Notes under the pieces: model-generated
Told to the model about the DNA's origin: nothing
The model's input: the letters and a program-made list of their open reading frames with translations, nothing else
The model's database searches: none
Made by a program: the position numbers and the translations under genes
Shown: piece after piece, positions 1 through 64,000 of the stretch
Position numbering within the stretch: position 1 is the stretch's first letter
Layout of the letters: every line of letters begins with the position of its first letter
Virus record (IMG/VR): IMGVR_UViG_3300017767_000004
Span: 2,589-66,588 of that record
Source of the DNA: a virus
Strand: one strand, 5' to 3'
Length of the DNA: 64,000 nt

Positions 1-2
1 TT

Positions 3-1853
3 CAAAAACCCAAAAATCGCTTCATAACGAATAATGTCGCAAGAACCTATGACAAACATTCAACAATTTGTAACTGTCAAAACTGCAATTCCAGCAGGTT
101 TGTACAAAAAGGGACTTATTCAAGAGTTTACGAAAAAAACCGCCGTCCACAAATGGTAGTAATTGGCGAAAATTTAATCCCAATGTCGCAATCAAACAAT
201 TATTCTGCATCATATGGTAATAATTTAGACGTTGAACAAAGCCGAGGCGTTGATTTAATGGTTTCATCCTTACTCGACAGACCAGACAATAGTTTAGGAA
301 AATCCGATGGAGGATTCTTACTTGCTGACGGAACTGGTTTTGGAAAAACAAGGCAATTACTTGCAGTAGCGGATCAGTGGAAAAAAGAAAGCCCGAAAAC
401 GGGCTTTTCATCTAAGGTTTTAATCGTCACTGAAAACAAGGAAACAATCGATGGTTCGTTCAAAAAAGATGCCGAAGCACTTGGTATCAACACCAATGAC
501 TTTCAATTTACGACCTACACCCAACTTGCCAGTAAAAGTAAAGCAGGCCAAAAAATTGCAGGAGAAAAATATGGCTTAGTTATTTACGATGAAGCTCATA
601 ACATGAAAAATCTGTTGTCTTTTCAATCAGAAGTTTCACGGTCAATCGAAACAGACAAAGCGATATTTGCAACTGCAACCCCATTAGATACAGCGCCAGG
701 TGCAGGTTATTTTCTTTCAAGAGTATCTGGAATAGATCAAGATACAATATTCAATTCACTGGGTATTGTAAAAGAGAAGGGTGCAGGAGGAATTGAATAC
801 TACACGTCTGTATTGCCACCGAGGACAATCAAGAAAAGGCTGGAAAATTACAGAGAGCAACTGATAGCATCAGGCCTTATGATGAGACGAACTTATCCTT
901 TCTATGGCAGCATCATTTCAAGTTCAGTAAAAATGAATAAAGGTGCTCAATTAGAGCAAGAAGACATTTTAGATTTTTACGCAAACCAAGTAAAAAAGTC
1001 AGCAACAACCTCCGGCCAACGCTCTCTTGAGTTGGCAAGGTGGGAAGAATACCAAAAAATCCCAACGATTTATGAAAACATAAAAACATCAATCGAGGAT
1101 GGAAAGCAAGTAGTTGTCGCTTTGAAAACATCAGGAGAGCAAACCTTCAGAGGATTGAAAGAAAACGACAATGAATTAACCAAAAAAGAAGCAGAAAGAC
1201 GCGTTAGAGAATTAAATGAGAGGTATTTTGTCAAGTCAGGTATTCGTCCAGGTCTTTTCGCTAAATTCAAAAATAAAAAAGACGGGTGGTATCCTGGTCG
1301 AAAGGGTGCTACTGAAATAATCATTGAAATGCTCGAAAGAGATGGGATTTCTTACTCGCAACTTACTCAATCTCAAAAAGGAATTAAAGAGGTCAATAAA
1401 TTTCAAAATGGCGAATCTCAAGTAATGATTATGACGCCACAAAGCGGAGGTACAGGAATAAACCTCGACGACTCGAATGGGGATAAACCACGCCATCTAA
1501 TCATAGGCTCGGCTGGTTGGGCAGGGGATAAAATGGAACAAATACTTGGCAGGGTTAGTCGGAAAACGACCAAATCACCTTCATTAGCAGAGATAGTTGG
1601 TCTCCAAGGCGGATTTGCAGACTCTCGCCAGAAAATAGTTTTGAAAGACAAACTATCGGCCTTACGTTCAATCACAGGTAAAACAGATGGAATGGAAATA
1701 GGCGGTGGAAAACTTGGTCTTTGGGACGATATTATATCTGACAGACAACTGAAAAGCATGAAATTGGGTTATGTGGTAAAACCACTAAATCCAATGATTG
1801 ATCCTCTCAATGTGCGCTCAAGCAGGAACGAACTCGAAGTATTTGGGGGCTAA
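3..1853 (+). CDS. Strawberry-notch-like SF2 helicase (AAA_34/Helicase_C_4 type), probably 5'-truncated by the window
   Basis: GGFLLADGTGFGKT (Walker A), YDEAHNMKN, ATATP, QSGGTGINL, WAGDKMEQILGRVSR. The frame is open from nt 3 to the ATG at 153, so the true start may lie upstream. Confidence 0.85.
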   Translation, partial: QKPKNRFITNNVARTYDKHSTICNCQNCNSSRFVQKGTYSRVYEKNRRPQMVVIGENLIPMSQSNNYSASYGNNLDVEQSRGVDLMVSSLLDRPDNSLGKSDGGFLLADGTGFGKTRQLLAVADQWKKESPKTGFSSKVLIVTENKETIDGSFKKDAEALGINTNDFQFTTYTQLASKSKAGQKIAGEKYGLVIYDEAHNMKNLLSFQSEVSRSIETDKAIFATATPLDTAPGAGYFLSRVSGIDQDTIFNSLGIVKEKGAGGIEYYTSVLPPRTIKKRLENYREQLIASGLMMRRTYPFYGSIISSSVKMNKGAQLEQEDILDFYANQVKKSATTSGQRSLELARWEEYQKIPTIYENIKTSIEDGKQVVVALKTSGEQTFRGLKENDNELTKKEAERRVRELNERYFVKSGIRPGLFAKFKNKKDGWYPGRKGATEIIIEMLERDGISYSQLTQSQKGIKEVNKFQNGESQVMIMTPQSGGTGINLDDSNGDKPRHLIIGSAGWAGDKMEQILGRVSRKTTKSPSLAEIVGLQGGFADSRQKIVLKDKLSALRSITGKTDGMEIGGGKLGLWDDIISDRQLKSMKLGYVVKPLNPMIDPLNVRSSRNELEVFGG

Positions 1854-1857
1854 AACA

Positions 1858-3468
1858 ATGCGTATTTATTATTCAAAAAGACAAATTTTCAATCCATTAA
1901 CGGGTAATGTGATACAAAACACATCGGGCAATCGCCAAAGTCTAATAAAACAAATCAATAGATTTAGAGAAACCAATTTTTTCAACTCTCAAGTTCTTGC
2001 AAACGCAGAAGCAATGAACCTAAGATTTATTGCAAAAGGTCGGCCAGATATTGAATCAAATGGAGCAAAGGTAAGCCGTTATTATGGTGGGAATAATTGG
2101 TATTCAGTTCACACATCAACAAAAAACGGCCTAAGCAGGTTAAATTCGAAAGACGCTGAACTGGTCGAATCACAACTTGAATCTGAAACAGGTCTGAATT
2201 GGGATACCGACTCAGTTAGCAACTTTGTTCATCACGCCAGAGGGACTGATGGATTCAATGAATCAATCGCACTGATCTCCTGTTCAAAAAATAAAATATG
2301 GGATGATGAGGAAGAAGCCAAAAAACAGTCAGATAGATATGGTACGGACAACAAAAATAGAAGCATAGCATGGGCTAAGAAAAATGTCATACCTCCCTCG
2401 GAGATGAAAGAGCGAGGATTATTCGGACAAGAGCTTGAAACTGCAGAATTTTGGTGGGATTCTCGAAAAGAAGAATATAACGGGCCTGATTTTGTACCGG
2501 TTGTTGAAGCAAAAGACGCCTATACATCACCTCTTTTCAAAAAAAGTGTTGATTGGGCATTGAATAGAAACATGCCTTTCCACATAATGTCAGCAAAACA
2601 CGGCGCTTTAGAGCCAAAAAACAACATTGAAAATTATGACCTAAAACTTGCTCAATTATCTAAGGCAAAAAGAAAGGAATGGGCCAAAGAAGTCATTGAA
2701 GACTTGAACTTAACCGGCTATCAGTCGAAAAAAAATCGCGTTAAACAGGTTTATCTTCTTGGAGGCAGGTTATATGTTGACACGTTGAAGCCAGAACTTG
2801 AAGCCCTTGGAATAGAAACAATCGAACCCCTCAAAGGTATGAGTATCGGTGAGAGACTTCAATATTTGAAAAATGACAATGAAGCCTTCGAAGAATTGGG
2901 CTTCCAAGAGCAAAAACCCCCAGGCTGGGATGATCCAAGAAAAGGAACTGCATCTTTGGAAACTATGAAAGAGGAAAAACGACGCGACCTTGTTTTGAAA
3001 TGGTCTTCTCCTAAATTAGAAAAACAACTCAAAAGGGTAAGAAATCAACTTACGACCACTAAGCAGGCACAAAGTACAGCCGAGGAAATAATAAGGAACT
3101 TTTCGAGAACTGATGTTTTGAGTTCAAGGAACTCGCCCGTAATAGGAATGCAAGTTCAAAATGAATTCAACGAAACAAACGGAAAAGAATTTGACAAAGC
3201 GATGAAACAACTCAAAAAAGGCAATAATAAGAAACTTAAACAAATGATGGAAAAGCGAGGCATCGACTTTGAGACCTATCAACGTGGAACTCGGATTTAT
3301 GGCGAGGATTTGAAAAAGAAAGCATATGTGAACTCTTTCACACGGCAAGAAGCATGGGATGCAGCAGTAAAATCAGCATTACAAACTTCAGAAAAACTTA
3401 GCAAAAAAGCAAATAAACTTAAAATTAAGGAAAGAGAGCTTCAATCAGCAATACAAAAGAATGCATAA
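1858..3468 (+). CDS. DUF6884 (YaaA-like) domain protein with C-terminal coiled coil
   Basis: ISCSKNK...AKDAYTSPLF...IMSAKHG..P...IENYDLKL...RKEWA...LLGGRLY...PLKGMSIGERLQYL matches the remembered DUF6884 pattern. ATG 1858 follows GGGGG. Confidence 0.7.
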   Translation: MRIYYSKRQIFNPLTGNVIQNTSGNRQSLIKQINRFRETNFFNSQVLANAEAMNLRFIAKGRPDIESNGAKVSRYYGGNNWYSVHTSTKNGLSRLNSKDAELVESQLESETGLNWDTDSVSNFVHHARGTDGFNESIALISCSKNKIWDDEEEAKKQSDRYGTDNKNRSIAWAKKNVIPPSEMKERGLFGQELETAEFWWDSRKEEYNGPDFVPVVEAKDAYTSPLFKKSVDWALNRNMPFHIMSAKHGALEPKNNIENYDLKLAQLSKAKRKEWAKEVIEDLNLTGYQSKKNRVKQVYLLGGRLYVDTLKPELEALGIETIEPLKGMSIGERLQYLKNDNEAFEELGFQEQKPPGWDDPRKGTASLETMKEEKRRDLVLKWSSPKLEKQLKRVRNQLTTTKQAQSTAEEIIRNFSRTDVLSSRNSPVIGMQVQNEFNETNGKEFDKAMKQLKKGNNKKLKQMMEKRGIDFETYQRGTRIYGEDLKKKAYVNSFTRQEAWDAAVKSALQTSEKLSKKANKLKIKERELQSAIQKNA

Positions 3469-3470
3469 AG

Positions 3471-3531
3471 TGTGTTAGAAATAAGTTTCCAAGGGTCGCT
3501 TTTCAAATATATGTTCTCTTTACCAATCTGC
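3471..3531 (+). promoter_or_regulatory. Bipartite promoter, copy 1
   Basis: TGTG at 3471, TTTTCAAA at 3500, ATG at 3532, no SD. Confidence 0.6.
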
Positions 3532-5106
3532 ATGAGAAGTAGGGTTGCTCTTGTAATTCTAATCGCACTAAGTCTGATTTCAGGCGTAGCCGTTGCAAAA
3601 GACAGTGACGGCGACGGCATTTCCAATGAAGAAGAGGATGCTAATGGTAATGGTGTAGTCGATGAAGGAGAAACTGATCCAAACAATGCTGATACGGATG
3701 GCGACGGATTTAATGACGGCGAAGACCCAAATCCAACTGAACCCGATAAAGGCGGTGGGCCACCACCTGATGAAGACCCCAAGGTTGGTGAAGGTGAAGA
3801 TTCAGACGGAGATGGTGTCGATGATGAATTTGATTCAGACCCCTTCGACCCTGATGCAGACGGAGATGGGCTTGAAGATGGCGAAGAAGATACAAACGGC
3901 AATGGAGAAGTCGATGAAGGCGAAACCGACCCAACCGATTCAGATACCGATGGTGATGGTGTCGGTGATGCAGAAGACCCTGACCCAACTGACCCATCTG
4001 TGCCAGGGGGCAGTGTCGATAGCGATGGTGATGGCGTCCTTGATGATTCAGACGAATTTCCCGACGATGATACTGAATGGCAAGATTCGGATGGCGATGG
4101 CGTAGGCGACAATTCCGACGCTTTCCCTGTCGATCCAAAAGAAACAACAGATTCCGATGGAGATGGTGTTGGAGATAACAATGATGACTTACCACTTGAT
4201 CCATCAGAAACAACAGATTCCGATGGAGATGGAGTTGGTGATAATGCCGATGCTTTCCCAAATGATGCTTCAGAAACAACCGACTCGGATGGCGATGGCG
4301 TAGGCGACAATTCCGATGCTTTCCCAGATGATGCTTCTGAAACAACAGATACGGATGGCGATGGCGTAGGAGATAATACCGATTTGTTCCCAAGCGACTC
4401 TTCAGAATCGAATGATGAAGATTTAGATGGAACAGGGGATAACTCTGACGCATTTCCAGGCGACTCTTCAGAATCGAATGACACTGATGGCGATGGCGTA
4501 GGCGACAATTCGGATATTGACATTGATGGCGATGGCATCAATAATACAGAAGACTCCACGCCTTATGATGAAGACGATACTGATGGCGACGGGGTTGGTA
4601 ATTCACAAGACCAAGATGACGATGGCGACGGAGTATCGGACGCAAACGATACTTTCCCATTAGATCCAAATGAAAGTTTAGATTCTGATGGAGATGGAGT
4701 CGGAGACAACGGCGATGCGTTTCCTAATGACCCTTTGAAATCTCAATCTCAATCAAGCTCTGTCAATGATGGATGCCCAAGCCCAACATCAGTCAACGGC
4801 TATTATCCTCTTTATCTCACACCTACATGCGCTGCTAATCACCCAGGCGGTAATGGTGGTTATCACAACCACACCTTAGCAGGGCAGGATTATTACATGC
4901 CAAACGGCCTTAATATGAATTCAAGTAATGGGCCTATTACACAATGGCATGGTGATTACGGGGTCAACGTAGGCTCTGGAGGCGACATATCTCTTGAAGA
5001 TGAAGACGGATATGATTGGCTTAGTCTGGTGATTGTAGCGATTCTTTTGCCCACTATACTATACGGGGTTCTTGGTTTAGTTTCTTCATCATACACAAGG
5101 AAGTGA
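3532..5106 (+). CDS. Secreted, C-terminally anchored TSP3 (thrombospondin type-3-like) Ca-binding repeat protein
   Basis: Signal peptide MRSRVALVILIALSLISGVAVA; many DxDGDGVGDNxDAFPxD repeats; C-terminal TM WLSLVIVAILLPTILYGVLGLV. Confidence 0.9.
   Translation: MRSRVALVILIALSLISGVAVAKDSDGDGISNEEEDANGNGVVDEGETDPNNADTDGDGFNDGEDPNPTEPDKGGGPPPDEDPKVGEGEDSDGDGVDDEFDSDPFDPDADGDGLEDGEEDTNGNGEVDEGETDPTDSDTDGDGVGDAEDPDPTDPSVPGGSVDSDGDGVLDDSDEFPDDDTEWQDSDGDGVGDNSDAFPVDPKETTDSDGDGVGDNNDDLPLDPSETTDSDGDGVGDNADAFPNDASETTDSDGDGVGDNSDAFPDDASETTDTDGDGVGDNTDLFPSDSSESNDEDLDGTGDNSDAFPGDSSESNDTDGDGVGDNSDIDIDGDGINNTEDSTPYDEDDTDGDGVGNSQDQDDDGDGVSDANDTFPLDPNESLDSDGDGVGDNGDAFPNDPLKSQSQSSSVNDGCPSPTSVNGYYPLYLTPTCAANHPGGNGGYHNHTLAGQDYYMPNGLNMNSSNGPITQWHGDYGVNVGSGGDISLEDEDGYDWLSLVIVAILLPTILYGVLGLVSSSYTRK
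3601..4735 (+). repeat. Coding TSP3-type repeat tract; ~66-bp (22-aa) period over ~4080-4520
   Basis: Recurring GATGGCGATGGCGTAGGCGACAATTC-like units encoding DGDGVGDN. Confidence 0.85.
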
Positions 5107-5113
5107 AAAATAA

Positions 5114-5722
5114 ATGTCGTACCAAGAAAGAGTTAGAGATTCCCCATTCGATTATTTTTCAGAATCAACAGAAGCAATTGCGGCTATTTTTCTCACCGTA
5201 TTTTTCTTATCAACTATATTCGTTTTGAGAAATTACTTCAAGACTTGGTTTACGACATTGTTCTGGTCAACCGTAGTGATCGTGCCGTTCCTTTCAAACT
5301 TCTATCATTTGTTTTATGGCGAAGGCTCAATGAAGGATTATGGTGGCGATGGCGACTTGCTTGATGTGTTTTCATCATCGACATGGGAAAATTTTGGATT
5401 TATTAGAGAGGATGGTGGCCTTGGAATTGGAGGCCCATTGTGGAACACATACGAAGTCACTATGCCTTTGCTGGTATTTTCTATTTACATTGTTGGTGCC
5501 TTTTACATGATAATGAGAAACGGATTGGATAATTTCAGAACTCAAACAGTCCGTTCACCTTTCTATTTGTCATTGGTATTCGGAGCAGTTTGGGGGATTG
5601 TGGTTTACGGATTCATTGCAGATGCTTCAGACAACGTTGAAATGTACTACTGGGATTTGGCATCCACCATCGCTTCAATGGTAATTTTTATACTGTTTTG
5701 GAATGAAAAAGATACCCTTTGA
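5114..5722 (+). CDS. Polytopic membrane protein (~5 TM), unknown function
   Basis: Several long hydrophobic segments; starts 7 nt after the upstream stop. Confidence 0.75.
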   Translation: MSYQERVRDSPFDYFSESTEAIAAIFLTVFFLSTIFVLRNYFKTWFTTLFWSTVVIVPFLSNFYHLFYGEGSMKDYGGDGDLLDVFSSSTWENFGFIREDGGLGIGGPLWNTYEVTMPLLVFSIYIVGAFYMIMRNGLDNFRTQTVRSPFYLSLVFGAVWGIVVYGFIADASDNVEMYYWDLASTIASMVIFILFWNEKDTL

Positions 5723-5723
5723 T

Positions 5724-5864
5724 TCAATTTATGACTTCAATCCAGAACCAAAGGAAAAAAAAACCCATGAAAACGAGAAACAGCAATACTGGCAAAGCCC
5801 TTACAAAATCATCTATTTTTTTGAAAACGAACTCATCCCATTGTTGTAAATCATCGTCTTTCAT
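5724..5864 (-). CDS. Small single-TM protein (46 aa), not in the ORF track
   Basis: Manual translation MKDDDLQQWDEFVFKKIDDFVRALPVLLFLVFMGFFFLWFWIEVIN*; fills the gap and continues the minus-strand operon. Confidence 0.6.
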   Translation of the reverse strand: MKDDDLQQWDEFVFKKIDDFVRALPVLLFLVFMGFFFLWFWIEVIN

Positions 5865-5873
5865 TATATCAAC

Positions 5874-6254
5874 TCACGGCAATGTGTAAGATACAGGATT
5901 CCCCTTAATCTTCACCAGAAGGTTGTCATCAACAAACCTATTACACGAACGTTGCAGGGTTCTATGGTCACTGAAACCGCATTTAGTGTAATCTGTCAAG
6001 GGCGTAATGGTGCCATATTTCCTGCAATGCTCCATGACATTATGCAAGGTGATGATGTGCTCTCTTCTAAGAGAAATATCTCGAGGAAAGAGAATCATGC
6101 TAAATCGGGCTTGTTCCCTATCGGTCATTTCGACTATTTGTTGATTAAGAACCGAGATTAAACTTTCTTGATCGTTTACTCTTTTTTTCAAATTAGCAGC
6201 CTCGGTTCTCCAACCTGCAAGTTGGAATCTTTCAGTTTGGCTTGTCTTAGTCAA
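5874..6254 (-). CDS. Coiled-coil plus C-terminal winged-helix-like protein
   Basis: Heptad segment LKKRVNDQESLISVLNQQIVEM; C-terminal HRTLQRSCNRFVDDNLLVKIKGNPVSYTL; TTG start overlapping the upstream TGA, after GGAGG. Confidence 0.6.
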   Translation of the reverse strand: MTKTSQTERFQLAGWRTEAANLKKRVNDQESLISVLNQQIVEMTDREQARFSMILFPRDISLRREHIITLHNVMEHCRKYGTITPLTDYTKCGFSDHRTLQRSCNRFVDDNLLVKIKGNPVSYTLP

Positions 6255-6508
6255 GCAGCAATCCTCCAAATCGGGCTAACCTTTGACCGGCCAGTGAAAG
6301 TTTTGAAGGGGACTGAACCTACTTGTTCGAATGATTTGTCTCTAAGTAAAGAGCGTAATTGATACATTGTAATCCCGTCTGCCCAAGTTTTATTGTATTT
6401 GTCAAGGAGAGCTTGTTGGTCTAATCTGCCGTGTAGGTCTAAAATCGACAACAACCGTTCTTTAGGCTTTCTTGTACCGTAATGTTTCTGCATTCTCTCT
6501 GGAATCAT
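6251..6508 (-). CDS. Small winged-helix protein (archaeal DUF3860-like pattern)
   Basis: ITMYQLRSLLRDKSFEQVG...IWRI; SD GGAGGTGG upstream. Confidence 0.55.
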   Translation of the reverse strand: MIPERMQKHYGTRKPKERLLSILDLHGRLDQQALLDKYNKTWADGITMYQLRSLLRDKSFEQVGSVPFKTFTGRSKVSPIWRIAA

Positions 6509-6682
6509 TCAAGGCCACCTCCCCTTTTTCTTAGGTTTTTTACTTTCTATGATTTGAAATGATTTCAACCGAACACACTCTCGAACGAATTCTGCCCTGG
6601 AGGAATAACCTCCAGCCTTCGCCATTGCTTCATCAACAATTGTTACCAATTCGTCAGGCAAGTGGACGGCGTTAGCAGGCAT
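6509..6682 (-). CDS. Ribbon-helix-helix (CopG/Arc/MetJ) transcription regulator, 57 aa, not in the ORF track
   Basis: Manual translation MPANAVHLPDELVTIVDEAMAKAGGYSSRAEFVRECVRLKSFQIIESKKPKKKGRWP*; V.LP.EL...VD.....Y.SR.EFVR is the RHH signature. Confidence 0.85.
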   Translation of the reverse strand: MPANAVHLPDELVTIVDEAMAKAGGYSSRAEFVRECVRLKSFQIIESKKPKKKGRWP

Positions 6683-6793
6683 TATGATACGCTCTTATTT
6701 CCCTGTGTTTATCAAATAAACGGTTGCAAAGAATACCAAAGACCCAAGAAATTCATTCTTTAACGGCCATTAGCACCAAAAAAACCCTCAAAG

Positions 6794-6855
6794 TGTGCGA
6801 ATCCGTCAAATCGCACCCTATTTATTCATATAGAATCGGAGAATCCACATAGGCC
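6794..6855 (+). promoter_or_regulatory. Bipartite promoter, copy 2, with a GTGCGA-N10-TCGCAC inverted repeat
   Basis: AAGTGTG (TGTG at 6794), TATTCATA at 6823, GCC-ATG at 6856; IR at 6795-6800 and 6811-6816. Confidence 0.6.
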
Positions 6856-9777
6856 ATGAAGAATGCCTTCTCTGCCTTAATGATGACCTTTGTTATGCTA
6901 CTTTCTCTGTCAGCAGTAGCCGTTTCTGCGGCTATTCCAGATGGCGATGGAACTAACGGAATTGACCGAAACCCGACCTCGCCAGAACAGGACGTAAGCG
7001 TTGTAACACGCACAATCGACATGGCTTCAGCGACGTCAAGTATGGAGGTGACCTTCGATAGCGGAATGATTCGAAACTCGAATCCCGCAGCTTCAACTGC
7101 AAACCTTGCAGATTTGTACAGCCCACACAAAATGAAGTGGGACGTTACTACTGCAATTCCTAACACTGGCCCTGGTGCCTTTGCCCAATACGCATTGCCT
7201 TCCGATCCAAGCGAACTTTCTCATGGGGCAGACCATGGGCTAATGGTTGACATTTCGGATACTGCTGAAGTCACGCTAATCGATATTGAGTCCTCTTCTC
7301 AAGTCAAAACTACTTTCCAAAATTGGTATGGCAGTCTTGACCGAACTACTCCACATGGCGTAGGAGATTCAATTTCAACTGCAATCCTCGGAGAATGTAA
7401 CGACGTGGGCTCACGCCTTATCTGCAACATGAATGCGGATTTTGACGGTGATGCTTCAAACGGTAATGATGGTATCGATGATGGATTGACAACTAACATG
7501 ATGGTTGCACCATCCAGCGGTGGCGGAGATGCTGCGTATGGATATGGCCTTTTGGCAGAAGGTTCAACCGCAGACAAGTATTTCGGAATTGATTTCCAAG
7601 TGGCACACAATGCTACACTTATCGTTGATGGAGTTGCCCTGGCAGAAGGCAACACACAAAACGTCCAAGAAAATGCAGAAGTCATCATTCGATGCACAGA
7701 TTTGAAGTGTACCGAAGACGACATTGTTCTATCTGTTCCGACTGCATACGATGCATCAAATTGGGATAATGTAAATTTGATTCTACCAGACGATGCAGAA
7801 ATTTACAATTCAACAAGCCGTATTTCAGTTTACGATCAAACCACATTCAAGTTGACCTTTGGTGTTGACGCTTCGCACACATCAAACGCAACCGCGTCAG
7901 GGGTTCTTTGGGACCCATCAGTAATCATTGAAACAAATGAGCCTGGTATGCGTATGGGGAAAATCCATGATGGAGAAATGTCATGGTGCGATGCAAGTTG
8001 GTTCTTGGCAAAGTGCAACGGCGCTGAGAGCTTCGACGGGAACACAACCGATGGTGCTGACGGAATGATTATGAGAATCACCCTCCCACTCGAAACCTTC
8101 TGGAGCATGGCTGCTTGGGGCGGATATGACAACACAATGTTGCAAATCACCCACCCTAACACAGACTCCTGTTTCAACGGTCAAGTCAACACTCACATTT
8201 ACACAGAGGCAGGTTATGATGCTCTTGTTTCTAAGAATTCAATGATAAATTACTTGCTTTCGGGCAACTACTACTCAGTAGGAGACTTTGGAGTTGCAGA
8301 CTCTTCAGCATCCTTCGGCACAAGTGCCGTTGACTATTGTACTGGCTCAACATCAGGAATCGTAGCCACTGACATTAAGTTGGACGCACTCGCATCTATC
8401 ACACAAAACCCATTGCTTGTTTCTTACAACAATGGCATGTATGATATTGCAGAACGAGTCTTCGACTTCTATGTGGTCGTTTCCCCCGAGGTCGGTACAA
8501 TGAACGCTGGCTCTCCTTCGTTCAATGTCAACATGGAAGGCGGAGACGCACCAAAGTTGAAATTCACACACAGTACAAACCAAGATCCACTTGCAAATCA
8601 ACCTGGTATTACTCGAACGACAGATACTACAAATCAAACAAACCCTGCTTTCGCAACACCATATGTAATGCATTACTCAGGAATCACTCCTTCAGACAAT
8701 GTTATTCAGGGCCGTGATTTAGTTGGTTTCGAACAAGCAGGTGGCGACTATGGGCCTGAATTCATGGGAATCCAAGATGCATCAACATGGGACGCAAGAA
8801 CCGACGAGGCATCATACGCACCAACAGAAAGCACTCCACGTTCAACCGTTGAATGTGGCGTTGCAGTTGCAGATGCAGACATGGTGGAATCCTCAATCGA
8901 AATTTTCACAAATGTTGACACAAGCAAACATACTGGAGAAAACAATGAATCAGAATGGAAAGCATACGGTGTTAGAAATTCAAACAACTCACTTTGGGGA
9001 ATGGGTCCATTCATCGGAGCAAACACAGGTAATCTAAGTGTTGACAACAAAGAAGTCAACACAGGTTCGAGCGCCGTTTCATACACAGGCGTTTTCGTTA
9101 ATGGAGACAACTACAAGGCAGTTTGCACATTCAAGTTTACTTCTTATGATGTTCAAGCCGAAAACTTCACAACACAAACTCTAACCTACACAACACAGTT
9201 CTCTGCCGCTGAAGACGGAGATTACAACTCTGGCGGTGGCGGAGATGTTGGAGATGATGATGGCCTCTTTGATGACCTCGATGGATACGACTACTTGATT
9301 ATCGGACTTGCACTTGCAATCGCAATTCTTGGCGGTGTCATGCTATTTCGTGGCGACCGAATGAATAATGGATTTGATTGGTTCGATGATCGCTTTGCAA
9401 TGGTTCTCTTTGGCGTGGGTATTATCCATGCCTGGATTGCTCATCACTTCTTCTATGACGTGGCCGACCCACTGAGCGAAGAATGGGCTCTTGTCATTGG
9501 TTCAGCCGGATACATTGTTATCGGGCTTTCGATTTATCTCTATGGAGGTGGAAACACAACACGTTCAATGCGAAACATGCGCTACTTGGTCGGAGGATTG
9601 CTTTTGATTCTCTTGGGAGTTCCAACTGCGCTCGAAGGATTCACAGGTGGAGACTTCGAAGACGTCTCCTGGACATTCCCAGTTTACGATGTTATTGCTT
9701 TTGTCGGTAGTGCCATCGGAACTATTCTATTGGCATCAGGGCTTGGCATTCTATTCCGAAGGGAGGGGATGAACTGA
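6856..9777 (+). CDS. 973-aa secreted surface (glyco)protein with C-terminal multi-TM anchor
   Basis: Signal peptide; acidic S/T/G/N-rich ectodomain with Cys pairs and many N-x-S/T sequons; ~5 C-terminal TM helices. Confidence 0.85.
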   Translation: MKNAFSALMMTFVMLLSLSAVAVSAAIPDGDGTNGIDRNPTSPEQDVSVVTRTIDMASATSSMEVTFDSGMIRNSNPAASTANLADLYSPHKMKWDVTTAIPNTGPGAFAQYALPSDPSELSHGADHGLMVDISDTAEVTLIDIESSSQVKTTFQNWYGSLDRTTPHGVGDSISTAILGECNDVGSRLICNMNADFDGDASNGNDGIDDGLTTNMMVAPSSGGGDAAYGYGLLAEGSTADKYFGIDFQVAHNATLIVDGVALAEGNTQNVQENAEVIIRCTDLKCTEDDIVLSVPTAYDASNWDNVNLILPDDAEIYNSTSRISVYDQTTFKLTFGVDASHTSNATASGVLWDPSVIIETNEPGMRMGKIHDGEMSWCDASWFLAKCNGAESFDGNTTDGADGMIMRITLPLETFWSMAAWGGYDNTMLQITHPNTDSCFNGQVNTHIYTEAGYDALVSKNSMINYLLSGNYYSVGDFGVADSSASFGTSAVDYCTGSTSGIVATDIKLDALASITQNPLLVSYNNGMYDIAERVFDFYVVVSPEVGTMNAGSPSFNVNMEGGDAPKLKFTHSTNQDPLANQPGITRTTDTTNQTNPAFATPYVMHYSGITPSDNVIQGRDLVGFEQAGGDYGPEFMGIQDASTWDARTDEASYAPTESTPRSTVECGVAVADADMVESSIEIFTNVDTSKHTGENNESEWKAYGVRNSNNSLWGMGPFIGANTGNLSVDNKEVNTGSSAVSYTGVFVNGDNYKAVCTFKFTSYDVQAENFTTQTLTYTTQFSAAEDGDYNSGGGGDVGDDDGLFDDLDGYDYLIIGLALAIAILGGVMLFRGDRMNNGFDWFDDRFAMVLFGVGIIHAWIAHHFFYDVADPLSEEWALVIGSAGYIVIGLSIYLYGGGNTTRSMRNMRYLVGGLLLILLGVPTALEGFTGGDFEDVSWTFPVYDVIAFVGSAIGTILLASGLGILFRREGMN

Positions 9778-10370
9778 GTACTCCATACGAAACATTTGGA
9801 GACTTTACCAATACCGATTGGACCTTCTTCCTTGTAGGGACTCTATCGCTCATCGTAGGAATCTATGTTATGGGTGCAAAAGACCGAGACGGACCATTGG
9901 GGCTCAGTATTTGGTCCTCTTCTAATTTCTCCGCTGCAACAATTATGTTTGGATTGGGGACTCTTGGAATGTGGCTAACGAACCGCCTCGACGAAGGAAT
10001 GTTGACTGAATTCTTAGGAGATGGATCAACGGATGCAATCTATTCGCAGACCATCGGAGTTATTACGGCATTTGCTCTTACAGGTGCAGTGATTGTAGCT
10101 TCGGTTATGGATAAGGAATCACCCTTGCCAAACTGGACAGGGCCTCTTATCGGGTTCTTGGGTACTTCAGTGCTCTTTGCTTCAGGACTTACCATCGTGG
10201 TTGACAAATTCTATACCTCTGGCTTCGAGTCGGGCGTTGATTGGATACCGCTATTCCCACTTAACGGCTTTTTCGCAAGCATCTGGTCAACAGCACTTCT
10301 TGCATACGCTACTGCGACAATCAATGGCATCTTGAAGGCTCAAACAGAAGCCTTTGGTGCTGATATTTGA
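9774..10370 (+). CDS. Polytopic membrane protein (~5 TM); probable CTG start at 9774 (first ATG at 9870)
   Basis: The frame is open upstream of ATG 9870 and encodes an extra TM (DWTFFLVGTLSLIVGIYV); CTG overlaps the upstream TGA, 5 nt after GGGAGGGG. Confidence 0.7.
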   Translation: MSTPYETFGDFTNTDWTFFLVGTLSLIVGIYVMGAKDRDGPLGLSIWSSSNFSAATIMFGLGTLGMWLTNRLDEGMLTEFLGDGSTDAIYSQTIGVITAFALTGAVIVASVMDKESPLPNWTGPLIGFLGTSVLFASGLTIVVDKFYTSGFESGVDWIPLFPLNGFFASIWSTALLAYATATINGILKAQTEAFGADI

Positions 10371-10380
10371 AGCCATAAAA

Positions 10381-10440
10381 TGTGATGATAGACCAATTAC
10401 ATGCGCTGGATTCATAACCTTAGAAGCATTGAATTGTGCT
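10381..10440 (+). promoter_or_regulatory. Bipartite promoter, copy 3
   Basis: TGTG at 10381, GATTCATA at 10409, ATG at 10441. Confidence 0.6.
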
Positions 10441-13400
10441 ATGAAGAGAAACGTGTCAATTGGCGTATTCTTGGCCGTAGTGATGTTATCATCGACTGTC
10501 CTTGCATCATTCACCGTTCAACAAACATTTCAACAGTATGGTAAGGCAGATAATTTTGATGATACCAACTCCTTGAATGAATGGTCAAGGAATGATGTAA
10601 ATTACCAACCAGAGGCGCACTTCACGAATATGTTTACAACGCAACCCTCTCCAGATGGTACGCAAGTTGACACATATGTTTTTTCAAGCAGAACGTATAG
10701 AATGCCAGGAGGGGAAATTGGCCTTTTGGATCAAGACATGGGGATAGTGAATGGGTACTACGGAAACACAAACCCTTCGCAATCTCTTCAACAAATCAAA
10801 ATCCAACCCTCGTCCAGTCAAGCAAAAATCGAATCCGAGTTTACTTACTACACGCCCAAAGCAGGAGAAATTGACCGCTATGGTGGCAATTACAATATGA
10901 CCTTCCTCGGATTCAGCGATGAAAAATTCTTACCTGCCGATTTGCTTGAGAATCCTCATTCTTTTACTCACACCATGGCAGTAGGGGAAACGCAATATTG
11001 TGACGATGACAACAATCCATGCATGTATCAATCCAATCACATTACTTTGCCGTTGTGTGAAGCAAATAACTGCACTAATGCAGACCATGATACCCGACTG
11101 AGGCTTGCTAATGGCGATTATTCACCTGGCATGACTGGCTGGCAAGTAGTCTCGAACATAACAAATCAAGCTCTTACCTATGAAATTGAAAGCGAAGCAT
11201 TGACTAATGGAGATTCAGATTTCTATGTGCGGTTAGCGGGAGAAGATGATTGGACAATGCTACAAAATGGAGACGCTCGCGCATCTAATTTTATCGAATT
11301 TATGATTGCTCCTAACGAATCTGTATATTCAAACGCTTACTCAAAACCCCATTCAATTAGAGGCGAATTGCCAACACCCATGCTCTATAACATGACTTAT
11401 GACAAGGAAATACAAGCGGAAAATTGGGAACATTCTGTTTATTTCACTGAAAACCGAGCGTATTTGTCATTTAATGCAACTCATAACCCAGCATATTATC
11501 AACGGATCAATGAGGAAGTAAATATTTCAACGAACATAACGGCTGATTACATCATATGGGACCCCGAAGTGGTTTACGTTGATGAAGACAACGTATGGTC
11601 TAACGATGCTAAAGCATCAGATATGTCTTGGAAACAAGGAGTTGACAGAGATGGTGGGCATATTTACGGATACGCTGCACCTTCTGCCATCGAACTGAAC
11701 GGCCAAAATACATTGCCAATAACGTATGATAATCTTGTATTGGGTAAGAAGACCTCGGGCAGTATAGCAACAGATGGAGGCTATTGGTGGGCTTCAGGTT
11801 ATGCAACTCCGAAACATGGAAGTTGGGACAATTTTGAAACAGGAGACGGTTGGTGTGGAGAATCAAACTCTTATGGTCATGCAGGTTGCTCTGTTCAAGG
11901 TTTTTCTTCAAATTGGGCTGGCGACCATTGGAATACTGATGATACGACAGCGTTGCCACTTATTGACTCCACATACGACTTCGACGGAACAGTTGTAGCA
12001 TTCACAATGGACAAAAATTCATGGATTAGCCAAGGATTTGATGGCTTCGAAGAATTACACGTCGAAGTTGGACTTCAATCAATGGGATATGCAAATTCAC
12101 TTTCCTCTTCTGGCGGTTGGTCAAATGGATTAGGCTCTTGGTTTAATGCTAATGGTGGTTGGTATGAAAATTGTTTTAATGGTTTCATCGACCTTTATGC
12201 CGTACCCGAAAACGATTATGATAGTATGTACGGCACTGCTCAATATTCATTCCCATGGTATCCAGGTCAAAATGAAGACACCTACGGTTGGGTCTCCACT
12301 GATCCATCCGATACTTCGGAAATCAATTGGGGTATTAGGCCAGACAATGATTGGCGAACTCCTGAGTATTGGTATAGAGAAATTGGCCCTTCTAATAATG
12401 GCCCAAAAGTGTACATGACCGAATACTCCGATGAGGGATATACAGACGGCCCAAGACAAGGCGGAGCAGAACACACATACGATTTGAGGGATAACTCATA
12501 TTGGGCGAATATGTACAATCACGAATTAGGCTCAACAAATACGGGGGTGCAAATGAAAGTAAACAACTGGCAAGCGCATCGATTACCAGACGGGTATAAA
12601 ATCCTAAATGACGACCACCTTGAAGATGGCGGCGGCGCTTACGCAGGGGATAGAGCACCTGGATATGACAGTATTATGAATAGAGGCGAGGGATTGTACC
12701 AGTCGTCATTTAACCATGTTGCAGATTATTGGGACATTAACTTCTATTCCGATTCGGAGTTTCCTTTTGGCCCAACAGGATTTTACGATGCGTCAGTAGG
12801 TACAGTACAGCCAGACGGCTCGACAGGCCCATCAAGCAATCTCGCATACTACCATTTAGAAACCGTCGAGTTAGGAACTGCTCAAACCGATTTCTGCTAT
12901 GATCCAGTTAGTACCACAGGGCAAACTCGAACAAATAACATGGTTGGAGTCGAAAGCAATTCCAAAGTGCTTCTTGAGCATGACTCAGTAGAAGGACAAA
13001 CATATCTCAACATCGACATTGGAGCAGACTACTATGACAATGTTCTCGCTCGCTCGACTATGATGAGCACAACAGAGCTTATTGAAGCAGGTTGGCTTGA
13101 TGATGCTAACGATGATACTGTGGAAGGATACTTTTTCATTGACATTCGCTCAAGAACTGCTTGGAATACGAACACACAAACCAAGTCTGGTGATGATTTC
13201 AGAACTGAAGACGACTGGCTCACTTCAACTGCAACAGGCCTTAATTCAGGAGGCAATTCAAATTGGCAACCATTCAACTCTGTCCCACAGTCTCAGACTC
13301 CAAATATGGCAGTGTGCTGGGGAGATTGGGGCTCAAGCACCGATAGAATGGATACAGAAGACGGCCACTGGTGGGATTACGAAACAGAACAATTCCTTCC

Positions 13401-15753
13401 ATCAAACTCAAACAACGGCTGGGTTCAAGATGACACTTTTTGTTTAGATAAATACGGTGCCGCCGGCGAAGCAAGGAAAAACATAGATTGGCAGGATTTC
13501 ATCGACACCACGACATGCGTTTCAGATGAACCAGTAGCAAGTCAAGTTGGACAAAACCCCGACAAGGCATTTTGGTGTGGTCTAAATTTAATGTCGCCAG
13601 AGAACGACGATGTTGAACCAATTAGAATTATTGCTCAATCAGCGCCTTACATCGCAGCAATTGACTTAGACCCAGACGGTGATGGTATCCCTGGGGATGG
13701 TGTTGCTGGCGGTCAAGACCAATGCCCGAACACAAATACAAATCAGGACGTTGACGAAGATGGTTGTCCAACAACAGAGACACCATCTGATGAAAACTTG
13801 GAAGACGACCAAGACGAGTTAGCGCCGTATGGCGGTCAAAACGATTACGACTCCGATGGCATTGTGGATCTATTCGACAAATGCGATACAAAATCGGGAG
13901 TAGGATATGCACCCGACTATGCAAACTACACTACTCAAGACCATATTCAATACATTGTGAATAGGTGGGCTCCAGGTTCGAGAATTTACGTTACTTCGTT
14001 TAACAGTGTAGGATATGAAAATTGGAGACCAGGTTGCCCTATTGAAAGGCCGTATGAGCCTCAACAAGACGACGACGACGGCGACCCAGGGCAGCCAGGA
14101 CCGCCCGAGTTTGTACCTCCATGGAATCCACCAGAGTACAGTCCATGTCAAAATGGAGAAGAAGATTTAGGAATTTACACATGGGAGGATGAGGATTACG
14201 ACTCATTTGACCCCGATGGTGATGGTTACCCGACAGGTCAAGAAAGGCGTGAAGGAACGGATGAAAACGACGCAAACTCAAAACCTTCTGGTTCTGCTGA
14301 CGCAGCAACAGATTGGATTGATGAGGACTGGAATGACCTAAAGGATAATGATGGCGACGGTCTAATCGATGAGGATGGATTCGATGATTGCGATGGTGAC
14401 GATTGGGAACTATGGACCGACCCGACCTTTGACGGAAGAGTTGAAGCTATGTATTCGGTAAAAGACCAAGACGGCAGATACATTCCCAAAGGCAACTCAC
14501 AAATTATTGCTGAGCAAGACAATCAAATAAACGATGAATGGAATGTTTACGATACATCATGGGAGGAATTTTCAATTAGAACAGATATGCGCTCAGAGCC
14601 ATTGCTATTCCATCAAGACGTCCTTTCACAACAATCAACTCAAGTTCAATGCAACGCAATTATGAAGCATGGTAGCCAAGCGAGAATGAACATGCAACTA
14701 TTTGTATGGATGCCTTGGACAGAAATAGATCGCATTGTTGATTCAAACATAGGCATTGAGCAGTCCGACCTGAACTTAGGATTTTTCGGCAGAAATCAAA
14801 TTACAAACTACACGGACCCTGGGGGCTCTGGTGAACGAGGCGCATATGTGCCATACGGCCAAGCAACAGGATTCCATACCACAATGATGCCTCTGCCAGT
14901 TGGTACAGGCAATCAAAACTATTCTGGTTCAGCGTTGACGGGAGAAGGGCAACGTTACTTGGCAAGTCAAACAGGATGGCTTGGCTTAGACGAAAACCCA
15001 CTCATGTTTGTTAATTTTGCAGAAGGGCATTACAGAATGAAATGTATTGCTGAAGAAATCAAATCGATTCCCAACTCAAGTCAAACATACGTTGCCAACC
15101 AAATAGTAATTCAGGATTTCACGGCAGTTGCTCTATGCGTTGATGGAGATTTACCAAACCCTCCGAACTTAAATGGAGATTGTGTCCGAACTAATGGTGG
15201 TGGATCAATAACAACTTCTGAAACGGTTAATGCTTTGCTCGACAATGTAATCATACTCGGCATAGCAATTATTCTATTGGCTCTGTCCGTACTTCTTTGG
15301 TTTATCGAATGGCGTATTGCTGCTATTGGCCTTGGTTTAGCAACGATTTCTTATTCCTTGTCATTGGGAGACGAAGGGCAATTATTTGGAACACTCCTGC
15401 ACGTTGGTTTGCTCGCAGGATTTACATTAGTTGTAGCCGAGATTGGAAGCAAATTAGGCGGCTTTGGTCTTGCAGGTGCATTGTATTCATTTGCAGGCGC
15501 AGGATGGTTCTTAATGCACACATTAGTTCTCTTTGACATTATCGAAACAAACGACTTCATAATCAATGCTTATCCATTTGTGGCGCTAATACTTTCCTTG
15601 ATATTCTTAGCGATAACAGTCGCAGGTGCCTTAGTCGTGTTTGAATTAGATGATGAACCGTGGGTGCCCGAAATGGTTGACTTAGATACAATATCGGGAG
15701 GCGGATTGCTCGCTAAAGGAATCATTGCTAACCTTCGAAATGAAAGAGGTTAA
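10441..15753 (+). CDS. ~1770-aa secreted surface (glyco)protein with DxDGDG Ca-binding repeats and C-terminal multi-TM anchor
   Basis: Signal peptide MKRNVSIGVFLAVVMLSSTVLA; TSP3-like DPDGDG...DQCP motifs at ~13660-14400; N-x-S/T sequons; ~4-5 C-terminal TM helices. Confidence 0.85.
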   Translation: MKRNVSIGVFLAVVMLSSTVLASFTVQQTFQQYGKADNFDDTNSLNEWSRNDVNYQPEAHFTNMFTTQPSPDGTQVDTYVFSSRTYRMPGGEIGLLDQDMGIVNGYYGNTNPSQSLQQIKIQPSSSQAKIESEFTYYTPKAGEIDRYGGNYNMTFLGFSDEKFLPADLLENPHSFTHTMAVGETQYCDDDNNPCMYQSNHITLPLCEANNCTNADHDTRLRLANGDYSPGMTGWQVVSNITNQALTYEIESEALTNGDSDFYVRLAGEDDWTMLQNGDARASNFIEFMIAPNESVYSNAYSKPHSIRGELPTPMLYNMTYDKEIQAENWEHSVYFTENRAYLSFNATHNPAYYQRINEEVNISTNITADYIIWDPEVVYVDEDNVWSNDAKASDMSWKQGVDRDGGHIYGYAAPSAIELNGQNTLPITYDNLVLGKKTSGSIATDGGYWWASGYATPKHGSWDNFETGDGWCGESNSYGHAGCSVQGFSSNWAGDHWNTDDTTALPLIDSTYDFDGTVVAFTMDKNSWISQGFDGFEELHVEVGLQSMGYANSLSSSGGWSNGLGSWFNANGGWYENCFNGFIDLYAVPENDYDSMYGTAQYSFPWYPGQNEDTYGWVSTDPSDTSEINWGIRPDNDWRTPEYWYREIGPSNNGPKVYMTEYSDEGYTDGPRQGGAEHTYDLRDNSYWANMYNHELGSTNTGVQMKVNNWQAHRLPDGYKILNDDHLEDGGGAYAGDRAPGYDSIMNRGEGLYQSSFNHVADYWDINFYSDSEFPFGPTGFYDASVGTVQPDGSTGPSSNLAYYHLETVELGTAQTDFCYDPVSTTGQTRTNNMVGVESNSKVLLEHDSVEGQTYLNIDIGADYYDNVLARSTMMSTTELIEAGWLDDANDDTVEGYFFIDIRSRTAWNTNTQTKSGDDFRTEDDWLTSTATGLNSGGNSNWQPFNSVPQSQTPNMAVCWGDWGSSTDRMDTEDGHWWDYETEQFLPSNSNNGWVQDDTFCLDKYGAAGEARKNIDWQDFIDTTTCVSDEPVASQVGQNPDKAFWCGLNLMSPENDDVEPIRIIAQSAPYIAAIDLDPDGDGIPGDGVAGGQDQCPNTNTNQDVDEDGCPTTETPSDENLEDDQDELAPYGGQNDYDSDGIVDLFDKCDTKSGVGYAPDYANYTTQDHIQYIVNRWAPGSRIYVTSFNSVGYENWRPGCPIERPYEPQQDDDDGDPGQPGPPEFVPPWNPPEYSPCQNGEEDLGIYTWEDEDYDSFDPDGDGYPTGQERREGTDENDANSKPSGSADAATDWIDEDWNDLKDNDGDGLIDEDGFDDCDGDDWELWTDPTFDGRVEAMYSVKDQDGRYIPKGNSQIIAEQDNQINDEWNVYDTSWEEFSIRTDMRSEPLLFHQDVLSQQSTQVQCNAIMKHGSQARMNMQLFVWMPWTEIDRIVDSNIGIEQSDLNLGFFGRNQITNYTDPGGSGERGAYVPYGQATGFHTTMMPLPVGTGNQNYSGSALTGEGQRYLASQTGWLGLDENPLMFVNFAEGHYRMKCIAEEIKSIPNSSQTYVANQIVIQDFTAVALCVDGDLPNPPNLNGDCVRTNGGGSITTSETVNALLDNVIILGIAIILLALSVLLWFIEWRIAAIGLGLATISYSLSLGDEGQLFGTLLHVGLLAGFTLVVAEIGSKLGGFGLAGALYSFAGAGWFLMHTLVLFDIIETNDFIINAYPFVALILSLIFLAITVAGALVVFELDDEPWVPEMVDLDTISGGGLLAKGIIANLRNERG

Positions 15754-15757
15754 ACAA

Positions 15758-16075
15758 ATGTTTGGCAGAAAAAAGGCTAAACCGAGATTGTTTAGAGGAA
15801 ATGCCGATAGCGTTTCCCGAACCGGTAAAAGGAGAGTAAACCGAGCGAAAACCGGCGGAATGCAAAGAAGATACAATCGACAATCCTCCAAGTTGAAAAA
15901 AGCAGGGTTCAAGTTCGGTGGTGCTAAACCAATGAACCGAATGAATCCAACAGAGCTTGCGAAGATGCACAAAAAAGCAAACTCTGGCAAATACGATGTT
16001 AGAACAATAACCGAGCCTCCTAAGTGGGAGAATGAAAGCCCAAGAGAATATGTTATGTTTAGGAGGAAATCCTGA
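15758..16075 (+). CDS. Small highly basic protein (possible genome-binding protein; possible degenerate tag)
   Basis: K/R-rich; SD GAGGT; C-terminal half loosely resembles the shared module (ELAKMHKKANSGKYDVRTI...EYVMFRRK). Confidence 0.65.
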   Translation: MFGRKKAKPRLFRGNADSVSRTGKRRVNRAKTGGMQRRYNRQSSKLKKAGFKFGGAKPMNRMNPTELAKMHKKANSGKYDVRTITEPPKWENESPREYVMFRRKS

Positions 16076-16602
16076 TGCTCGAAGATTTTGTTAATCCAGG
16101 CGGAGGGATCGGTTATGAGATGCTGGACTCCAGTATGTTTCAAATTCTCGCCGTAATATTTGTCGTTTTCTTTTTCATATTGAGAAGTTGGAATGGCAGA
16201 CCTGGGTTTTGGCAGGATGAATATGAATACTCATTGTTCGTAGGAACGAGTTTATTTTTGCTTACACTATCGCGTTTTTGGTATGGAGAAGCATCGGCTT
16301 CAGCATATGATAATTTGACGGATACTGATGCGTTGTTAAATTCCTATGAATTAACCATCGCATTCACATTTCTAATTTTTGGCGTATTGATCCCTTCATT
16401 CTTTTTCCCCCTTCAACTTGAAACAGGGCCTTCGATGACACTGCTACGGCTAATTTCATCATTCAGTTTCTTCGTTTACATTTTGCCTTTAGCATGGAAT
16501 TCTGATGCCAACGATTTAATCTTCTATTTCCAAGGTTTAGATTTACTACATTTGGGATTATACACTGGTTATGTGATAGGATTTATTATTTGGTGGAGGT
16601 GA
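16075..16602 (+). CDS. Polytopic membrane protein (4-5 TM)
   Basis: Hydrophobic segments; TGATG overlap with the upstream gene. Confidence 0.75.
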   Translation: MLEDFVNPGGGIGYEMLDSSMFQILAVIFVVFFFILRSWNGRPGFWQDEYEYSLFVGTSLFLLTLSRFWYGEASASAYDNLTDTDALLNSYELTIAFTFLIFGVLIPSFFFPLQLETGPSMTLLRLISSFSFFVYILPLAWNSDANDLIFYFQGLDLLHLGLYTGYVIGFIIWWR

Positions 16603-16609
16603 TTAGTTT

Positions 16610-17536
16610 TTGAAGCGAAGATACAACAGAAAAGGGCCTGGTAAGACAAGGAGATTTGGCTTAAGAGATTATCAGTTGGGCAATACGTTTAGAGCCATAA
16701 CTCTTGATTCTAATGGACAGATACAAACAGAGTCTTCCTATGAAGAAAGAAACGATAAAGCGCAACTACAAGCAATGAAACTTCGTCGAGGCGGAATAAA
16801 TGCCAGAGTGGTGAACGGGTCAGGCTGGACGGCAATCTATGTTGGAGTTCAAACCAGCGGCACGAAAGTACAGACAGCCAAGCCTCTCGGGGGCAGGTCA
16901 TGGGGGCCAGATGTTCCGCAATCGATGATAAAACAGTTGCCGCAATCAGCCATAAAACCGGTTGACATTTCTAAGACGTTCGGAATCAAAGGCGAGCCAG
17001 TGAAAGTCGAAGTCAAATCTGAAGTCAAATCCAAAGAGCCATCTTCGGCTCTTCAACAGTATGAAGATGACAAAGCGAACATAATTCGAGTATTACTTTC
17101 TCAAAAGAAACCAACGGAGCTTGGCATGGGAACATTTTCTTCAGAATCAAGCCTAATTGACGCAGTAAAAATCGTAAAGGAACAAGATGCAGTTGAATTA
17201 TTCGCTTCAGTGCCTTTACAAGACGGACCAAAGGCATTAAAATCGTGGCTCGAATCTCTTACCAAAACAAAGGAAATCGAAAAATATTCTAAAAGAGAAG
17301 ACGTCAAGAAATTGGCCTTAGTCCTTAGTAATAGGAAAGACCCAACCGTTGAGAATTTAGAAGGTGTTGAATTACTGGTGGCATATTCAAAGAATAAACC
17401 AGTAGCATTCCAACTTTCCGATCAACTGACTTCAACTAAAGTCCTGCAAAAAGCCCAAGAGAGGATGGATAAGAGAAAATTCCCCGAATCAGCTTGGAAA
17501 AAATTTGCTTCAAATTTCCAAAGGAACAACGCATGA
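16610..17536 (+). CDS. Hypothetical protein with N-terminal shared module
   Basis: KAQLQAMKLRRGGINARVVNGSGWTAIYVG; TTG start after GGAGGTGA. Confidence 0.8.
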   Translation: MKRRYNRKGPGKTRRFGLRDYQLGNTFRAITLDSNGQIQTESSYEERNDKAQLQAMKLRRGGINARVVNGSGWTAIYVGVQTSGTKVQTAKPLGGRSWGPDVPQSMIKQLPQSAIKPVDISKTFGIKGEPVKVEVKSEVKSKEPSSALQQYEDDKANIIRVLLSQKKPTELGMGTFSSESSLIDAVKIVKEQDAVELFASVPLQDGPKALKSWLESLTKTKEIEKYSKREDVKKLALVLSNRKDPTVENLEGVELLVAYSKNKPVAFQLSDQLTSTKVLQKAQERMDKRKFPESAWKKFASNFQRNNA

Positions 17537-17545
17537 GGAATAAAA

Positions 17546-18940
17546 ATGACAAGAACTCGATTTTCACCTCAATACTTAGGTGGCTATCGAGGCCAGATAC
17601 GAAAGTTAGGCGTCAATGGGCAATCAAGGCGCTTTCAAATGGTAGGCATGTCCTATATTCCTCAAGATAAAAATTCACCTGCATCAGAAATTCAAAGAGC
17701 AGCGAAGGTCGCAAGAGACAATGGGTTTTATGCGAGAATCGTTGAAATATCTAAGGACAAGGCTCTTCTCAATACCAACAATAAACCTGGTGCAAGGCGA
17801 TGGGGGCTTTTCCTTAGACCCAAAAAAACACCCAGGAAGGATTGGCCCGTTAATGACATTGATAGACAAGGCAGAATCGTACGGCTCAGCAGGAAGGCTA
17901 CCAATCAAAACGGGATAAATCAATTACTTTACGATTCGAGGGCTAAGGGCCTTTACACAATGGATACTGCAAATGGGACAATGGTTGATTATCACCATCC
18001 AAAATCAACAGATCCCTTAGCAAGAAATCGTATGCTTAACCCAATAAAAACCGAGCCATATATTCAACAGGCAGCGTTTGAAGGGTCATTAAAGGATTTT
18101 AATTTCCGAGCGCCAGATGATTCGGGAATCAATATTTACAATAAAAGGTGGTCGCCCGATGAACTCCTTTTGACTGAAGAACTCGATGCAATAGCGCGTA
18201 GCACGATAAACGATAAACAAATATCGGACTTAACCTCTGGCTATCTGTGGATTGGAGGAACGACAGAACTTGGTTGGAGGAATAGAGTCGGAGTTTCCCA
18301 ATGGTTACAACAAAAAGAAGGCTACGACCCCACACTAAACAACCGTGATAATATCGAAAGTATGTTTGGTGAAAGAGTATATGACGCAACCTTGGCTAAT
18401 TTAGACAGTCTGGAATCATCATTAGAATATTACCTCCAAGACACCCTGTATTTCCCTTACCTCAAAGGAAGCGATGCGCCTTTCTGGGTGCGTGGACGCT
18501 ATCACCCAGGATTCATCGAGCATCATCCGTCGAGAGCGAGGACTGAATCTTTTATTGGAGATAGTGCCAAAAACATTCCGCAACAGATGGTCTCGCAGTT
18601 AATCCGAGACAGTTGGCAAAGCACCTCGCCTGAGCACGTAAGAAACAAGAAATACAACCCCCGATACGACCAATGGATCATATGGGCTGATAAGAAAAGA
18701 CAAATTTCACAAGATGACAAAGATATTCAATATGACAAATTGATTAGGCTTCTTCAGCAGGGGAAATACGAATTCGAATCACACGATGTTTTGACTCAAA
18801 CGATAGACGAATCCATTGTCAATTTTTTGAATGACAATAACATAACTGACAAAAGTTGGCGAGAAGTCACCAGCAAGCCAGACCCGACTATCGGTGGCGG
18901 AACAGTTCAAGGCAGTTCTGGATGGAGGGCTGATACATGA
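17546..18940 (+). CDS. Hypothetical protein with N-terminal shared module
   Basis: IQRAAKVARDNGFYARIV...RWGLFLRP. Confidence 0.8.
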   Translation: MTRTRFSPQYLGGYRGQIRKLGVNGQSRRFQMVGMSYIPQDKNSPASEIQRAAKVARDNGFYARIVEISKDKALLNTNNKPGARRWGLFLRPKKTPRKDWPVNDIDRQGRIVRLSRKATNQNGINQLLYDSRAKGLYTMDTANGTMVDYHHPKSTDPLARNRMLNPIKTEPYIQQAAFEGSLKDFNFRAPDDSGINIYNKRWSPDELLLTEELDAIARSTINDKQISDLTSGYLWIGGTTELGWRNRVGVSQWLQQKEGYDPTLNNRDNIESMFGERVYDATLANLDSLESSLEYYLQDTLYFPYLKGSDAPFWVRGRYHPGFIEHHPSRARTESFIGDSAKNIPQQMVSQLIRDSWQSTSPEHVRNKKYNPRYDQWIIWADKKRQISQDDKDIQYDKLIRLLQQGKYEFESHDVLTQTIDESIVNFLNDNNITDKSWREVTSKPDPTIGGGTVQGSSGWRADT

Positions 18941-20307
18941 ATAACTCTTGGGTAAGAAGGTTCAATGGTAGGCCTTACTTGTTTTCTAAGCGATTTAGAA
19001 ATAAAAACGAGGCCGGTAAATTCGCTTCAAACGTGAGGGTTAGAGGATATAATGCCCGAGTTGTCAATTGGGTTGGAGGTTCTGGAGTTTACATTGGCAG
19101 AAGATATGACAGATCTAAAAGCGAAGCAAGGCAGGCTTGGCTAAACCAAATTCAAAAAGAATATAATACAAAGGGCATTGCTGATGCCTTCTCCATGCCA
19201 GGGGCATTTACAGGGTCAGTAAAGAAAATCAGCGTCCAACCCTTTTTCCATGAAAATGAATCATTGGCCGTACGACTAATTGAACAAGAAGGCGGCAGGT
19301 TTGATGGGCTTGAATGGTTGACTTTCGATGACAGAATCAGACTTAATGCCGCCAACACCAAGGACGACGTAGGCGACCTATATGCCCATCCTTACAATCC
19401 TGTATTGAATGCAAATGAACAATTAACCCATGAAAAAGCGTTAGTTGATTTGGCTACTGATGAACTCGTAAATTCTTGGAACGATTTACCAATATTCCCA
19501 GGTAATTACGACGAAGAAGAGCTTGAACTTTACAGAATAATCAAGGCTAAAGAAAATGTCGAACCAGTAGTAGGAAATGATGGTTTTGGCAACACGGCAA
19601 TGAATTTTACATTTGGAGGACCAAAAAGAATAGGAGATAGTGCTATTTGGGGGTGGGGAGTTAATGTCAACGATTCCGAAGATTCTCCTGCGAGGTTCAA
19701 ATCATTAAAGATCGCAAACGAAGACCAACCAGATTTAGCAAGATGGCACGTAGTAGTAACCTATCCCACTAAAAATGGTTTTGAAGAGACTCCTGTTTAC
19801 GCCTTTGATACAGAAGAAAAAGCGGAGAACTTTGCAAGAAAGTTTGAAACAGTGGGGAGGGAAAGGGGCGAATATCTCCTTGACTTTGCAAAAATTCCAC
19901 AGAATGATATGTTTACAAAGCAGGTAAAAGGAGGGATATTTTTACCTTACAGCGATGTTGACATAAACATCGTGAAAGAAACTCAATTTTCTAATTCCCA
20001 ACAAATCGAACGGGACATGGAAAAGAGTCGGCGCTCGATGAATTTGCCTTCTGAACTTGGAGGTAATTTGGGCAACAATGTTCCAGGCTCAAAAGCAGTG
20101 AAAGAAATGTTTGATTTTCAAGAAAGAAAGATGAACGAGAAGGAACGAATGGAGGCGTATTATGAAGCAGATTGGAACTCGCAGTTTGCACCAAACCTCG
20201 ACGACGATGATTATGAAGGTGATGATTTCGAAGATTTCTTAGAAAGTGCTAATGCCCCTCAACCAGTCAAATTAGATCCAGACGAATTTTTGGAGGACAT
20301 AGAATGA
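18937..20307 (+). CDS. Hypothetical acidic protein with N-terminal shared module
   Basis: RRFNGRPY...EAGKFASNVRVRGYNARVVNWVGGSGVYIG. Confidence 0.85.
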   Translation: MNNSWVRRFNGRPYLFSKRFRNKNEAGKFASNVRVRGYNARVVNWVGGSGVYIGRRYDRSKSEARQAWLNQIQKEYNTKGIADAFSMPGAFTGSVKKISVQPFFHENESLAVRLIEQEGGRFDGLEWLTFDDRIRLNAANTKDDVGDLYAHPYNPVLNANEQLTHEKALVDLATDELVNSWNDLPIFPGNYDEEELELYRIIKAKENVEPVVGNDGFGNTAMNFTFGGPKRIGDSAIWGWGVNVNDSEDSPARFKSLKIANEDQPDLARWHVVVTYPTKNGFEETPVYAFDTEEKAENFARKFETVGRERGEYLLDFAKIPQNDMFTKQVKGGIFLPYSDVDINIVKETQFSNSQQIERDMEKSRRSMNLPSELGGNLGNNVPGSKAVKEMFDFQERKMNEKERMEAYYEADWNSQFAPNLDDDDYEGDDFEDFLESANAPQPVKLDPDEFLEDIE

Positions 20308-20407
20308 AAAAGATAAATCTCAGAGAAGGGAAAGTAAATGGGCAGTTTATTTTTATTTTTGGCCGAGATGATGGAGAGGAAAGGTTCGTTATATTGGAGG
20401 CCGTAGA

Positions 20408-22240
20408 ATGAGAACCAAGCCAATAAGAAAATTTGGAGCCCGATATTACAACAGGCTAAACATAGTGCCCATAGATAGCCAAAAAGCGAGAGCATTAGGG
20501 CGAATTATACGAAACAGAGGATACAATGCTCGAGTCGTTCCCGCAAGCAAAGGCAGCCGAATATATTTGGCCTCGAAGCCCAAAAAGGATGATTTCGATA
20601 CCCAATTTAACCTCCGTTCTAATTCACCATTCATCGATTCAAAGGGCTCAAGCAGGAACGTTAGGATGGGTTTGAGGCCAACAATACCGCAAGGGATACG
20701 AACAGAAGCCGAAGAAGGTCCTAAAGCAGCAATCATTCAAAAATTGGTTGACGGGATAAAAGGTTACGAGTATGACTACCTTGAATATAATGATGAATTT
20801 TCAAAGATGATGGAAGACCTTAAATTCAAACGATTTTCTAATTTCGAGAAATTAGAAGAGGAAGAAATGAAAGAGATATTTGAATCGTTTTCGTTGAAAG
20901 ACTTAGAGAGCATGGAGGGTGAAGCCGGAGGATATGACACTTACCAAATGCTTCAACAAAATGTTGACAATATGTATGACATTGGAATAGACATGAGCAT
21001 GGGCTGGGCCGATCCTAACAGGTGGGGTGGGAATCCAACCACAGAGATAAATTCAACTGACTTTTTCAACATGGCCTTGGCATCACAGATTTATCGTTTT
21101 AATCAAGCAAATTTAACACAAGAAGCAAATTCCCAAAAGAAGGCCGGACGGTTTAGTACGATAAGAGATGATTCCAACCAATATTTCGCCAATGAAGAGC
21201 TTGATTTATTCCCTTACTTGGAAACGCAGAATATAATACTGCCATTGCAAGCCATAATAACTTATGATGCTGAAAATCCTGAAGGCAGATTAGAAAGAGT
21301 AAAATTACAATCCGATTACTTCAGCAGGCTAATTTCAGAATACAGAGACGGAGAATTTCGAGAAAATGCTTTGATAAAACCAGAATTAGAATATGTTTCA
21401 AGGCTTGGAGGTTATGCTTCAGACTTCGATTTAGATTACTATGGTGATTTATTCGACTCTCAAGAATCGACATATACTTACCTTGACTATGCTAACGAAA
21501 GAAGCGAATTAGAAGATGAATTTTGGGGAGATATTGTGATCGAACACGGAAACCCAGATGACATAGAGCCTGGCATTGATGGATATTCCGAAGTGATAAA
21601 CGTCTTTGGAGTAATGGGCTACAAAGGGGGGAAATATGGTTCCGATATTAAACTAAAAAATTGGTTTAGATTTCCCAAAGACCCAGACTTCTTTGATTCA
21701 TTACCGAGTTTTCTTCAAAACATTGAAGATTACTCTCACAACAGAGAAATAGACCCTGATTCCTATACCGCTGAATTTACAAATAACAAAAACACATATC
21801 CGCTTCAAGGTTCAGAAGTGGTCATGTGGCGTGGTAAAATACTTTTAGAAAACAGGTTAGAGAATAAAGGGCTAATCAACAAGAAATTAGCAAAGGCGCT
21901 TAAATTGATATATCCTAATTATCCAGGGCAACTTACCACTGAAGACATACGCAATAAGATAACGTCTGACGGTTTCAAGGGCGACCCATTAGTTGTATTG
22001 TCATTTTTGACTGGTTATGCTTTACCAGAGATAACAGATGAAGACGCAAAGATGCTTGTCAATTTTGGAGTTGACAAAGTGTATGGCGATCCATTCAAAC
22101 TTATCAGAAATGGAGCAATATCGTCTTCTGGAGCAAATAAAAATTCGTTGGAGAACGTAAAAGGCGCAAAAGACACGGAATGGCCTGATTTCTATTCCGC
22201 AGTAGCCAATCAAGTAAATTATGAATCAATTTGGAGGTAA
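20408..22240 (+). CDS. Hypothetical acidic protein with N-terminal shared module
   Basis: RKFGARYY...KARALGRIIRNRGYNARVVPASKGSRIYLA. Confidence 0.85.
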   Translation: MRTKPIRKFGARYYNRLNIVPIDSQKARALGRIIRNRGYNARVVPASKGSRIYLASKPKKDDFDTQFNLRSNSPFIDSKGSSRNVRMGLRPTIPQGIRTEAEEGPKAAIIQKLVDGIKGYEYDYLEYNDEFSKMMEDLKFKRFSNFEKLEEEEMKEIFESFSLKDLESMEGEAGGYDTYQMLQQNVDNMYDIGIDMSMGWADPNRWGGNPTTEINSTDFFNMALASQIYRFNQANLTQEANSQKKAGRFSTIRDDSNQYFANEELDLFPYLETQNIILPLQAIITYDAENPEGRLERVKLQSDYFSRLISEYRDGEFRENALIKPELEYVSRLGGYASDFDLDYYGDLFDSQESTYTYLDYANERSELEDEFWGDIVIEHGNPDDIEPGIDGYSEVINVFGVMGYKGGKYGSDIKLKNWFRFPKDPDFFDSLPSFLQNIEDYSHNREIDPDSYTAEFTNNKNTYPLQGSEVVMWRGKILLENRLENKGLINKKLAKALKLIYPNYPGQLTTEDIRNKITSDGFKGDPLVVLSFLTGYALPEITDEDAKMLVNFGVDKVYGDPFKLIRNGAISSSGANKNSLENVKGAKDTEWPDFYSAVANQVNYESIWR

Positions 22241-22245
22241 ATAAG

Positions 22246-23946
22246 ATGAGGAAATTCGGAAACAGATACTATGCAAGACTCGCCAAAGGACAACACAAAT
22301 CAGCAGTTAATGTTGCCAGTGTTATGCGAAATAGAGGCGTAAATGCCAGGGTAATCAAGGGCAAACACGGCTCGACAGTTTTCGTAGCGCCAAGGGTAAG
22401 AAGATTCAATGCAAAGGCAGTGATGAAAACTAAACCTGCTGAAGAATTGTTCAACGAAGATAGAGGAAGCAGGCTGAAAATGATTTTAGAGGAATCCAAC
22501 GGAAGCTTGAGGAATTGGGGAGCCGACCTTATGGTATCTGAGAAGAAAAGGTGGGACCAAAATAATCGAAAATTGATTGAGCAAGCCAAGGCTAACAGAA
22601 GTGATTATTCGAAGAAGTATGAAACTGCTTTAGCCGAAGCAAGAAAGGAATTCGCAGATGTAGGAATGGATTTTGATGCTCCAAGCCGAGTGCCAATTGA
22701 AGACCGTACCATGAAACTCAAGAAATTGAAAAATGAGCAATCCAGCGTTGAAAAAGCCGAATTCGCAAAGAATTTAGAAAAGGCTCGACAATCGATGGGC
22801 TGGAAAGCAGGAGGCTATCTGATGAGAGATTATGAAGTCGCAGAAATGTATAGACGAGCAAATCTCCTAACTTATGGAATCGAAGGATCAAGCAGCCTAA
22901 TCAAACAAACAGAAATATTCGGCTCTGCATCACAAGAATCAGCCAAGAATCCTGACGTTCCAATCGACATGGGGATGCCTAAAGCATATGGCCCTGAAGA
23001 CTTGAATCAAAACCTCGCTCTTGACCCAAGCAGCGGTGCTCAAAGTCTTAAACGATTCAAATTAGGAGGTAAAAAGGTAAATTATCATCTATTTGCATTG
23101 GGCTACAATAAAAGCAGATTGCAACAAGTCTCGAGAGATTTGAAGGAAGCAGGATTTTCAGCAAGAGTCGTTCCTTCAGGGTATGATAAAGCAACGGCTC
23201 TTAGAAAGTGGTCTATATTCATCCATCCGACAGGCAAACAAAAGACTCAGGGATTAAAGAAATTATACGAAGACGACCCAGCAAATCCTCAATTTGGCAA
23301 CGTAATGCGATCATTATTGTCATCCAAAGGATTCGGATTAGGCACATGGAATGAGGACGGTTCGGAAAGAGGATTTGATATTGCTCTTTCTGACCCTCAA
23401 TTCCGCTTTACGGGCAGTGAGAACGATTATCAAAATATTTACAAGCTTGACTGGAGAGACTTTGACGACATTTACACCCAGTCATCCGAAAACGATTTTA
23501 TTGTTCTAAAAGATAAATTAAGCAAAGGATTCGATGGGAAGGCGTGGAAATATGTTCGGGATAAAGAAGAATCAATGACTGCAAGATGGGCGGGAGAAGT
23601 CAACCCTGGGCCAATGGCACTGAATGTAAGGGTTTACAACCACGAAGAAAAGCCCGTTTCTGTTTCTTTTATGAAGTCAAATCGGCCCAAAAAGAAGATG
23701 AAAGCAACATTTACCTATCAGAATGGACGCCAAAAGACAACTCACTTTGGAGGAACGGGATATGAAGACTTCACCGTTCATAACGATGCAGATAGAAAAT
23801 CCAGTTATCTGAACCGGCATAAAAAGAATGAGGATTGGAATGATCCAACAACAGCAGGTGCTTTGAGCCGTTGGATTTTATGGAATAAAGAATCGAAAAA
23901 CGCCAGCATAGAAGATTACAAACGGAGGTTTGATTTGAATGCTTGA
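22246..23946 (+). CDS. Protein with two shared modules and a C-terminal DUF5754-like domain
   Basis: N-terminal MRNRGVNARVI; internal LKEAGFSARVVP; C-terminal KKKMKATF...THFGGTGYEDFTVHND..RK.SYL.RH...EDWNDP.TAG.LSRWILWNK. Confidence 0.8.
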   Translation: MRKFGNRYYARLAKGQHKSAVNVASVMRNRGVNARVIKGKHGSTVFVAPRVRRFNAKAVMKTKPAEELFNEDRGSRLKMILEESNGSLRNWGADLMVSEKKRWDQNNRKLIEQAKANRSDYSKKYETALAEARKEFADVGMDFDAPSRVPIEDRTMKLKKLKNEQSSVEKAEFAKNLEKARQSMGWKAGGYLMRDYEVAEMYRRANLLTYGIEGSSSLIKQTEIFGSASQESAKNPDVPIDMGMPKAYGPEDLNQNLALDPSSGAQSLKRFKLGGKKVNYHLFALGYNKSRLQQVSRDLKEAGFSARVVPSGYDKATALRKWSIFIHPTGKQKTQGLKKLYEDDPANPQFGNVMRSLLSSKGFGLGTWNEDGSERGFDIALSDPQFRFTGSENDYQNIYKLDWRDFDDIYTQSSENDFIVLKDKLSKGFDGKAWKYVRDKEESMTARWAGEVNPGPMALNVRVYNHEEKPVSVSFMKSNRPKKKMKATFTYQNGRQKTTHFGGTGYEDFTVHNDADRKSSYLNRHKKNEDWNDPTTAGALSRWILWNKESKNASIEDYKRRFDLNA

Positions 23947-23948
23947 TG

Positions 23949-24007
23949 TGTGTTTATTGGCCTCTTCCGAGGGGTTAATTGAAAAAAGATAGGAGGGTGT
24001 AGTGGGC
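23949..24007 (+). promoter_or_regulatory. Bipartite promoter, copy 4
   Basis: TGTG at 23949, AATTGAAA at 23977, GGC-ATG at 24008. Confidence 0.65.
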
Positions 24008-25141
24008 ATGGACAAAAGAGCGCCGAGAGTTCGACGTCTCAAAACGAGAATCGACGACAGTTATCCTTTCGTTGAAGTCCATTCAACTAAATCCAAAGCC
24101 CAAGCAATCAAATTAGCCGATTCCATGCGGGATGAAGGGGAATTGGTAAGAGTTATTCCACGGCAGTATGGGTATGGGGTTTTTGTAGGCCACGAACGCG
24201 CTGGAAAGGCAGAAACACCTACACAACAGAACCAAAGAAAGAGAATCACGCCAGACCCAAGAATCGGTGTAAAGGCTTACAACTCTGAGGTAAATCGATT
24301 AGCCGATTTTGCTGGAATCGATAAAGAAAATATGAAGGTCACAAACCTATCTGAAGAAGATGAAGAATTCAAAAAACTTAGGCGAAACAACATATTCGTC
24401 GGAACAGTTCACCTGACTCTGGCAGTGATTATGATTATTTTTTCTAATCCAGATTTTCGAATAGCAATCAGTAGCACTTTCGCAGCAGGCCCTCCAGGAT
24501 GCGTTAATGAAAGCAGTTGTGAACAGTTTGTTATCAACAATTTTCAAATGACGATAGCATGGTGGGTTGCCGCGTTTTCTTTACTTTCAGCATTTTTTCA
24601 CTACCTATCAGCCTTCATAGTTGAACCATATTACAGGAAAAACATAATCATGGGCAGAAACCCTTTGAGGTGGATTGAATATTCATTGTCATCAACGGTA
24701 ATGATACTGCTCTTAATGGCATTATCAGGCATCACTAATTTAGCCGCATTGATCGCTGTATCTTTTGCAAACATTTCCATGATTCTCTTTGGGTGGATTT
24801 CTGAGATAATGAATCCTCCAGAAAGAGAGAAAACAGACTGGACTGCATTTATTTTCGGTTGCATAGCGGGTATCGGCCCTTGGATTACCCTATATGGCGC
24901 TTTGATTATCAATATCGAGCAATTGGGCGTCTCTTATACTGAGATACCTAATTTCGTGTGGGCAATTCTAATTGTCCAATTTGTCTTCTTCAATATATTC
25001 GGACTAAACCATGCCTTGCAATTCATCAAAGGATTTTACAAGAACGGGTATTATCAAGGCGAACTATACTACATTTATCTATCACTTTCAGCGAAGGTCG
25101 TCTTGGCCTTGATGATTTACACTAACACGCTAATATTGTAG
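24008..25141 (+). CDS. heR: Heliorhodopsin fused to an N-terminal shared module
   Basis: Helix-A His (GTVHL), GPPG loop, SAFFH, NPLRWIEYSLSSTVM, MILFGW, FGCIAGIGPW, YIYLSLSAK (retinal Lys); ~120-aa N-terminal extension containing QAIKLADSMRDEGELVRVIPRQYGYGVFVG. Confidence 0.95.
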   Translation: MDKRAPRVRRLKTRIDDSYPFVEVHSTKSKAQAIKLADSMRDEGELVRVIPRQYGYGVFVGHERAGKAETPTQQNQRKRITPDPRIGVKAYNSEVNRLADFAGIDKENMKVTNLSEEDEEFKKLRRNNIFVGTVHLTLAVIMIIFSNPDFRIAISSTFAAGPPGCVNESSCEQFVINNFQMTIAWWVAAFSLLSAFFHYLSAFIVEPYYRKNIIMGRNPLRWIEYSLSSTVMILLLMALSGITNLAALIAVSFANISMILFGWISEIMNPPEREKTDWTAFIFGCIAGIGPWITLYGALIINIEQLGVSYTEIPNFVWAILIVQFVFFNIFGLNHALQFIKGFYKNGYYQGELYYIYLSLSAKVVLALMIYTNTLIL

Positions 25142-25152
25142 GAGGAATTTAG

Positions 25153-27024
25153 ATGAGAAAACTATCGGGAACAAGGAGATTTAACGGCAAGAACTTCAAA
25201 CTTATGGGTACAATTGGCAACAAAAGAACTGCCTCGCAAGTCGCCCAAGTGATTCGAGACAGAACCAACGCATCAATTCAAAAGGGCAGAAAATACTCGT
25301 ACAACGCCAGGGTTATTCCAATCAAATCAAGAAACGGTTATGGCGTCTATGTGCAACGTAAGTCAAGGGCTTACAACTTTACAAACCCCCCATGGAGAAA
25401 TTTTCAAGATGGCCGTTCAATGGTGGACACGGTTCTTCTGAATGATTGGCTAAAGCAACAGATAGGTCATAACCCAAATCTAAGTTGGAGAGAAAATCTT
25501 AGGAACATTAGCGGCCCGCAAGCTCTTGTTGACCTTGAAAGACTAAGTGATCCAGTCAATGCTATGATTGAGGATGCACAAAAAGCCGAAGCCAGTTTTG
25601 ATTTCAATTCGATGCTTGACGATTTACTTGCAGATACCGAATTGGGCCAAGATGCAGGATTCGAAGCGAAAAGCAGGGATGAATACAAGACAGAAATGGG
25701 CGGGGGCTTTTCCGATGAATTCCTAATGCTGACCGGTCCAGAAGAGCAGAGAGCACTTGTTGCAACAGAAATGCAGGATGCAGATGTATTTGATTTCCTT
25801 GACATAGACGACGGCGTTACCCCAAGGGACGATACAGAATTTTTAGCGGAACTCGATGCTTGGTTTGATAGAGAGTTCGAGCAAGAGAAACTACTGCCTC
25901 AAAATGTGGGCGAAACAATAGTGGATACGAAAAACACATTGGCGGTATTAGCGCAAAATGAACTTCTCGAAAAGGATGGTGAAAGCCTTGATGATGCACT
26001 TGATCGGATTCTCGGAGAATCATTCGACGAACTACTGAGAAATGAAATCACTGACGATAAAGGAAAAATGACGTTTGGGGATAGGATGCTTTCTCCAGAG
26101 GATATATTTTCAGATGCTACTTTGAATCCAGGTCTCGGCTTTGCACAGCCTAATGTTCCAGCCGGCTCACAAGCAGGATATTGGACATACAGGCCACTTG
26201 GCAACCTTGGAACATCTGTTAGTGATGCAGAACTGTTCGCTAAGAAAGATGCATTCTTGATTGTCGATTCAGTAGGCAACATTGTCTCGTCTGAATTTTA
26301 TGAACGAGGAAATGGTTCTGAAGAAAGAGCAGCAGTTAGGGCAGCTTCAAACACTGCCAAATTACTGACGGCCCAATTCGACCAATACAAATCAGATGGT
26401 TTTTCTGAATACGGGAGGACCGCACCAGGGTTAGCATTGATTGATGGGACAGTCACCATTGACAGAGAAGGCAATTGGGCCGGATACGACATATTAGGCA
26501 GACAAGACGATTATACCTTAACTGCTGGCGACTTCGAATATTACGTTGATGGGCAGGAAGTGGCACAAGGGGGAGTCCCTGCTTCAGTCCTTAGAAATTG
26601 GATATTACCTCAGACCAGGGCCGAGTATGTTGACTCCGCACGCGAAAGAGCAGAATTCCTCGGAGTTGATTTTGATGGAGCAAAAAATGCAAATACGCTG
26701 GCAATGGCCGAACTCGCAAGACAAGAGGGCGCTTCAGCATCGATGGTTAATGACCTGCTAAACAACACAAAATATCGTATTTACGATGGAGATGGTGCTG
26801 CCGTTTCGACAACATTACCTGATTGGGAGACCACGCTAAAAGTTATTCGGGATTTTTCAAGTTCAGGCAGGACAGAGAATTTCGTTATATCAAAATCAAA
26901 ATCTGACGGGTTAGGGAACGTAAGCAGGCTGGATGAACGGATATATGCAAATGCGCTATTTGATCCAACTATCGGATATGTTTTCAACTACATCGATAAC
27001 GAACCTTCGACAGTGGAGGTTTGA
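25153..27024 (+). CDS. Hypothetical acidic protein with N-terminal shared module
   Basis: RRFNGKNF...TASQVAQVIR...YNARVIPIKSRNGYGVYV. Confidence 0.85.
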   Translation: MRKLSGTRRFNGKNFKLMGTIGNKRTASQVAQVIRDRTNASIQKGRKYSYNARVIPIKSRNGYGVYVQRKSRAYNFTNPPWRNFQDGRSMVDTVLLNDWLKQQIGHNPNLSWRENLRNISGPQALVDLERLSDPVNAMIEDAQKAEASFDFNSMLDDLLADTELGQDAGFEAKSRDEYKTEMGGGFSDEFLMLTGPEEQRALVATEMQDADVFDFLDIDDGVTPRDDTEFLAELDAWFDREFEQEKLLPQNVGETIVDTKNTLAVLAQNELLEKDGESLDDALDRILGESFDELLRNEITDDKGKMTFGDRMLSPEDIFSDATLNPGLGFAQPNVPAGSQAGYWTYRPLGNLGTSVSDAELFAKKDAFLIVDSVGNIVSSEFYERGNGSEERAAVRAASNTAKLLTAQFDQYKSDGFSEYGRTAPGLALIDGTVTIDREGNWAGYDILGRQDDYTLTAGDFEYYVDGQEVAQGGVPASVLRNWILPQTRAEYVDSARERAEFLGVDFDGAKNANTLAMAELARQEGASASMVNDLLNNTKYRIYDGDGAAVSTTLPDWETTLKVIRDFSSSGRTENFVISKSKSDGLGNVSRLDERIYANALFDPTIGYVFNYIDNEPSTVEV

Positions 27025-27461
27025 ACTTGGTCGCACAAACCCGAATGATTGGTAAAAGGAGGCATGTCTTGTCCGACCATTCTCTTGACAAGGCAACAGC
27101 AAAAAGAATGGCTGTACGCCATCGAATGCTTGGAATCAATGCCAAAGTAATCAAGCACGCTGAAGGCAGATATGCAGTCTATCGGTCATGTAATCTTAGG
27201 AAAAGGGTTGAACCAACAAATAACCAAAAGAAAATTCATGTGAATCAACTAATGATACGCCAAAATTTGAAAAATCCAAATAACCCTAAGCCACCAATCA
27301 CTATTCAAACAAGCAAAGGATCTATTCGTGCAAGTGAGATTGATATTGAAGGCGAAAGCAAACTTGTTTACAACAATGAAAATCCATTGTCGTGCGGCGC
27401 TCGTCTATGGATAGAAACCAAAGGTAAAATCAAAATCGATAATTGTACAAGGTTGGGTTGA
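27021..27461 (+). CDS. Shared module fused to a conserved marine-phage hypothetical domain
   Basis: N-terminal AKRMAVRHRMLGINAKVI...YAVY; C-terminal IHVNQ..IRQN...PPITIQT...EIDIEG.SKLVY...PLSCGARLWIET (remembered marine-virus pattern). Confidence 0.75.
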   Translation: MNLVAQTRMIGKRRHVLSDHSLDKATAKRMAVRHRMLGINAKVIKHAEGRYAVYRSCNLRKRVEPTNNQKKIHVNQLMIRQNLKNPNNPKPPITIQTSKGSIRASEIDIEGESKLVYNNENPLSCGARLWIETKGKIKIDNCTRLG

Positions 27462-27463
27462 AT

Positions 27464-30064
27464 ATGGATAAACAAGCTCTGAATAAAATTGCTAACGGGA
27501 ATGGTGGAGAAGGAGAGTTAAGTGTTGTATTGAACGACATGCTAACTTCAGGAAACAAATACCAACGCCTTATGGCTGAAGGAGCATCTGTAATGCTTCG
27601 AAGGAATCAAACTCCAAATCAAATAGCCTCAAAACTTCTTTCGGGAGAGGTCAAAAGCCCAAGACTCTATAACAGGAAATTAAGTGATTTTGCTAACATA
27701 TGGTCGGGTGATACTTACAAGGGCTGGGAGGACACCGAAGAAGGAAAGAAGGCAGAATACATTGGTATCTCAATCAATCGAAATAGAGGCCGTTCTGGAA
27801 GATACAAACCAGATAATATTGGACCAACAAACTTACCTCCTTGGCTAAAGCCAGGAGATATAACAATAACCAGAATAGGAGGGAGAGTAACAAGGTATGA
27901 TCCAGAAGTAAACCCTCCAAGAAACGCCATATTTATTGGATTAAAGCCAGGTGAAGAAGATAATTTTGATGTAGCCGCTTTACGTTATGAAATAATCAAT
28001 AAAATTCAAAATGATGAAATCCGACTTAGAGGGAGCGTAAAAAAGGCATTAAAGGCTTCCCAACTCAAAGATTTGGATATAAAACAGCCATCTTTAGATA
28101 AGCAAAAATCCTGGGCTAAGGCGCTCGAACTAAATGAAAGCCTCGTAGAGAAACAAAAAATGCAAGTTGAAATCCAAAGGGAAATGGGCAATTCCATAAT
28201 GCGAGATAAAAGATATAGGCCTGACTTCAAGCGTGTGTTTAACCTAAAAAACGAATCTAATATGACTGTTGACGAGGTAAATCAGGCTCAAGATACCGTA
28301 AATAGCATAGTCAACAATTATTTCACAGATAAGGAGATAAGGGAATTTCATAGACGCGGGGTTCACATGAAAATAGCGCCTTTACCCGAGGATATTGCAG
28401 GCCAAAACTACGGTAAAGAAGTCATATTTGACCCTTCAACGGTGAAGGCTGCAAACGGAATTACTGAAGATGTTGTGGTGCATGAACTGATCCACGCACA
28501 AAACAGATTTAGAGAAACAGATAATCCTAAAAAATACCTTAGAAAAGAGTCGGTAGTGGATACTGCCAAGGACATAGAGAACGATGCCGAGATAGAAGAA
28601 GCCGTGACAGAAGCAATGACGACTGCAAGGCTTCATACTTATGATAAATCATCAAATACAAACGCACCAAATGGCCCTAAAGAACTCTCAAGGAAATACA
28701 ATTCTATCTTCAAACGGATGGGGAATATGCGAGTCGAAGAATTGCCCTCGGGCGACCAAAGAAAAATCAAAGAAGCACTTGAAGAGCACTATAAAATGAC
28801 CGTACCAGATGAGTTAATATTCTCAGATAACGGATTTAATTATCGCCTCGATAACGATGAAAGCCGCCCGTCTGAAGGTTATTGGATATTCAATCTTTCA
28901 GACGCCTCCCCTGGGGCACCTAAAAATTTGGATGAAATGAGAGAGTTCGCTGACACATCACTTGAAGTAAACCTTCAAATGTTGATGGAAGGAGATGGAG
29001 CTGGGTTAGAAGATTACAGATATGACGCAATAGACAAATCAATGAAAGGCACTCTTGAATCACTACTTGATGAAATTGATGTTCAAGACGTAATCAATGC
29101 TGATAATCTCAGTGAAGCGAGGGAAATCGGCTCAAGAAGATACGCTTTCAGAGTCGATAGAAGAGAAAACGGGAACTCTGGGATAACCGAAAACGAGTTG
29201 CTGACCATTATGAATCCAACATTTATGACTGGAGAAGAAAGAGAAGTGGCTTTGTTGGGTGAAGACGATACGCTTGTCATTGATCCAATGTATGAAGAAT
29301 CAGGAAGGTTCGTAGTAAATCCATTTGACCAATACGGAGATGCATACTTAGAATTTCTTTCAACATTCCCACCAAGGGGTGTCGATTTAGCAACTGAAAT
29401 CGATACGACTTTAGGGGAAATGGAAAATCCACCAGGAGACACATTCATCGCTCACGGAACTTTTCAAGAATTAAACGGCCCGATAGAACAAACAGTTTTA
29501 GGGCATTTTGACAACGATGAAGAAGCACTTAGGCCTGAACTTTGGGAAAATTGGCAGGCTACTCTTAATCTTGATGCAGTCAGACGTGGAGATCCTCTTA
29601 ACTCCACATTAACGGACGCTGAAGTGATTAAGGTCGCCCCAAAGGACTTCAAATCTATTTGGGACATTCACCCCCTATACTTCGAAAAGGATGGATACCA
29701 ATATATCAAAAGCCATTACGATTCAGAAAGTCAAAAAATGATTTATAGAAATCGAACAAGAGACGCATCGAACGTTGACAACTGGATAGATGAAGAAGTA
29801 GGCTTCTATGCTCTCCCTAATTTGAATACTGATGAGATGTTTGACAACTTACAGGAAATGGATGGTTCGGTATTTCAAAGAATTTACAGTCGCTACAAAG
29901 ATAAAAGGCGGTTTTCCAGCAAATCCTTCGATAAAATAAATCGAGGGACAATGAATAAAGGCGCAGTTGGCTTAGTTGCTAAGCATGTCAAAAGATTAGG
30001 ATTCAATTATCGAACTGTACCGGTTAAAGGAGGAAAATACAACCTTTACATTAGGAAGAAGTGA
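27464..30064 (+). CDS. Large protein with zincin (HExxH) metallopeptidase motif and C-terminal shared module
   Basis: VVVHELIHAQ (nt 28481-28495) followed by EEAVTEAMT; C-terminal AVGLVAKHVKRLGFNYRTVPVKGGKYNLYIRKK. Confidence 0.75.
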   Translation: MDKQALNKIANGNGGEGELSVVLNDMLTSGNKYQRLMAEGASVMLRRNQTPNQIASKLLSGEVKSPRLYNRKLSDFANIWSGDTYKGWEDTEEGKKAEYIGISINRNRGRSGRYKPDNIGPTNLPPWLKPGDITITRIGGRVTRYDPEVNPPRNAIFIGLKPGEEDNFDVAALRYEIINKIQNDEIRLRGSVKKALKASQLKDLDIKQPSLDKQKSWAKALELNESLVEKQKMQVEIQREMGNSIMRDKRYRPDFKRVFNLKNESNMTVDEVNQAQDTVNSIVNNYFTDKEIREFHRRGVHMKIAPLPEDIAGQNYGKEVIFDPSTVKAANGITEDVVVHELIHAQNRFRETDNPKKYLRKESVVDTAKDIENDAEIEEAVTEAMTTARLHTYDKSSNTNAPNGPKELSRKYNSIFKRMGNMRVEELPSGDQRKIKEALEEHYKMTVPDELIFSDNGFNYRLDNDESRPSEGYWIFNLSDASPGAPKNLDEMREFADTSLEVNLQMLMEGDGAGLEDYRYDAIDKSMKGTLESLLDEIDVQDVINADNLSEAREIGSRRYAFRVDRRENGNSGITENELLTIMNPTFMTGEEREVALLGEDDTLVIDPMYEESGRFVVNPFDQYGDAYLEFLSTFPPRGVDLATEIDTTLGEMENPPGDTFIAHGTFQELNGPIEQTVLGHFDNDEEALRPELWENWQATLNLDAVRRGDPLNSTLTDAEVIKVAPKDFKSIWDIHPLYFEKDGYQYIKSHYDSESQKMIYRNRTRDASNVDNWIDEEVGFYALPNLNTDEMFDNLQEMDGSVFQRIYSRYKDKRRFSSKSFDKINRGTMNKGAVGLVAKHVKRLGFNYRTVPVKGGKYNLYIRKK

Positions 30065-30073
30065 GGTTTTGAC

Positions 30074-31795
30074 TTGCTACGAAGGAACATTGACGGCCAA
30101 AGATTCGTTGGCATTCAACAGAGATTTGATTTAAGTTCTGCTGAAAAAATTGCTTCGAAAATAAGGTCCAATGGATATAATGCCAGGGTTTTCAACTCTA
30201 AAGGAAAAAAAAGGATATATGTCGGTAACACCAAAGCGCCTCGACGATTTCTAAGGAGATTTGATGAAATCAGAGGACCAAACTCAGAGCCCACAGGAAC
30301 AGGAAGAATGCCTTGGTCGCCCCTTGGTAAAACAACTCGTCCTGATAGGTTTGGGAGCTATGATGGGATAAATACGGCAAAAGCGATTGAATACGTCAAC
30401 TGGAAAACAAATGCATACAAAAATAGCCCTGATTTAAGGTATGTAGTGGTGGGAGTCAACCAATATACCAAAAATCCAGCAGATCCACTGACGCCAACTG
30501 GAGCCCCTGCAATTCGGTTGAATGATAGGCCATATTTGTTATCAATCGGCCTTGTACCATCCTCTGTTGCATTACTTCAGTTGAAATCTCTTGGATTTGA
30601 GATAGGTCCTAATTCCCCCATCGCCAAATGGTATAATGAAGACAGGAGGCTAAGAGATGAATCTTGGCATTCGAATAATCTAAGAAACATTTCTTACCAT
30701 TTGGAAAACCAAATGAAAACTACGAGAAATGTCGCTGAGACGTTAGCAATGACAAAAGATAAGGCCTGGGGCAGTTACTTAGGCAATATTGAACAGCAAT
30801 ATTGGTATGAGCCAGTTTACAAAATAGGGCCTTCAGACATAGCAGGCAATCCACTTGCAGGCGGCGATTTCCAAGAATACCCAAAAGAAGGGTTCTCTCC
30901 ATTATTCACCCTCGACCCAACCTTCAGGGCTCAAAGGCTGTCGGACTTTTTACCAGACATTCATTTCTATATGGACGACAATGAGATAGAGGAATGGATC
31001 AGCAAGGTAAACAGTCGGTCAATGGGGCAGAATTACGATAGAGATGCTACTGAGGGCTACCTGCCCAATGAAAAATCACTATATAGGGAGCCAAATGAAG
31101 ATATAGCACTTCCATCGTTCAAACCCAATTACCAAAAACTGTTTGATAGAGGTTATGAAGGTTCAAGAATGATATTTGACGATTTCACATACGATTTTTT
31201 GAATTTGCAAAGGGCTCAATGGGGCAATTCGAAAACGGAGGATTGGCGAGACCCGTACAAACCGTTCAATTTTTTGCCTTATTTTAGTAAAGAATTGGAA
31301 CTCAATGAAACGACTCAGTATGAAAATTGGCCGAACGGTATAGACACATTAAACCAAAAAGAAGTACGCAAATCTTTCCCTTCAATGTGGCTTGATTGGA
31401 ACTTAGAAGTGCAACAAACCTTAGAATCGTATGCCAGATTTAGAGATAAAGACTTTGAGAAATCCACCGATTTTATTATGCCTTCATTTGAGAATGAAAA
31501 ATTGGATAGGTTGCTTGAGATGGTCCCTCGACTTTCTATGGGTGAGGAAAATAACCCGAACGTCCTACAAAGAGCAAAAGACACTATTGATGAAATAAGC
31601 GATAGCATCGATAACAATAAGATATTGATAAATCTAAGAGACGGCGATGGCTCTCCAACAAACATATCAGGAAATTGGAGTGAACCGTCGCCCTGGCAGT
31701 CAGCATATGACTTCGATTGGATCAAAGACTCGAAACAAATACATTCGATGGGAGTTTCAAATAAGATGGTTGAATTAAGGCGGGTGCTTGGATGA
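30074..31795 (+). CDS. Hypothetical protein with N-terminal shared module
   Basis: RRNIDGQRF...AEKIASKIRSNGYNARVFNSKGKKRIYVG; TTG start after GAGGT. Confidence 0.85.
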   Translation: MLRRNIDGQRFVGIQQRFDLSSAEKIASKIRSNGYNARVFNSKGKKRIYVGNTKAPRRFLRRFDEIRGPNSEPTGTGRMPWSPLGKTTRPDRFGSYDGINTAKAIEYVNWKTNAYKNSPDLRYVVVGVNQYTKNPADPLTPTGAPAIRLNDRPYLLSIGLVPSSVALLQLKSLGFEIGPNSPIAKWYNEDRRLRDESWHSNNLRNISYHLENQMKTTRNVAETLAMTKDKAWGSYLGNIEQQYWYEPVYKIGPSDIAGNPLAGGDFQEYPKEGFSPLFTLDPTFRAQRLSDFLPDIHFYMDDNEIEEWISKVNSRSMGQNYDRDATEGYLPNEKSLYREPNEDIALPSFKPNYQKLFDRGYEGSRMIFDDFTYDFLNLQRAQWGNSKTEDWRDPYKPFNFLPYFSKELELNETTQYENWPNGIDTLNQKEVRKSFPSMWLDWNLEVQQTLESYARFRDKDFEKSTDFIMPSFENEKLDRLLEMVPRLSMGEENNPNVLQRAKDTIDEISDSIDNNKILINLRDGDGSPTNISGNWSEPSPWQSAYDFDWIKDSKQIHSMGVSNKMVELRRVLG

Positions 31796-31797
31796 AG

Positions 31798-31856
31798 TGT
31801 GATTATTGCTTGTTTTTAATGGATATTTTCAAAGGCAACAGGGGGCTGAATTAGGC
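31798..31856 (+). promoter_or_regulatory. Bipartite promoter, copy 5
   Basis: TGTGATTATTGCT at 31798, TTTTCAAA at 31826, GGC-ATG at 31857. Confidence 0.7.
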
Positions 31857-32942
31857 ATGGCTGACCGTCCTAAGCGTCCGAGATACTGGGAATCGGGCAG
31901 GAATCCCGTTTTGACCAGTCGTAAAATTGACGGTCTAACGTATAGACGGGATGAAAGAGTGGGCATCGTTTCAAAGGCCGAGGCAATTAAGGCAGCAAAC
32001 GCTATCCGCATGTCTGACCTAAACGCCCGAGTAATACCTGTTAAACGCTCAACTGATGGCAAAAGCAGTACAATCGGGTATGAAGTTTGGGCTTCGAGAA
32101 AGAAGGAATACTTCGACAGTTTGATGGCTAATTCTTCAAAAAGAAACCTTGCCAGGGCGTATAATGCTCACCGAGTCGGGCACAAGTCTGTATTAGTTTA
32201 TGCTGATGAGTTGGCAAGGTTGGGTAGAGTAAAGAATACTGGACGGAAAAACTGGATAGGTCGAAGAAAAAGAACCAAAGCAGACAGACTAAACCAAAAG
32301 GAAGCCGAAGATTTCCTTGAAATTCAAGAGAAACTTATTCGTGAAACTGGTAAAACCGAGGATGAAGCGACACTGGAAGCAATAAAATTCGCCAAAAGCA
32401 ATCGAAAGGCCAGAGAGTCGGCTCGAGAGAAAAAGAAGCGTGATGAGAAGTTGGATTTAGAAGTTGCAATTGCTGAAGAAGAAGCGCGTCTTGCAGTATT
32501 TACAGATGATAAAAGACGATATGAAGCAGATATTCCGGCAAGAGAGATTTTGAGATATAACTCATTAGAGCTTGCCGGAATTGGAATCGGCACTACTGCC
32601 GGTTATGCAATAGCAAGCGGTTTTTCCCTTGCAGCATTCCCATTGATCCCAATAGCCACAGCAACAGGCTTCGTTGCTGCCAAAGCAACAAGAGGTAATT
32701 GGGGCAACGTAGGTTTGAAGCCTGGAGTGAATGCCGCTATTGACTGGACAGATGACACAGTTTCGTCGCTCGCCCAGTCATTAAGGGCATCAAAAGATGA
32801 TGAAACCTTCGAATCCTCTAATTTATGGAAAAATGTACCAATTGTTAGGCGACCAGGGAAGAGGCCGTCGAAGGCCGTTAAAACAAAAGCCGAGGCTCAA
32901 ATCAAAAAATTGAAACAAAAGCAAAAGAAAAAGAAGAAGTGA
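31857..32942 (+). CDS. Basic protein with N-terminal shared module, coiled coil and hydrophobic hairpin
   Basis: RKIDGLTY...AIKAANAIRMSDLNARVIP; LAGIGIGTTAGYAIASGFSLAAFPLIPIATATGFVAA; Lys-rich tail. Confidence 0.8.
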   Translation: MADRPKRPRYWESGRNPVLTSRKIDGLTYRRDERVGIVSKAEAIKAANAIRMSDLNARVIPVKRSTDGKSSTIGYEVWASRKKEYFDSLMANSSKRNLARAYNAHRVGHKSVLVYADELARLGRVKNTGRKNWIGRRKRTKADRLNQKEAEDFLEIQEKLIRETGKTEDEATLEAIKFAKSNRKARESAREKKKRDEKLDLEVAIAEEEARLAVFTDDKRRYEADIPAREILRYNSLELAGIGIGTTAGYAIASGFSLAAFPLIPIATATGFVAAKATRGNWGNVGLKPGVNAAIDWTDDTVSSLAQSLRASKDDETFESSNLWKNVPIVRRPGKRPSKAVKTKAEAQIKKLKQKQKKKKK

Positions 32943-32951
32943 GGTGCAAAC

Positions 32952-34352
32952 TTGACTTCGATACGACACTTTGACAAAAAGCCATTTTTACGGATTGCTA
33001 AAGCAAGCAAAAACAGATCCATGCAAAATGTAGCAAACACCTTACGGAATAGGGGATATAATGCAAGAATCATTCAAAATGTTCATTCACAATCTCTATA
33101 CGTTCGCCCACGGCGATATTACGCACCGATACCAGAAACCGACCCAATGAGAATGGCAACATTCCCGATTGCTTTGGTTAGAGCAACATCAGAAGGTTAT
33201 AGTGAGAATCCCAATATGATTTTGACTAATCCAAAAGTTGCGGATAAAGTCGCAAGGATGCTCACAGGCGTTGGTGGAATGACGGATTTGGGCGATATTG
33301 ATGGATTGTCCCAAGATGTGTTAGATTTGTATTCAAATAATCAAGCATTGATTGATGGTCAAACTGATGAGGTTTACGACTATATTCAAAGATTGAAAAA
33401 TGACGCTCGAGAAATTGCCTTGCTTGAGTATCAAAGCCAGCGAATAAAAGAAGACCTGACCAATCAACAGTTTTCCAAAGGCGGGACAAATTTAACAGAA
33501 GACCAATGGAATGTGATTCAAAGCCATCCTAAATTGGCAAACTTGCTTAGTGGGCCAAAAGGAGCAGCATTGACTCAATGGCTTACGATTAGTGGCTTAC
33601 TCGCAAAATTAGAAGGCGACGTTACTGGCGTTTCTATGGATTGGAAAGATTATGATTTGAAGGAAATGAATGGAATGATTTCCCTCGTTTCCAATTCAGG
33701 ACAGGTGTTAGGTGAATATGATAAGCGGGAATTCGCTGAGTATTTTGCATCAATAACACCCCTCGCAAATGAGGCTTTCAAGCGTGATTTTGTATTATTT
33801 TTAAGGAAAGAGGGCAAATCAGAACATAGTTTCTTGGCATCGCTTCTTACCGATGATTTGCAAGCAAGCAAGAAAGAGCTTGAATACTGGAATTGGGACG
33901 GTTGGGACGCCGAATCAATTCAGGATGTATTTGATGAAGGCCGTTCTGGATTCAAAACAGAGAAAGTCGATGATACTGTGGTGAAATACGAGGATGAAGG
34001 ATTCAAAATTGTAATTGATCCAGCCAATTTAGTCGATTTACTTGGTAAACTTGGAATTAAAGCAGAATTGCAGAGAGGTTATTCCAGGTCAAAGTTTGTC
34101 CAATCCACACGTCAGTTTTCAAGCAATAATAGCGCCAGGGGTAAAATCGCAGAATATATGTTTGACAGGAAAATGAAAGGCCATAATGTTGTTCGAACTG
34201 ACGATGTTCAAGCTCACCTTTCAAGAAACATGAAAAAACCACCAGTAATGGCTCAAACAAGTAAATTCTTGTCGCAGGATGGACGTTTTGATGACGTCGG
34301 ATACAACAAGAAAGTCAAACTTTGGTCGATTAAAGACGGTGGTATTCGATAA
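32952..34352 (+). CDS. Protein with N-terminal shared module and C-terminal winged-helix-like domain
   Basis: MQNVANTLRNRGYNARII...LYVRP; C-terminal VMAQTSKFLSQDGRFDDVG...LWSIK resembles the 6251-6508 product. Confidence 0.8.
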   Translation: MTSIRHFDKKPFLRIAKASKNRSMQNVANTLRNRGYNARIIQNVHSQSLYVRPRRYYAPIPETDPMRMATFPIALVRATSEGYSENPNMILTNPKVADKVARMLTGVGGMTDLGDIDGLSQDVLDLYSNNQALIDGQTDEVYDYIQRLKNDAREIALLEYQSQRIKEDLTNQQFSKGGTNLTEDQWNVIQSHPKLANLLSGPKGAALTQWLTISGLLAKLEGDVTGVSMDWKDYDLKEMNGMISLVSNSGQVLGEYDKREFAEYFASITPLANEAFKRDFVLFLRKEGKSEHSFLASLLTDDLQASKKELEYWNWDGWDAESIQDVFDEGRSGFKTEKVDDTVVKYEDEGFKIVIDPANLVDLLGKLGIKAELQRGYSRSKFVQSTRQFSSNNSARGKIAEYMFDRKMKGHNVVRTDDVQAHLSRNMKKPPVMAQTSKFLSQDGRFDDVGYNKKVKLWSIKDGGIR

Positions 34353-36115
34353 TGGACAGGCCGTATAAAATATATCTCGAAAGGACTTACTTGCCAAGCG
34401 GCATAGGTCAGAAGGTTGACTTGTCGAGCACTTTCGAGTGGGTCCCTTCTTCGGGCAGTGAACTACTCGAAGAGGATTTGATTTACGGCGGAGTGCATTT
34501 TGCATTTGTAAATGATGATGGAATCAAAGAGGGTGGCCTAACAGTTGCGAGAGAGGATCACCGAGGATTTCTCGGCTCAAATGTAATGTTGGGCTACAAC
34601 CCCTATGGATGGGGTGGCGATGAGGTCAAACTTAGAGGCACTTCATTTGCAGGGTTGCCATTGAGGGTCATGGAAAAAGAATTAAAAAATCTGTTAGAAA
34701 AAACTGCAGTTGTCGATAGTTTGGATAGCGAGGTGATTGCAAGGACAATTGAATATCTGCCATATGCTCCAGCGGTGCTTGATTACAACGATACAATAGC
34801 AATACTTGAAGATGAAGAGACGGGAATGGGAGACATATTGGACAAAATCATAGACCCAGCAGCGGGATATTTTCCTGGTAAAGATTTTGATGATGATTTC
34901 GACGTTCTTGATTTTAGAATTGATAGGGGTTGGACTGATGAGGAAAAGAAAAGATTGACCGAAATTATTTTTGAAAATGATGCCTATTTCACAAAAGATT
35001 ACTATGGACGCAAAATAACAAACCCAGGCATAATGGAAGAAGAAATGCTTGATGTTGTGCTAAAAGCAATGACTGATGTTGATTATGAGTTAGTAAAAAA
35101 TTGGCTGGCAGGAAAACAAAGCAGGTTTAGCGTAATGGATCAAGAGGGTTTTCTTGATTTGTACACGCGTTTAGGCAATACTTACATTCGCTCGATGGAT
35201 TATGGCCGTGAATACTTAGACTGGTTGCAATCAGACGGTTTTACGAAGAATCACCCCGAACTAACAAATGTTCTTCTTGAAAAATTGTACGAGCAAGATG
35301 TTAGGTGGCCGGATGGAGGACCCATGGTTGTCCAGGGGACAAAATATGATGGTCGGCAGGTTTTGGAGTTTGGAGAAACCGATTACGATAGATTTTCTCA
35401 ATTAGGCATTGTTTTAGAAACTAAAGCTGCTCAGGAAATGGGTTTTGATGAACATTACCAATCTGTTCTGGCAGGTATTTTGAGGCTACTATCAACACCA
35501 ACGGATTTTGGAGAACGGAGTTATGTTGGCGTGGATGGGCGAACAATAAGAAAAAACTTAGCCGATCAACTAAGAATCATGCAGCCAAACACTGATGTAT
35601 TCCAAACCAATGCTGAACGACGAAACAATACTCCGATTGATATAAACTCTCAATTTCCACCTGGGCAGAAGAAGGATACTATGGGCTCAAGGTTGAGGCA
35701 AGACCGAGAATATTTTAGGTATATCAACGGTAAACGATATATGGGTTCAAGACCGCTTCAAGACGCACCCCAAGTAGCAAATATCCTTAGAAAAATAGGA
35801 TACAATGCACGAATAATCCCTACGTCTAAGGGTAAAAGGGTTTATTTCGCCAAGAAGGAAAAAATTCCCTCATGCGTATCAAAGGCGGCAATTAACTCAG
35901 GTGTTTCTAAGGACGCTTTGTATCAAAGTTTCCGAAGAGGTTATGGCGCTGCGATTACCAATCCCGAAAGCGTTAGAAACAAATTCACAGGTAAGAAACG
36001 CCGTGGAGGTTGGCCGATAAATGTTCGATACAGTCCTACGGCTTGGGGTTGTGCAAGGGCAAAAAAATTAGCGAGGCTTGGAAAGAATGCTGGGTATGAC
36101 AAAGATTTGCTTTGA
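34352..36115 (+). CDS. Acidic protein with sub-terminal shared module and C-terminal DUF5824-like domain
   Basis: RYINGKRY...QVANILRKIGYNARIIPTSKGKRVYF; then KAAINSGVSKDALYQSFRRGYGA...PTAWGCAR...YDKDLL. Confidence 0.8.
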   Translation: MDRPYKIYLERTYLPSGIGQKVDLSSTFEWVPSSGSELLEEDLIYGGVHFAFVNDDGIKEGGLTVAREDHRGFLGSNVMLGYNPYGWGGDEVKLRGTSFAGLPLRVMEKELKNLLEKTAVVDSLDSEVIARTIEYLPYAPAVLDYNDTIAILEDEETGMGDILDKIIDPAAGYFPGKDFDDDFDVLDFRIDRGWTDEEKKRLTEIIFENDAYFTKDYYGRKITNPGIMEEEMLDVVLKAMTDVDYELVKNWLAGKQSRFSVMDQEGFLDLYTRLGNTYIRSMDYGREYLDWLQSDGFTKNHPELTNVLLEKLYEQDVRWPDGGPMVVQGTKYDGRQVLEFGETDYDRFSQLGIVLETKAAQEMGFDEHYQSVLAGILRLLSTPTDFGERSYVGVDGRTIRKNLADQLRIMQPNTDVFQTNAERRNNTPIDINSQFPPGQKKDTMGSRLRQDREYFRYINGKRYMGSRPLQDAPQVANILRKIGYNARIIPTSKGKRVYFAKKEKIPSCVSKAAINSGVSKDALYQSFRRGYGAAITNPESVRNKFTGKKRRGGWPINVRYSPTAWGCARAKKLARLGKNAGYDKDLL

Positions 36116-36143
36116 TTCGGTTGAAACCAGACTCCGCAAAAAG

Positions 36144-36202
36144 TGTGCTGTTTTCATTAAACTATACGGTGAATTGATAATTAGAAAGGGATAAACTGGT
36201 TT
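36144..36202 (+). promoter_or_regulatory. Bipartite promoter, copy 6
   Basis: AAGTGTG (TGTG at 36144), AATTGATA at 36172, ATG at 36203. Confidence 0.65.
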
Positions 36203-36682
36203 ATGGCTGGCAATTCATACGGCGACGGCGAATTTCTGTTCGAGCGATTTGGCTTGACGGCAGAGCAAGAAAATGATTTCCTCAATATAATCATTTTACC
36301 TTTGACTCTCTGGTTTTTCGTTGTGATTTTGGGGCTATTTACAGGTTCTCCTTGGAACTCAATAGGAGAAGGTTACGACTATTTGTACGATTCTTGGATT
36401 GGGGGCTTTGCATCCCTATATTTTTGGTTTTCTTTTAGCATATTTATCATCATCACATCGTTGTCAGCTCTTTCGATTCTTATTTCAAGAGATCAATATT
36501 TTTTAGCGGTTCTTGTTGGATTAAGTGGTGGGCTTTTAGCACTGTTTGTTTACACTATCGAAGTTCAAGCGCAGATTTACAAGAGAGATAGGCCGTTTGC
36601 TTATACTGCTTTCAATTGGGCGGTTATAGCAGTCCTTTTGATATGGTTATTTGGTTCTGGCACTGCTACGCTGGAGGTTTGA
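36203..36682 (+). CDS. Membrane protein (4 TM)
   Basis: Four hydrophobic helices. Confidence 0.75.
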   Translation: MAGNSYGDGEFLFERFGLTAEQENDFLNIIILPLTLWFFVVILGLFTGSPWNSIGEGYDYLYDSWIGGFASLYFWFSFSIFIIITSLSALSILISRDQYFLAVLVGLSGGLLALFVYTIEVQAQIYKRDRPFAYTAFNWAVIAVLLIWLFGSGTATLEV

Positions 36683-36684
36683 TT

Positions 36685-37302
36685 ATGAGCGATTACGATG
36701 ACGATGAAGGCTTGGAAACTGATGAAATCATCATTGTTGTCGGAATCCTTGGTCTTGGAGTATTGATCGTTGGCGCTGCTTTTCTATTCGATTTACTGAA
36801 TGTGGCTTCATGGGGCTTTACTGAATGGTCATCCCTTGGCATTATGGCAACTATTGTCATTGGCCTGTTTGTTGCTGTCGTCCTCGGTTCAGATGATGAG
36901 GGCGAGCAGGGAGGCGTATTCACTTCATATGGATTCGCTCTTACCATGGGGTTCTTAGTAATCGGACTAATTGCCATTCAGACTAACCTTTTTGGGCTCA
37001 TCCAAGACAATTCTATTTTGCTTGATTTGGACGGTGATGGTTCGGGAGATATACAATCGGGCCAACTTCCTGATGGATATGTTGACTACGGAGAGCCGCA
37101 ACCATATGGCTTCGGTAACTATGGTCCTAAAAATGATGGATTGCTGACAGATGCAGAGGGTTGTGCAGGAGGTGCTGCGGCAGGCTTTGCTCTTGGAATT
37201 TGGGCAGGCCCAGGTGCCATCATTGGTGCTGCGGCAGGTTGTGCGTTAGGTTATTTCACGTCATCTTCTGATTTTGACGGTGACCCAACTACGGGATGGT
37301 GA
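36685..37302 (+). CDS. Membrane protein (3 TM) with C-terminal glycine zipper
   Basis: ATG 36685 after GGAGGT; GCAGGAAAGFALGIWAGPGAIIGAAAGCALGYF. Confidence 0.75.
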   Translation: MSDYDDDEGLETDEIIIVVGILGLGVLIVGAAFLFDLLNVASWGFTEWSSLGIMATIVIGLFVAVVLGSDDEGEQGGVFTSYGFALTMGFLVIGLIAIQTNLFGLIQDNSILLDLDGDGSGDIQSGQLPDGYVDYGEPQPYGFGNYGPKNDGLLTDAEGCAGGAAAGFALGIWAGPGAIIGAAAGCALGYFTSSSDFDGDPTTGW

Positions 37303-37307
37303 ATAAT

Positions 37308-38054
37308 ATGTGGCGTGTAGTAAATAATGAATCCGATAAACCCATGCGAAAGAATTTCGATAGCAAAAAAGATGCTGAAGAATATAGGCAAAAATTGAAC
37401 AATCCTCGAATCCACAGTATAAGAAGATATGACGCAAGTAGTAAAGACTTAGATTACGCTTACATGAATGATTCTGTTGTAACGGGATGGCCTGGAAGCG
37501 GTAAAATTTCGAACATACGACGTAATGCAGATGGTACAGTTCGTCAAGTAAAGATAACACTGCAAGATGGAACGAAGAGCCCATGGCTAAATGCAAATAG
37601 CGTACAAATAGATCGCACATACAATAGTCAATTTTCGCCTCACATGATGTACGACCCAAAAACCGGCGAGGGATATTATGCGGAGCGTAAAGAAGACCAT
37701 TTGAAATGGAAAGGAATGGGTTATACGCATTCCCCCATGAAATATTCAAAGAAAAAGACTGGCATGAACTGCGGCTGTGGACAAAATCCATGCAGAACAT
37801 ACGGGCGAAACAAAAAAGGACAGACCAAGGATTATTTCCGAGGTAACAAAGATGCAGTTGGCTTGAAACGGTTAGATGGAAATAACTTCTTTTTGGAGAG
37901 CGTTTACAAAACAAAAGTTAGTGCAAGAAGTCAACTAAACAGAATTAAAAAAGAAACGGGCGGATACGTCAATGCAAGAGTAGTGAAGAATCGAAACGGT
38001 TGGGGCGTTTACACTGCTTTATCAAAGAAATTCAAGAAAGAAAATTTGAGGTGA
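37308..38054 (+). CDS. Mosaic basic protein with C-terminal shared module
   Basis: FSPHMMYDPKTGEGY...DHLKWKGMGYTH; CGCGQNPCRTYG; KRLDGNNF...GYVNARVVKNRNGWGVY. Confidence 0.8.
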   Translation: MWRVVNNESDKPMRKNFDSKKDAEEYRQKLNNPRIHSIRRYDASSKDLDYAYMNDSVVTGWPGSGKISNIRRNADGTVRQVKITLQDGTKSPWLNANSVQIDRTYNSQFSPHMMYDPKTGEGYYAERKEDHLKWKGMGYTHSPMKYSKKKTGMNCGCGQNPCRTYGRNKKGQTKDYFRGNKDAVGLKRLDGNNFFLESVYKTKVSARSQLNRIKKETGGYVNARVVKNRNGWGVYTALSKKFKKENLR

Positions 38055-38058
38055 AAGT

Positions 38059-40164
38059 GTGAATAATGTAAGAATCGTAAACATGAGGACTGGAGAGTTA
38101 ATCAAGACGTTTCCAGAAGGTCGAGCCGGATTTAGAGAGGCTGAATCATACTTAACCCGAATAAATAAGTCAACTATGGAAAATCACTACTTGGAATACA
38201 TGAGTAATGGCCGTACAAAAAGACGGTATGGTTTTCAATTAGATTATTCCTTGCCAGTCACTTCATCTAACCAAGGCGATACAGTAAACTCCATCATAGG
38301 AGGAAGTGGTTCATTTGGTGGTGGCGCTCCGAGTTTTGATCCATCGTTGCCAACAAACCCCACACCCACACCTACGCCTCCTGATGGTGGCAATCCTCCA
38401 ACTCCAACTCCAATAACCCCTACAAATCCAGGCGGAGGTCCTGTTGGCGGAGGCTCTGTTTCACCACCCGTATATGTCGCCCCTACAAATCCGCCATCCC
38501 AAAATTTACCATTGCGGCCATATGAAGAAGCGCCCCTTGTAGTAACCGGTGCTTCGGATAATAACGATGCAAATGTCGAGGCAATGGTCGAAAGCGCAAA
38601 TGAAGATACAAGTTATACTCCTTTATTGATAGGTGCAGCAGGGGTGTTAGGCGCTGCTGGCCTTTACCTATTGAATGATGGTGATGATGAGGATAAAAAG
38701 CCAAAGAAAAGGAAGCGTAACAGGACAAAGGAAGAAGCACAAAAGGCCTTTGCATCTGATTTCAGAGTCATTGTAAAGACTTCTGCTCAGAAGGATTTGT
38801 TGAAATTACTTGAAATCGATTTTGCTCGAAAAGGGCCGCTTTTTATGGCTTATTCGAAAGACAAGCTCTCGTTGAATACTTCGAGGGATGGTTGGGTAAT
38901 AGAAACTAAAGCCAAAGGTTTTCTGCCCTACTCCGAGGAAAATTTTGGCATGATACCAGGTTTTGCAAGGTTGCCTTCGGATCAATACTATTACTCAACT
39001 GATGGTTCCGTAGTAATGAATAGAGATGATTTCTCTGCCAGAGTTAAGGCCGGATTATACACTAAGCCTTCAAAGGTGCCTGGCTCTCCTGGCGCTTTGG
39101 TGTTTCAAGACCAAATCGGCAGAACGATATATGTTCAACCAGCAAGGTCTGATGCGTTCATACCTGCATTAAACAACACTATCGAAGGATATGTCAACCG
39201 TATCCCTTATGATCCAAAAGCCAAAGCCAAGGCTGATGATGTTTCAATCGAAGTAAAAAATGCTATGGCGAAGGTTGATGCTTTGAAGGCTCAAAGAGAT
39301 ATGCAAGATGCGGGGGTTATGACTGCTGATGAATATATCAAATCATTATCAGCAACAAATACAACCGATCAACGGATTCTCAGGCAACAAAAATTAGAGA
39401 CACGTCAAAAAGAAGAACGGGAAAAACGAAAGAAGGCGTTGGAAGCGGCAGAAAAGGAAAAATTAGAGAAGGAAAGAGCCTTTGTTCAACAGATGAATGA
39501 TAATTTAGCAAAAGAAGTATCTGATTCCGCGGTCACTAATACAAGGTATTCTTATGATAAAAAGTGGGTTACACAATATGTACAGTCAGGTCTTGGAGGG
39601 ACTATTTCGCCATCCAGTATCGTTTCTTCATCATACGAATATTCCCCGTCTGGTTCAAAGCTTGTTTTGCAATATACTCCTGAGCACGCACAGGCGATAG
39701 GTTTGCCTAACGGTTTCACTTCTCAGTCTTTCTCGAGAGCCAGTATGGTCGAATTGGGAGTCATACCGTCCAGGTATGGCCCTTCATTCAGCCCTATATT
39801 CGTCACTGGAATGACTCCGACGTGGGCAAAGAAGACACAATCGGGCGATTTAGGTGGTGCTGCAAAATTAGCAACTGCAAATGTCCGAGATGCAACTGTC
39901 GGTGGTGGCGGGGCTTCATTGAGCCTTAATGCGTTTGGTGCTAAAGGTCCAACAATGGGTACAAAGACATTTTTCAAGAGAATCCCTCAACTTTACAAGA
40001 GAAACATCAAACAAAAATCATTTATCGGTGCAAATAAGACCCTTCCGAAGAATAATGCCCGACTTATTGCACATAGAGCAAGGCAAAGAGGTCTTACGGC
40101 ACGAACTATACCCGCCAAAGATGGATACCGAGTATATATTGGCCCAATGAGAAAGGGTGGTTGA
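38059..40164 (+). CDS. Single-pass membrane protein with Pro/Thr-rich N-terminal region and C-terminal shared module
   Basis: PTNPTPTPTPP tract; TM LLIGAAGVLGAAGLYLL followed by KKPKKRKR; C-terminal NARLIAHRARQRGLTARTIPAKDGYRVYIGP. Confidence 0.8.
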   Translation: MNNVRIVNMRTGELIKTFPEGRAGFREAESYLTRINKSTMENHYLEYMSNGRTKRRYGFQLDYSLPVTSSNQGDTVNSIIGGSGSFGGGAPSFDPSLPTNPTPTPTPPDGGNPPTPTPITPTNPGGGPVGGGSVSPPVYVAPTNPPSQNLPLRPYEEAPLVVTGASDNNDANVEAMVESANEDTSYTPLLIGAAGVLGAAGLYLLNDGDDEDKKPKKRKRNRTKEEAQKAFASDFRVIVKTSAQKDLLKLLEIDFARKGPLFMAYSKDKLSLNTSRDGWVIETKAKGFLPYSEENFGMIPGFARLPSDQYYYSTDGSVVMNRDDFSARVKAGLYTKPSKVPGSPGALVFQDQIGRTIYVQPARSDAFIPALNNTIEGYVNRIPYDPKAKAKADDVSIEVKNAMAKVDALKAQRDMQDAGVMTADEYIKSLSATNTTDQRILRQQKLETRQKEEREKRKKALEAAEKEKLEKERAFVQQMNDNLAKEVSDSAVTNTRYSYDKKWVTQYVQSGLGGTISPSSIVSSSYEYSPSGSKLVLQYTPEHAQAIGLPNGFTSQSFSRASMVELGVIPSRYGPSFSPIFVTGMTPTWAKKTQSGDLGGAAKLATANVRDATVGGGGASLSLNAFGAKGPTMGTKTFFKRIPQLYKRNIKQKSFIGANKTLPKNNARLIAHRARQRGLTARTIPAKDGYRVYIGPMRKGG

Positions 40165-40165
40165 A

Positions 40166-41413
40166 TTGGATGGTTATAATTTTGGCACCAGGGGCGAACT
40201 AAGGCGCAGGTTGATGCAGAATAACGAAAAATTGTCACTTGAAATGTTGACCCTCCCCCTTGATACTTACCGCACATTAGAGCGAGAACATCAATTCGCA
40301 GTTGAATTTGTTCAGTCGAATCCTGCCTCCGCAGATCTAAAAGTGCTTGATGATTCAGATGAATCAGGGGCATATCACGTTTATGCTGCAACCGTTGATG
40401 GCACATTCATTGACGCTTGGGGTGTATATGATGATGAGCAAAAACTGCTTCAGCAATACAGGCTAAGGAGGTTTAGAGGGAACTTGCCAGTTCCTTCGAG
40501 GTTGGTTGATTCAAGGTTCATCGTGGCTAAAAATTTGAGGACTGGCAAGTTGAAGCCATTTATCACAGATGATTGGGATTCAAATGACATTGAAATCGAT
40601 GATGATTTCCCCGAAGAAAGCGAATTGGAAGATGATTACGATGCTGATGGCGAATATGTTGATTTGAGCGTAGGTTATCGAGATATTATCAATACAAGTC
40701 TGTTAGAAGGGATTTTAGACAAAGACAATCAAGCTTGGAAAAACGTTGATGAGTCAAATCGGTTATTCAGGGAAAGAGGACAAAGTGAAGCGATGAGGGC
40801 TTTAGATTTGCAAACATCATGGTTTGACTCTGCCGAAAAAGAAATTTGTTTGTCGTGTGGAGAGTTTGTTGGTAGTTGCAAAAGAGACGGGATGCGCTAC
40901 GGATGCAAACCGCGCAAATATCCGAAGAGGTCTGAAGGAGACGAGAGATGGGCGATTGTCAGAAAAAGGAAACCTCAGCGTGTCGAGATAGAGATGGAGC
41001 CTGGGTCTTCTTTGGAAGATGCAAGAGCCCGTAAGGAATCTTATGAAAGATACCAAATTAACTCATTTTTCGAGGGAGATGTAAAGTGGATGCAGAATAG
41101 CAAGGGCGATGTATTTCCCGTTCTCCGGTCAACGGGCCAAAGGATTGCCTCTCCCGAACCGATGGTGATTAAGAAAATAATTTCTGGTGGATCTGTGAAT
41201 TCCGAGGGAGAATGGCAAGATTACAAACTAAGCCGTAGGGCGTACCGGCGAAACCTAAATGGTTCAAAATTCGTTGGCACACAATCCACGTTTACCAAAG
41301 ACAAAGCCCGAGCCATCGCTGGATGGGTTCGAAACAACAACGACCTAAACGCAAGAGTAATTCCTTCTTCGAACGGATATAGAATATATTTAGGTAAAAG
41401 GATGGCGAGATAA
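40166..41413 (+). CDS. Hypothetical protein with C-terminal shared module
   Basis: RRNLNGSKF...KARAIAGWVRNNNDLNARVIPSSNGYRIYLG; start is TTG 40166 or GTG 40157. Confidence 0.8.
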   Translation: MDGYNFGTRGELRRRLMQNNEKLSLEMLTLPLDTYRTLEREHQFAVEFVQSNPASADLKVLDDSDESGAYHVYAATVDGTFIDAWGVYDDEQKLLQQYRLRRFRGNLPVPSRLVDSRFIVAKNLRTGKLKPFITDDWDSNDIEIDDDFPEESELEDDYDADGEYVDLSVGYRDIINTSLLEGILDKDNQAWKNVDESNRLFRERGQSEAMRALDLQTSWFDSAEKEICLSCGEFVGSCKRDGMRYGCKPRKYPKRSEGDERWAIVRKRKPQRVEIEMEPGSSLEDARARKESYERYQINSFFEGDVKWMQNSKGDVFPVLRSTGQRIASPEPMVIKKIISGGSVNSEGEWQDYKLSRRAYRRNLNGSKFVGTQSTFTKDKARAIAGWVRNNNDLNARVIPSSNGYRIYLGKRMAR

Positions 41414-43437
41414 TGGGTTCATGTGGTTGCAAAAATGGAATGAAAGGCGGTTCGCCTTGCAATTGTGCCAATTGTGTCAGAAAAAGAGGTAAAACATATT
41501 ATCGAAACTTTGGTGGAAATCAATTCATTGGCACCAAACCAATCAAAGCGGTCAATGCTCAAATTTTAGCAAACAAAGTTCGCTCGCTGGGCAGGAACGT
41601 CAGAGTCATAAACACTGCTGGAGGTAAGCGTTTGTACATCAGCGCACAGAAAAGACCTTACAATCGATTGACAAAGCCCCCTGAGTTAAGTTTAGTTGAA
41701 CTAAAGAATAGGCATGAATTGAGGCCTAAAAATAATGAGTGGTTTTCCGCACAGCGTAACAAAATGCTATCAGTCAATGAGCCTGTATATTCGCTCGTAG
41801 TAGATGGAGATGTTCCATATGGAGAAGTTCCAAAATTAAACGATCCTGAAGGACCGTATATGAATTGGTTGTATCCAGTTAGTGTGTCGAATAGTGTCAA
41901 TCCTCTTTACCTTGCGTATGAATGGTTAGAATACGTTAAGAATCCTCAAGCTCCAGAGAACAGAAAAATACGCCAGCATCTAATGTCTGAAGGCTATACT
42001 GATGCCGACATACAAACAATTACTGATGAAGTAGGCAGAGCCGTCCCCACGCTGGCTAATGAATGGTTGCAGTGGTATCAAAATGGCCGTCAGCAGAGAA
42101 GCAACATTGGCAGCCACCGAGACCCCGATGTTATGCCTCGCAAGTCCGTCAAATGGGAAATAACTGAAGACGGGGTGCAGGATTACCAAGAGCCAGAAAT
42201 ACCCGAAATACCTGAAGAACCTCGTATGTCATTACCTGCAATGTCCTTATTGATCCGTTTGGCTGATGCACTGCCTGCTGAAGTTATCAATAATGCAACA
42301 AGGAATTGGCAAGAGGATGGAGGCCAGGCTTTGACGACCACATATTTTGATTCGGACTCATTTGGTGAAGTAAAAGTTCCTGCAATTGGCGCTGGGGTTT
42401 TCAATAGAAGATTGTCAAATATGTATGTGAACCAATTACCAATCAAAAATCAAAGAATGCTCGAAAAAAGAGTTCGAAGAAGGTTACAACAAATTCACGG
42501 CAAAAACAACCCCGATTTGGAATCATGGGTAAATGATGCCATGAGTTCAAGATTGTCTGACTTAACTGACTTAATTGGCATGTCAACAGTTCAAGAGATT
42601 GCTGATAAAGATAATTCGACTCGCAGATATGACATGACTTGGAATGAGTGGAGAAGTAAATTTACGGGCAAGATGCCTGGTGAGTTTAGATTGTTACGTT
42701 TGCCTTACTCTGAAGTCAACGTCTCTATGGGGGTTGCAGGAGAATACATGATTGGGCAGAAGGTTGGCAATGGGGTACAATTATACAGAATCAATGAGGA
42801 TTCAAGCTCTTCTATGCTCGATAGCAAATTTTCATTTCCTATATCGCCAAATGAAGCAGGATGGGATATGAGCAAAGTGAATATCAAGTCAGGGGCATCA
42901 GTAAAAGAGGCGATTCTAATGGATCAAGCCACAACTATTGGGCGTGTTAGGAGGTCAAAAGACTCTGATGCCGAATATAAGGCTTCTAAGGCACTTGCAG
43001 ATGAAGTGTGGGAACAAGAATATGAATATTACCAAGACTTCATAGAGTCAAATTCGAATAATACATTGCCTGATGATGTTTCATGGGTTATTTACGCAGA
43101 GAAATTGGCACAACAGCGATACAAGGATAAGCGCCAATGGAACAAGATTGCTAAAATTGATGCATTGAAACTCCAGAATAAAGAGCAACTTTCGTTATTC
43201 GATGAATGGAGAAAAAGAAAGGGCATTCCCGACAGAGTAGTTCCTTACATTCACGAAAAGAATTTCATGGGTATGGGTGACCGCCTTCGTTTGTTAGGAG
43301 GCCAAGATACCAAATTTACTAACTTGAGGAAATACGACTTGATGCTTGGTTTTTCGGGATTCAATCCCGACAACTATGATAAAAATGATAATGGCGTGCA
43401 CGATAAATTAGAATCGGAGGATGAGAATAATGAATAG
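41413..43437 (+). CDS. Hypothetical protein with Cys-rich N-terminus and N-terminal shared module
   Basis: MGSCGC...CNCANC; RNFGGNQF...AQILANKVRSLGRNVRVINTAGGKRLYIS. Confidence 0.8.
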   Translation: MGSCGCKNGMKGGSPCNCANCVRKRGKTYYRNFGGNQFIGTKPIKAVNAQILANKVRSLGRNVRVINTAGGKRLYISAQKRPYNRLTKPPELSLVELKNRHELRPKNNEWFSAQRNKMLSVNEPVYSLVVDGDVPYGEVPKLNDPEGPYMNWLYPVSVSNSVNPLYLAYEWLEYVKNPQAPENRKIRQHLMSEGYTDADIQTITDEVGRAVPTLANEWLQWYQNGRQQRSNIGSHRDPDVMPRKSVKWEITEDGVQDYQEPEIPEIPEEPRMSLPAMSLLIRLADALPAEVINNATRNWQEDGGQALTTTYFDSDSFGEVKVPAIGAGVFNRRLSNMYVNQLPIKNQRMLEKRVRRRLQQIHGKNNPDLESWVNDAMSSRLSDLTDLIGMSTVQEIADKDNSTRRYDMTWNEWRSKFTGKMPGEFRLLRLPYSEVNVSMGVAGEYMIGQKVGNGVQLYRINEDSSSSMLDSKFSFPISPNEAGWDMSKVNIKSGASVKEAILMDQATTIGRVRRSKDSDAEYKASKALADEVWEQEYEYYQDFIESNSNNTLPDDVSWVIYAEKLAQQRYKDKRQWNKIAKIDALKLQNKEQLSLFDEWRKRKGIPDRVVPYIHEKNFMGMGDRLRLLGGQDTKFTNLRKYDLMLGFSGFNPDNYDKNDNGVHDKLESEDENNE

Positions 43438-43819
43438 ACTTGGAAATGGCTTAATGACTGCAATAATACTTTTACCTGTTGGAATAATTACATTTGGATT
43501 GATGGTAATTTCTGAAAGTGATTACCAGGATTTGAATGATTTAGGGTCTGGTGCATCGTACATTTTCTTTGGCGTGATTGTAGGGGCGATTTACGCAGTG
43601 ATTGGCGAACAGGGGATGATTGAGAATAACCGCAGTTATCTTGCAAATCCAATTACAGACGTTTTAGCGTTTACAGGTTCGGCGTTCATTGTAGTAAGAG
43701 GTTTTCAAATTGAAGAATATTTCTTTTGCTTGATTGGTAGTGCGATCTATACTATACACTTATTCCAAGTTTTGTTTAAGAATGGATTTAATCCTCCCGA
43801 GGTTGTGAGAAGTCAATGA
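43430..43819 (+). CDS. Membrane protein (4 TM)
   Basis: Hydrophobic helices; SD GGAGG. Confidence 0.7.
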   Translation: MNRLGNGLMTAIILLPVGIITFGLMVISESDYQDLNDLGSGASYIFFGVIVGAIYAVIGEQGMIENNRSYLANPITDVLAFTGSAFIVVRGFQIEEYFFCLIGSAIYTIHLFQVLFKNGFNPPEVVRSQ

Positions 43820-44154
43820 GTTGGAGAGATAGATTGGTTTTTGGTCGGAGAGGGCCAGGATATACAGACCAGATGATTTTTGATTGGTGGTCTTTAGTTC
43901 ATTTTACAAGTGGCTTCATTCTTGCTTTCCTTGGCGCTGAATTCTTAGTCGCATTGGCAATATTGGTATTATTCGAGTTTTGGGAGAACAGTAGGTATGG
44001 TGTTAATTTTTGGAGGACTTTCCCCGATTGGTTGCCTGTTAAAATTGAAATGATTGAAAGTCAAAAACAATACCAGGGCGATTCTTGGGGAAATTTGTTT
44101 TTCGATATTCTTTTTGGTTTGGCAGGTTTTTATGTCGGAGGAATGTTGCTATGA
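43816..44154 (+). CDS. DUF2585-like membrane protein
   Basis: DWWSLVHF..G...FEFWEN...GDSWGNLFFD. Confidence 0.6.
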   Translation: MSWRDRLVFGRRGPGYTDQMIFDWWSLVHFTSGFILAFLGAEFLVALAILVLFEFWENSRYGVNFWRTFPDWLPVKIEMIESQKQYQGDSWGNLFFDILFGLAGFYVGGMLL

Positions 44155-44354
44155 CCATTCATTTCACTATTCAGCAAGACAAAATCATTCATTCATTTAG
44201 AGATTATCCGAAAGGATGGGTTATTGATACTAAAGCAATTGATCGTTGTTCGATTTGCGGAGTTGATGTGAGAAGCCCCGTTATTGTTCGAGATACTTTC
44301 AAGTTTAGAACTCGATTTAGAACGTATGTAATGTGTGTCAAATCAACCGAATAG
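44151..44354 (+). CDS. Small hypothetical protein (67 aa), CxxC plus CxxS
   Basis: ATGA overlap and GGAGG; RCSICG...MCVKS. Confidence 0.55.
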   Translation: MTIHFTIQQDKIIHSFRDYPKGWVIDTKAIDRCSICGVDVRSPVIVRDTFKFRTRFRTYVMCVKSTE

Positions 44355-44392
44355 TCGTATATCTTCAAAAGTGTTTTTTGGATGGTACTGCC
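44334..44392 (+). promoter_or_regulatory. Bipartite promoter, copy 7
   Basis: TGTG at 44334, TCTTCAAA at 44362, GCC-ATG at 44393. Confidence 0.65.
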
Positions 44393-45046
44393 ATGGAAGC
44401 CGAAGCATATGATTCAATCCTCTTTATTTATGGCTGCTTCAGTATTCTTTTTGCGATAGGTTGTTTGATTGAACTATCGACATTAAGAAACCGATGGAGA
44501 GGCGTAGGCGACTCTCGATGGCTTATCCTTGGTACGGCTATTATGGGCGTGTCAGGTTTGGTTGCTATCACCCAATCATCGACTTATTACGATTGGTTAT
44601 TGACAGTTCCCTTGATTTATTTTGCATTATCGCTTAGGATTACAGAGGAAAAGGCCAATCGAGAAATGCTTGGACTCGCTTTTTGGAGTGTCATAACGAT
44701 TATTGGCGCTATTACCATTGAAGGATTTGATTACAGTTTTGAACAAAGGGCGGGGCTGATTACTCCCTTGGCAGTTCTTTTTGGATGGTTTTATTTCCAA
44801 GCAATTAGAAGGGGAGTGTTAGGCTCTTTGACATTTTTTGAGCAGTTTAATTTCATTCTAATTCTGGCATATCCTATACTGTGGTTTAGTGCTGGTATGA
44901 CAATATCGGATACTTCTCATTTTGACGGTTCTATTCTTGATATGATCGGTTGGACTTTCTATGATTATTTGGCAATCTATGTCGTCTTGTCTGTCTTCTG
45001 TAAAATCCTATTGAGTCTGAGTCACGTTCGCCTTACATACCAATAA
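44393..45046 (+). CDS. Divergent type-1 (proteorhodopsin-like) microbial rhodopsin
   Basis: Seven hydrophobic helices; helix C YYDWLLTVPL; helix F AYP; helix G Y-x7-K (YVVLSVFCKIL) aligning with PR YNLADFVNKIL. Confidence 0.75.
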   Translation: MEAEAYDSILFIYGCFSILFAIGCLIELSTLRNRWRGVGDSRWLILGTAIMGVSGLVAITQSSTYYDWLLTVPLIYFALSLRITEEKANREMLGLAFWSVITIIGAITIEGFDYSFEQRAGLITPLAVLFGWFYFQAIRRGVLGSLTFFEQFNFILILAYPILWFSAGMTISDTSHFDGSILDMIGWTFYDYLAIYVVLSVFCKILLSLSHVRLTYQ

Positions 45047-45047
45047 C

Positions 45048-45106
45048 TGTGATTATTGCTCTTATCAAGTGGGTATTTTGAAAAGTGGTGCTATAATGCA
45101 AATTTC
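45048..45106 (+). promoter_or_regulatory. Bipartite promoter, copy 8
   Basis: TGTGATTATTGCT at 45048, TTTTGAAA at 45076, ATG at 45107. Confidence 0.7.
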
Positions 45107-46855
45107 ATGGGTGGCAGTTCTGCAAGCATTAAATCTCAATTATCCGAGTGGTTAAGTGGAAATATTGGCGCTCAAGTCAAACCCCCAAACTCATTATGGA
45201 TGGTTGGTCGGAACGATGCTCCCTCGTCTAAATCTCAATTCAAAACTACGACTGGCTGGGGTGTTGGTTCTGGCGGAGCTACAATCGGACCTGGCCCTTC
45301 GACAGATGGTTTGATCCCTCTATTCTCAAGTAAAAACGAAGCAGAAAGGGAATTGAAGAATATTCAAGATGAAATGTCGGATTTTAGAAAGACAAGTGCG
45401 AGATATGAAGTTAGCAATGTTGAATGGAAAGATTTTGCAGGCGTGACCAAGAATATTTCCAAACTATACAAAGGTGATAAAAAATCTGCTCCATTTGAAA
45501 AAATGAGTCGAAAGCAACTTTTAGATTTTGTACTTGCTAACAATATAACCTACGGGAATAAAGGCCCGATGGCTAATAAGCCAATTTTGCAAAATACTTC
45601 GAAGAATAAAAAATGGCTTTTGGATAGGATACTGAAGTGGGAGAAAAATCAAGATTTGGATAAAATATCTGGATTTGAAACTCGGTGGAATAAATTAACT
45701 TTTGATGATTATTCCTTACCCAATAAACCTGAAAATGTAAAGGAATTGCAGTTAATTGCAACGGACAGGGCTGAATTTCAATCGCGTTTGACTCGACCAG
45801 ATAGAGTAAGGCCCGAGTTCTCTAAATTCAAGGATTTATCTCCGAGAGCAAAAAAACGCGCTCGGAGGTTAAGCGGGAGATTTGAAGACATAACTGAAAA
45901 CTATTCTTCGTCAAAGACGTATGTTGTTGATTCAGAGCTTGAAGGCTGGCGATTCACAAAAAATGGCGGTATCGTATATTCAGAAGGTAATATTGAGGGT
46001 TTAATTGAAGTTAATGGTTTGGACCCTGCTTTAGCAACAGGAGATTGGAAAGGAAAAGAATTTCCTGAGTTTAGTGAAAATTGGCAGGTTGTCCCTGTAA
46101 CCGATGTTTCCATGCTTGAGGCAGATTCAAGAATTGAAGGCTTTCTATTACCTGACGGTAAAGTGCTTGAAATCGAAAATCCAACCAATAAAGGCAATTT
46201 GCTTACGGAGAAATCCTATTTTAGAGAGCCAACAAGATCCGAATTAGACGAGCAGGTATTTTCGAATCCAGCGTATAGGGATAGAACCAAGGCTGGAAAG
46301 AGTGTTGGTCCGACGTTCAAATGGAGTAACCTTTTGTATCGAAATGATGTTTTTGGTAAAGGGGCAAGGCAGTTGCCTGAATTGCTTATTTCTAATCAAC
46401 ATTCATTCATCGAAAAGACCCGTAAGAATCCTACAAAATTTAATTCAACTTCAACATTTCAATTTGCTCGGAATTACAAAATTGATTCTGGCACTGGAAA
46501 GAAAATGAGCGTTCGCTACGTGTCGAGAAAGGCAGGCGAGGGTTTGGTTATTTGGAAAGACAAAAAAATTGCTCGCAAGGCTGCTAAACAAGCGAGGAAA
46601 GGTGGTTATTTGATTCGAACCGTCGAAGTTTCTGGTGGTTTTGTAAATTTAGCCGCCAGGAGACAACATTGGCCGAGTTATCATCCTAAATATAGTGAAG
46701 AAAATAGAGAATACTTGGAGTCCAAGGGCGTTCCAATGTACAAAACCAAAGTGAAAGCAGGTTATGGTGGCGCAAGTCGTACAGTGATGGACGAAACCAT
46801 AAACAAATCAAAATTCCCCAAGAAAATGAACAGTTATTGGAGAAAAAAGAGGTGA
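45107..46855 (+). CDS. Hypothetical protein with SAP/Rho-N-like segment and sub-terminal shared module
   Basis: FEKMSRKQLLDFVLANNI...KKWLLDRIL; IARKAAKQARKGGYLIRTVEVSGGFVNL. Confidence 0.75.
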   Translation: MGGSSASIKSQLSEWLSGNIGAQVKPPNSLWMVGRNDAPSSKSQFKTTTGWGVGSGGATIGPGPSTDGLIPLFSSKNEAERELKNIQDEMSDFRKTSARYEVSNVEWKDFAGVTKNISKLYKGDKKSAPFEKMSRKQLLDFVLANNITYGNKGPMANKPILQNTSKNKKWLLDRILKWEKNQDLDKISGFETRWNKLTFDDYSLPNKPENVKELQLIATDRAEFQSRLTRPDRVRPEFSKFKDLSPRAKKRARRLSGRFEDITENYSSSKTYVVDSELEGWRFTKNGGIVYSEGNIEGLIEVNGLDPALATGDWKGKEFPEFSENWQVVPVTDVSMLEADSRIEGFLLPDGKVLEIENPTNKGNLLTEKSYFREPTRSELDEQVFSNPAYRDRTKAGKSVGPTFKWSNLLYRNDVFGKGARQLPELLISNQHSFIEKTRKNPTKFNSTSTFQFARNYKIDSGTGKKMSVRYVSRKAGEGLVIWKDKKIARKAAKQARKGGYLIRTVEVSGGFVNLAARRQHWPSYHPKYSEENREYLESKGVPMYKTKVKAGYGGASRTVMDETINKSKFPKKMNSYWRKKR

Positions 46856-46859
46856 ATTT

Positions 46860-49175
46860 TTGGCTAAATACGGCGAAAATGAACATGGTTTGAACTCACC
46901 TGCTCCTGGCCGGCCTGTTGATCCGTTGGGAAATCCACTTCCGCTGAAAGGAATGGATAAATTGTATTATCCTCCAGGCTCATATGACAAATCTCCCTCG
47001 TCGTTCCCTTTGATGACTCAACAATCATCAAGGACAATGACCGACCCTCGACCAACAAAGGGATTTCAAATAATTTACGATAGGGGCGATAAATTGCTTG
47101 ACGGAGGGACTTATCCATCAGAAGCAATTGCACATCAATTGCTTTTTGCTATGGGCATCGAAAGCAATTCTTCTCGCATCGATCCAAAGAAAGCCATGAA
47201 AACTGCCGGCGGGAAAAGGATAATTCCTCCTGTAAAGATTCTGGAAAAAGAAATCGATGACGATAAATTTTGGCTTTCAGTAAAAAAGGACAAGAAAGGC
47301 AAATATTCATGGCAAATTTATGAAAATTCAAATGAATTCTACGATAGTATGGACTCTAAAATGCGTAGTCATGTCAAAAGTATGGACTATACACACATAA
47401 TACCCGATGATTTTACTGAATTTGCCTATTCAGCAGACAAAATAAGTGGAGGTAGGATACGTAAACCTGTTCGATTGCCAGGTTTAGATGGCCTATGGGT
47501 GAATGTTGGAGGCAGTAGTGGCGGAGGAAGAGGAACATTTCAAAAGAACATGGTTCAAGTAATACCAAAAGAAGAGTTCAAGGGAAAAATCAAGCCAAAG
47601 CAAACCTCATATGGGGATTGGGGCTATTATGGAACTCCAGTATCTTTTGGCGGGAAAAATTATGTTCTTGGTTCTGATTTGATTGTTGATGATACAGACG
47701 TTATCAAAAATGGCGATGATAGCGAATCAAAGCAGAAGTTCTATGAATCAATACCTGGGTTTTCTGACTTTGCACCCACATCAGAGGGCATTTACCAATT
47801 TGCGGAGGTAAATGGCAAACAAAATCAATCGCGCCCCACTGAAGCTTCTGTAATCAAAAGGATGCAGTATGACGGGAAGGAAACCAATGATGCTGCATAC
47901 CACATCAATCCTATGTTTAGAACTTCAGAATATTTTACGCACCCTGATTTCTTTTCTGACAAAGCAAAGCGAAATACAACCCCTACAATACTTCGAAATA
48001 AGAATCAAGATGGAGAAACCCGTTGGTTTTGGGGCGATGGAAACGGCAGGGGTGCAGATTTCGATGGTTTGGTTGAAACATTGGCAGAAGACGGTTTAGA
48101 TCTAAAGTCATTATTCGACAATGGTATTTCGATAATCTATGACGGTGATGTTCCTACGAATACTGTTCTTGAATTTGGGAGTGCGATGGGGGACGTAGTT
48201 CATCCTTCGGCTTTGGGCGTGCCTCTTGGTGCATTGAGTCGTGTAAATAAAGTCTTGAAAACAGACTCAGTTGATGATGAAATGTTAGGAGATACTTCGG
48301 GCCTTAGCGATGTTGGAGTTAGAAACAAAAAGTCGGCAATCGCAAAAAAGAATTTTAAGGAGAATTTTGTAAACGCACAAATGACTGATGATAACAGAGT
48401 TTACGCTTATTCTGCACACACACCTGGCCTCTCGGACCCACCACAATTCATAGACAATCCAGATGATCCAGAACTCGCTTCATGGGGGCTGCACGCTTAC
48501 GAGGAAATATCGCCAAAGATGCTTGATTTAGTGTATAAGACACGATTCGATGCGCGAATACCAGGCTCATCAGTAGTCAGCGCCCACGACAAAAATTCGG
48601 GATATACCCATGAATCCGGTTCAACTACAAGTGCAAATCATCGTGAATTGTTTTCATTGACTGGTTTTACATCGATTAAGCCAATTGATTACCTGCCTTC
48701 TAATATCGTGGCTCAAAGAAGCCATTGGTATGAGGGTAAAGACCGAATGTACCCCAGTGGAGAAGTAAAGATTCAAACTGTTGGTGATAAATCAGTGTTT
48801 AACGAGCTTGATTTGGATAATTGGATGAAAACTGCTGATTTGAAAGGATGGAATATTTGGAAAAGAAGCCCTCAATATCGTTCTGATTTGAGGGATAGTT
48901 TGATTTCAAGGGATTCCTTCAAGATTGGAATTGGTCTGGATAGACTTTGGGCGAACGAAGGAAAAATACAGTATCGTAGGAATATAGGCGATACGACATA
49001 TATTTCAAGGAAAATGCCTGTTGTATTCAAACGTCAACAAGCGGCAAGGCTGATTGCCGATTTCCAAAGAGCCCAAGGCATCCCTACAAGAACGATTAAG
49101 GTTGCAAAGGGCTACGTCAATTTGTCCCGAAAGGGGATACCTGCTAAGTTCTATATGCGGAGGGTTCAAACTTGA
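46860..49175 (+). CDS. Large hypothetical protein with C-terminal shared module
   Basis: RRNIGDTTY...AARLIADFQRAQGIPTRTIKVAKGYVNL; TTG start after GAGGTGA. Confidence 0.8.
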   Translation: MAKYGENEHGLNSPAPGRPVDPLGNPLPLKGMDKLYYPPGSYDKSPSSFPLMTQQSSRTMTDPRPTKGFQIIYDRGDKLLDGGTYPSEAIAHQLLFAMGIESNSSRIDPKKAMKTAGGKRIIPPVKILEKEIDDDKFWLSVKKDKKGKYSWQIYENSNEFYDSMDSKMRSHVKSMDYTHIIPDDFTEFAYSADKISGGRIRKPVRLPGLDGLWVNVGGSSGGGRGTFQKNMVQVIPKEEFKGKIKPKQTSYGDWGYYGTPVSFGGKNYVLGSDLIVDDTDVIKNGDDSESKQKFYESIPGFSDFAPTSEGIYQFAEVNGKQNQSRPTEASVIKRMQYDGKETNDAAYHINPMFRTSEYFTHPDFFSDKAKRNTTPTILRNKNQDGETRWFWGDGNGRGADFDGLVETLAEDGLDLKSLFDNGISIIYDGDVPTNTVLEFGSAMGDVVHPSALGVPLGALSRVNKVLKTDSVDDEMLGDTSGLSDVGVRNKKSAIAKKNFKENFVNAQMTDDNRVYAYSAHTPGLSDPPQFIDNPDDPELASWGLHAYEEISPKMLDLVYKTRFDARIPGSSVVSAHDKNSGYTHESGSTTSANHRELFSLTGFTSIKPIDYLPSNIVAQRSHWYEGKDRMYPSGEVKIQTVGDKSVFNELDLDNWMKTADLKGWNIWKRSPQYRSDLRDSLISRDSFKIGIGLDRLWANEGKIQYRRNIGDTTYISRKMPVVFKRQQAARLIADFQRAQGIPTRTIKVAKGYVNLSRKGIPAKFYMRRVQT

Positions 49176-49819
49176 GTAATGAAAAAATTGTGAAATATTT
49201 GAAGGGCAGAGGGCCACTTAACGTCGATGATCCAATCGAAAGGTTGGAGGTCTTAGGTAAGATTGGAAGTCTGCGAAATGTTAAGCGTGAAAATGTCAAT
49301 GTAGCCTTGCGAATCTGGTCTCAGCAAAAAAAGGATAAGGTGATAAACACCGAAAATGAGCAAATGGAGTTTGCTACACTGATCACCAGGCAACAGTTTA
49401 GAGATAATTACGATAGCCAGAGAACTCCCTTTGCTCGTAGCATAACTGCAACGAAAAATCACATGAGGAAAAGGAATTGGACTTTTGAACCATCTTCGGG
49501 GTCAGGTGTAAGAAAATTCGATAATTGGCGAGGTTATCTCTACGCAGATGTAAAATCAAAAAGAAACGCAAATAAGGTAGCAAACCTGCTTAGAAAGGGA
49601 GGCGCTGGCCGAGTTAGAGTTGTTCCTTATCAAGCAAAAGGGCGAACTTACTTTTCGGTTTATTCGCAATCGGCTAACACGGATATAGTAAACCGTAAAT
49701 CGTTGAAAAACGCGAAACGCTTTGGTGATGCCGGAACTAAAACGGCTCTTTCGAAGAGAAAATTCTCAACTACTTGGCGTAATGTAAACAAAATGGGAAT
49801 TAAGAAAAGAAGGAGATGA
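49172..49819 (+). CDS. Basic protein with shared module
   Basis: RKFDNWRGY...NANKVANLLRKGGAGRVRVVPYQ...FSVY. Confidence 0.75.
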   Translation: MSNEKIVKYLKGRGPLNVDDPIERLEVLGKIGSLRNVKRENVNVALRIWSQQKKDKVINTENEQMEFATLITRQQFRDNYDSQRTPFARSITATKNHMRKRNWTFEPSSGSGVRKFDNWRGYLYADVKSKRNANKVANLLRKGGAGRVRVVPYQAKGRTYFSVYSQSANTDIVNRKSLKNAKRFGDAGTKTALSKRKFSTTWRNVNKMGIKKRRR

Positions 49820-49824
49820 TTTAA

Positions 49825-52389
49825 TTGGATAATTTCTCTATACTCAACTCTTTGACTCCAAGAGAGGTTTACGAAGTTGCCAGAGAAGAGAATGTCAAAA
49901 TGAGCAATTTAGAATTACCTAAAGGTAGGTTAATTCCAAAGAAGTCTGCTCTAATTAAGGCCATAAATGAAAAAAGAGGATATGATCCAAACCATTTCTT
50001 GACTGAAGAATTCAATGCTAAAATTTTTGCTCGATTGGTAAATTACAGCGCAATAACAAATGAATATGATGAAATCAACAAGTATTCTAAAAGTCTTAGT
50101 CGCAGAATCAAGAGGACAAAAAACGATACTGATGGTTTGTCGGTTTATAGAGAAGGAGTACGATTTTTACGAGGCTTTCAAGAGGCTTTAGGATTCAAAT
50201 ATGCTCCCGATGAATGGTCTTACCCTAAATTGGACAAGAAGGGGAATAAGACTTATCGAACTGGCTACAAACCTGGCATAATTTTCCCTCACAACCGAGG
50301 CTATTCAGTTGCATTCCCAAAGATGGCGAAGAGGGCGACAATAAAAGGTGCTCGAGAGGTATCACCAGAAGCAGCAGAAGCCATGACCATGTTGATTGAT
50401 AATCTCGATGAAGTGAACAGAGTCTTAGACGAAAAGAGGGCCAAGCAGAAAGACTACGCAGACCAACTCGACGATTGGCAAAGAAAAAGGGAAATCTCTC
50501 AAGCTCTTGAGAGAAAAAAACCCAAACAAATCTTTGAGAATGTAAGTGGCAATCCACTTAGATTCATGGGCAATAGCCGTGATTTCAGCAGGTATTCTGA
50601 TGATGCATTGCGTTATATCTATCAGGAGTCTGAGAAGTTGATTCAATCTGGAGATTCCGACGATATTGCTCATGCTAAACTAAAAGCAGAGATAATGAAA
50701 AGAAAGACTTTCAATCCAAGCGGGAAAGGCTGGAATGACAAATTACAAAAAAAATTATTACGCAAAAAAGGAGATGTGAAAATGGACAAAGACAAGAAAA
50801 CAAATTGGGCAAGGTCGCCAAGTGGCAGGCTACGCAATTTTAAGAGCATGAACAACAAGAAATTCGATGGCATTTATGCGCTTAGAAACGACTACAAGGA
50901 TGACAAAGAAGCGTATGATGCAGTGATGGCAGAAGCAAAGAAAAGATACACCTCGGCTGAAAGAATCGCTGAAACAGATTTGATTTTTGAGAGTAAAAGG
51001 GCTGCTTCTAAATCAAGGCAAACTGAGAATCGGTCAGACCTCAAAATTATGAAGGCAAAGCGATTTGACAAAACAAAGAGAAAGCAAGTGGATCAAGGGA
51101 GGGTAAATCCCGATGAATATGTGATTTCAGAGAAACTTGATGGATTTAGGGCGATTTGGGATGGAAAGGAATTCCGAAGCAAGAATGGAAATGTGTTTTT
51201 CGCGCCAGAGTCATTCAAATCCAGTATGCCGAAGGGCGTTATTCTTGACGGAGAGCTTTGGATGGGGCGCGAAAAATACAAAGAAGTTTCTCAAGTGCTT
51301 AGGCGTCAGAATTGGGATTCGAAAGAAGCGCAAGAAGAGGCTTGGGACAAATTCACATTCATGGTTTTCGATTCTCCATCGATGAATACAGAAAAAAAAT
51401 CAGATGGTTTTGAAGATTGGCGACGACAATTCGAAAAGAAATATATGACAAATGACCAAGGGGAGTTTGCAATTGACGAAAAGAATTGGAAATCATCCGT
51501 GGCTAAAGACGTAATGGTGGGAATCATAGGCGAGCCTGTTGATGACACATATGACGGAATGGTTTGGACTCCTGAAATTCAACAAATTCGTAGCAAAATA
51601 GCATTAGTTCCCCAAATTGATGTAACAGAAGTGAACATGCATACGACTCAAAAGGATTTAGATGCAATCCAGAGATACGCTAAGAAATTAGGGGTTCGAG
51701 ACTCTGAAGACTGGTATTGGGATGGGGAAACGCTAACCTTGTCCGATGAAGATACGAAGATCTCCAGGGCAGAATTGATAGAACAAGGAATTATTGAAAA
51801 TAAATTCAATAAGATGATTGATGATGTTTTGATTGAAATGACTGATTTAGAGTCTGAGGGTTTCATGCTTCGAAGAAAGGACTCTGCATTCGAACCTACA
51901 AATGAATCTGGTACAAGGCGTTCTAATTCAATTTTGAAGGTTAAACCAAGATTTACTGAAGAAGCTCTTGTTGTAGGTTATGAAGAAGGATTGGGTCGTA
52001 ATGAAAATAAAGTTGGCTCGCTATTGATGCAGGGCACATACAAGGGCGTCAAACGAAAATGGAAACTTGGTGCTGGTTTGGATGACAAAAACAGAGAGAA
52101 TCCACCGCCAAAGGGCAGCGTAATTGAGTATGCTTGGACTGGTCGAACCTCGACAGGATTGCCAAAAGAAGCATCTTTTTTGAGGGCGAGGCCAGACTTA
52201 GATCCTAAGTTATACGCACGTTCGTTGAGACGGATTAACGGAGAGCGTTTTACTGAGTTGGGAATATTGAAAGACAAAAAATACGCACGTAATTTAAGTT
52301 CCGTAATTCGAAATAATACACAAAGAAAGATAAGAATAATTCCAAAATCAGGAGGGTTTTCATTGTATGTTGGTCCAAGAAGAAAATGA
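49825..52389 (+). CDS. lig: ATP-dependent DNA ligase with ~425-aa N-terminal extension and C-terminal shared module
   Basis: Motifs I SEKLDGFRA, III ILDGELW, IIIa FMVFD, IV EGFMLR, V ILKVKP; OB fold EALVVGYEEGLG...GSLL...GAGL...IEY...G.P..ASFLRAR; tail RRINGERF...ARNLSSVIRNNTQRKIRIIPKSGGFSLYVGP. Confidence 0.93.
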   Translation: MDNFSILNSLTPREVYEVAREENVKMSNLELPKGRLIPKKSALIKAINEKRGYDPNHFLTEEFNAKIFARLVNYSAITNEYDEINKYSKSLSRRIKRTKNDTDGLSVYREGVRFLRGFQEALGFKYAPDEWSYPKLDKKGNKTYRTGYKPGIIFPHNRGYSVAFPKMAKRATIKGAREVSPEAAEAMTMLIDNLDEVNRVLDEKRAKQKDYADQLDDWQRKREISQALERKKPKQIFENVSGNPLRFMGNSRDFSRYSDDALRYIYQESEKLIQSGDSDDIAHAKLKAEIMKRKTFNPSGKGWNDKLQKKLLRKKGDVKMDKDKKTNWARSPSGRLRNFKSMNNKKFDGIYALRNDYKDDKEAYDAVMAEAKKRYTSAERIAETDLIFESKRAASKSRQTENRSDLKIMKAKRFDKTKRKQVDQGRVNPDEYVISEKLDGFRAIWDGKEFRSKNGNVFFAPESFKSSMPKGVILDGELWMGREKYKEVSQVLRRQNWDSKEAQEEAWDKFTFMVFDSPSMNTEKKSDGFEDWRRQFEKKYMTNDQGEFAIDEKNWKSSVAKDVMVGIIGEPVDDTYDGMVWTPEIQQIRSKIALVPQIDVTEVNMHTTQKDLDAIQRYAKKLGVRDSEDWYWDGETLTLSDEDTKISRAELIEQGIIENKFNKMIDDVLIEMTDLESEGFMLRRKDSAFEPTNESGTRRSNSILKVKPRFTEEALVVGYEEGLGRNENKVGSLLMQGTYKGVKRKWKLGAGLDDKNRENPPPKGSVIEYAWTGRTSTGLPKEASFLRARPDLDPKLYARSLRRINGERFTELGILKDKKYARNLSSVIRNNTQRKIRIIPKSGGFSLYVGPRRK

Positions 52390-52641
52390 AATTTGCCAAG
52401 TGAATTTTTGTAAATGTGCTGTTTACAAAAATGATGAAAATTTGAGATATGCTCGAATGTGCGAAGAACATTTTTACTTATGGAAAACATTCAATGTTGA
52501 TGAAAGTTAAATTCGATTTTTGCAAATCAAAATCGAAATAAAATTGATTTTCCAATTGGGAATTTGTTGATTGAGGGGTTTATTCCAATTGAAGAATGAA
52601 AATTGGAATGAAGCATTTAATCAACAAAAGTTCAATTGGAA
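52390..52641. other. AT-rich convergent intergenic region with inverted repeats and repeated CAATTG-core palindromes
   Basis: Perfect 11-bp IR ATTTTTGTAAA-N7-TTTACAAAAAT (52404-52432); 9-bp IR TTCGATTTT-N8-AAAATCGAA (52512-52537); TTCCAATTGG(AA)-like sites near 52550, 52583, 52599 and 52631. Confidence 0.6.
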
Positions 52642-52874
52642 ACAGTATTTTCAGAAAATGAATTTAGCAAATCCAACCATTCAGAATTGGGCCAAATCAC
52701 TATCCAATCCTGGAGGCACCGTGGAGAGCAAAACTGGTATTCCTCAATTTTCCTTGCGTTGTTGATCGAGCGAGTCTGGATTAGGATTGGGGCAGGATGA
52801 TTATTTGAAAAACAACTTGTGCAAGGTGGAGCAATTAAAGTCCCATCGATTTGTTTTTTGAAGCGAGATGCCAA
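52632..52874 (-). CDS. Small Zn-finger protein (TRASH/MYM-like CxxC...FCSxxC)
   Basis: TTG start 1 nt after the upstream stop; CTSC...FCSPRCL. Confidence 0.6.
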   Translation of the reverse strand: MASRFKKQIDGTLIAPPCTSCFSNNHPAPILIQTRSINNARKIEEYQFCSPRCLQDWIVIWPNSEWLDLLNSFSENTVSN

Positions 52875-52875
52875 T

Positions 52876-53430
52876 TCAAACAACTCCGTTGCTACCCTTA
52901 CCGTCTCGCAGGTCTTGCTTGTATTCTTGGTAGCAATCCATGCATAGTCCAGAAGGGTGTGGCATCGATATGTTTTGGCAATTATGGTCTTTGTATCCGA
53001 CGCAGGTTTTGTCGTCCTTTGGACACCCTGGGACGTGCATGATATACTCATCCTCTCCAGGAATAAAAACAGCGCCTCCACACCAAGAACAAGTTTGTTT
53101 GTTGCTTCTGTTGACCTGATTTTCAACCATAACCTTGTCGATTGTAATTGGTTTGGTTTCATTGAGATGTTCTTGTATCATTCGTTGCCAAGCAAGTTTA
53201 GATGGATCATCGGCATCCTCTTCAAAGCCATGAAGGAATTGTTTGAATTTCTTTACCGTTACGACGCCATCAGGTAATGTTCCTGAGTATGAACCGTCTT
53301 TGAAATGCTCGGTAATTGACTCTACACCGATTTTTTCTGGTATTGGTCTGTCCATGTGCATTACAAGGAACGTGCCAGCAATAGCGCCATCGTAGCCATA
53401 CGAAATCCACATTTGTATCACTACTCGCAT
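52876..53430 (-). CDS. Hypothetical protein with C-terminal Cys/His clusters
   Basis: CSWC...HVPGC...C...HNC...CMDC. Confidence 0.7.
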   Translation of the reverse strand: MRVVIQMWISYGYDGAIAGTFLVMHMDRPIPEKIGVESITEHFKDGSYSGTLPDGVVTVKKFKQFLHGFEEDADDPSKLAWQRMIQEHLNETKPITIDKVMVENQVNRSNKQTCSWCGGAVFIPGEDEYIMHVPGCPKDDKTCVGYKDHNCQNISMPHPSGLCMDCYQEYKQDLRDGKGSNGVV

Positions 53431-54173
53431 ATTTTGATTGCCTCGGTCATCATCAATTCATGTGTCTTAATGTGAGAATCCATGACTTCAGAAGCAGATG
53501 ATGTTTTGAGAGCTTCGGTAAATGCATTGTAAAGTGACCACATATCCCTGCCGTTAAACTCTTCTTGGGGTGGTCTTTTCCATGCATTAACGCCTCGAAG
53601 AAGTTGTCGTGGCTTGATAATGTCCCTGCCGTAAGCAAGTCCGAATACTTGCCAGGCTTCGTCGTCGGAGACTGAAATTTCCTCCATAATCGCTCTGTCC
53701 TTTTGGATTCGATTAAAGTGCGTTGGTGAAGATTGAATCGAATATGTGATGAGGCTCTGCATCTGTGCATGAAGGTCGCCTGTATGCTTTCTGGCAACCT
53801 TTACATCGCCAACAAATGCAAGGTTGTCGCAAACAAATACCTTTGCCCCGCTACAAAGGCCGACTGACAAACTTTGATCGTAAGAGTTTCTAAGGCCAAG
53901 GGATAGTCCCATGTCTGGCACTTCTTCATTTGCATATGTCAATACACCAAACAATCTATCGCCAATGTTGCCTCCAGATTTAGGGCTTACACCGTATGCT
54001 TCGGTTGTAAGAGAGTAATCATCAGGGAGAAGTTCAACTGCAGTTTCTTTTACCATAGTAATCAATTCTTGATGCGCCATCGGTGTGTAAGTTTGTGTTT
54101 TTGGCGGAGGCACGAACCTCGCTAATTCTTCAAATCCAACTGCTGCGCCTCCGGTATGTAAACATAGTTCCAT
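53421..54173 (-). CDS. DUF932 family protein
   Basis: MELCLHTGG...PMAHQELI...LGLRNSYDQSLSVGLCSGAKVFVCDNLAF...RKHTG; ATG 54173 preferred to TTG 54215. Confidence 0.85.
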   Translation of the reverse strand: MELCLHTGGAAVGFEELARFVPPPKTQTYTPMAHQELITMVKETAVELLPDDYSLTTEAYGVSPKSGGNIGDRLFGVLTYANEEVPDMGLSLGLRNSYDQSLSVGLCSGAKVFVCDNLAFVGDVKVARKHTGDLHAQMQSLITYSIQSSPTHFNRIQKDRAIMEEISVSDDEAWQVFGLAYGRDIIKPRQLLRGVNAWKRPPQEEFNGRDMWSLYNAFTEALKTSSASEVMDSHIKTHELMMTEAIKICE

Positions 54174-54317
54174 GTGTCTGCCCAAGAGGGTCTTACTTAT
54201 CAAATTATTCGCCAAGCTACTGTCGCAAAAAATAAAATTATTTTTAGGTGGCCTCCCTCTTAAAGAATCAAAAAGTATTCCAAAGGCTTTATGTTCTGTT
54301 GGCTATACCCAATAAAT

Positions 54318-54449
54318 ATGCAAACTATGCAAAGGCTAAGAGAAAGGGCTGCTTTGGAAAAGGCAAAGATGAATACGTTAGAATGGGTCGTTGTAAACTG
54401 GGAAACCAAAAAACAAATGCCCCAGGTGGAATGGAAGGTGGAATGGTAA
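54318..54449 (+). CDS. Small hypothetical protein (43 aa), not in the ORF track
   Basis: MQTMQRLRERAALEKAKMNTLEWVVVNWETKKQMPQVEWKVEW*; TAATG overlap with the next gene. Confidence 0.5.
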   Translation: MQTMQRLRERAALEKAKMNTLEWVVVNWETKKQMPQVEWKVEW

Positions 54450-54775
54450 TGAGTGGCAGTAATCCAATCCCAAAAGAAGGCCTGAGAACAATCGAAATGA
54501 AGATGCCTGATAATGCCATTATTGATGGCCCTAAAATGGAGAAATACACATACGAAGAGATGCGAACTTTTTTAGATTGTAAAATGATTGAAATTGTCAG
54601 GTTGCCAGACAATCCTATAATGAAGGATGCTTATTTGGTGGTCGATGAAGAGGGCAAAATGAAAAATACTGTCCACATCAACCCAACTGCGACCATGATT
54701 GCTCAAATCTGTGGATTGCAAGATGTGATCGTTGGAAGTGCAATTATCTGCCACATGGATTTGCTTTTTGATTGA
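54449..54775 (+). CDS. DUF3846 family protein
   Basis: YEEMRTFLDCKMIEIV...LVVDEEGK...INPTAT...DVIVGSAII. Confidence 0.75.
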   Translation: MSGSNPIPKEGLRTIEMKMPDNAIIDGPKMEKYTYEEMRTFLDCKMIEIVRLPDNPIMKDAYLVVDEEGKMKNTVHINPTATMIAQICGLQDVIVGSAIICHMDLLFD

Positions 54776-54784
54776 GGTGTTATT

Positions 54785-54913
54785 ATGCGTAAAATGACCT
54801 TAGAACAGTTTGAGCAGTTCTTAACCGACTATTGGGCTGACGGTATTACTGAAGAAGAGATTTCTATTTACTATGAAATGTACAAAATTGGCAGACAATC
54901 GGTACGGTGGTGA
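54785..54913 (+). CDS. Small hypothetical protein (42 aa), not in the ORF track
   Basis: SD GAGGT; MRKMTLEQFEQFLTDYWADGITEEEISIYYEMYKIGRQSVRW*. Confidence 0.6.
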   Translation: MRKMTLEQFEQFLTDYWADGITEEEISIYYEMYKIGRQSVRW

Positions 54914-54917
54914 CCCA

Positions 54918-55040
54918 GTGGAAGATTACGAGCCATTTGTGTGCGACGAGTGCGGAAGACAGGCAACACAGGCCGATGGGACCGGTTGGTGTGTTCATTG
55001 CGAAAGAGAATATCAAGGAGGGTTGAATTCATATGAATGA
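54918..55040 (+). CDS. Zn-ribbon micro-protein (40 aa), not in the ORF track
   Basis: GTG after GGTGGTGA; CDECG...WCVHC. Confidence 0.6.
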   Translation: MEDYEPFVCDECGRQATQADGTGWCVHCEREYQGGLNSYE

Positions 55041-55404
55041 AATGCATTACATTATTGACTCGGTTGGATTGATCCCCGAAGTAATTGGATTTGAAACCAA
55101 AGAGTTAGCCATGAAGTATTGGCATGATAGATTTGGTGAATTACAAGAAGATAACGATGGAAATAATCCCGATGATTCATTTGCCATTGGGTTTGCTAAC
55201 TGGCATGATACTGAGTTAAGACACGGTGTATTTGAATTATCAGAGGTTAAAGAACTGAAACTTACACATCGACAGACGGGACTTCGAAACCAAATGTCTG
55301 CAAATCTCGCATTGTTGTTAGACATACAACAATTTATTGAAAATCAGCCTAACGATCAACTACTTGGCAAGGCAATCCGTGAATTATGGAGGGTTCTCCC
55401 ATGA
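55033..55404 (+). CDS. Hypothetical protein
   Basis: SD GGAGGG; overlaps both neighbours. Confidence 0.7.
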   Translation: MNEMHYIIDSVGLIPEVIGFETKELAMKYWHDRFGELQEDNDGNNPDDSFAIGFANWHDTELRHGVFELSEVKELKLTHRQTGLRNQMSANLALLLDIQQFIENQPNDQLLGKAIRELWRVLP

Positions 55405-55865
55405 GTGCGCTTTCCGATGGTTCGAAGTGGACTGTTTTTCATCAATCGGATACAATCGATGATTCCGTGAAAAGGAGAATCGATAACTCAGCAAAGACCG
55501 ATGTTGAAGCTCTCTTGATGAGCGCCATTGAGTTTTATTGTAATTATAACAAAGTTGCGACTTTTGATTTCAATTCTCGAACTACGTTAAATCATCAAAT
55601 GTTGTGGAGATTGACAAATAATGTTGATGAGGTATGGTTAAAGGAATTTGAAGGCCAGCACGATAACTGGACGATGGACAAACATACTGAAGAGAATGCT
55701 TGCAGGTCGAGTATGGTTGGAGATATTTTCCAGGACAAAACAAATATGATTTGGTGGGTAATTCAGCCCATGGGATTCAAACGAATATTTTGGCTGGACA
55801 ATGAAGAAGAAAAATCAGGTTACAATGTTAGCCCTCAAAAACCAAGCGAGGATGAATTACAATGA
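55401..55865 (+). CDS. Hypothetical protein
   Basis: ATGA overlap; SD GGAGGG. Confidence 0.7.
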   Translation: MSALSDGSKWTVFHQSDTIDDSVKRRIDNSAKTDVEALLMSAIEFYCNYNKVATFDFNSRTTLNHQMLWRLTNNVDEVWLKEFEGQHDNWTMDKHTEENACRSSMVGDIFQDKTNMIWWVIQPMGFKRIFWLDNEEEKSGYNVSPQKPSEDELQ

Positions 55866-56107
55866 AGCCAGGTCGCCCATCTTCTGTAAATGAGGTTGAA
55901 TATCAAATATTACACTACTTGATACACGGAGAAAGAGCGAACCTCAAAGATTTAAGTGATTTATCTGCCAGAATGCACGCATCCGTAAAAGAATCTGGAG
56001 AGCCTTTTGATCCTGTGGCTTACAAGAGATTTCAAAAGGGCGTTAGCAATGTTGAAGGACAGTTGACGCGTCTCTTAGAGCAAAGAGAGAGGAAGTTGAA
56101 AGAATGA
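55862..56107 (+). CDS. Hypothetical helical protein
   Basis: ATGA overlap; operon context. Confidence 0.65.
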   Translation: MKPGRPSSVNEVEYQILHYLIHGERANLKDLSDLSARMHASVKESGEPFDPVAYKRFQKGVSNVEGQLTRLLEQRERKLKE

Positions 56108-56217
56108 ATGTTTACGTTTGCTTGAATTGTGGCTCTGCCTTGGAGTACTCACCGCTTGTTGTAAAATGCCCATCCTGTGATTGGATCGAATTAGGAAAAG
56201 GTGATTTGGATGGATAA
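56104..56217 (+). CDS. Zn-ribbon micro-protein resembling archaeal RNA polymerase subunit Rpo12/P, not in the ORF track
   Basis: MNVYVCLNCGSALEYSPLVVKCPSCDWIELGKGDLDG*; ATGA overlap. Confidence 0.6.
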   Translation: MNVYVCLNCGSALEYSPLVVKCPSCDWIELGKGDLDG

Positions 56218-56605
56218 GAGATACAAAGTTGACCAACAAACTATTGACAGCATGAGGCTAATGCGATTGTCTGGAATAAGTTACGCCAAGATTGGTGCAG
56301 CGCATGGAGTATCGGGCTCAACTGCTCTGTATTGGATAGACGAAAAACAACGTCGAAAGCAACGGGAGAAAAATGCTAAGAGAACATATTCTCCAAAAGA
56401 CCTCAATCGAATTTCAAGGGACATGCAGAAGAGAAGAGATAATTGGAGAGAAAATCCAGATATGGTTTTACGCCATACTATTCAATCTGCAAAGGATGAA
56501 AAAAGGATCAATCGGAAAACTGTTCGAGGTATGACGATGAAAGATGCAATGAAAAAATTGAAGTCTGGAGAGCTTAAAACTCCAAATAACAAAATGAGGG
56601 ATTGA
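56210..56605 (+). CDS. HTH DNA-binding protein
   Basis: TIDSMRLMRLSGISYAKIGAAHGVSGSTALYWI; SD GGTGA. Confidence 0.75.
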   Translation: MDKRYKVDQQTIDSMRLMRLSGISYAKIGAAHGVSGSTALYWIDEKQRRKQREKNAKRTYSPKDLNRISRDMQKRRDNWRENPDMVLRHTIQSAKDEKRINRKTVRGMTMKDAMKKLKSGELKTPNNKMRD

Positions 56606-56606
56606 A

Positions 56607-56879
56607 TTGATAGAAGACGGAATTACAAATGGAAATGGTGTTGTAAGCCTGGGCGAAGGGGTATATGCTGCCACCCATGTTTACAATCGAATACGGTTGC
56701 CCATCGAGTTATGTCCAAACAAATCATGGGTTGATGTAAAAGAAATGCTGAATATTACGGTCAATGATTCCGATTCTCAGGCAATATTGTACAAACTTGA
56801 CCATGATGACTATGATGTGATTGTATTGGTCGATGGTTCTGGTGCTCGCTGGATTAAGAAATGGAGTGGTTGGGAATGA
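56607..56879 (+). CDS. Hypothetical protein
   Basis: TTG start after GAGG; operon context. Confidence 0.6.
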   Translation: MIEDGITNGNGVVSLGEGVYAATHVYNRIRLPIELCPNKSWVDVKEMLNITVNDSDSQAILYKLDHDDYDVIVLVDGSGARWIKKWSGWE

Positions 56880-57289
56880 ATGATTACGGTACAGACGTAA
56901 CTTGCGAAAAGTGGCTTGACATCAGCAATTGGGATTCTTCGAGAAAATTCTTTGCGGTTTGCCCTGGCTGTGGGGCTGGTGATATAATCGAGCAACCTGA
57001 AATGTGCGCCTGGTGTGGATTCAAATTAAGAGACGCAGCGAGGCTTCAATTGAGAAGTATTTTGATTAAAGAAATGGACAGGTTTGCTGGAAGGTCCACG
57101 TTGATGTATGATGATATACTTGATTCGTTGGAAGCAAAGATTGTATTTAATGAAAAGCAACTGGTAAAGACTTGTCATTCTTGTGGCGGCCAAAGAATAC
57201 CAGAAGGAATAGAATATTTGCATTATGTGCCAAAAAACGGTTTGTGTATGTTTGAACTTGATGAATGTGAAGATGCAGAGGTTGATTGA
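56876..57289 (+). CDS. Multi-Zn-finger protein
   Basis: CPGC, CAWC, CHSC and H...C motifs. Confidence 0.7.
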   Translation: MNDYGTDVTCEKWLDISNWDSSRKFFAVCPGCGAGDIIEQPEMCAWCGFKLRDAARLQLRSILIKEMDRFAGRSTLMYDDILDSLEAKIVFNEKQLVKTCHSCGGQRIPEGIEYLHYVPKNGLCMFELDECEDAEVD

Positions 57290-57541
57290 ATGGATCAAGA
57301 CTATTTTCATCGTAGAGGCCACCTTTATCGTACATTATTCAGTAATGCACCTTCAAGAATTAAATGTAGGATTTGCCAAAAAAGTTTCAAAAACCCTTTG
57401 TTTGAAGGCAGTTCTATAATCACCAAGGTATGCGAAGCATGTTCTTCAGAAATGATGCCCAAGACTAAAAGAAAAATCCAGGCTAAGATGAATAAACATA
57501 TTCAAGCTCCTAATTCCATTTATGGTTTGGCAAGGCGGTGA
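57290..57541 (+). CDS. Zn-finger protein
   Basis: CRIC...CEAC. Confidence 0.65.
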   Translation: MDQDYFHRRGHLYRTLFSNAPSRIKCRICQKSFKNPLFEGSSIITKVCEACSSEMMPKTKRKIQAKMNKHIQAPNSIYGLARR

Positions 57542-57546
57542 TTTAA

Positions 57547-57945
57547 GTGGATGCAATCAAATGTAATCAATGTGATAAGATTGGAATACAAAGTCAAGAA
57601 GAAGGAGTTTGTATTCTCTGCAAAATGGCCGATAAGCCTTTGAGGAATCCAAACGTAAATGGTTCTGGTAATTTTATCTGTCAAGCCCATGGTTGTAATT
57701 TACCGCTTAATACAGGAGAGTTAGTAATCAATTTAGACAGTTCTGTTCTTGAAGAATTTGGCCCTGAGCAAGTTCAAGCGGCAACACGCATGATTGTGAA
57801 AGTTATGTTCGCTGAAAAGGGTATGCTCTGCCCTGGGTGCATGACTAAATATGTTGGAAATGCCCTCGATGAAGTTGGTTTTTCTCTGATAGTGGCTATG
57901 CATCAGCATGATAAACGCCAGGAGTTCGAGGCGGAATGGCAATGA
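57547..57945 (+). CDS. Multi-Zn-finger protein
   Basis: CNQC, CILC, CQAHGC, CPGC; GTG after GGTGA. Confidence 0.7.
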   Translation: MDAIKCNQCDKIGIQSQEEGVCILCKMADKPLRNPNVNGSGNFICQAHGCNLPLNTGELVINLDSSVLEEFGPEQVQAATRMIVKVMFAEKGMLCPGCMTKYVGNALDEVGFSLIVAMHQHDKRQEFEAEWQ

Positions 57946-58148
57946 CTAATGTTGTAAAAAGGGACGGCAAGACCTTCTTGAAATTGGCTGACCAATTGGC
58001 TTATTCAGAGGTTGATCCTACTGCTAAAAGATTTCTAAATGAAGAAGGATATTCTATTGTTTTTTCAAGAAAGGAAACCAAAAAATATGATGGTTTTTAC
58101 TTGACTACATATTCCCTTTTTGGATGGAGAGGTGGGAAAAATGTTTGA
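57942..58148 (+). CDS. Small hypothetical protein
   Basis: ATGA overlap; SD GAGG. Confidence 0.6.
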   Translation: MTNVVKRDGKTFLKLADQLAYSEVDPTAKRFLNEEGYSIVFSRKETKKYDGFYLTTYSLFGWRGGKNV

Positions 58149-58563
58149 AGAAATAGACGAAATATTGCAGGAAAATACGAGAAAGATAAGTGCATTGATA
58201 AATTCCGATTCAACGAGAAGATGGTATTGGTCAACATTGCAAGCGGAAGTAATGCATGTAATGACTCAAACAATTGAAGAATTGCTCAAGTTTGATAACC
58301 CTACTGAAGCAATGCGTGTTTATCTGGATAGATTGTCCTACGGTATGCAATTGGTTGACAGAAGAAACCCCTCGAAATGGAGCATGAGGCAGGTTGACAT
58401 AGCCTTCAACGGAGGGCCAATTTCAACATCTATTATCCCAAAAAGCGATGGAGAGCTTGAACGTGTAGAGAATAAGCCCAATGTGCAAGACTTAGTTGAG
58501 GCGTTCCGAGATCAATTAGAATATTCAGGGTCATTTGACGGAGCCGATTCAGATGAGTCTTGA
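58141..58563 (+). CDS. Hypothetical protein
   Basis: SD GAGGTGG; operon context. Confidence 0.7.
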   Translation: MFEEIDEILQENTRKISALINSDSTRRWYWSTLQAEVMHVMTQTIEELLKFDNPTEAMRVYLDRLSYGMQLVDRRNPSKWSMRQVDIAFNGGPISTSIIPKSDGELERVENKPNVQDLVEAFRDQLEYSGSFDGADSDES

Positions 58564-58720
58564 AGAATTTGATTGGTCACTTGATATGTTTGTCAAATGC
58601 CTAATTTCATGGTTTATCTTACCGTTTGTCATTTGCGCTTGGCCTGTATTGCATTGGAAATACCAATTATCCCCTTCGAGGAATTCTGCCGCCAGCCCTT
58701 CTGAGCATAGCGACCCTTGA
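58553..58720 (+). CDS. Small single-TM protein
   Basis: CLISWFILPFVICAWPVL; 3' end overlaps the GP88-like gene. Confidence 0.5.
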   Translation: MSLEEFDWSLDMFVKCLISWFILPFVICAWPVLHWKYQLSPSRNSAASPSEHSDP

Positions 58721-59773
58721 ACCATTTACTGTTCTTGCGTATGCTCCAGGTGTGTAAACGGCATAAGCCGTGACAGTTTTACCGCCTATGCTCGGTCTAT
58801 GCTCAATAACTCTGGCTTTCCGGCCACCATCCCTAAGTAAATTAGCAGTTTTTTCTGCTACCTTCTTTGATACTTTTGATTGGATTGGGACAAAATCCTC
58901 GCCCTTATCGAATCTCCTTTGGCCGATAATTGAAGGGTCCCTTAATGCCTTTTTCTTGTATTGTTCTAAATTAGTTGTGTCGATGATTCCATTGCCATAA
59001 AGGACAAACCCAGTAGTGTCATAGATAGCCTGCCCCTTGGCAGACAAACCTACGACTGATTTTGGTGGATCAAGAAAACGTAAATCGGAGTCATCGCCGT
59101 CAATTACTTTCCAAGTTAATCCACCTGGTCCTGTCCACTTTGTAGGAACTTGATTTTTGCCAAAAACAACTGCGACGTTTTGTTTCCTATCCATTGCTTG
59201 AGCCACAAACTTATCGTTGTCTTCAGAACGAGAAAATGTCAAAGAATAGTTTGGTAGTGGGTTAATATCTCGGTTCGGTACTTTTGTGTAATCGTAGAAT
59301 TCAACTTCTGGAAAATATTCGAATATTGTTTTCTTTTCTCCGTTTCCATCGTCAAATTCTATTCGTTCCCATCGAATATCCGATGTTCCATTTAATCTAA
59401 ATACAGGGGTCATCCCTCGATTCTTTGCAGTTTTCATCTTAGATTCTATTTCTTTCTTTAGCCGAAGCATGAATGCCTCTTTGTCTTCATTGAAAAATTT
59501 GGTTCTGTTAATACGTGCATTTTGGACTGTCGATGTGCAGCCCAAGCCAGAAGTATTCAAACAAGCTGAAGCACAACCTTTACTGGCTGAAGAGCAAGTA
59601 TTTACTCCAGATAGCGTTGCTGGGGCTAAGTGTAAAATGGCTGTTTGATAACCATACTTTTCGCCCTTCAGCGTTTTGTAATTAGAAGTCCCGAGTAACG
59701 ATGATGTACCCCACTTGTCCGACATTTCCTTCGTGGAAATAACTGGCTTGGATGATTTGGATTTGTCCACCAT
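58667..59773 (-). CDS. GP88-like (radical-SAM-related) phage protein with C-terminal shared module
   Basis: HLAPA...NTCSSASKGCASACL...VFRLNGTSD..WE...FYDYTK...YSLTFSRSE...NVAVVF...VIDGDDSDLRFLD...VVGLSAKG; tail RRFDKGEDF...AEKTANLLRDGGRKARVI...YAVY. Confidence 0.85.
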   Translation of the reverse strand: MVDKSKSSKPVISTKEMSDKWGTSSLLGTSNYKTLKGEKYGYQTAILHLAPATLSGVNTCSSASKGCASACLNTSGLGCTSTVQNARINRTKFFNEDKEAFMLRLKKEIESKMKTAKNRGMTPVFRLNGTSDIRWERIEFDDGNGEKKTIFEYFPEVEFYDYTKVPNRDINPLPNYSLTFSRSEDNDKFVAQAMDRKQNVAVVFGKNQVPTKWTGPGGLTWKVIDGDDSDLRFLDPPKSVVGLSAKGQAIYDTTGFVLYGNGIIDTTNLEQYKKKALRDPSIIGQRRFDKGEDFVPIQSKVSKKVAEKTANLLRDGGRKARVIEHRPSIGGKTVTAYAVYTPGAYARTVNGSRVAMLRRAGGRIPRRG

Positions 59774-59834
59774 GGCTTTTGGATCATATCATTGAATAAA
59801 AATACAGCTATTGTATTGAGTTGATTTGCATAGA

Positions 59835-60170
59835 TCAATGCGTTGTTGCTGGAGGGCCTGGCACTTCATTTGTTATGTCATATTTACCGAGCGTCCATAT
59901 TTTTTGTGAAATAAGTATTGCAAATATTGTTTGTAACGTTGCTGAAAATAAGAGAACTAATTTCATATCTTCAGGAAGGCCAATTCCTCCAACCGCATTA
60001 GTTGAATTTTTTGTCATATCCCAAAACATGAAAATAACCGTATTCATCATCATGGCATTAAGCAATAACCCTCCAATAATGAATATCTTGTTTTCTTTGA
60101 TGAATGCTGATGATTTTGTTTTCTTACTGCTGAGGATCAGCAATCGCGGTATGCTCTGGAATTTAGTCAT
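59835..60170 (-). CDS. Two-TM membrane protein
   Basis: Two hydrophobic helices; ATG 60170 after AAGGTGA. Confidence 0.7.
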   Translation of the reverse strand: MTKFQSIPRLLILSSKKTKSSAFIKENKIFIIGGLLLNAMMMNTVIFMFWDMTKNSTNAVGGIGLPEDMKLVLLFSATLQTIFAILISQKIWTLGKYDITNEVPGPPATTH

Positions 60171-60356
60171 ATTATTCACCTTATTTTTTCTTATTTTTTG
60201 GTCTCAGCTTATGGATTTTGATTTCTCTTCTTCTCTATTACTCTAATTAGTCTAATTGTCTTGTCAAACCGAAGTACTCGCGTACGTGTAGTAGCATATA
60301 CTTAGTCAGCCGAGAATCCAGAATATAGGATTGAATATTCTTTTTCGAGAAATACA

Positions 60357-61736
60357 TCAAATCAGCCCTGCGGTCAAATCCCATAATACGGGCTTCTTAT
60401 TTCTGGTTGGTAGTTCTTTTGCTAAGGTTCTGGAAAGATTCTTTATTCTTTCAGGGCAGTTATCAAACTTATTTCTGTGTCCCCAGCGTTGTAATGGTCC
60501 ACCTCCACCCATTCTTTCTTTTTCTGCCCCTCCTTTACCATACAAAACTTCTGAAATTGCTGCCCACTGCATACTCGCACCTCGCATTATTTGTCGGTTG
60601 ATTCTTTCTCTAACCTGTTCGATGTTTTCTGTATCGGGCGTTATTCCGATGAATGAATGGTATTCAGCCATCTTTTCTTCATCTTCAATATTCTTTTCAA
60701 TTAACTGAATTTCTTCTTTTGCTAAGTTATTGCATCTCATCAAAACACATTCGGGAGGCCACGGCGCACCTGATAATTCAAGGGATTTAGACTTCTTCAA
60801 ATCCTCTCGCCATTCCATCCAAGTTGGAGGTTTTGTTTCATAGAAGGTTAGCCATGTTCCTTGATCCCCTTGGTCTTCATTCAATTGAGTCATCGCCAAC
60901 CCTGGGTCTTTCCTTTTCATTTCTGGAATTATTGCTCGGTAAACTTCTCTAAAGGTGGCGATTGGCATGTCTTCGAGTCTTTCTCTAAGTTGCCTCAGTC
61001 CTGAAAATCGGTCATATGTCAGCCCATCCATGTCCCTGCCCCTCTTAGCCGCCATCTTTGCTTGAACCATATTCATTATTGTCCACACGTTGTAGTGTCT
61101 GGAACGAGTCAATTTTTCTGCCCACTTTTTTTGGTCTTTCGAAACTGCACCTGACCTCAAAGCAAGTGGTACTTCGTCATAAACTTCGAGCAGTGGAAAG
61201 TTTGCCTCTTGACGGTCTGTTACGAACCAATCAGGACACCTAAACCATCCTGGCTCTGCTGGGACATAGCCATTTACATCGCCGTAAACATATACCCGAG
61301 GGTCGCCGTATTCGAACGACAACTTCCATTCTTTCGCTTCATTCAGCCATGTTTCGGCCATCCCATAACTAAAAATCGATTTTCCTTGGCCTCTATCGCC
61401 AAAAACCCAAAGAATTTCGCACTTCCTTTCGCATGTAAAACCAACCTCAAGTAGTCTTGAGGGATAAAGGATAAGTGGGGCGTTATTCTTTGTACCACTA
61501 CCATCCAATGTATTATCTCTACCTACTGGAATGATTTTGGTCCAAGAAGCCCAGCGATTGAAAAACCATTTCAAGGTGGTCATATCTGTCCCTCCTTGGC
61601 AATATGTTCTGTAAGCCCTCCGAAGTGTTGCAAATATTTCTGGTGGCATTCCTCTATCGATACAAGCTCTATTGAAGTCGTCCCAACTCAAGAATTTCTC
61701 TCCGCCTGATTTAGCCATTTTTACACCCGCATACAT
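60357..61736 (-). CDS. P-loop ATPase, FtsK/HerA superfamily (A32/Zot/pleolipovirus-type pattern)
   Basis: Walker A GDRGQGKS, Walker B LEVYDE, then TRSRH.N.WTI..MVQ (Arg-finger/Gln pattern). Confidence 0.75.
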   Translation of the reverse strand: MYAGVKMAKSGGEKFLSWDDFNRACIDRGMPPEIFATLRRAYRTYCQGGTDMTTLKWFFNRWASWTKIIPVGRDNTLDGSGTKNNAPLILYPSRLLEVGFTCERKCEILWVFGDRGQGKSIFSYGMAETWLNEAKEWKLSFEYGDPRVYVYGDVNGYVPAEPGWFRCPDWFVTDRQEANFPLLEVYDEVPLALRSGAVSKDQKKWAEKLTRSRHYNVWTIMNMVQAKMAAKRGRDMDGLTYDRFSGLRQLRERLEDMPIATFREVYRAIIPEMKRKDPGLAMTQLNEDQGDQGTWLTFYETKPPTWMEWREDLKKSKSLELSGAPWPPECVLMRCNNLAKEEIQLIEKNIEDEEKMAEYHSFIGITPDTENIEQVRERINRQIMRGASMQWAAISEVLYGKGGAEKERMGGGGPLQRWGHRNKFDNCPERIKNLSRTLAKELPTRNKKPVLWDLTAGLI

Positions 61737-61837
61737 TCAAATGAATTTCACACTTCAAACAAAACCATTCACCGCAATCACACAACACAACCCAATTTAA
61801 CGATGGGTGTACCTTTTGGCTCGGGTGAATGTAAATT

Positions 61838-62758
61838 TCATTCCTCCTGGTCACTGCCATTTTTAATCAAATCTCCCTCGTTAAGTTCTGCCAATTCAAG
61901 TAGTTGATCCTCAGTTAAAACCGAGTCCAGGCTTTCAAGAATAGTTTCTGTATCCATTTGTTCATCTAAGTTAGATTCAGGCAAGCAATCTATGCAACTT
62001 TCAACCATGTACATTCCGTCTTCGTCTTCAGCAACAACATAAGGTTTGACCATATTGCAATATGGGCAACGTCCTGTTGGTATGTCCTGGGGAGTTGGTC
62101 GCAAGTGGTTGCCTTCTTCTTCATCCATAGCCAATTCTCGCATCATTTCTTGGTCTGCAATCATTTCCCTCATCGCTGCATTATCTGCAACTCTCTGCTC
62201 ATGGGCCATTGCTTCGGTTCTCCTTCTTTGCATTTCTGCTTCTGCCGATGAAAGCACCGTTGATAATGATTCTTTGTCGTGTTTGTTCTTGGAAAACAAT
62301 TTGGCTAAATCCTCTGTGTTAGCGCCCATCTGAGTCAATTGCATAAGGGACTGGGCAAGTTGAATTTGAAGTTTGGCTGTCGTTTCTGCGAGTTCCGCCT
62401 GCCTTATTGCTGAAGCCATCGCTATATTTTTTGGCTCGAGGTATTCTAATTGCTGCCTCGACATACGCATTGCAACTGCTTGAGCATAATCTCCTAAATC
62501 ATCAGGCCACATTGCCCAATGGATCAATATACCATTTTCTAAGGGCATCCCTACTTGTTCCAAAAAAGAATGTTCTGCCGATGCTAATTTTAACCAAAGG
62601 ATATGTTTAGCCCTTGGAGGGAGATATGACCATGAATCCGTCATAGAGAGAATCATGGTGTCAATAAATCTAAACTGATCGTTTAGCCTATCGGCAACGG
62701 GAACCATGAACAAATCTCGGCCACTTCTCGGTTGAGGTCCTGATGGTCCGTTATTCAC
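61838..62758 (-). CDS. Coiled-coil protein with Zn ribbon and acidic tail
   Basis: Long heptad region; CPYC...CIDC. Confidence 0.7.
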   Translation of the reverse strand: MNNGPSGPQPRSGRDLFMVPVADRLNDQFRFIDTMILSMTDSWSYLPPRAKHILWLKLASAEHSFLEQVGMPLENGILIHWAMWPDDLGDYAQAVAMRMSRQQLEYLEPKNIAMASAIRQAELAETTAKLQIQLAQSLMQLTQMGANTEDLAKLFSKNKHDKESLSTVLSSAEAEMQRRRTEAMAHEQRVADNAAMREMIADQEMMRELAMDEEEGNHLRPTPQDIPTGRCPYCNMVKPYVVAEDEDGMYMVESCIDCLPESNLDEQMDTETILESLDSVLTEDQLLELAELNEGDLIKNGSDQEE

Positions 62759-62762
62759 TTTT

Positions 62763-63134
62763 TCAACCCTCCAGGTAATACCAACCGTTGATTATAGTTG
62801 CAAATGAAATCCATAGCACGTAAGGAACGAGAAGATATGCTGCTGTCGAGTTGTATGGATAAATTAACACAACGTATGCAATGGAAAAGGCAACCATGCC
62901 GATTATGATTAAGAATGACATGAAATAGTCTGACTCATCAAAGAATGACGCCCATATCAAATTCAAAGCGAGTTGAAATCCAAACAAAACAAAGATTTCA
63001 GCAGGTATTTTTTCTCTGTCATTCCAAGCTACTACAATTGAAAAAAGCATTGTAGCATAAAGGAAAAACCATACAGGTCCAAATATCCAAGAAGGAGGTT
63101 GAAACCAAGGCTTGTTTGCAGCATCGAAACTCAA
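62763..63134 (-). CDS. tspO: TspO/MBR tryptophan-rich sensory protein, lacking the first TM helix
   Basis: KPWFQPPSWIFGPVW..LY; FQLALN.IW; LLVPY..W..FAT.IN; TTG start directly after the upstream TGA. Confidence 0.9.
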   Translation of the reverse strand: MSFDAANKPWFQPPSWIFGPVWFFLYATMLFSIVVAWNDREKIPAEIFVLFGFQLALNLIWASFFDESDYFMSFLIIIGMVAFSIAYVVLIYPYNSTAAYLLVPYVLWISFATIINGWYYLEG

Positions 63135-63830
63135 TCAACCAACTCCATCGATTTGATCCATTTGACCTGCAACATATCTTTGTGAAATCTCTTCGAGTTG
63201 TTGTTCCCTAAATCCTTGTCGCATTGCGAGGTCTTCCTCGGCAGCAATTTGGCCTCTTGACATAGAACCTGCCGTAGTCCTAAACTCAATGTCAACATCT
63301 TGTCCGTCAATCTCAAGCACATTTGCAGTTATGTGAACGATGTTTCTATATCTGGATGCTATGTCTTTCCTAACGCGTAATATTTTCTTATCCCTTCGAG
63401 TCATTATGAAGTGTCCTCCTGTGTCCTCAATTCGCCTTAAAGTGGTGATTCTCGGAATACCTGGGTCGTTCTCCACCCAATGTAGTTTAGGCCGTGAATT
63501 TTGAAGTACAAAGGACGCAATCATTCCAATAGTAGTGAAAAATCCAATGTAAATCATTATTTCGAATCTGGAGAAGGTAGGCGTTGCGAAAAATGATTCC
63601 ATAGGGCCGTAAAACCATGCCCCAAATGCTCCAAGCGGGACGGCAATCCATCCCAAAATAAGTATAATACCTGCAAAAATTAGGCCAGTAGCCCAACCCT
63701 CAATCCTTGCACCCTCTCTGTCTCCTGGGTTCGATTGGTCTTGTTGTTGCTGTGGTTGAGCAGGCATTCCGAGCAATTGTTGCATTAGCATTGGATCATC
63801 AAATAACATATCTTCTTCTGGCGGTTGCAT
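63135..63830 (-). CDS. Two-TM membrane protein with soluble C-terminal domain
   Basis: ATG 63830 after GGAAGGAG; two hydrophobic helices. Confidence 0.7.
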   Translation of the reverse strand: MQPPEEDMLFDDPMLMQQLLGMPAQPQQQQDQSNPGDREGARIEGWATGLIFAGIILILGWIAVPLGAFGAWFYGPMESFFATPTFSRFEIMIYIGFFTTIGMIASFVLQNSRPKLHWVENDPGIPRITTLRRIEDTGGHFIMTRRDKKILRVRKDIASRYRNIVHITANVLEIDGQDVDIEFRTTAGSMSRGQIAAEEDLAMRQGFREQQLEEISQRYVAGQMDQIDGVG

Positions 63831-63831
63831 T

Positions 63832-64000
63832 TTACCATCTCCTTCCATAACGGTTTTGTCTATCCCAATATTCTTTTTCCTGTTGCTCTCTCAATCTTCG
63901 TTCTCGTCGTCGTTGAGACCATCCAGGCATATTGTCTGTGCCATCGTCTTTACGTTGTCTCAGAGATTGTTCTCTAAATTTATTGTAAAAAGCAAAGCAT
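63832..64000 (-). CDS. 3' end of a hypothetical gene starting beyond the window
   Basis: Open frame ...AFYNKFREQSLRQRKDDG...RRRERRLREQQEKEYWDRQNRYGRRW*. Confidence 0.55.
   Translation of the reverse strand, partial: CFAFYNKFREQSLRQRKDDGTDNMPGWSQRRRERRLREQQEKEYWDRQNRYGRRW

What the first reader, a model, noticed from the sequence alone, without database searches (positions are those of the whole stretch)
1..64000. A large archaeal virus-like element with a 45-kb structural-type block but no head-tail hallmark genes
Seen: no cellular housekeeping genes; 6856-52389 is a single-strand, tightly overlapped block; about 15 membrane proteins; no recognisable HK97 capsid, portal, terminase, tail or polymerase. 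Prokaryotic SD sites, archaeal-style promoters, N-x-S/T-rich surface proteins and TSP3 repeats of the kind abundant in Poseidoniales. Inference: part of a >64-kb genome of an undescribed, possibly enveloped or pleomorphic, virus or mobile element of marine Thermoplasmatota, different from tailed magroviruses.
Basis: inference. Interest (0 to 1): 0.75.

Follow-up and report, generated by a model that had tools for sequence, protein, structure and literature searches.

The report
Tailless membrane-rich marine archaeal virus genome
The window is almost the whole ~69-kb genome of an undescribed, widespread ocean virus that has no recognisable head-tail genes, is full of membrane proteins, carries a non-terminase DNA-pumping ATPase, and probably infects the uncultured Marine Group II archaea.

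Summary
I found no cellular genes. A 45-kb block of 32 same-strand genes is 99.7% coding. There are 14-16 membrane proteins. Pfam and PHROGs found no capsid, portal, terminase, tail or polymerase in about 62 proteins.

New findings:
- The window is about 93% of a ~69-kb genome. Three IMG/VR relatives of 63-66 kb are complete, and they also lack hallmark genes.
- Near-identical DNA occurs in at least 10 viral-fraction metagenome samples.
- That ATPase sits in a conserved operon with a type-I membrane protein, a 2-TM protein and a coiled-coil protein.
- A distant relative with the same module is integrated at tRNA-Ile, next to genes syntenic with Poseidoniales genomes. A fragmented close relative is binned in a Poseidoniaceae MAG.

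Caveats:
- The "structural" block is really about 21 variable proteins sharing a 57-aa basic module, including DNA ligase and heliorhodopsin.
- Sequon richness was not confirmed and archaeal promoters are unresolved.
- The heliorhodopsin's nearest cellular relatives are bacterial (Acidimicrobiia).
- Virion type is inferred only.

Verdict: a new non-tailed, membrane-containing viral lineage, probably of Marine Group II archaea.

The parts
3..1853 (+). SNF2/ResIII-type helicase; its 5' end is cut by the window start
   Evidence: Pfam SNF2-rel_dom 1.5e-9 and ResIII 8.6e-8. PHROG DNA helicase 3.7e-18. The G003 homologue is 736 aa at 58% identity.
1798..3468 (+). DUF6884-domain protein
   Evidence: Pfam DUF6884 2.7e-28.
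3472..5722 (+). Secreted, membrane-anchored protein with one weak TSP3-like repeat, followed by a 3-TM protein
   Evidence: TSP_3 E 0.0013, below the cut-off. TM prediction.
5874..6508 (-). Two small conserved basic proteins read divergently from the big block; candidate regulators
   Evidence: Conserved in all three relatives at 28-57%. pI 8.7 and 10.2.
6856..15753 (+). Two giant secreted proteins (973 and 1799 aa) with multi-TM C-terminal anchors, and a small multi-TM protein between them; candidate surface spikes
   Evidence: Signal-like N-terminal TM plus 3-4 C-terminal TM helices. Conserved at 25-48% in relatives. A 711-aa relative of the first lies in provirus L048.
15725..16075 (+). Small, very basic conserved protein (116 aa, pI 11.4); candidate DNA-condensing protein
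   Evidence: pI. 38-52% identity in all relatives. The function is inferred.
16610..23946 (+). Five proteins with the N-terminal ~57-aa basic module ('tag'); the last also carries a C-terminal DUF5754/Tlr6F domain
   Evidence: Tag HMM hits. DUF5754 1.2e-12. Outside the tag, BLAST finds little or no similarity to the relatives.
24002..25141 (+). Heliorhodopsin with an N-terminal tag
   Evidence: Pfam Heliorhodopsin 1.8e-65 at residues 126-377. Tag at residues 11-67. 24 clusters of such fusions lie on contigs of up to 72 kb.
25153..36115 (+). Seven tag-bearing proteins (146-873 aa). 27443-30064 has a weak HsdS-like N-terminal domain that recurs in paralogues of the relatives
   Evidence: Tag HMM. 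Methylase_S 1.5e-5. BLAST to several proteins per relative.
36203..37302 (+). Two small multi-TM proteins (the second with a Gly-zipper-like C-terminus)
   Evidence: TM prediction. 42-56% conserved. Gly-zipper E 0.0016, sub-threshold.
37296..43437 (+). Four tag-bearing proteins (the tag is C-terminal in three)
   Evidence: Tag HMM.
43421..45046 (+). Conserved small 3-TM and 2-TM proteins, a small Cys-rich protein, and a degenerate type-1 rhodopsin-like 7-TM protein
   Evidence: TM prediction. 38-55% conserved. Bac_rhodopsin E 0.0045, sub-threshold.
45056..52389 (+). Four proteins ending with an ATP-dependent DNA ligase that carries a C-terminal tag
   Evidence: DNA_ligase_OB_2 3.6e-15. PHROG ATP-dependent ligase 4.5e-30. 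Tag hits.
53421..54215 (-). DUF932 protein
   Evidence: Pfam 6e-7. About 50% conserved.
54248..58563 (+). Cluster of small soluble proteins, several Cys-rich (Zn-ribbon-like) or HTH-like; candidate early or regulatory genes
   Evidence: DUF3846 7.3e-7. PHROG sigma-factor-like hit, E 0.0018. Cys counts.
58667..59773 (-). GP88-family protein with a C-terminal tag
   Evidence: Pfam GP88 2e-42. 41-48% identity to proteins of bacterial phages. Tag.
60357..61736 (-). FtsK/HerA-superfamily ATPase (Walker A GDRGQGKS, Walker B VYDE); candidate genome-packaging or translocation motor and the best conserved gene of the family
   Evidence: 62-67% identity in relatives. AF2 pLDDT 82.8. Foldseek and VIA matches to HerA, VirB4, STIV2 B204, EccC, FtsK, TcpA and A32-like ATPases; no terminase listed.
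61838..62758 (-). Conserved acidic protein, helix-rich by a crude propensity scale, with a C-terminal CxxC...CxxC motif
   Evidence: 52-70% identity. A homologue stands next to the ATPase in provirus L048.
62763..63134 (-). Short TspO/MBR homologue (123 aa, against 152-159 aa in cellular ones)
   Evidence: Pfam 3.2e-28. Homologue lengths.
63135..63848 (-). Conserved 2-TM protein with a soluble C-terminal domain
   Evidence: 61-72% identity. TM prediction. A 23%-identical homologue lies in L048.
63832..64000 (-). 3' end of a 296-aa type-I membrane protein (signal peptide, beta-rich ectodomain, C-terminal TM, basic tail). The gene starts about 720 nt beyond the window end
   Evidence: Contigs L023/L024 are 99.9-100% identical to the window end. 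50-64% identity in relatives and 32% in L048.

Best explanation
The window is about 93% of the ~69-kb double-stranded DNA genome of an uncultivated marine virus. It belongs to a family with 63-72 kb genomes that are circular or terminally redundant.

It is not a head-tail virus. No HK97 capsid, portal, terminase, tail or DNA polymerase can be recognised. Apart from the SNF2 helicase, the only ATPase recognised belongs to the FtsK/HerA superfamily, the group that includes the packaging NTPases of membrane-containing tailless viruses and the VirB4/VirD4 translocases.

The conserved core is an operon on the minus strand. It encodes a type-I membrane protein, a 2-TM protein, a helix-rich protein with a Cys motif, and this ATPase. 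Two giant membrane-anchored surface proteins and several small multi-TM proteins complete the core.

Inferred mechanism:
- Viral membrane proteins are inserted into the host membrane.
- The ATPase moves the genome into a lipid-containing particle, either an enveloped or pleomorphic vesicle or a particle with an internal membrane.
- The giant surface proteins mediate attachment or entry.
- The 45-kb block is mainly a fast-changing repertoire of about 21 proteins that share a 57-aa basic module. It includes DNA ligase, GP88 and a heliorhodopsin. The module probably addresses these proteins to a common site, such as the particle interior or the viral DNA.

The most likely host is Marine Group II archaea (Poseidoniales).

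Shown: genome completeness of the family, lack of recognisable hallmark genes, the ATPase fold class, the conserved module, occurrence in viral fractions, and the integration of a distant relative next to Poseidoniales-type genes.

Inferred: virion architecture, the role of the module, and the host of this particular family.
For: Completeness:
- The window's own heliorhodopsin is recorded on a contig of 69,127 bp.
- Relatives G002 (65,449 bp) and G003 (63,413 bp) have exact terminal repeats of 77 and 123 bp. In G001 (66,372 bp) one gene is split across the contig ends. IMG/VR and CheckV rate all three 100% complete.
- Gene order is shared with the window.

Viral nature:
- No cellular genes were found.
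- Near-identical DNA occurs in at least 10 samples labelled viral metagenome.
- Relatives come from Tara 0.1-0.22 um fractions.

No hallmark genes:
- Pfam and PHROGs over about 62 window proteins found none.
- Pfam over 59 further proteins of the three complete relatives also found none.

ATPase:
- AF2 model with pLDDT 82.8 and pTM 0.83.
- Foldseek PDB and BFVD: HerA, EccC, B204, FtsK, and A32-like, virophage and corticovirus packaging ATPases.

Conserved module:
- The 296-aa, 237-aa, 306-aa and ATPase genes are adjacent in G001, in the same relative order with one or two further genes interposed in the window, G002 and G003, and adjacent in the distant provirus L048, which also has an o6856-like giant protein.

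Host:
- L048 ends with a tyrosine integrase and tRNA-Ile.
- That tRNA is 97% identical to the one in Poseidoniales genome G011.
- The adjacent 199-aa gene (58-70% identity) and an aminotransferase (56-59%) are the tRNA's neighbours in several Poseidoniales genomes.
- A Poseidoniaceae MAG (G006) holds at least 7 small contigs of a close relative.

Tag: 21 window proteins and 17-22 in each relative carry it.
Against: - No capsid or nucleoprotein has been identified, so the particle type is unproven. Only two proteins could be folded.
- FtsK/HerA-type ATPases also drive conjugation and secretion (VirB4 and TcpA are among the best matches), so a non-viral transfer element is not excluded.
- Remote HK97 or double-jelly-roll proteins could escape Pfam and PHROGs.
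- The host evidence is indirect. L048 shares only about 31% ATPase identity and has no tags.
- Binning in one MAG is a single observation.
- 300 other Poseidoniales genomes have no ATPase, tag or heliorhodopsin match.
- The heliorhodopsin's nearest named cellular relatives are Acidimicrobiia bacteria, at 44-48%.
- GP88's nearest relatives are in bacterial phages.
- TspO's nearest cellular relatives are assorted bacteria, at 36-44%.
Confidence: 0.6

Rival explanations
1. It is an icosahedral tailless virus with an internal membrane (Varidnaviria- or Singelaviria-like). Its jelly-roll capsid protein is too divergent to recognise, and the ATPase is the A32/B204-type packaging enzyme.
Against: No protein matched a capsid family in Pfam or PHROGs. 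The genes next to the ATPase are helix-rich or membrane proteins, not beta-rich soluble ones. The large ectodomains and a cytoplasm-facing tag on the heliorhodopsin fit an outer envelope better (inference). At 63-72 kb the genome is several times larger than the prokaryotic members I recall (10-31 kb; my own knowledge).
Confidence: 0.2
2. It is a highly divergent head-tail virus (Caudoviricetes) whose capsid, portal and terminase escape sequence profiles.
For: The genome size is typical of tailed viruses. There is a long same-strand late-type block. GP88, DUF932 and DUF3846 are phage-associated families. Atlas feature neighbours of the ATPase are mostly labelled Uroviricota, one as a terminase N-terminal domain.
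Against: No hit to any terminase, portal, capsid or tail family in the window or in three complete relatives. Apart from the SNF2 helicase, the only ATPase recognised matches FtsK/HerA-class proteins and lacks a nuclease domain, its C-terminal third being helical. Most block proteins are not conserved between relatives, unlike head and tail genes.
Confidence: 0.08
3. It is not a virus but a plasmid-like element moved by vesicles or by a conjugation- or secretion-type apparatus. The ATPase would be a VirB4/VirD4/EccC-like translocase and the tagged proteins its substrates.
Against: No other conjugation or secretion component, relaxase or replication initiator was detected. Uniform genome size and terminal repeats suggest packaging into particles. 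The DNA recurs in viral-fraction metagenomes.
Confidence: 0.1
4. It is the same kind of virus, but the host is a monoderm bacterium such as marine Acidimicrobiia rather than an archaeon.
For: The nearest named cellular heliorhodopsins are all Acidimicrobiia or Acidimicrobiales, at 44-48%. Heliorhodopsin was not found in 300 Poseidoniales genomes. GP88 is closest to bacterial phages. Strong SD use and many GTG/TTG starts are compatible with bacteria.
Against: A distant relative is integrated beside Poseidoniales-type genes. A close relative is binned in a Poseidoniaceae MAG. The one hit of the ATPase in 185,579 species genomes was that MAG. 44-48% identity is too low to show recent capture from a host.
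Confidence: 0.2

Closest known systems
Pleolipoviridae (e.g. Halorubrum pleomorphic virus 1)
   Same: The logic of the conserved module is the same: a signal-peptide spike-like protein with a C-terminal anchor, small multi-TM proteins and a P-loop ATPase, with no capsid protein (HRPV-1 gene map).
   Different: 7-17 kb genomes of haloarchaea against 63-72 kb here. A profile comparison of the ATPase with HRPV-1 VP8 aligned only the P-loop (probability 2.9%). Pleolipoviruses have no tag repertoire, rhodopsins or giant surface proteins.
Packaging NTPases of membrane-containing tailless viruses (STIV2 B204, A32-like ATPases of Varidnaviria)
   Different: No jelly-roll capsid protein was recognised. 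The ATPase is twice as long, with extra N- and C-terminal helical domains. Its sequence family is tiny: 13 hits in 1.84 billion representative proteins.
Magroviruses and other Poseidoniales-associated Caudoviricetes (Magrovirales, Adrikavirales)
   Same: Marine, with genomes of tens of kb, and the same putative host order (PMC5434244, PMC12451623).
   Different: Those are head-tailed. ICTV 2025 lists only head-tailed families for Poseidoniales. None of their hallmark genes was found here.
Charybdis elements (bioRxiv 10.1101/2025.08.03.668216)
   Same: Non-tailed, marine, enriched in vesicle and small-virus fractions, with some integrated in Poseidoniales genomes.
   Different: The abstract describes them as small circular genomes built on a double beta-sandwich hallmark protein. 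I did not test for shared genes.
Conjugative and secretion translocases (VirB4, VirD4/TcpA/TrwB, EccC)
   Different: No partner components of such systems are present. The element behaves like a packaged genome.

Membership tests
Caudoviricetes / Duplodnaviria (head-tail viruses) | HK97-fold major capsid protein | tested here: inconclusive
   No capsid family in Pfam or PHROGs for about 62 window proteins, nor in Pfam for 59 proteins of three complete relatives. Only two proteins were folded, so a divergent fold is not excluded.
Caudoviricetes / Duplodnaviria (head-tail viruses) | Portal protein | tested here: inconclusive
   No portal family by Pfam or PHROGs (same calls). The conserved 623-aa protein gave no usable Atlas match, and its stored ESM model is poor (pLDDT 0.41).
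Caudoviricetes / Duplodnaviria (head-tail viruses) | Large terminase (ATPase plus nuclease) | tested here: inconclusive
   No terminase family by Pfam or PHROGs. Apart from the SNF2 helicase, the only ATPase recognised is positively assigned to the FtsK/HerA class, and its C-terminal third is helical. An unlisted family is not formally excluded.
Varidnaviria / Singelaviria-type internal-membrane viruses | FtsK/HerA-superfamily (A32/B204-like) packaging ATPase | tested here: met
Varidnaviria / Singelaviria-type internal-membrane viruses | Vertical double or paired single jelly-roll capsid protein | tested here: inconclusive
   Nothing by Pfam or PHROGs. The ATPase's neighbours are membrane or helix-rich proteins. 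The candidates were not folded.
Pleolipoviridae | Homologous core genes (VP3, VP4 and VP8 NTPase) and a 7-17 kb genome | tested here: not met
   hhalign of the ATPase family against HRPV-1 VP8 gave probability 2.9%, P-loop only. Genomes here are 63-72 kb. VP3 and VP4 were not compared.
Virus (packaged extracellular genome) versus plasmid or island | Discrete genome with defined ends, recovered from the virus-size fraction | tested here: met
   Terminal repeats or circular permutation in three relatives of 63-66 kb. At least 10 viral-metagenome samples hold near-identical DNA. Tara 0.1-0.22 um fractions hold relatives. Nuclease protection cannot be tested with these tools.
Archaeal (Poseidoniales) virus | Physical or genetic link to a Poseidoniales genome | tested here: inconclusive
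   A distant relative is integrated at a tRNA-Ile that is 97% identical to a Poseidoniales tRNA, with two syntenic flanking genes. A close relative is binned in one Poseidoniaceae MAG. No match in 300 other Poseidoniales genomes. No CRISPR test was possible.

The most novel reading that the evidence does not exclude
This would be a founding member of a new high-rank lineage (no known realm) of enveloped viruses of Marine Group II archaea. The virion would carry, besides the genome, a changeable kit of about 20 proteins: DNA ligase, GP88, a heliorhodopsin and many unknowns. These would be addressed to the particle by one shared 57-aa module, possibly loaded or recognised by the FtsK/HerA/EccC-like ATPase. 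Infection would then deliver a ready-made enzymatic and light-sensing toolkit into the host.
Probability: 0.15. Interest if true: 0.9.

Novelty: new variant of a known kind. Interest (0 to 1): 0.72.

Why it matters
Marine Group II archaea are among the most abundant surface-ocean microbes and remain uncultured. In the papers I read, only head-tailed viruses and the small Charybdis elements are linked to them.

A widespread 63-72 kb tailless, membrane-rich lineage would add a second major kind of predator or parasite for these archaea. At least 24 heliorhodopsin clusters at 90% identity belong to it, and it recurs in many viromes.

It would also show that large non-tailed archaeal viruses are not confined to extreme habitats.

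It offers three tractable oddities:
- a virus-borne heliorhodopsin fused to a targeting module;
- a shortened TspO;
- one module shared by about 21 otherwise unrelated proteins.

It is also a warning for virome pipelines that rely on head-tail hallmark genes.

Tried and rejected
- An exact 40-mer from the window start was not found in IMG/VR. The contig itself is not in that collection; only relatives are.
- No whole genome is held for the window.
- Profile searches of PDB sequences found nothing significant. The tag's best hits were 1hv8 at E 0.32 and CwlC SPOR at E 0.59. The ATPase gave nothing.
- Atlas feature searches gave no usable match for the 296-aa membrane protein (best 0.78) or the 623-aa core protein.
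- I considered a 411-473-aa protein family conserved in the relatives as a capsid candidate. I rejected it because it begins with a ribbon-helix-helix-like segment followed by coiled-coil and Cys-rich regions.
- The tag-tag complex prediction gave no verdict.
- No RNA holder was listed for the stretch.
- TspO could not trace a host. Its nearest cellular homologues are assorted bacteria at 36-44%.
- tblastn against 50,697 phage records gave almost nothing: SNF2 none, ligase one weak hit, DUF932 six weak hits.
- The ATPase profile matched no Poseidoniales genome out of 301 except MAG G006.
- A pattern scan for the promoter-like 10-mer was at chance level, and its spacing to the start codons was inconsistent. 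I therefore give no verdict on archaeal versus bacterial promoters.
- A crude Chou-Fasman profile did not single out a beta-rich core protein.
- The record behind provirus L048 could not be extended.
- No tRNA was found in the window.
- Earlier-findings look-ups found no look-alike in other genomes of the scan.

Full report
**What is there**

The 64-kb window has about 41% G+C throughout, a steadily rising GC skew and no tRNA gene. I took 57 ORFs as genes.

From 6856 to 52389, 32 genes lie on the plus strand. Gaps run from -70 to +100 nt and about 99.7% is coding. Shine-Dalgarno cores precede 19 of 56 starts, against 2.6 +/- 1.5 for random positions, and many starts are TTG or GTG. Fourteen to sixteen proteins have predicted transmembrane helices.

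Pfam recognises only these:
- an SNF2/ResIII helicase (3-1853);
- DUF6884 (1798-3468);
- a DUF5754 C-terminal domain (22231-23946);
- a heliorhodopsin (24002-25141, E 1.8e-65);
- a DNA-ligase OB domain (49825-52389);
- DUF932, DUF3846, GP88 (58667-59773) and TspO (62763-63134).

A few further hits are sub-threshold: TSP3, Methylase_S and Bac_rhodopsin.

PHROGs added a helicase, a ligase and a few families of unknown function. No capsid, portal, terminase, tail, polymerase or cellular housekeeping family was found.

N-x-S/T density in the big surface proteins is 7-11 per 1000 residues, which I estimate to be about what composition alone would give (no control was run). The TSP3 hit is below Pfam's threshold.

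**The window is nearly a whole genome**

The most conserved protein, an ATPase at 60357-61736 (minus strand), found five IMG/VR relatives at 62-67% identity. Three of them are complete:
- 65,449 bp with a 77-bp terminal repeat;
- 63,413 bp with a 123-bp terminal repeat;
- 66,372 bp with the heliorhodopsin gene split across the contig ends.

All three are rated 100% complete. Their gene order matches the window.

The window's own heliorhodopsin is recorded on a contig of 69,127 bp. Two contigs that are 99.9-100% identical to the window end extend it by about 2.5 kb. So the window is about 93% of the genome.

This can be answered. The complete relatives also lack them: Pfam on 59 further proteins found only PAPS reductase, TusA, DUF5754, DUF3860 and two weak DUFs.

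**Is it a virus?**

Near-identical DNA occurs in at least 10 samples labelled viral metagenome, and in seawater metagenomes. Relatives come from Tara 0.1-0.22 um fractions. The heliorhodopsin search found 24 clusters (at 90% identity) of the same fusion protein on contigs of up to 72 kb.

Uniform size, defined ends and presence in the virus fraction point to a packaged genome.

Against 50,697 GenBank phage and archaeal-virus records, only GP88 finds relatives, at 41-48% in bacterial phages. SNF2 finds none, the ligase one weak hit and DUF932 six weak hits.

**The ATPase**

Its sequence family is tiny: 13 hits at E <= 0.001 among 1.84 billion representative proteins. It matches no Pfam, PHROG or PDB sequence.

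An AlphaFold model on 12 sequences is confident, with pLDDT 82.8 and pTM 0.83. Its structural matches are:
- Foldseek, PDB: HerA, EccC, B204 and FtsK.
- Foldseek, BFVD: A32-like packaging ATPases of giant viruses, virophage and corticovirus ATPases, and a Nitrosopumilus spindle-shaped-virus protein.

No terminase appeared in any list, and the C-terminal third is helical rather than a nuclease. Apart from the SNF2 helicase, this is the only ATPase recognised, so a head-tail packaging machine is unlikely.

**The conserved module**

In the window and its relatives the ATPase closes an operon. In the relatives it reads: an RHH/coiled-coil/Cys-rich protein of 411-473 aa (not seen in the window and possibly in the missing 5 kb), two small soluble proteins, TspO, a 296-aa type-I membrane protein, a 237-aa 2-TM protein, a 306-aa helix-rich protein with a Cys motif, then the ATPase and GP88. 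The 296-aa protein has a signal peptide, a beta-rich ectodomain, a C-terminal anchor and a basic tail.

The same 296 / 237 / 306 / ATPase quartet, plus a relative of the 973-aa giant surface protein, occurs in a distant element, L048 (ATPase about 31% identical, G+C 66%).

This set of membrane proteins plus an ATPase, with no recognisable capsid gene, is the family's real signature. In logic it resembles the pleolipovirus core. It is not homologous in any way I could detect: hhalign against HRPV-1 VP8 gave probability 2.9%.

**The 45-kb block is not plainly structural**

An HMM of a ~57-aa basic module finds it in 21 window proteins and in 17-22 proteins of each relative. Its consensus is R..G..F....K..A..A..R..G.NARVIP...G..VY.

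The module is N-terminal in some proteins and C-terminal in others. It is attached to the heliorhodopsin, the DNA ligase and GP88 as well as to unknowns. Outside the module, many of these proteins have no counterpart in the relatives.

I read the block as a fast-changing repertoire of proteins addressed to one place, interleaved with conserved membrane proteins. I do not read it as a head-tail-like morphogenesis block. The module was the subject of other notes of this scan, and I did not pursue it further.

**Host**

For Poseidoniales:
- The only hit of the ATPase profile in one genome for each of 185,579 species was a 5.6-kb contig of a Candidatus Poseidoniaceae MAG from Station ALOHA.
- That MAG also holds a tag-heliorhodopsin contig and 11 tag matches on five more contigs. 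A whole fragmented relative was therefore binned with it.
- L048 ends with a tyrosine integrase and a tRNA-Ile. The tRNA is 97% identical over its full length to that of Poseidoniales genome G011.
- The next two genes are neighbours of that tRNA in several Poseidoniales genomes. They are a 199-aa protein (58-70% identical) and an aminotransferase (56-59%).
- The wider lineage therefore integrates into a Poseidoniales-like chromosome.

Against:
- 300 other Poseidoniales genomes have no heliorhodopsin, tag or ATPase match.
- The heliorhodopsin's nearest named cellular relatives are Acidimicrobiia, at 44-48%.
- GP88 and TspO point to assorted bacteria.

I could not decide the promoter type. I put a Poseidoniales host at about 0.55-0.6.

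**Comparison with what is known**

ICTV's 2025 summary lists only head-tailed families for Poseidoniales. The only non-tailed Poseidoniales-associated elements I found in the literature are the small Charybdis elements. Seven literature searches turned up no description of this family. The library is incomplete, so this is not proof.

DUF5754 equals Tlr6F, which is known from polinton-like viruses, giant viruses and phages. It is not diagnostic.

**Verdict**

The core observation is real.
- The genome is essentially all here.
- The "structural" block is a tag-bearing repertoire.
- The envelope remains an inference.

The best reading is a new, widespread lineage of non-tailed, membrane-containing viruses with an FtsK/HerA-type motor, probably infecting Marine Group II archaea (confidence about 0.6). 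The rivals are an internal-membrane icosahedral virus with an unrecognised capsid protein, a very divergent tailed virus, a vesicle- or conjugation-borne plasmid, and a bacterial host.

Noticed in passing
window 16610-52389 and 58667-59773: About 21 proteins share a ~57-aa basic module, N- or C-terminal. It is also present 17-22 times in each relative, and in the one Poseidoniaceae MAG that holds a binned relative, but in none of 300 other Poseidoniales genomes. Its predicted fold is beta-beta-alpha-beta-beta, with only weak likeness to ring-building-motif and SPOR domains.
   Followed up: partly
window 24002-25141: The heliorhodopsin carries the module on its N-terminus. 24 clusters of this fusion (54-88% identity) exist, while the nearest cellular heliorhodopsins (44-48%) are from Acidimicrobiia. 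No heliorhodopsin was found in 300 sampled Poseidoniales genomes.
   Followed up: partly
window 62763-63134 (-): The viral TspO family is 123-128 aa, about 30 residues shorter than cellular TspO (152-159 aa). The Pfam match starts at profile position 24, so the first helix appears to be missing.
   Followed up: partly
window 27443-30064 (N-terminal ~230 aa): A weak HsdS/Methylase_S-like domain recurs at the N-terminus of several different proteins in each relative (45-50% identity over about 75-155 residues). It is a second shuffled module besides the tag.
   Followed up: no
window 22231-23946 and 34352-36115 (C-termini): DUF5754 (Tlr6F) domain, known from polinton-like viruses, giant viruses and phages. 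The same relative protein (G003 59021-59596) matches the C-termini of both window proteins.
   Followed up: partly
L008:3006-4265, L010:15930-17351, L015:885-2120 (relatives): A conserved 411-473-aa protein with a ribbon-helix-helix-like N-terminus, a coiled coil and Cys clusters heads the ATPase operon in G003 and lies upstream of it in G001 and G002. It is absent from window 1-64000 and may lie in the missing ~5 kb. It is a candidate regulator or replication or partition protein.
   Followed up: partly
window 3469, 6792, 23947, 31796, 36142, 38056, 44332, 45046, 61754(-), 6579(-): A motif (A)AGTGTG followed by an A/T-rich stretch precedes many transcription-unit starts. Two copies (31796, 45046) are nearly identical over 13-14 nt and lie about 50 nt before the likely ATG. 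The spacing elsewhere is inconsistent.
   Followed up: partly
L048 (Logan contig SRR12463106_3439, 56.8 kb, G+C 66%): An integrated element has the same membrane-protein/ATPase module, a sequon-rich 626-aa surface protein, a tyrosine integrase and tRNA-Ile(GAT) as its attachment site. It is flanked by genes syntenic with Poseidoniales genomes and has no tag module.
   Followed up: yes
L015:2203-2949 and L006:15364-17796 (relatives): Relatives carry a PAPS-reductase-domain protein and a large protein with a TusA sulfurtransferase domain. Neither is in the window.
   Followed up: no
window 15725-16075: A 116-aa protein with pI 11.4 is conserved directly after the largest surface protein in all relatives. 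It may be a DNA-condensing protein.
   Followed up: no
window 52876-53430 (-) and one relative protein: Weak hits to DUF7571 and DUF7576 (E 0.005 and 0.0007). From memory these Pfam families are archaeal. This is a lead only and was not checked.
   Followed up: no

What the first reader, a model, noticed from the sequence alone, without database searches (positions are those of the whole stretch)
3471..45109. Eight-copy bipartite promoter TGTG-N22/23-TT[C/G]A[A/T]A-N23/25-ATG defines a leaderless regulon
Seen: TGTG lies 59, 59, 59, 59, 59, 60, 61 and 62 nt upstream of the ATGs at 24008, 31857, 36203, 44393, 45107, 10441, 3532 and 6856. In each case a TTSAWA hexamer (TTGAAA, TTCAAA, TTGATA, TTCAAA, TTGAAA, TTCATA, TTCAAA, TTCATA) begins 29-31 nt before the ATG. 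The copies at 31798 and 45048 share TGTGATTATTGCT and TGGRTATTTTSAAA; four copies extend to AAGTGTG. All eight starts are ATG and most lack an SD, whereas internal genes use SD and often TTG/GTG. Known: archaeal TATA boxes sit ~26-30 nt before the TSS, leaderless mRNAs need AUG, and archaeal activators bind upstream of BRE/TATA. Inference: a non-canonical weak TATA plus an activator site, probably the late/structural promoter. It controls both rhodopsins and the giant surface proteins. Caveat: the 100-bp gap before 20408 lacks it, and I found the motif by eye.
Basis: partly seen in the sequence, partly recalled or inferred. Interest (0 to 1): 0.85.

Follow-up and report, generated by a model that had tools for sequence, protein, structure and literature searches.

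The report
Conserved two-box promoter of marine virus
Eight gene blocks of this 65-70 kb marine virus-like genome are each preceded by the same two-part DNA signal. It is placed so that transcription would start on the gene's ATG, as in archaea, and the signal is conserved in all relatives examined, so it is most likely a virus-specific promoter class needing an activator protein.

Summary
TGTG-N26/27-TTSAWA occurs 8 times on the + strand, each 23-25 nt before an ATG that opens a long gene. Shuffles give 1.3 hits, or 0.09 with the ATG. The title's N22/23 spacing is wrong; the true gap is 26/27.

The module is conserved at orthologous gaps in eight related elements, including three complete 63-66 kb genomes with 5-6 copies each. 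The spacer letters between the boxes are not conserved.

- **Refined motif:** RAAGTGTGCWTAT, a rigid 26-nt gap, GG, TTSAWAa, 22-25 nt, then pyrimidine-ATG.
- **Promoter-linked starts:** 25/25 are ATG, none has a Shine-Dalgarno, and 24/25 have a pyrimidine at -1.
- **Internal genes:** 35/66 have a Shine-Dalgarno and 22/66 use TTG or GTG.
- **Controls:** the A/T-rich box starts at -31..-28, as in a leaderless thaumarchaeal genome scored with the same script. The bacterial leaderless signature (TANNNT starting at -15..-12, seen in an Acidimicrobiia control) is absent.

Best reading (about 0.65): archaeal-type, activator-dependent leaderless promoters. A conserved RHH plus two wHTH operon next to one of them supplies candidate activators.

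Not shown: the transcript start sites (no RNA run was listed), the host, the binding factor, and any 'late' timing.

The scan has noted the same general architecture before on other marine archaeal viruses, so this is a new variant of a known kind.

The parts
3467..3534 (+). Promoter module 1: box 1 at 3467-3480 (TGTG 3471-3474), hexamer TTCAAA 3502-3507, C-ATG at 3532
   Evidence: Weak by the relatives-only matrix (9.6 bits). A module stands before the homologous gene in G002.
6790..6858 (+). Promoter module 2: box 1 at 6790-6803, hexamer TTCATA 6825-6830, C-ATG at 6856 (973-aa protein)
   Evidence: 12.8 bits. Orthologous modules precede the homologous giant gene in G001, G002 and G003.
10377..10443 (+). 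Promoter module 3: box 1 at 10377-10390, hexamer TTCATA 10411-10416, T-ATG at 10441 (1770-aa protein)
   Evidence: 22.8 bits with the relatives-only matrix. Orthologous modules in G001 and G002.
23945..24010 (+). Promoter module 4: box 1 at 23945-23958, GG, hexamer TTGAAA 23979-23984, C-ATG at 24008 (heliorhodopsin with N-terminal extension)
   Evidence: 26.6 bits. Conserved before the heliorhodopsin genes of L001, L003 and L178. Protein conservation begins at this Met.
31794..31859 (+). Promoter module 5: box 1 at 31794-31807, GG, hexamer TTCAAA 31828-31833, C-ATG at 31857
   Evidence: Best score, 30.8 bits. Conserved before the orthologue in L001, L003, L005, L177, L178, L179, L180, L181 and L182.
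36140..36205 (+). Promoter module 6: box 1 at 36140-36153, hexamer TTGATA 36174-36179, T-ATG at 36203
   Evidence: 21.3 bits. Conserved at the same synteny position in L001 and L003.
44330..44395 (+).
   Evidence: 12.1 bits. A module sits at the matching position in L003 at 20932.
45044..45109 (+). Promoter module 8: box 1 at 45044-45057, GG, hexamer TTGAAA 45078-45083, C-ATG at 45107
   Evidence: 23.5 bits.
3532..52389 (+). The eight inferred transcription units: 3532-5722, 6856-10370, 10441-23946, 24008-31795, 31857-36115, 36203-44154, 44393-45046 and 45107-52389. Genes inside the units are tightly packed and SD-led.
   Evidence: ORF chain and upstream regions. The unit ends are inferred, not measured.
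5874..6682 (-). Candidate regulators, divergent from module 2: RHH protein (57 aa, 6509-6682), wHTH protein (85 aa, 6251-6508) and wHTH protein (131 aa, 5874-6269)
   Evidence: Translations. An RHH ORF is also present in G002. Both wHTH genes are conserved at the same place, next to the orthologous module, in G001, G002 and G003. The fold assignments are by eye from the sequences; Pfam gave no hit for the two wHTH ORFs, and the RHH ORF was not scanned.
59774..59802 (-). Promoter without box 1: A/T-only box TTTTTATT at -29..-22 (59795-59802) before C-ATG of the GP88-like gene (ATG at 59773)
   Evidence: An A/T-rich box occupies the same position in G001, G002 and G003.
54174..54203 (-). Promoter without box 1: TTGATA at -30..-25 (54198-54203) before C-ATG at 54173 of the DUF932 gene
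   Evidence: TTGATAAG recurs at the same offset in G001.

Best explanation
The eight sites are copies of one promoter class of an uncultured 65-70 kb marine virus-like element, built on the archaeal plan.

Proposed layout:
- The hexamer TTSAWA(a), together with a conserved GG 6-7 nt upstream of it, serves as a deviant TATA box plus BRE-like element.
- It is centred about 26-27 bp before the A of the ATG, so the host's TBP/TFB/RNA polymerase would start transcription on or within a base or two of the start codon, at a pyrimidine(-1)/A(+1) initiator.
- The resulting mRNA has no leader, and its first cistron needs AUG and no Shine-Dalgarno. Downstream cistrons of each unit are translated through Shine-Dalgarno sites.
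- Box 1 (RAAGTGTGCWTAT, 58-62 nt before the ATG) lies exactly 30 bp, about three helical turns, upstream of the hexamer. It is a sequence-specific site for a transcription factor that helps TBP/TFB load on the weak TATA box.
- The best candidates for that factor are the conserved RHH and two wHTH proteins encoded divergently beside module 2.

Shown here: the motif, its statistics, its conservation and rigid spacing, the SD/ATG/-1 dichotomy, and the match to archaeal and mismatch to bacterial leaderless geometry.

Inferred: the transcription start point, TBP/TFB use, activation rather than repression, the identity of the factor, the archaeal host, and the timing of expression.
For: 1. The regex is enriched: 8 hits against 1.26 +/- 1.12 in shuffles, all 8 in phase with an ATG against 0.09 expected.
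2. Independent matrices from relatives recover 5 of the 8 sites above the null.
3. The module is present at orthologous roughly 60-nt gaps in L001, L003, L005, L177, L178 and L179 and in three complete genomes. Those genomes carry 5-6 copies above threshold on the gene strand, each followed by an ATG at 59-62 nt. Proteins are only 28-57% identical, and spacer columns carry no information.
4. The box 1 to box 2 gap is 26 nt in 23 of 25 instances (22 by the automatic anchoring, plus L003:20932 re-read by eye) and 27 nt in the other two. Box 2 to ATG is 22-25 nt.
5. Promoter-linked starts are 25/25 ATG against 44/66 for internal genes (p = 3e-4). None of 25 has an SD of 5 nt or more within 10 nt, against 35/66 (p = 4e-7). 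A pyrimidine stands at -1 in 24/25 against 25/66 (p = 2e-7).
6. The same script on a thaumarchaeal MAG gives an A/T-hexamer peak starting at -30/-29 from the ATG. The element promoters peak at -31..-28.
7. An Acidimicrobiia control shows the bacterial leaderless signature, TANNNT starting at -15..-12. The element promoters have none, and positions -22..-2 carry no information.
8. Sigma-70-type and hairpin-terminator consensus matches are not clearly enriched: 43 against 47.1 +/- 6.7 and 51 against 39.6 +/- 6.4 for promoters, 21 against 16.0 +/- 4.6 and 19 against 17.4 +/- 4.0 for terminators.
9. Genes without box 1 (GP88-like, DUF932) also have an A/T-rich box at -31..-22, with a pyrimidine before the ATG in seven of the eight cases, across relatives. 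The core geometry is therefore general and box 1 is an add-on.
10. No conserved RNA structure is predicted in the module (0 pairs).
11. The two wHTH genes are conserved next to the orthologous module in G001-G003, and an RHH ORF precedes them in the window and in G002.
12. Published precedent: archaeal activators bind upstream of BRE and go with deviant TATA/BRE (PMC5512572), and the GvpE UAS needs a fixed distance (PMC2241852).
Against: - No transcript 5' end is available, since no RNA run was listed. 'Leaderless' and the start point remain inferences.
- The host is unknown. No relative was found in 401 Thermoplasmatota genomes or in the species-representative genome collection.
- The heliorhodopsin sits on a long branch with both Acidimicrobiia and Thermoplasmatota at about 41-47% identity.
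- Several Pfam families in the element are, from memory, mostly known from bacteria and their phages (GP88, DUF932, DUF3846, DUF6884). The GP88-like protein is 44-48% identical to proteins of phages of Limnohabitans, Xanthomonas and Pelagibacter.
- The hexamer has C or G at its third position in 24/25 copies, unlike any archaeal TATA consensus I know.
- The one MGIIb genome examined uses canonical TATA boxes, leaders and SD.
- Box 1 is separated from the BRE-like GG by about 13 non-conserved nt, whereas studied archaeal UAS elements abut BRE.
- Three of the eight window sites are weak by sequence score alone.
Confidence: 0.65

Rival explanations
1. The core promoter reading is right (TATA-like box, leaderless start), but box 1 is not an activator site. 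It could be an operator for a repressor that keeps the block silent until a signal. It could also be a boundary or termination element that ends transcription from the upstream unit just after its stop codon.
For: In 5 of 8 window sites the upstream gene's stop codon lies 1-2 nt before TGTG, and in many relatives it is similarly close. RHH proteins are commonly repressors (general knowledge). No hairpin terminators separate the units, so some insulation might be needed.
Against: Box 1 keeps its rigid 26-nt distance to the hexamer even where no gene ends nearby: 1071, 179 and 28 nt after the previous stop at 6794, 44334 and 36144. A site 20 bp upstream of BRE lies, by general knowledge of the archaeal pre-initiation complex, outside its footprint, which is a poor position for steric repression. 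Deviant TATA boxes are the published hallmark of activated promoters (PMC5512572).
Confidence: 0.15
2. The host is a bacterium, and the module is recognised by a virus-encoded or virus-modified RNA polymerase or sigma-like factor hidden among the many unannotated large proteins. The archaeal-looking geometry would then be a coincidence.
For: Pfam families with, from memory, mainly bacterial and phage distribution, and a GP88-like protein 44-48% identical to proteins of bacterial phages. Heliorhodopsin relatives include many Acidimicrobiia. Most large proteins have no annotation.
Against: No -10-like element lies at any fixed distance before the starts, while the bacterial leaderless control shows one clearly. 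The GG-to-TT spacing (7 nt) does not fit sigma-54, which has 10. Known phage RNA polymerase promoters, from memory, are conserved right up to the start site, whereas -22..-2 here carries no information. Genes lacking box 1 share the same -30 box geometry, which a host polymerase must read early in infection. No RNA polymerase or sigma family was found in the 58 of about 60 listed window ORFs that were scanned.
Confidence: 0.12
3. The roughly 60-nt module acts at the RNA level. It would be a processing site or a translation signal inside long polycistronic transcripts, for example a cleavage site that creates a 5' end at the AUG or a ribosome-loading element.
For: Units are not separated by recognisable terminators, so long transcripts are likely. 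The element is strand-specific. Ten of 25 copies carry a 4-nt or longer piece of the SD consensus upstream of the ATG.
Against: No conserved secondary structure and no covariation were found in 19 aligned copies. The conserved letters form two short blocks with a rigid DNA-helical spacing and an information-free interval, which is typical of protein-DNA contacts. The A/T-rich block sits at the archaeal TATA position.
Confidence: 0.05

Closest known systems
Archaeal BRE/TATA core promoters giving leaderless first cistrons with SD-led internal cistrons (described for Sulfolobus, haloarchaea and others; measured here on a thaumarchaeal MAG as a control)
   Same: An A/T-rich box is centred about 26-27 bp before the start codon. 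The initiator is pyrimidine(-1)/A(+1). First genes are ATG-only and lack an SD. Internal genes carry GGAGGTGA-type SD sites.
   Different: The box reads TTSAWA, with C or G at position 3 in 24/25 copies, instead of an all-A/T TATA. The start sites are not measured, and the host is unknown.
GvpE-dependent gas-vesicle promoters of Halobacterium and Haloferax (20-nt UAS upstream of BRE; PMC2241852)
   Same: A sequence-specific upstream element is needed in addition to BRE/TATA, and its distance to the core promoter cannot be changed. One factor drives several promoters.
   Different: The GvpE UAS is two 8-nt portions directly adjacent to BRE. Box 1 here is a single block of about 13 nt, separated from the BRE-like GG by about 13 non-conserved nt. 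No GvpE-like protein was identified.
Ptr2 (Methanocaldococcus jannaschii) and EarA (Methanococcus maripaludis) activator sites upstream of BRE (as summarised in PMC5512572)
   Same: Activator sites lie upstream of the core promoter and compensate for a sub-optimal TATA or BRE by recruiting TBP or TFB. This is the mechanism proposed here.
   Different: Those sites are multiple or repeated and lie close to BRE. Here a single asymmetric site sits at a fixed three-turn distance. Binding and recruitment are not tested here.
Virus promoters helped by a dedicated factor: Sta1 on SIRV1 promoters (PMC1635249); promoter modules noted earlier in this scan on marine archaeal viruses (e1-3288950, e1-1912855, e1-3331658)
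   Same: A virus genome carries a family of near-identical promoter modules, a TATA-like box plus a virus-specific element, placed for leaderless transcripts.
   Different: Sta1 is host-encoded. The earlier scan cases have the specific element next to or inside the TATA/start region, not 30 bp upstream. Those are AI notes that I did not re-test.

Membership tests
Archaeal BRE/TATA promoter of a leaderless mRNA | A/T-rich TATA element centred about 26-27 bp upstream of the transcription start | tested here: met
   Measured relative to the ATG only. The hexamer occupies -29..-24 (range -31..-28 for its start) in 25 instances. The thaumarchaeal control peaks at -30/-29 with the same script.
Archaeal BRE/TATA promoter of a leaderless mRNA | TATA box sequence of A and T only (TTTAWA-like) | tested here: not met
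   Position 3 of the hexamer is C (16) or G (8) in 24/25 instances. The flanks are A/T-rich, but the consensus is deviant.
Archaeal BRE/TATA promoter of a leaderless mRNA | BRE immediately upstream of TATA | tested here: inconclusive
   Conserved S and G at 7 and 6 nt and T at 4 nt before the hexamer lie in the BRE region. They do not match a published BRE consensus that I can verify.
Archaeal BRE/TATA promoter of a leaderless mRNA | Initiator: pyrimidine at -1, purine at +1 | tested here: met
   A pyrimidine precedes the ATG in 24/25 promoter-linked starts against 25/66 internal starts, p = 2e-7.
Archaeal BRE/TATA promoter of a leaderless mRNA | First cistron starts with AUG and has no Shine-Dalgarno | tested here: met
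   25/25 ATG against 44/66. 0/25 against 35/66 with an SD of 5 nt or more within 10 nt.
Archaeal BRE/TATA promoter of a leaderless mRNA | Mapped primary 5' end at or next to the start codon | not testable with these tools
   No RNA run holding the sequence was listed.
Archaeal BRE/TATA promoter of a leaderless mRNA | Host is an archaeon; TBP and TFB bind the element | not testable with these tools
   No host genome, tRNA or provirus was found. The heliorhodopsin tree is uninformative.
Activator-dependent archaeal promoter with UAS (GvpE, Ptr2, EarA type) | Conserved sequence-specific element upstream of BRE at a fixed distance | tested here: met
   Box 1 is RAAGTGTGCWTAT. The gap to the hexamer is 26 nt in 23/25 instances (22 by the automatic anchoring, one re-read by eye) and 27 nt in the other two. 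It is conserved across eight related elements.
Activator-dependent archaeal promoter with UAS (GvpE, Ptr2, EarA type) | UAS lies directly adjacent to BRE | tested here: not met
   About 13 information-free positions separate box 1 from the conserved GG.
Activator-dependent archaeal promoter with UAS (GvpE, Ptr2, EarA type) | Core TATA/BRE deviates from consensus | tested here: met
   TTSAWA in place of an all-A/T box. Genes without box 1 include all-A/T boxes such as TTTTTATT.
Activator-dependent archaeal promoter with UAS (GvpE, Ptr2, EarA type) | A cognate DNA-binding activator binds the UAS and raises transcription | not testable with these tools
   Only candidates exist: the RHH plus two wHTH operon beside module 2, whose two wHTH genes are conserved in G001-G003.
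Bacterial sigma-70 promoter, including the actinobacterial leaderless type | -10 hexamer TANNNT a few nt upstream of the start (for leaderless genes, about -12..-7 from the start codon) | tested here: not met
   TANNNT starts at -15..-12 in 2 of 25 modules in total, with no peak. The Acidimicrobiia control peaks there (6, 6, 10 and 14 of 386). Positions -22..-2 carry no information.
Bacterial sigma-54 promoter | GG and GC elements with invariant spacing (TGGCAC-N5-TTGCW) | tested here: not met
   The distance from the conserved GG to the TT of the hexamer is 7 nt, not 10. The consensus is recalled from general knowledge.

The most novel reading that the evidence does not exclude
The module is the address label of a self-contained viral transcription switch. 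A virus-encoded RHH or wHTH factor would bind box 1 exactly three helical turns upstream of a deliberately crippled, C/G-centred TATA box. Only then would the host archaeal machinery load, so the whole 49-kb virion-type block, including a heliorhodopsin, fires as one regulon. This would occur in a previously undescribed family of 63-69 kb terminal-repeat viruses of uncultured marine archaea. If true, it would provide the first defined activator and UAS pair for that host group and a distal-UAS geometry not yet described in archaea.
Probability: 0.3. Interest if true: 0.7.

Novelty: new variant of a known kind. Interest (0 to 1): 0.55.

Why it matters
Almost every protein of this element family lacks annotation, so its expression signals are the clearest functional information in it. 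The module divides the 49-kb block into eight transcription units and fixes eight true start codons. It also argues for an archaeal host for a globally recurring marine virus-like lineage: the window's DNA was held by runs of 11 studies.

The module gives a compact, testable case of activator-dependent transcription in uncultured archaea: a 13-nt site, a 30-bp phasing rule, a deviant TATA box and three conserved candidate regulators. Few archaeal activators are understood, and the studied ones bind next to BRE. A phased site 20 bp further upstream would extend that picture.

Tried and rejected
- **Pattern fishing.** I searched public collections with GTGTGCTTATTG-N15-20-TTSAWA. It gave 51 viral and 120 or more genome hits, none related to the window by tblastn. 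They are chance matches, including a Thalassarchaeaceae contig.
- **Single-protein locus searches** found nothing.
- **Host from heliorhodopsin.** The best cellular hits are Acidimicrobiia and Thermoplasmatota at similar identity. The apparent coverage of the N-terminal extension in Acidimicrobiia is spurious, since the alignments run through non-coding DNA. The viral clade sits on a long branch.
- **Provirus or mis-binned relatives.** None was found in 401 Thermoplasmatota genomes or in the species-representative genomes. This is not evidence of absence.
- **MGII as host by promoter style.** The MGIIb MAG shows canonical TATA hexamers enriched at -65..-36, a G peak at -9/-8 and no leaderless peak. 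It does not resemble the element. The pattern-count comparison used an unsuitable control and was not used.
- **RNA evidence.** No RNA run was listed.
- **Annotation.** PHROGs gave no hit for ten proteins. No tRNA or Rfam family was found.
- **RNA structure.** None was found in the module.
- **Atlas look-ups.** The ATPase, wHTH131 and SNF2 gave mixed taxa and low scores, so they count as leads only.
- **A crude whole-genome screen** for SD-less ATGs with A/T boxes was too noisy to use.
- **No TFB, TBP, sigma or RNA polymerase family** was found in the 58 of about 60 listed window ORFs that were scanned; the 57-aa RHH and two short overlapping ORFs were not scanned.

Full report
**1. What is in the window**

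The window is a compact sequence of about 41% G+C, with nearly all genes on the + strand from 1 to 52.4 kb. No whole genome is held for it. It has no tRNA and no Rfam family.

Its DNA is held by marine 'viral metagenome' and seawater runs of 11 studies. Pfam recognises little:
- a heliorhodopsin at 24008-25141
- an SNF2-type helicase
- DUF6884
- a ligase OB domain
- a GP88-like protein
- DUF932
- DUF3846
- TspO
- a short DUF5754 match in one of the 'tagged' proteins

PHROGs recognises none of ten proteins tried.

**2. The observation**

The only error is the title's N22/23. The gap between TGTG and the hexamer is 26 nt at six sites and 27 nt at two sites.

On the + strand the regex TGTG-N26/27-TTSAWA has 8 hits, every one followed 23-25 nt later by an ATG that opens a long ORF. 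The - strand has 3 hits with no such ATG, and neighbouring gap lengths give 0-1 hits. A thousand dinucleotide-preserving shuffles give 1.26 +/- 1.12 hits, or 0.09 with the ATG, and none reaches 8.

**3. Independent test with relatives**

The protein behind module 5 has eight homologues at 31-55% identity in metagenomes. Their contigs are syntenic with the window and have roughly 60-nt gaps at the same places. A profile of the family also found three IMG/VR genomes of 63-66 kb, rated 100% complete, two of them with direct terminal repeats.

In every one of these elements the gaps carry the same module.

I built weight matrices from the relatives alone and scanned the window. Sites 31798, 23949, 45048, 10381 and 36144 rank as the top five + strand hits at 21-31 bits, against a null 95th percentile of 17.9. 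Sites 6794, 44334 and 3471 score 10-13 bits, which is not significant on sequence alone. These three still have the exact geometry. Modules precede the homologous genes in relatives: the 973-aa and 1770-aa proteins in G001 and G002, the 3532 homologue in G002, and the synteny position of 44393 in L003.

Leave-one-genome-out scans find 6, 5 and 6 modules on the gene strand of G001, G002 and G003, each with an ATG 59-62 nt after TGTG. They find almost nothing on the other strand.

**4. Refined anatomy from 25 instances**

- **Box 1** is R-A-A-G-T-G-T-G-C-W-T-A-T. The A at -3 and the GTG core are invariant.
- **The gap** from TGTG to the hexamer is 26 nt in 23 of 25 instances, one of them (L003:20932) re-read by eye. 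TGTG therefore starts 30 bp before the hexamer, which is close to three helical turns.
- **Upstream of the hexamer** there is a conserved S-G at 7 and 6 nt and a T at 4 nt.
- **The hexamer** is T-T-S-A-W-A followed by A.
- **The next 22-25 nt** carry no information.
- **The position before the ATG** is C (18), T (6) or G (1).

Box 1 often begins 1-2 nt after the previous gene's stop codon. It keeps its distance to the hexamer, not to the stop, where the previous gene ends 28, 179 or 1071 nt away. An alignment of 19 copies predicts no RNA base pair at all.

**5. Two classes of gene start**

| | Internal genes, window plus four relatives (n = 66) | Promoter-linked genes (n = 25) | p |
|---|---|---|---|
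| SD of 5 nt or more within 10 nt | 35 | 0 | 4e-7 |
| Start codon | 44 ATG, 14 TTG, 8 GTG | 25 ATG | 3e-4 |
| Pyrimidine at -1 | 25 | 24 | 2e-7 |

The internal SD words are mostly GGAGG, GAGGT, GAGGTGA and GGTGA. Protein conservation in the heliorhodopsin family and in the family of gene 31857 begins at the Met set by the module.

An AUG-only, SD-free start with a pyrimidine/purine initiator is what a leaderless transcript requires.

**6. Which transcription machinery?**

I ran one script on three kinds of sequence.

- **Thaumarchaeal MAG (archaeal leaderless control):** all-A/T hexamers peak sharply when they start 30-29 nt before the first ATG (67 and 64 of 230 upstream regions).
- **Acidimicrobiia chromosome segment (bacterial leaderless control):** TANNNT peaks at starts -15..-12.
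- **Element promoters:** the A/T-rich peak is at -31..-28 (15-18 of 25), and there is no TANNNT peak.

Sigma-70-type and hairpin-terminator consensus matches are not clearly enriched in the window. The GG-to-TT distance of 7 nt does not fit sigma-54.

From general knowledge, the archaeal or eukaryotic TBP-based system is the only one I know in which the sole core element lies at about -30..-23 and the DNA from -22 to -2 is free. The SD-led internal cistrons exclude a eukaryotic host.

Genes that lack box 1 (GP88-like at 59773, DUF932 at 54173) also carry an A/T-rich box at -31..-22, with a pyrimidine before the ATG in seven of the eight cases, in the window and in G001-G003. The core geometry therefore looks like the general rule of the host, and box 1 looks like an addition that defines a subset.

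**7. What box 1 is likely to do**

Published work states that archaeal activators bind upstream of BRE, recruit TBP or TFB, and are associated with TATA or BRE elements that deviate from consensus (PMC5512572). The GvpE UAS loses function when its distance to BRE is changed (PMC2241852).

Box 1 plus a C/G-centred TATA-like box at a rigid spacing fits that logic. It differs in being a single asymmetric block separated from the BRE region by about 13 free positions.

Candidate binders are encoded divergently next to module 2. They are an RHH protein of 57 aa (6509-6682, below the 60-aa ORF threshold used) and two wHTH proteins (6251-6508 and 5874-6269). Both wHTH genes are conserved at the same place beside the orthologous module in all three complete relatives, and G002 also shows the RHH. 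The fold assignments are by eye. Pfam had no hit for the two wHTH ORFs, and the atlas look-up gave only low-scoring, mostly archaeal wHTH clusters.

**8. What remains open**

- **Start sites.** No RNA run was listed.
- **Host.** Heliorhodopsin relatives are split between Acidimicrobiia and Thermoplasmatota, and the viral clade is on a long branch. No relative was found in 401 Thermoplasmatota genomes. One MGIIb MAG has leadered, SD-using genes with canonical TATA boxes, unlike the element.
- **Caution on domain.** Several recognised families are, from memory, mostly bacterial or phage families. The GP88-like protein is 44-48% identical to proteins of bacterial phages. This is the main reason my confidence is not higher.
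- **Timing.** 'Late' or 'structural' expression is untested. What can be said is that the eight modules tile the 3.5-52.4 kb block and are absent from 1-3.4 kb and 52.4-64 kb.

**9. Comparison and novelty**

The kind of thing is known: archaeal leaderless promoters, activator-dependent ones, and virus-specific promoter families. First-stage notes and follow-ups of this scan describe similar promoter families on other marine archaeal viruses. I did not re-test those.

New here are the motif itself, the distal three-turn phasing, the S-centred TATA-like box, and its family-wide conservation in an undescribed 63-69 kb element lineage that carries heliorhodopsin. I rate it a new variant of a known kind, with interest 0.55.

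Noticed in passing
window 36616-37302 (+); also L001:14777-15430, L003:14047-14700, L005:8428-9081: The 217-228 aa glycine-zipper membrane protein ends in ...(A/S)DFDG(D/N)PTTG(W/L), conserved in the relatives examined. The string resembles the NADFDGD metal-binding motif of multisubunit RNA polymerases. In a small membrane protein this is probably a coincidence or a cation-binding tail.
   Followed up: no
window 6509-6682 (-): A 57-aa ribbon-helix-helix ORF escapes the 60-aa ORF threshold used. It heads an RHH, wHTH, wHTH operon that is divergent from the promoter at 6790-6858. The two wHTH genes are conserved in the three complete relatives, and an RHH ORF was seen in G002.
   Followed up: partly
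window 20350-20360; 5816-5822; 52405-52409: T5-T7 runs without hairpins occur in three places: two T5 runs in the 100-nt gap before 20408 inside unit 3, a T7 run 94 nt after the end of unit 1, and a T5 run 16 nt after the end of unit 8. Oligo-T tracts are the usual archaeal termination signal, so these may be terminators or an internal attenuator.
   Followed up: no
G002 and G003 (IMG/VR records behind L181, L182; 63,413 and 65,449 bases): Two relatives are classed as complete genomes with direct terminal repeats. The family therefore has a unit length of about 63-69 kb. None of the 16 relatives' loci scanned carries a tRNA gene.
   Followed up: partly
window 58667-59773 (-): The GP88-like protein is 44-48% identical over about 63% of its length to proteins of phages of Limnohabitans, Xanthomonas, Stenotrophomonas and Pelagibacter. 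That is unusually close for an element whose expression signals look archaeal. It suggests gene exchange across host domains or argues against an archaeal host.
   Followed up: partly
window 23991-24004: AGGAGGG lies 11-17 nt before the heliorhodopsin ATG and 5 nt before an in-frame GTG at 24002. This gene could therefore also be translated from read-through transcripts through a normal SD. The GTG is not conserved in L001 or L003, although GGAG-like words at -19..-10 recur in 10 of 25 modules.
   Followed up: partly
window 16610-43437 (many genes); for example 22231-23946 residues 478-530: Many proteins share a basic module of about 50 aa (R-x-F-x-G ... A-R-V-I-P ... G-Y-x-V-Y-x-G) at the N- or C-terminus. 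One copy matches Pfam DUF5754 (E = 1e-12). By eye it resembles half of a SPOR-like beta-alpha-beta-beta unit.
   Followed up: no
window 61737-61760 (-): A good box-1 match (GAAGTGTGAAATTC, 11.5 bits) lies only 15 nt before the ATG of the ATPase gene at 61736, without a hexamer at the usual distance. It may be an operator-like use of the same site, or chance.
   Followed up: no

What the first reader, a model, noticed from the sequence alone, without database searches (positions are those of the whole stretch)
59835..64000. Membrane-protein plus A32/Zot-type ATPase operon: candidate non-tailed packaging or extrusion machine
Seen: minus-strand run of a 2-TM protein, TspO, a coiled-coil/Zn protein, an ATPase (GDRGQGKS, YDE, RSRH...Q) and another 2-TM protein. 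Known: the Walker B-R-H-x-Q arrangement characterises FtsK/HerA-superfamily genome-packaging or extrusion ATPases (A32-like, inovirus pI/Zot, pleolipovirus NTPase), not terminases. Inference: morphogenesis module of a membrane-containing particle. A conjugation-type coupling ATPase is an alternative.
Basis: partly seen in the sequence, partly recalled or inferred. Interest (0 to 1): 0.7.

Follow-up and report, generated by a model that had tools for sequence, protein, structure and literature searches.

The report
Membrane-docked FtsK/HerA-type virus ATPase module
An uncultured marine virus-like element of about 65-70 kb carries a new family of DNA-pump-type (FtsK/HerA) ATPase that always sits behind the same three membrane-associated partner genes, most likely the motor that loads its DNA into a membrane-bearing particle, though this is untested.

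Summary
The minus strand from 64000 down to 58667 is one gene run: the end of membrane protein X, a 2-TM protein, TspO, a 306-aa soluble protein, a 49-aa Cys/His mini-protein, a 459-aa ATPase, a small 2-TM protein and a GP88-family protein.

The ATPase has no Pfam or PHROG family and only 12 representative clusters among 1.8 billion proteins. A confident model of residues 62-330 (pLDDT 85) matches only FtsK/HerA-superfamily motors at the top: VirB4 Z 15.4, HerA 13.6, STIV2 packaging NTPase B204 13.2, FtsK 11.5. RecA-like folds come lower, and no terminase is listed. Walker A, Walker B and the Arg/His...Gln motif are present.

The order X, 2-TM, 306-aa protein, ATPase recurs in all nine marine relatives that span it. 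It also recurs, at about 30% identity, in two GC-rich integrated elements, where it ends an operon of envelope-type glycoproteins. TspO, the Zn ribbon and the downstream 2-TM gene are not part of this core.

The DNA occurs in viral-fraction metagenomes. The best reading is a membrane-docked genome-translocating motor of a membrane-containing particle. This is inferred, not shown. No capsid gene is known, and binding of the partners could not be established.

The parts
63832..64000 (-). 3' end (last 55 codons) of gene X. In relatives X is an about-300-aa protein with a signal peptide and a C-terminal TM anchor. It is the first gene of the conserved four-gene core, and most of it lies beyond the window.
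   Evidence: The open-ended ORF appears. It is 53-60% identical to the C-termini of 303-338-aa proteins in L001, L012, L013, L015 and L016. X of L001 and L004 is 31-34% identical (E 1e-34 to 3e-40) to the gene in the same position in the integrated elements L006 and L007. Topology comes from hydropathy.
63135..63848 (-). 237-aa membrane protein (g237). It has a Gln/Pro-rich N-terminus, two TM helices (57-75, 97-115), an invariant W..PG.PR motif just after TM2, and an about-120-aa soluble C-terminal domain. Proposed membrane anchor of the motor.
   Evidence: Hydropathy is and alignment A5 with its invariant columns. It is 61-72% identical in 8 marine loci and 22-26% identical (E 1e-8 to 1e-10) in L006 and L007, always in the same position. 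No Pfam or PHROG family matches.
62763..63134 (-). Short TspO/MBR homologue (123 aa, four predicted TM helices, lacking canonical TM1). An accessory gene inserted into the module, not part of the conserved core.
   Evidence: Pfam PF03073, E 3.2e-28, matches profile positions 24-141 of 145. Four TM helices are predicted. The gene is present in all marine relatives but upstream of X in L015, and absent from L006 and L007.
61838..62758 (-). 306-aa soluble acidic protein (g306). It has a conserved N-terminal domain (about residues 1-145), a Gln/Glu/Ala-rich middle, a CxxC...CxxC Zn ribbon and an acidic tail. Proposed adaptor between the membrane proteins and the ATPase.
   Evidence: Alignment A4 has its 18 invariant columns all within residues 41-145. 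The Zn ribbon is missing in L014, L004, L006 and L007. The tail is acidic in the marine clade and Arg-rich in L006 and L007. The gene lies upstream of the ATPase in every locus, directly so except in L004, where a 222-aa gene lies between.
61711..61860 (-). 49-aa Cys/His-rich mini-protein gene (g49) bridging the end of g306 and the start of the ATPase. Probably a small Zn-binding protein. Present only in the subclade that has a gap between the two genes.
   Evidence: The ORF is. It is conserved in L001, L011, L012 and L016, with invariant H18, C27, C29, W32, C34, C37, E38, H40 and C46.
60357..61736 (-). 459-aa ATPase with no TM helix. It has an N-terminal helical domain (1-62), an FtsK/HerA-type P-loop domain (about 62-330) and a C-terminal helical domain (about 328-447). 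The real start is probably the ATG at 61718 (M7), where the homologues begin.
   Evidence: Alignments are A1, A2 and A6. Models are me9691e4a6375 (pLDDT 75.8) and m0278940785c4 (pLDDT 85.4, pTM 0.87). Fold searches are. It is the only canonical Walker A among window ORFs of 100 aa or more.
61377..61400 (-). Walker A motif (P-loop), GDRGQGKS, residues 113-120.
   Evidence: G118, K119 and S120 are invariant in all 24 family members. The motif lies between strand 108-111 and helix 119-134 of the model.
61173..61178 (-). Walker B acidic pair, D187-E188, at the end of strand 182-186.
   Evidence: Invariant in all 24 members.
61062..61100 (-). Third FtsK/HerA motif: R213-H214 at the end of the helix before the next core strand (217-223), with Q225 just after that strand.
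   Evidence: R213 and H214 are invariant in all 24 members. Q225 is conserved in the marine clade only. The same layout occurs in PRD1 P9, read from its sequence.
59835..60179 (-). Small basic 2-TM protein (114 aa as listed). It more likely starts at ATG 60170, which is preceded by AAGGTGA. Its position is conserved but its sequence is only weakly conserved. Not part of the core.
   Evidence: The ORF is, the TM helices and the Shine-Dalgarno-like site. Best matches are 26-29% identical in L001 and L011 (E 8e-5 and 0.01). Small 2-TM proteins follow the ATPase in L001 (93 aa) and L004 (140 aa), but not in L006 or L007.
58667..59773 (-). GP88-family protein (368 aa), the last gene of the minus-strand run. 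It carries the virus-wide basic tag at its C-terminus. Function unknown.
   Evidence: Pfam PF17338, E 2e-42, and phrog_1617, E 2e-67. The tag HMM hits residues 294-363 at E 4e-20. The gene follows the ATPase in all marine relatives that reach that far.

Best explanation
The 459-aa protein is the founding member of a new, very small family of FtsK/HerA-superfamily P-loop ATPases. FtsK/HerA proteins are ring-forming pumps for DNA or proteins.

The ATPase has no membrane anchor of its own. It is always encoded behind the same three genes: X (signal peptide, ectodomain and TM anchor), a 2-TM protein with a cytoplasmic C-terminal domain, and a soluble protein of 280-345 aa.

The most likely mechanism runs as follows. 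X and the 2-TM protein form a site in the host membrane or the nascent particle membrane. The soluble protein and the cytoplasmic domain of the 2-TM protein recruit the ATPase there. The ATPase assembles into a ring and uses ATP to move the element's double-stranded DNA across or into a membrane-bounded particle. The flanking helical domains of the ATPase, which in short relatives are replaced by an HTH or a Zn ribbon, would hold or recognise the DNA. This corresponds to the job of PRD1 P9 with P6, P20 and P22, or of inovirus pI.

Shown: the fold class, the catalytic motifs, the conservation, the gene order, and the presence of the DNA in viral-fraction libraries.

Inferred: ring formation, DNA as the substrate, docking to the neighbouring proteins, and that the end product is a virion.

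TspO is an accessory host-type gene that landed inside the operon.
For: Fold. The domain model (pLDDT 85.4, pTM 0.87) was aligned to 48,161 PDB chains.
- The first 21 rows are all FtsK/HerA members: VirB4 Z 15.4 (192 aligned, rmsd 2.9), DndH-C 14.9, HerA 13.6, STIV2 B204 packaging NTPase 13.2 (178 of its 204 residues), TcpA 12.6, EccC 11.9, FtsK 11.5 and TrwB 11.1.
- The first other fold (UvsX) scores 10.3.
- Foldseek against PDB gives HerA 3e-5, FtsK 9e-5, B204 2e-4 and Zot 5e-4.
- In Swiss-Prot AFDB the top 30 are all FtsK, EccC or EssC.
- In the ESM Atlas the nearest are Zot-like viral ATPases (TM 0.6-0.7), HerA (0.66) and FtsK.
- In BFVD, most of the higher-probability weak rows are annotated packaging ATPases (A32-like, virophage).

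Motifs. GKS, DE and R213-H214 are invariant in 24 members, with Q225 after the next strand. PMC11703096 states that Walker A, Walker B and a third motif with an Arg and a polar residue, mostly Gln, characterise these ATPases.

Context.
- X, the 2-TM protein, the 306-aa protein and the ATPase are co-linear in the nine marine loci that span them. They are also co-linear in the integrated elements L006 and L007, at 29-34%, 31-34%, 22-26% and 30-34% identity.
- In L006 and L007 they end a co-directional operon of signal-peptide, TM-anchored proteins. That operon includes a homologue of the window's 973-aa glycoprotein.
- PRD1 has a comparable local order: P6, P10, P9 ATPase, then small TM proteins P20 and P22.

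DNA-binding ends. Short relatives carry a C-terminal HTH (P0030 HTH_7, E 4e-5; P0034 HTH_23) or a Zn ribbon (P0031).

Particle association. The 5.2-kb stretch is held by 'viral metagenome' runs from nine or more samples other than the possible source, and relatives are in IMG/VR.

Uniqueness. It is the only canonical Walker A among window ORFs of 100 aa or more.
Against: - No capsid, portal or other particle protein has been recognised in the window. A32-like ATPases normally travel with jelly-roll capsid proteins.
- At 459 aa with two extra domains, the protein is unlike the 200-270-aa viral packaging ATPases.
- The nearest structural matches (VirB4, DndH-C, HerA) are not packaging enzymes, and the rank order within the superfamily is not decisive.
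- Q225 is not conserved in the distant relatives.
- No sequence-level link exists to Pox_A32, Zot, FtsK_SpoIIIE or any PHROG. hhalign to PRD1 P9 aligns only the P-loop.
- 'Viral metagenome' is the submitters' label and would also fit vesicle-borne DNA.
Confidence: 0.5

Rival explanations
1. The ATPase is a conjugation-type DNA-transfer motor. It would act as a VirB4-, TraB- or Ced-like translocase that moves the element's DNA cell to cell through a membrane channel built by the neighbouring membrane proteins. The element would then be an integrative mobile element or plasmid rather than a virus.
For: - The best single structural match is VirB4 (Z 15.4), and the coupling proteins TcpA (12.6) and TrwB (11.1) are also high.
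- Distant relatives are integrated. L006 has a tyrosine integrase next to tRNA-Ile, and L007 lies in a 3.0-Mb contig.
- The ATPase sits among multi-TM proteins and small 2-TM proteins. From general knowledge, this recalls VirB6, VirB3 and VirB2, and a C-terminal DNA-recognition domain recalls FtsK gamma or Streptomyces TraB.
Against: - No relaxase, VirD4-type N-terminal TM anchor or any Pfam T4SS family was found in the proteins scanned here or in the gene tables of the fetched loci.
- The ATPase is half the size of VirB4.
- The DNA is found mainly in viral-fraction libraries and in IMG/VR.
- The operon partners in L006 and L007 are mostly large signal-peptide ectodomain proteins with one C-terminal anchor, which looks more like an envelope than a channel.
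Confidence: 0.15
2. The ATPase is a protein-moving motor, like EccC/EssC of type VII secretion or VirB4. It would load or export the virus's many proteins that share a basic tag of about 50 aa, using the tag as an address.
For: - EccC and EssC motor domains are among the best matches (Z 11-12; Foldseek 9e-5).
- A GP88 protein carrying the tag closes the same gene run.
Against: - The four-gene core exists in L006 and L007 without any detectable tag in the 21 kb held for each, so the motor does not need the tag system.
- None of the core four proteins carries the tag.
- Short relatives end in DNA-binding-type modules.
Confidence: 0.1
3. The ATPase is a genome-maintenance or counter-defence enzyme of the HerA/DndH kind, acting in DNA end processing, segregation of the replicon or a defence-like complex. 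Its place next to membrane proteins would be incidental.
For: - DndH-C (Z 14.9), HerA (13.6), HerA-DUF, HerA-Sir2 and HerA-NurA are among the top matches.
- HerA-like proteins reach the highest TM by query in the Atlas (0.66).
Against: - No NurA, Sir2, Dnd or other partner typical of HerA systems is adjacent.
- The partners that are conserved over about 30% identity are membrane proteins in a fixed order.
- The HerA-specific N-terminal barrel domain was not seen. The N-terminus here is a four-helix domain.
Confidence: 0.15

Closest known systems
[quoted passage not shown]
   Same: - The P-loop fold is the same: B204 scores Z 13.2 with 178 of its 204 residues aligned at rmsd 3.1, and Foldseek gives 2e-4.
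- Walker A, Walker B and the Arg...Gln third motif share the same layout. In P9 the Gln is the 11th residue after the Arg and here the 12th.
- The gene sits beside a soluble partner and small TM proteins, as in PRD1 with P6, P10, P9, P20 and P22.
- There is no nuclease domain.
   Different: - It is twice as long, with extra N- and C-terminal helical domains.
- No Pox_A32 Pfam hit, and hhalign to P9 aligns only the P-loop.
- No jelly-roll capsid gene is recognised nearby.
- The partners X, the 2-TM protein and the 306-aa protein matched no PRD1-like family in PHROGs (the latter two scanned) and carry no Pfam family. They were not compared directly with P6, P20 or P22.
Zot / inovirus pI assembly-extrusion ATPases
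   Same: - The ATPase fold is the same. In the ESM Atlas, Zot-like viral clusters are the nearest shapes (TM 0.60 by query, 0.63-0.70 by hit).
- The Neisseria Zot N-domain scores Z 8.8 and Foldseek 5e-4.
- Language-model neighbours include Zot clusters, some with a C-terminal HTH.
   Different: - No Pfam Zot hit.
- pI has its own TM segment and periplasmic domain. This protein has no TM, and the membrane link would have to come from separate proteins.
- The element is about 65-70 kb, not a filamentous ssDNA phage.
VirB4 / HerA / FtsK / EccC cellular motors
   Same: They give the highest structural scores (VirB4 15.4, DndH-C 14.9, HerA 13.6, FtsK 11.5, EccC 11.9). They share the motifs and a C-terminal substrate-recognition idea, as with FtsK gamma.
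   Different: - This protein is much shorter and lacks the VirB4 N-domain, the HerA barrel and the FtsK TM and linker.
- No family-level sequence match.
- It is encoded on a virus-like element with its own conserved partners.
Pleolipovirus morphogenetic module (HRPV-1 VP3, VP4, ORF6, ORF7, VP8 ATPase)
   Same: - The operon logic is the same as in L006 and L007: a signal-peptide, TM-anchored glycoprotein, small membrane proteins, and then a TM-less P-loop ATPase as one of the last genes.
- 10.1101/2025.02.15.638363 describes this as the canonical module of pleomorphic archaeal viruses.
- It is a membrane-vesicle-like virus without an icosahedral capsid.
   Different: - No detectable similarity to VP8, ORF6 or ORF7 (hhalign probability below 3%).
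- That preprint calls the pleolipovirus ATPase AAA+, whereas this one folds as FtsK/HerA.
- The genome is ten times larger.

Membership tests
[quoted passage not shown] | Walker A and Walker B (acidic pair) on an ASCE-type core | tested here: met
   GKS at 118-120 and D187-E188 are invariant in 24 members. They lie after strand 108-111 and at the end of strand 182-186 of the model.
[quoted passage not shown] | A third motif with a conserved Arg before, and a polar residue (mostly Gln) after, the strand following Walker B (as summarised in PMC11703096) | tested here: met
   R213-H214 are invariant and end helix 200-215. The next strand is 217-223, followed by Q225. Caveat: Q225 is conserved only in the marine clade.
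[quoted passage not shown] | Overall fold closest to solved members of the superfamily | tested here: met
   The top 21 of 48,161 chains are all members, with Z 15.4 to 10.6. The first non-member scores 10.3. The Swiss-Prot top 30 are all FtsK, EccC or EssC.
[quoted passage not shown] | Ring (hexamer) assembly and substrate-stimulated ATP hydrolysis | not tested
No oligomer model or assay was done.
A32-like / PRD1 P9-type virus packaging ATPases | Sequence membership (Pfam Pox_A32 or related PHROG) | tested here: not met
   No hit at E up to 10 for any of the 24 members. There are no PHROG hits. hhalign to P9 aligns only 21 P-loop columns.
A32-like / PRD1 P9-type virus packaging ATPases | Compact single-domain protein of about 200-270 aa | tested here: not met
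   The protein is 459 aa with helical domains at 1-62 and about 328-447. The short relatives are still 365-388 aa.
A32-like / PRD1 P9-type virus packaging ATPases | Encoded together with a jelly-roll major capsid protein | not tested
   No capsid family was hit in the Pfam or PHROG scans of 29 window proteins.
Zot / inovirus pI | Pfam Zot domain, plus its own TM segment after the ATPase domain | tested here: not met
   No Zot hit, and no hydrophobic segment in the ATPase. Only the fold resembles it.
Terminase large subunit | Terminase-type ATPase fold followed by an RNase H-like nuclease domain | tested here: inconclusive
   No terminase appears among the 50 rows or the 30 rows, and the C-terminal domain is all-helical. 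One language-model neighbour cluster is labelled terminase N-domain (a lead only).
T4SS VirB4 / coupling proteins | Pfam families (CagE_TrbE_VirB, T4SS-DNA_transf, TraG-D_C), large size or an N-terminal TM anchor, and co-encoded relaxase and channel parts | tested here: not met
   No such Pfam hit, and no TM. No relaxase or T4SS family appears in the gene tables of L001, L004, L006 or L007. The fold resemblance is high (Z 15.4).
TspO/MBR | Pfam PF03073 above the gathering score | tested here: met
   98.7 bits against a cut-off of 24.
TspO/MBR | Five TM helices | tested here: not met
   The match starts at profile position 24, and four helices are predicted. All relatives are 119-128 aa.
Pleolipovirus morphogenetic module | Homology to HRPV-1 VP8, ORF6 and ORF7 | tested here: not met
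   hhalign probabilities are 2.1%, 0.3% and 0.4%. A language-model neighbour of the 2-TM protein comes from Saleviricota at a score of 0.82, which is only a lead.

The most novel reading that the evidence does not exclude
X, the 2-TM protein, the 306-aa protein and this ATPase may form the hallmark morphogenetic core of an unrecognised lineage of large (57-73 kb) membrane-enveloped DNA viruses that have no known capsid fold. The lineage would span free marine elements, possibly of Thermoplasmatota, and integrated elements in GC-rich prokaryotes. In it, an FtsK/HerA motor would load DNA into a lipid particle without a jelly-roll shell, a combination not described so far.
Probability: 0.3. Interest if true: 0.8.

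Novelty: new variant of a known kind. Interest (0 to 1): 0.6.

Why it matters
FtsK/HerA-type ATPases are the signature motors of membrane-containing viruses with jelly-roll capsids and of filamentous phages. Here one sits in a large marine element that shows no recognisable capsid, portal or terminase but encodes many membrane proteins.

The four-gene core is conserved down to 30% identity. That gives a concrete marker set for finding this lineage in metagenomes and genomes. It also offers a defined set of four proteins for testing how such particles are filled. The integrated relatives, one in a closed 3.0-Mb contig, offer a route to a cultivable or inducible system.

The result also separates the machine from its passengers, TspO and the DUF6884 gene. 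This matters for reading the element's light- and porphyrin-related accessory genes.

Tried and rejected
- Sequence families for the ATPase: Pfam and PHROGs gave nothing beyond P-loop noise. A PDB sequence profile search gave nothing.
- tblastn of the distant relative P0024 against 50,697 phage records found no match.
- hhalign of the family against PRD1 P9, and against HRPV-1 VP8, ORF6 and ORF7, aligned only the P-loop or nothing.
- Fold searches with the full-length model were weak: best Foldseek E 6e-3 and best Z 7.2. The domain-only model was needed.
- Complex prediction for the ATPase plus the 306-aa protein gave no verdict (score 0.00). It says nothing either way.
- Profile searches for further relatives added only one protein, P0034. 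No bridge to a named family appeared.
- Looking for relatives of P0024 in species genomes found none.
- Alignment A2 was too divergent for the locus finder.
- Host link: one 5.6-kb contig binned into a Poseidoniaceae MAG. Among 301 genomes of that order, only that MAG matched. The host therefore remains open, and no integrated copy was found in those searched.
- The idea that the motor is tied to the basic tag: the tag HMM found nothing in L006, L007 or L008.
- The Atlas search for the 306-aa protein gave no usable hit.
- RNA runs: no RNA holder was listed.
- The 45-aa ORF at 60247-60384 has no conserved counterpart and is treated as spurious.
- No whole genome is held for this window.
- The organism of L006 and L007 could not be identified. 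The integrase scores best with the archaeal XerA model but far below its cut-off, and the flanking lysine 6-transaminase fragment does not decide the domain.

Full report
**What is there.**
The window is a virus-like element. It has no tRNA genes, few family hits and many orphan proteins. A 45-kb plus-strand block meets a minus-strand run at its right end.

The minus-strand run reads, from 64000 down to 58667:
- the last 55 codons of a gene I call X;
- a 237-aa protein with two TM helices (g237);
- a 123-aa TspO;
- a 306-aa acidic soluble protein with CPYC and CIDC (g306);
- a 49-aa Cys/His mini-ORF (g49);
- the 459-aa ATPase;
- a small basic 2-TM protein (g114);
- a GP88-family protein.

The run is longer than its coordinates at both ends.

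**These are real genes.**
The ATPase has 21 close homologues (53-97% identity) from ENA, JGI, NCBI, Tara and Logan assemblies, on contigs of up to 72.9 kb. IMG/VR holds six more loci. The 237-aa, 306-aa, TspO and GP88 genes are each 40-72% identical in these loci, and the order of the core genes is kept. The mini-ORF g49 keeps seven Cys/His positions, one Trp and one Glu in four other loci. The 45-aa ORF at 60247-60384 is not conserved.

**Classifying the ATPase.**
Sequence methods fail:
- Pfam and PHROGs see only the P-loop.
- A PDB profile search finds nothing.
- An exhaustive phmmer search of 1.84 billion representatives finds 12 proteins in all.

The family is therefore new and tiny. Across the 24 members the invariant residues are G118-K119-S120, G152-D153, P159, P181, D187-E188, R213-H214, W218, R234, D242, R253, W306, R310 and P443.

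The full-length AlphaFold model (pLDDT 75.8) gave only weak matches. Even so, all ten Atlas rows were FtsK, TraG/VirB4, Zot or A32 clusters, apart from one unnamed viral cluster. A model of residues 62-330, built on a deeper alignment, is confident (pLDDT 85.4, pTM 0.87) and gives a clear answer:
- By VIA-align against 48,161 chains, the first 21 rows are all FtsK/HerA-superfamily proteins: VirB4 Z 15.4, DndH-C 14.9, HerA 13.6, STIV2 packaging NTPase B204 13.2, TcpA 12.6, EccC 11.9, FtsK 11.5 and TrwB 11.1. RecA-like proteins start at 10.3.
- Foldseek agrees against PDB, against Swiss-Prot models, where all top 30 are FtsK, EccC or EssC, and against the Atlas.

The third motif fits as well. 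R213-H214 close the helix before strand 217-223, and Q225 follows that strand. This is the layout that PMC11703096 summarises for the superfamily. It lines up with the GR...SQ stretch of PRD1 P9 read from its genome. Q225 is not kept in the distant relatives. Placement within the superfamily (A32-like, Zot-like, VirB4/HerA-like) cannot be decided from these scores.

**Extra domains.**
The protein has a four-helix N-terminal domain and a helical C-terminal domain, both well conserved. Short relatives of 365-388 aa replace the C-terminal part with an HTH (P0030, HTH_7, E 4e-5; P0034, HTH_23, from a Thermoplasmatota MAG) or a Zn ribbon (P0031). This suggests a nucleic-acid-binding end, as in FtsK gamma. 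For the window's own protein this is inference only.

**Context is the strongest functional clue.**
Two distant relatives of the ATPase (29-34% identity) lie in GC-rich integrated elements:
- L006 has a tyrosine integrase next to tRNA-Ile and a cellular aminotransferase gene beyond it.
- L007 lies inside a 3.0-Mb contig.

In both, the three genes before the ATPase are homologues of X (31-34%, E down to 3e-40), of the 2-TM protein (22-26%) and of the N-terminal domain of the 306-aa protein (30-34%), in the same order. Upstream, in the same operon, are proteins with signal peptides and C-terminal anchors, and small multi-TM proteins. Among them is a homologue of the window's 973-aa glycoprotein.

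So a four-gene core, X, 2-TM, soluble protein and ATPase, has stayed together across very different genomes (GC 37% to 67%). It belongs with envelope-type proteins.

By contrast:
- TspO is missing from L006 and L007 and sits elsewhere in L015.
- A DUF6884 gene is inserted in L001 and L004 only.
- The Zn ribbon of the 306-aa protein is missing in L014, L004, L006 and L007.
- The downstream 2-TM gene is conserved by position in the marine clade but hardly in sequence.

These features are not part of the machine.

**Is it a particle-forming element?**
The 5.2-kb stretch is held, at 38-91% of sampled words, by runs labelled viral metagenome from at least nine samples other than the possible source. 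Two seawater metagenome runs also hold it. Relatives are in IMG/VR.

The ATPase is the only canonical Walker A protein among window ORFs of 100 aa or more. If the element needs a translocating motor, this is therefore the candidate. PRD1 offers the closest worked example: the P9 ATPase encoded after P6 and P10 and before the small membrane proteins P20 and P22. Pleolipoviruses offer a parallel operon logic (10.1101/2025.02.15.638363) but show no detectable homology.

**Best explanation and its limits.**
I read the module as a membrane-docked, ring-forming DNA translocase that fills or extrudes a membrane-containing particle (confidence 0.5). The fold class itself is near certain.

Three rivals remain:
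- a conjugation-like DNA-transfer motor (0.15);
- a protein-cargo motor tied to the virus-wide basic tag (0.1);
- a HerA/DndH-like genome-maintenance enzyme (0.15).

I recovered the basic tag in 18 window proteins, including GP88, but not in the core four, and not in L006 or L007.

The complex prediction for the ATPase with the 306-aa protein gave no verdict. Host assignment is weak: one binned 5.6-kb contig in a Poseidoniaceae MAG, and no other hit in 301 genomes of that order.

**Novelty.**
This is a new ATPase family within a known superfamily. It has a new domain architecture and a new, conserved set of membrane partners, and it sits in an element that lacks known capsid genes. It is best filed as a new variant of a known kind.

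An earlier follow-up report on a stretch that overlaps or touches this one exists in the scan but was withheld. The notes I could see concern other parts of the same genome.

Noticed in passing
window 62763-63134 (minus strand): The viral TspO is short (123 aa) and begins at the conserved loop before canonical TM2, so it lacks TM1. All relatives share this form (119-128 aa).
   Followed up: partly
window 61711-61860 (minus strand): A 49-aa Cys/His-rich mini-gene overlaps the end of the 306-aa gene and the start of the ATPase. It is conserved in four other loci, with invariant H, four C, W, E, H and C. It is absent where the two genes overlap directly (L013, L014, L015, L004).
   Followed up: partly
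window 61838-62758; L006 9152-10000; L007 9055-9984: The C-terminal tail of the 306-aa protein family changes charge. It is strongly acidic in the marine clade and Arg-rich and basic in the two integrated GC-rich elements, while the N-terminal domain is conserved.
   Followed up: no
window 58667-59773 (minus strand): The GP88-family protein (PF17338, phrog_1617, function unknown) closes the gene run and carries the shared basic tag at residues 294-363. In L004 a PAPS-reductase-family gene is inserted before it.
   Followed up: partly
window 1798-3468; L001 7644-8807; L004 7458-8495: A DUF6884 protein is a separate gene between TspO and the 306-aa gene in L001 and L004. In the window, the matching segment lies in the 556-aa protein at 1798-3468, so this domain moves around the genome.
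   Followed up: no
L006 18531-19606: The distant relative L006 is integrated next to a tRNA-Ile (GAT) gene. It has a tyrosine recombinase that scores best with the archaeal XerA model (far below cut-off), and a lysine 6-transaminase-like fragment lies beyond. The host domain is undecided.
   Followed up: partly
P0030, P0031, P0034 (loci L005 and short contigs): A short subfamily (365-388 aa) of the ATPase carries a C-terminal HTH or Zn ribbon in place of the helical domain. One member is annotated from a Thermoplasmatota MAG. An unnamed AlphaFold DB entry of 364 aa (L0HLC5) matches the full-length model at E 7e-10.
   Followed up: partly
window 60180-60356: The 177-nt AT-rich gap after the ATPase holds a promoter-like TTGACA-16-TAGAGT on the minus strand and an AAGGTGA site before ATG 60170. 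The small 2-TM gene may therefore have its own start signals.
   Followed up: no
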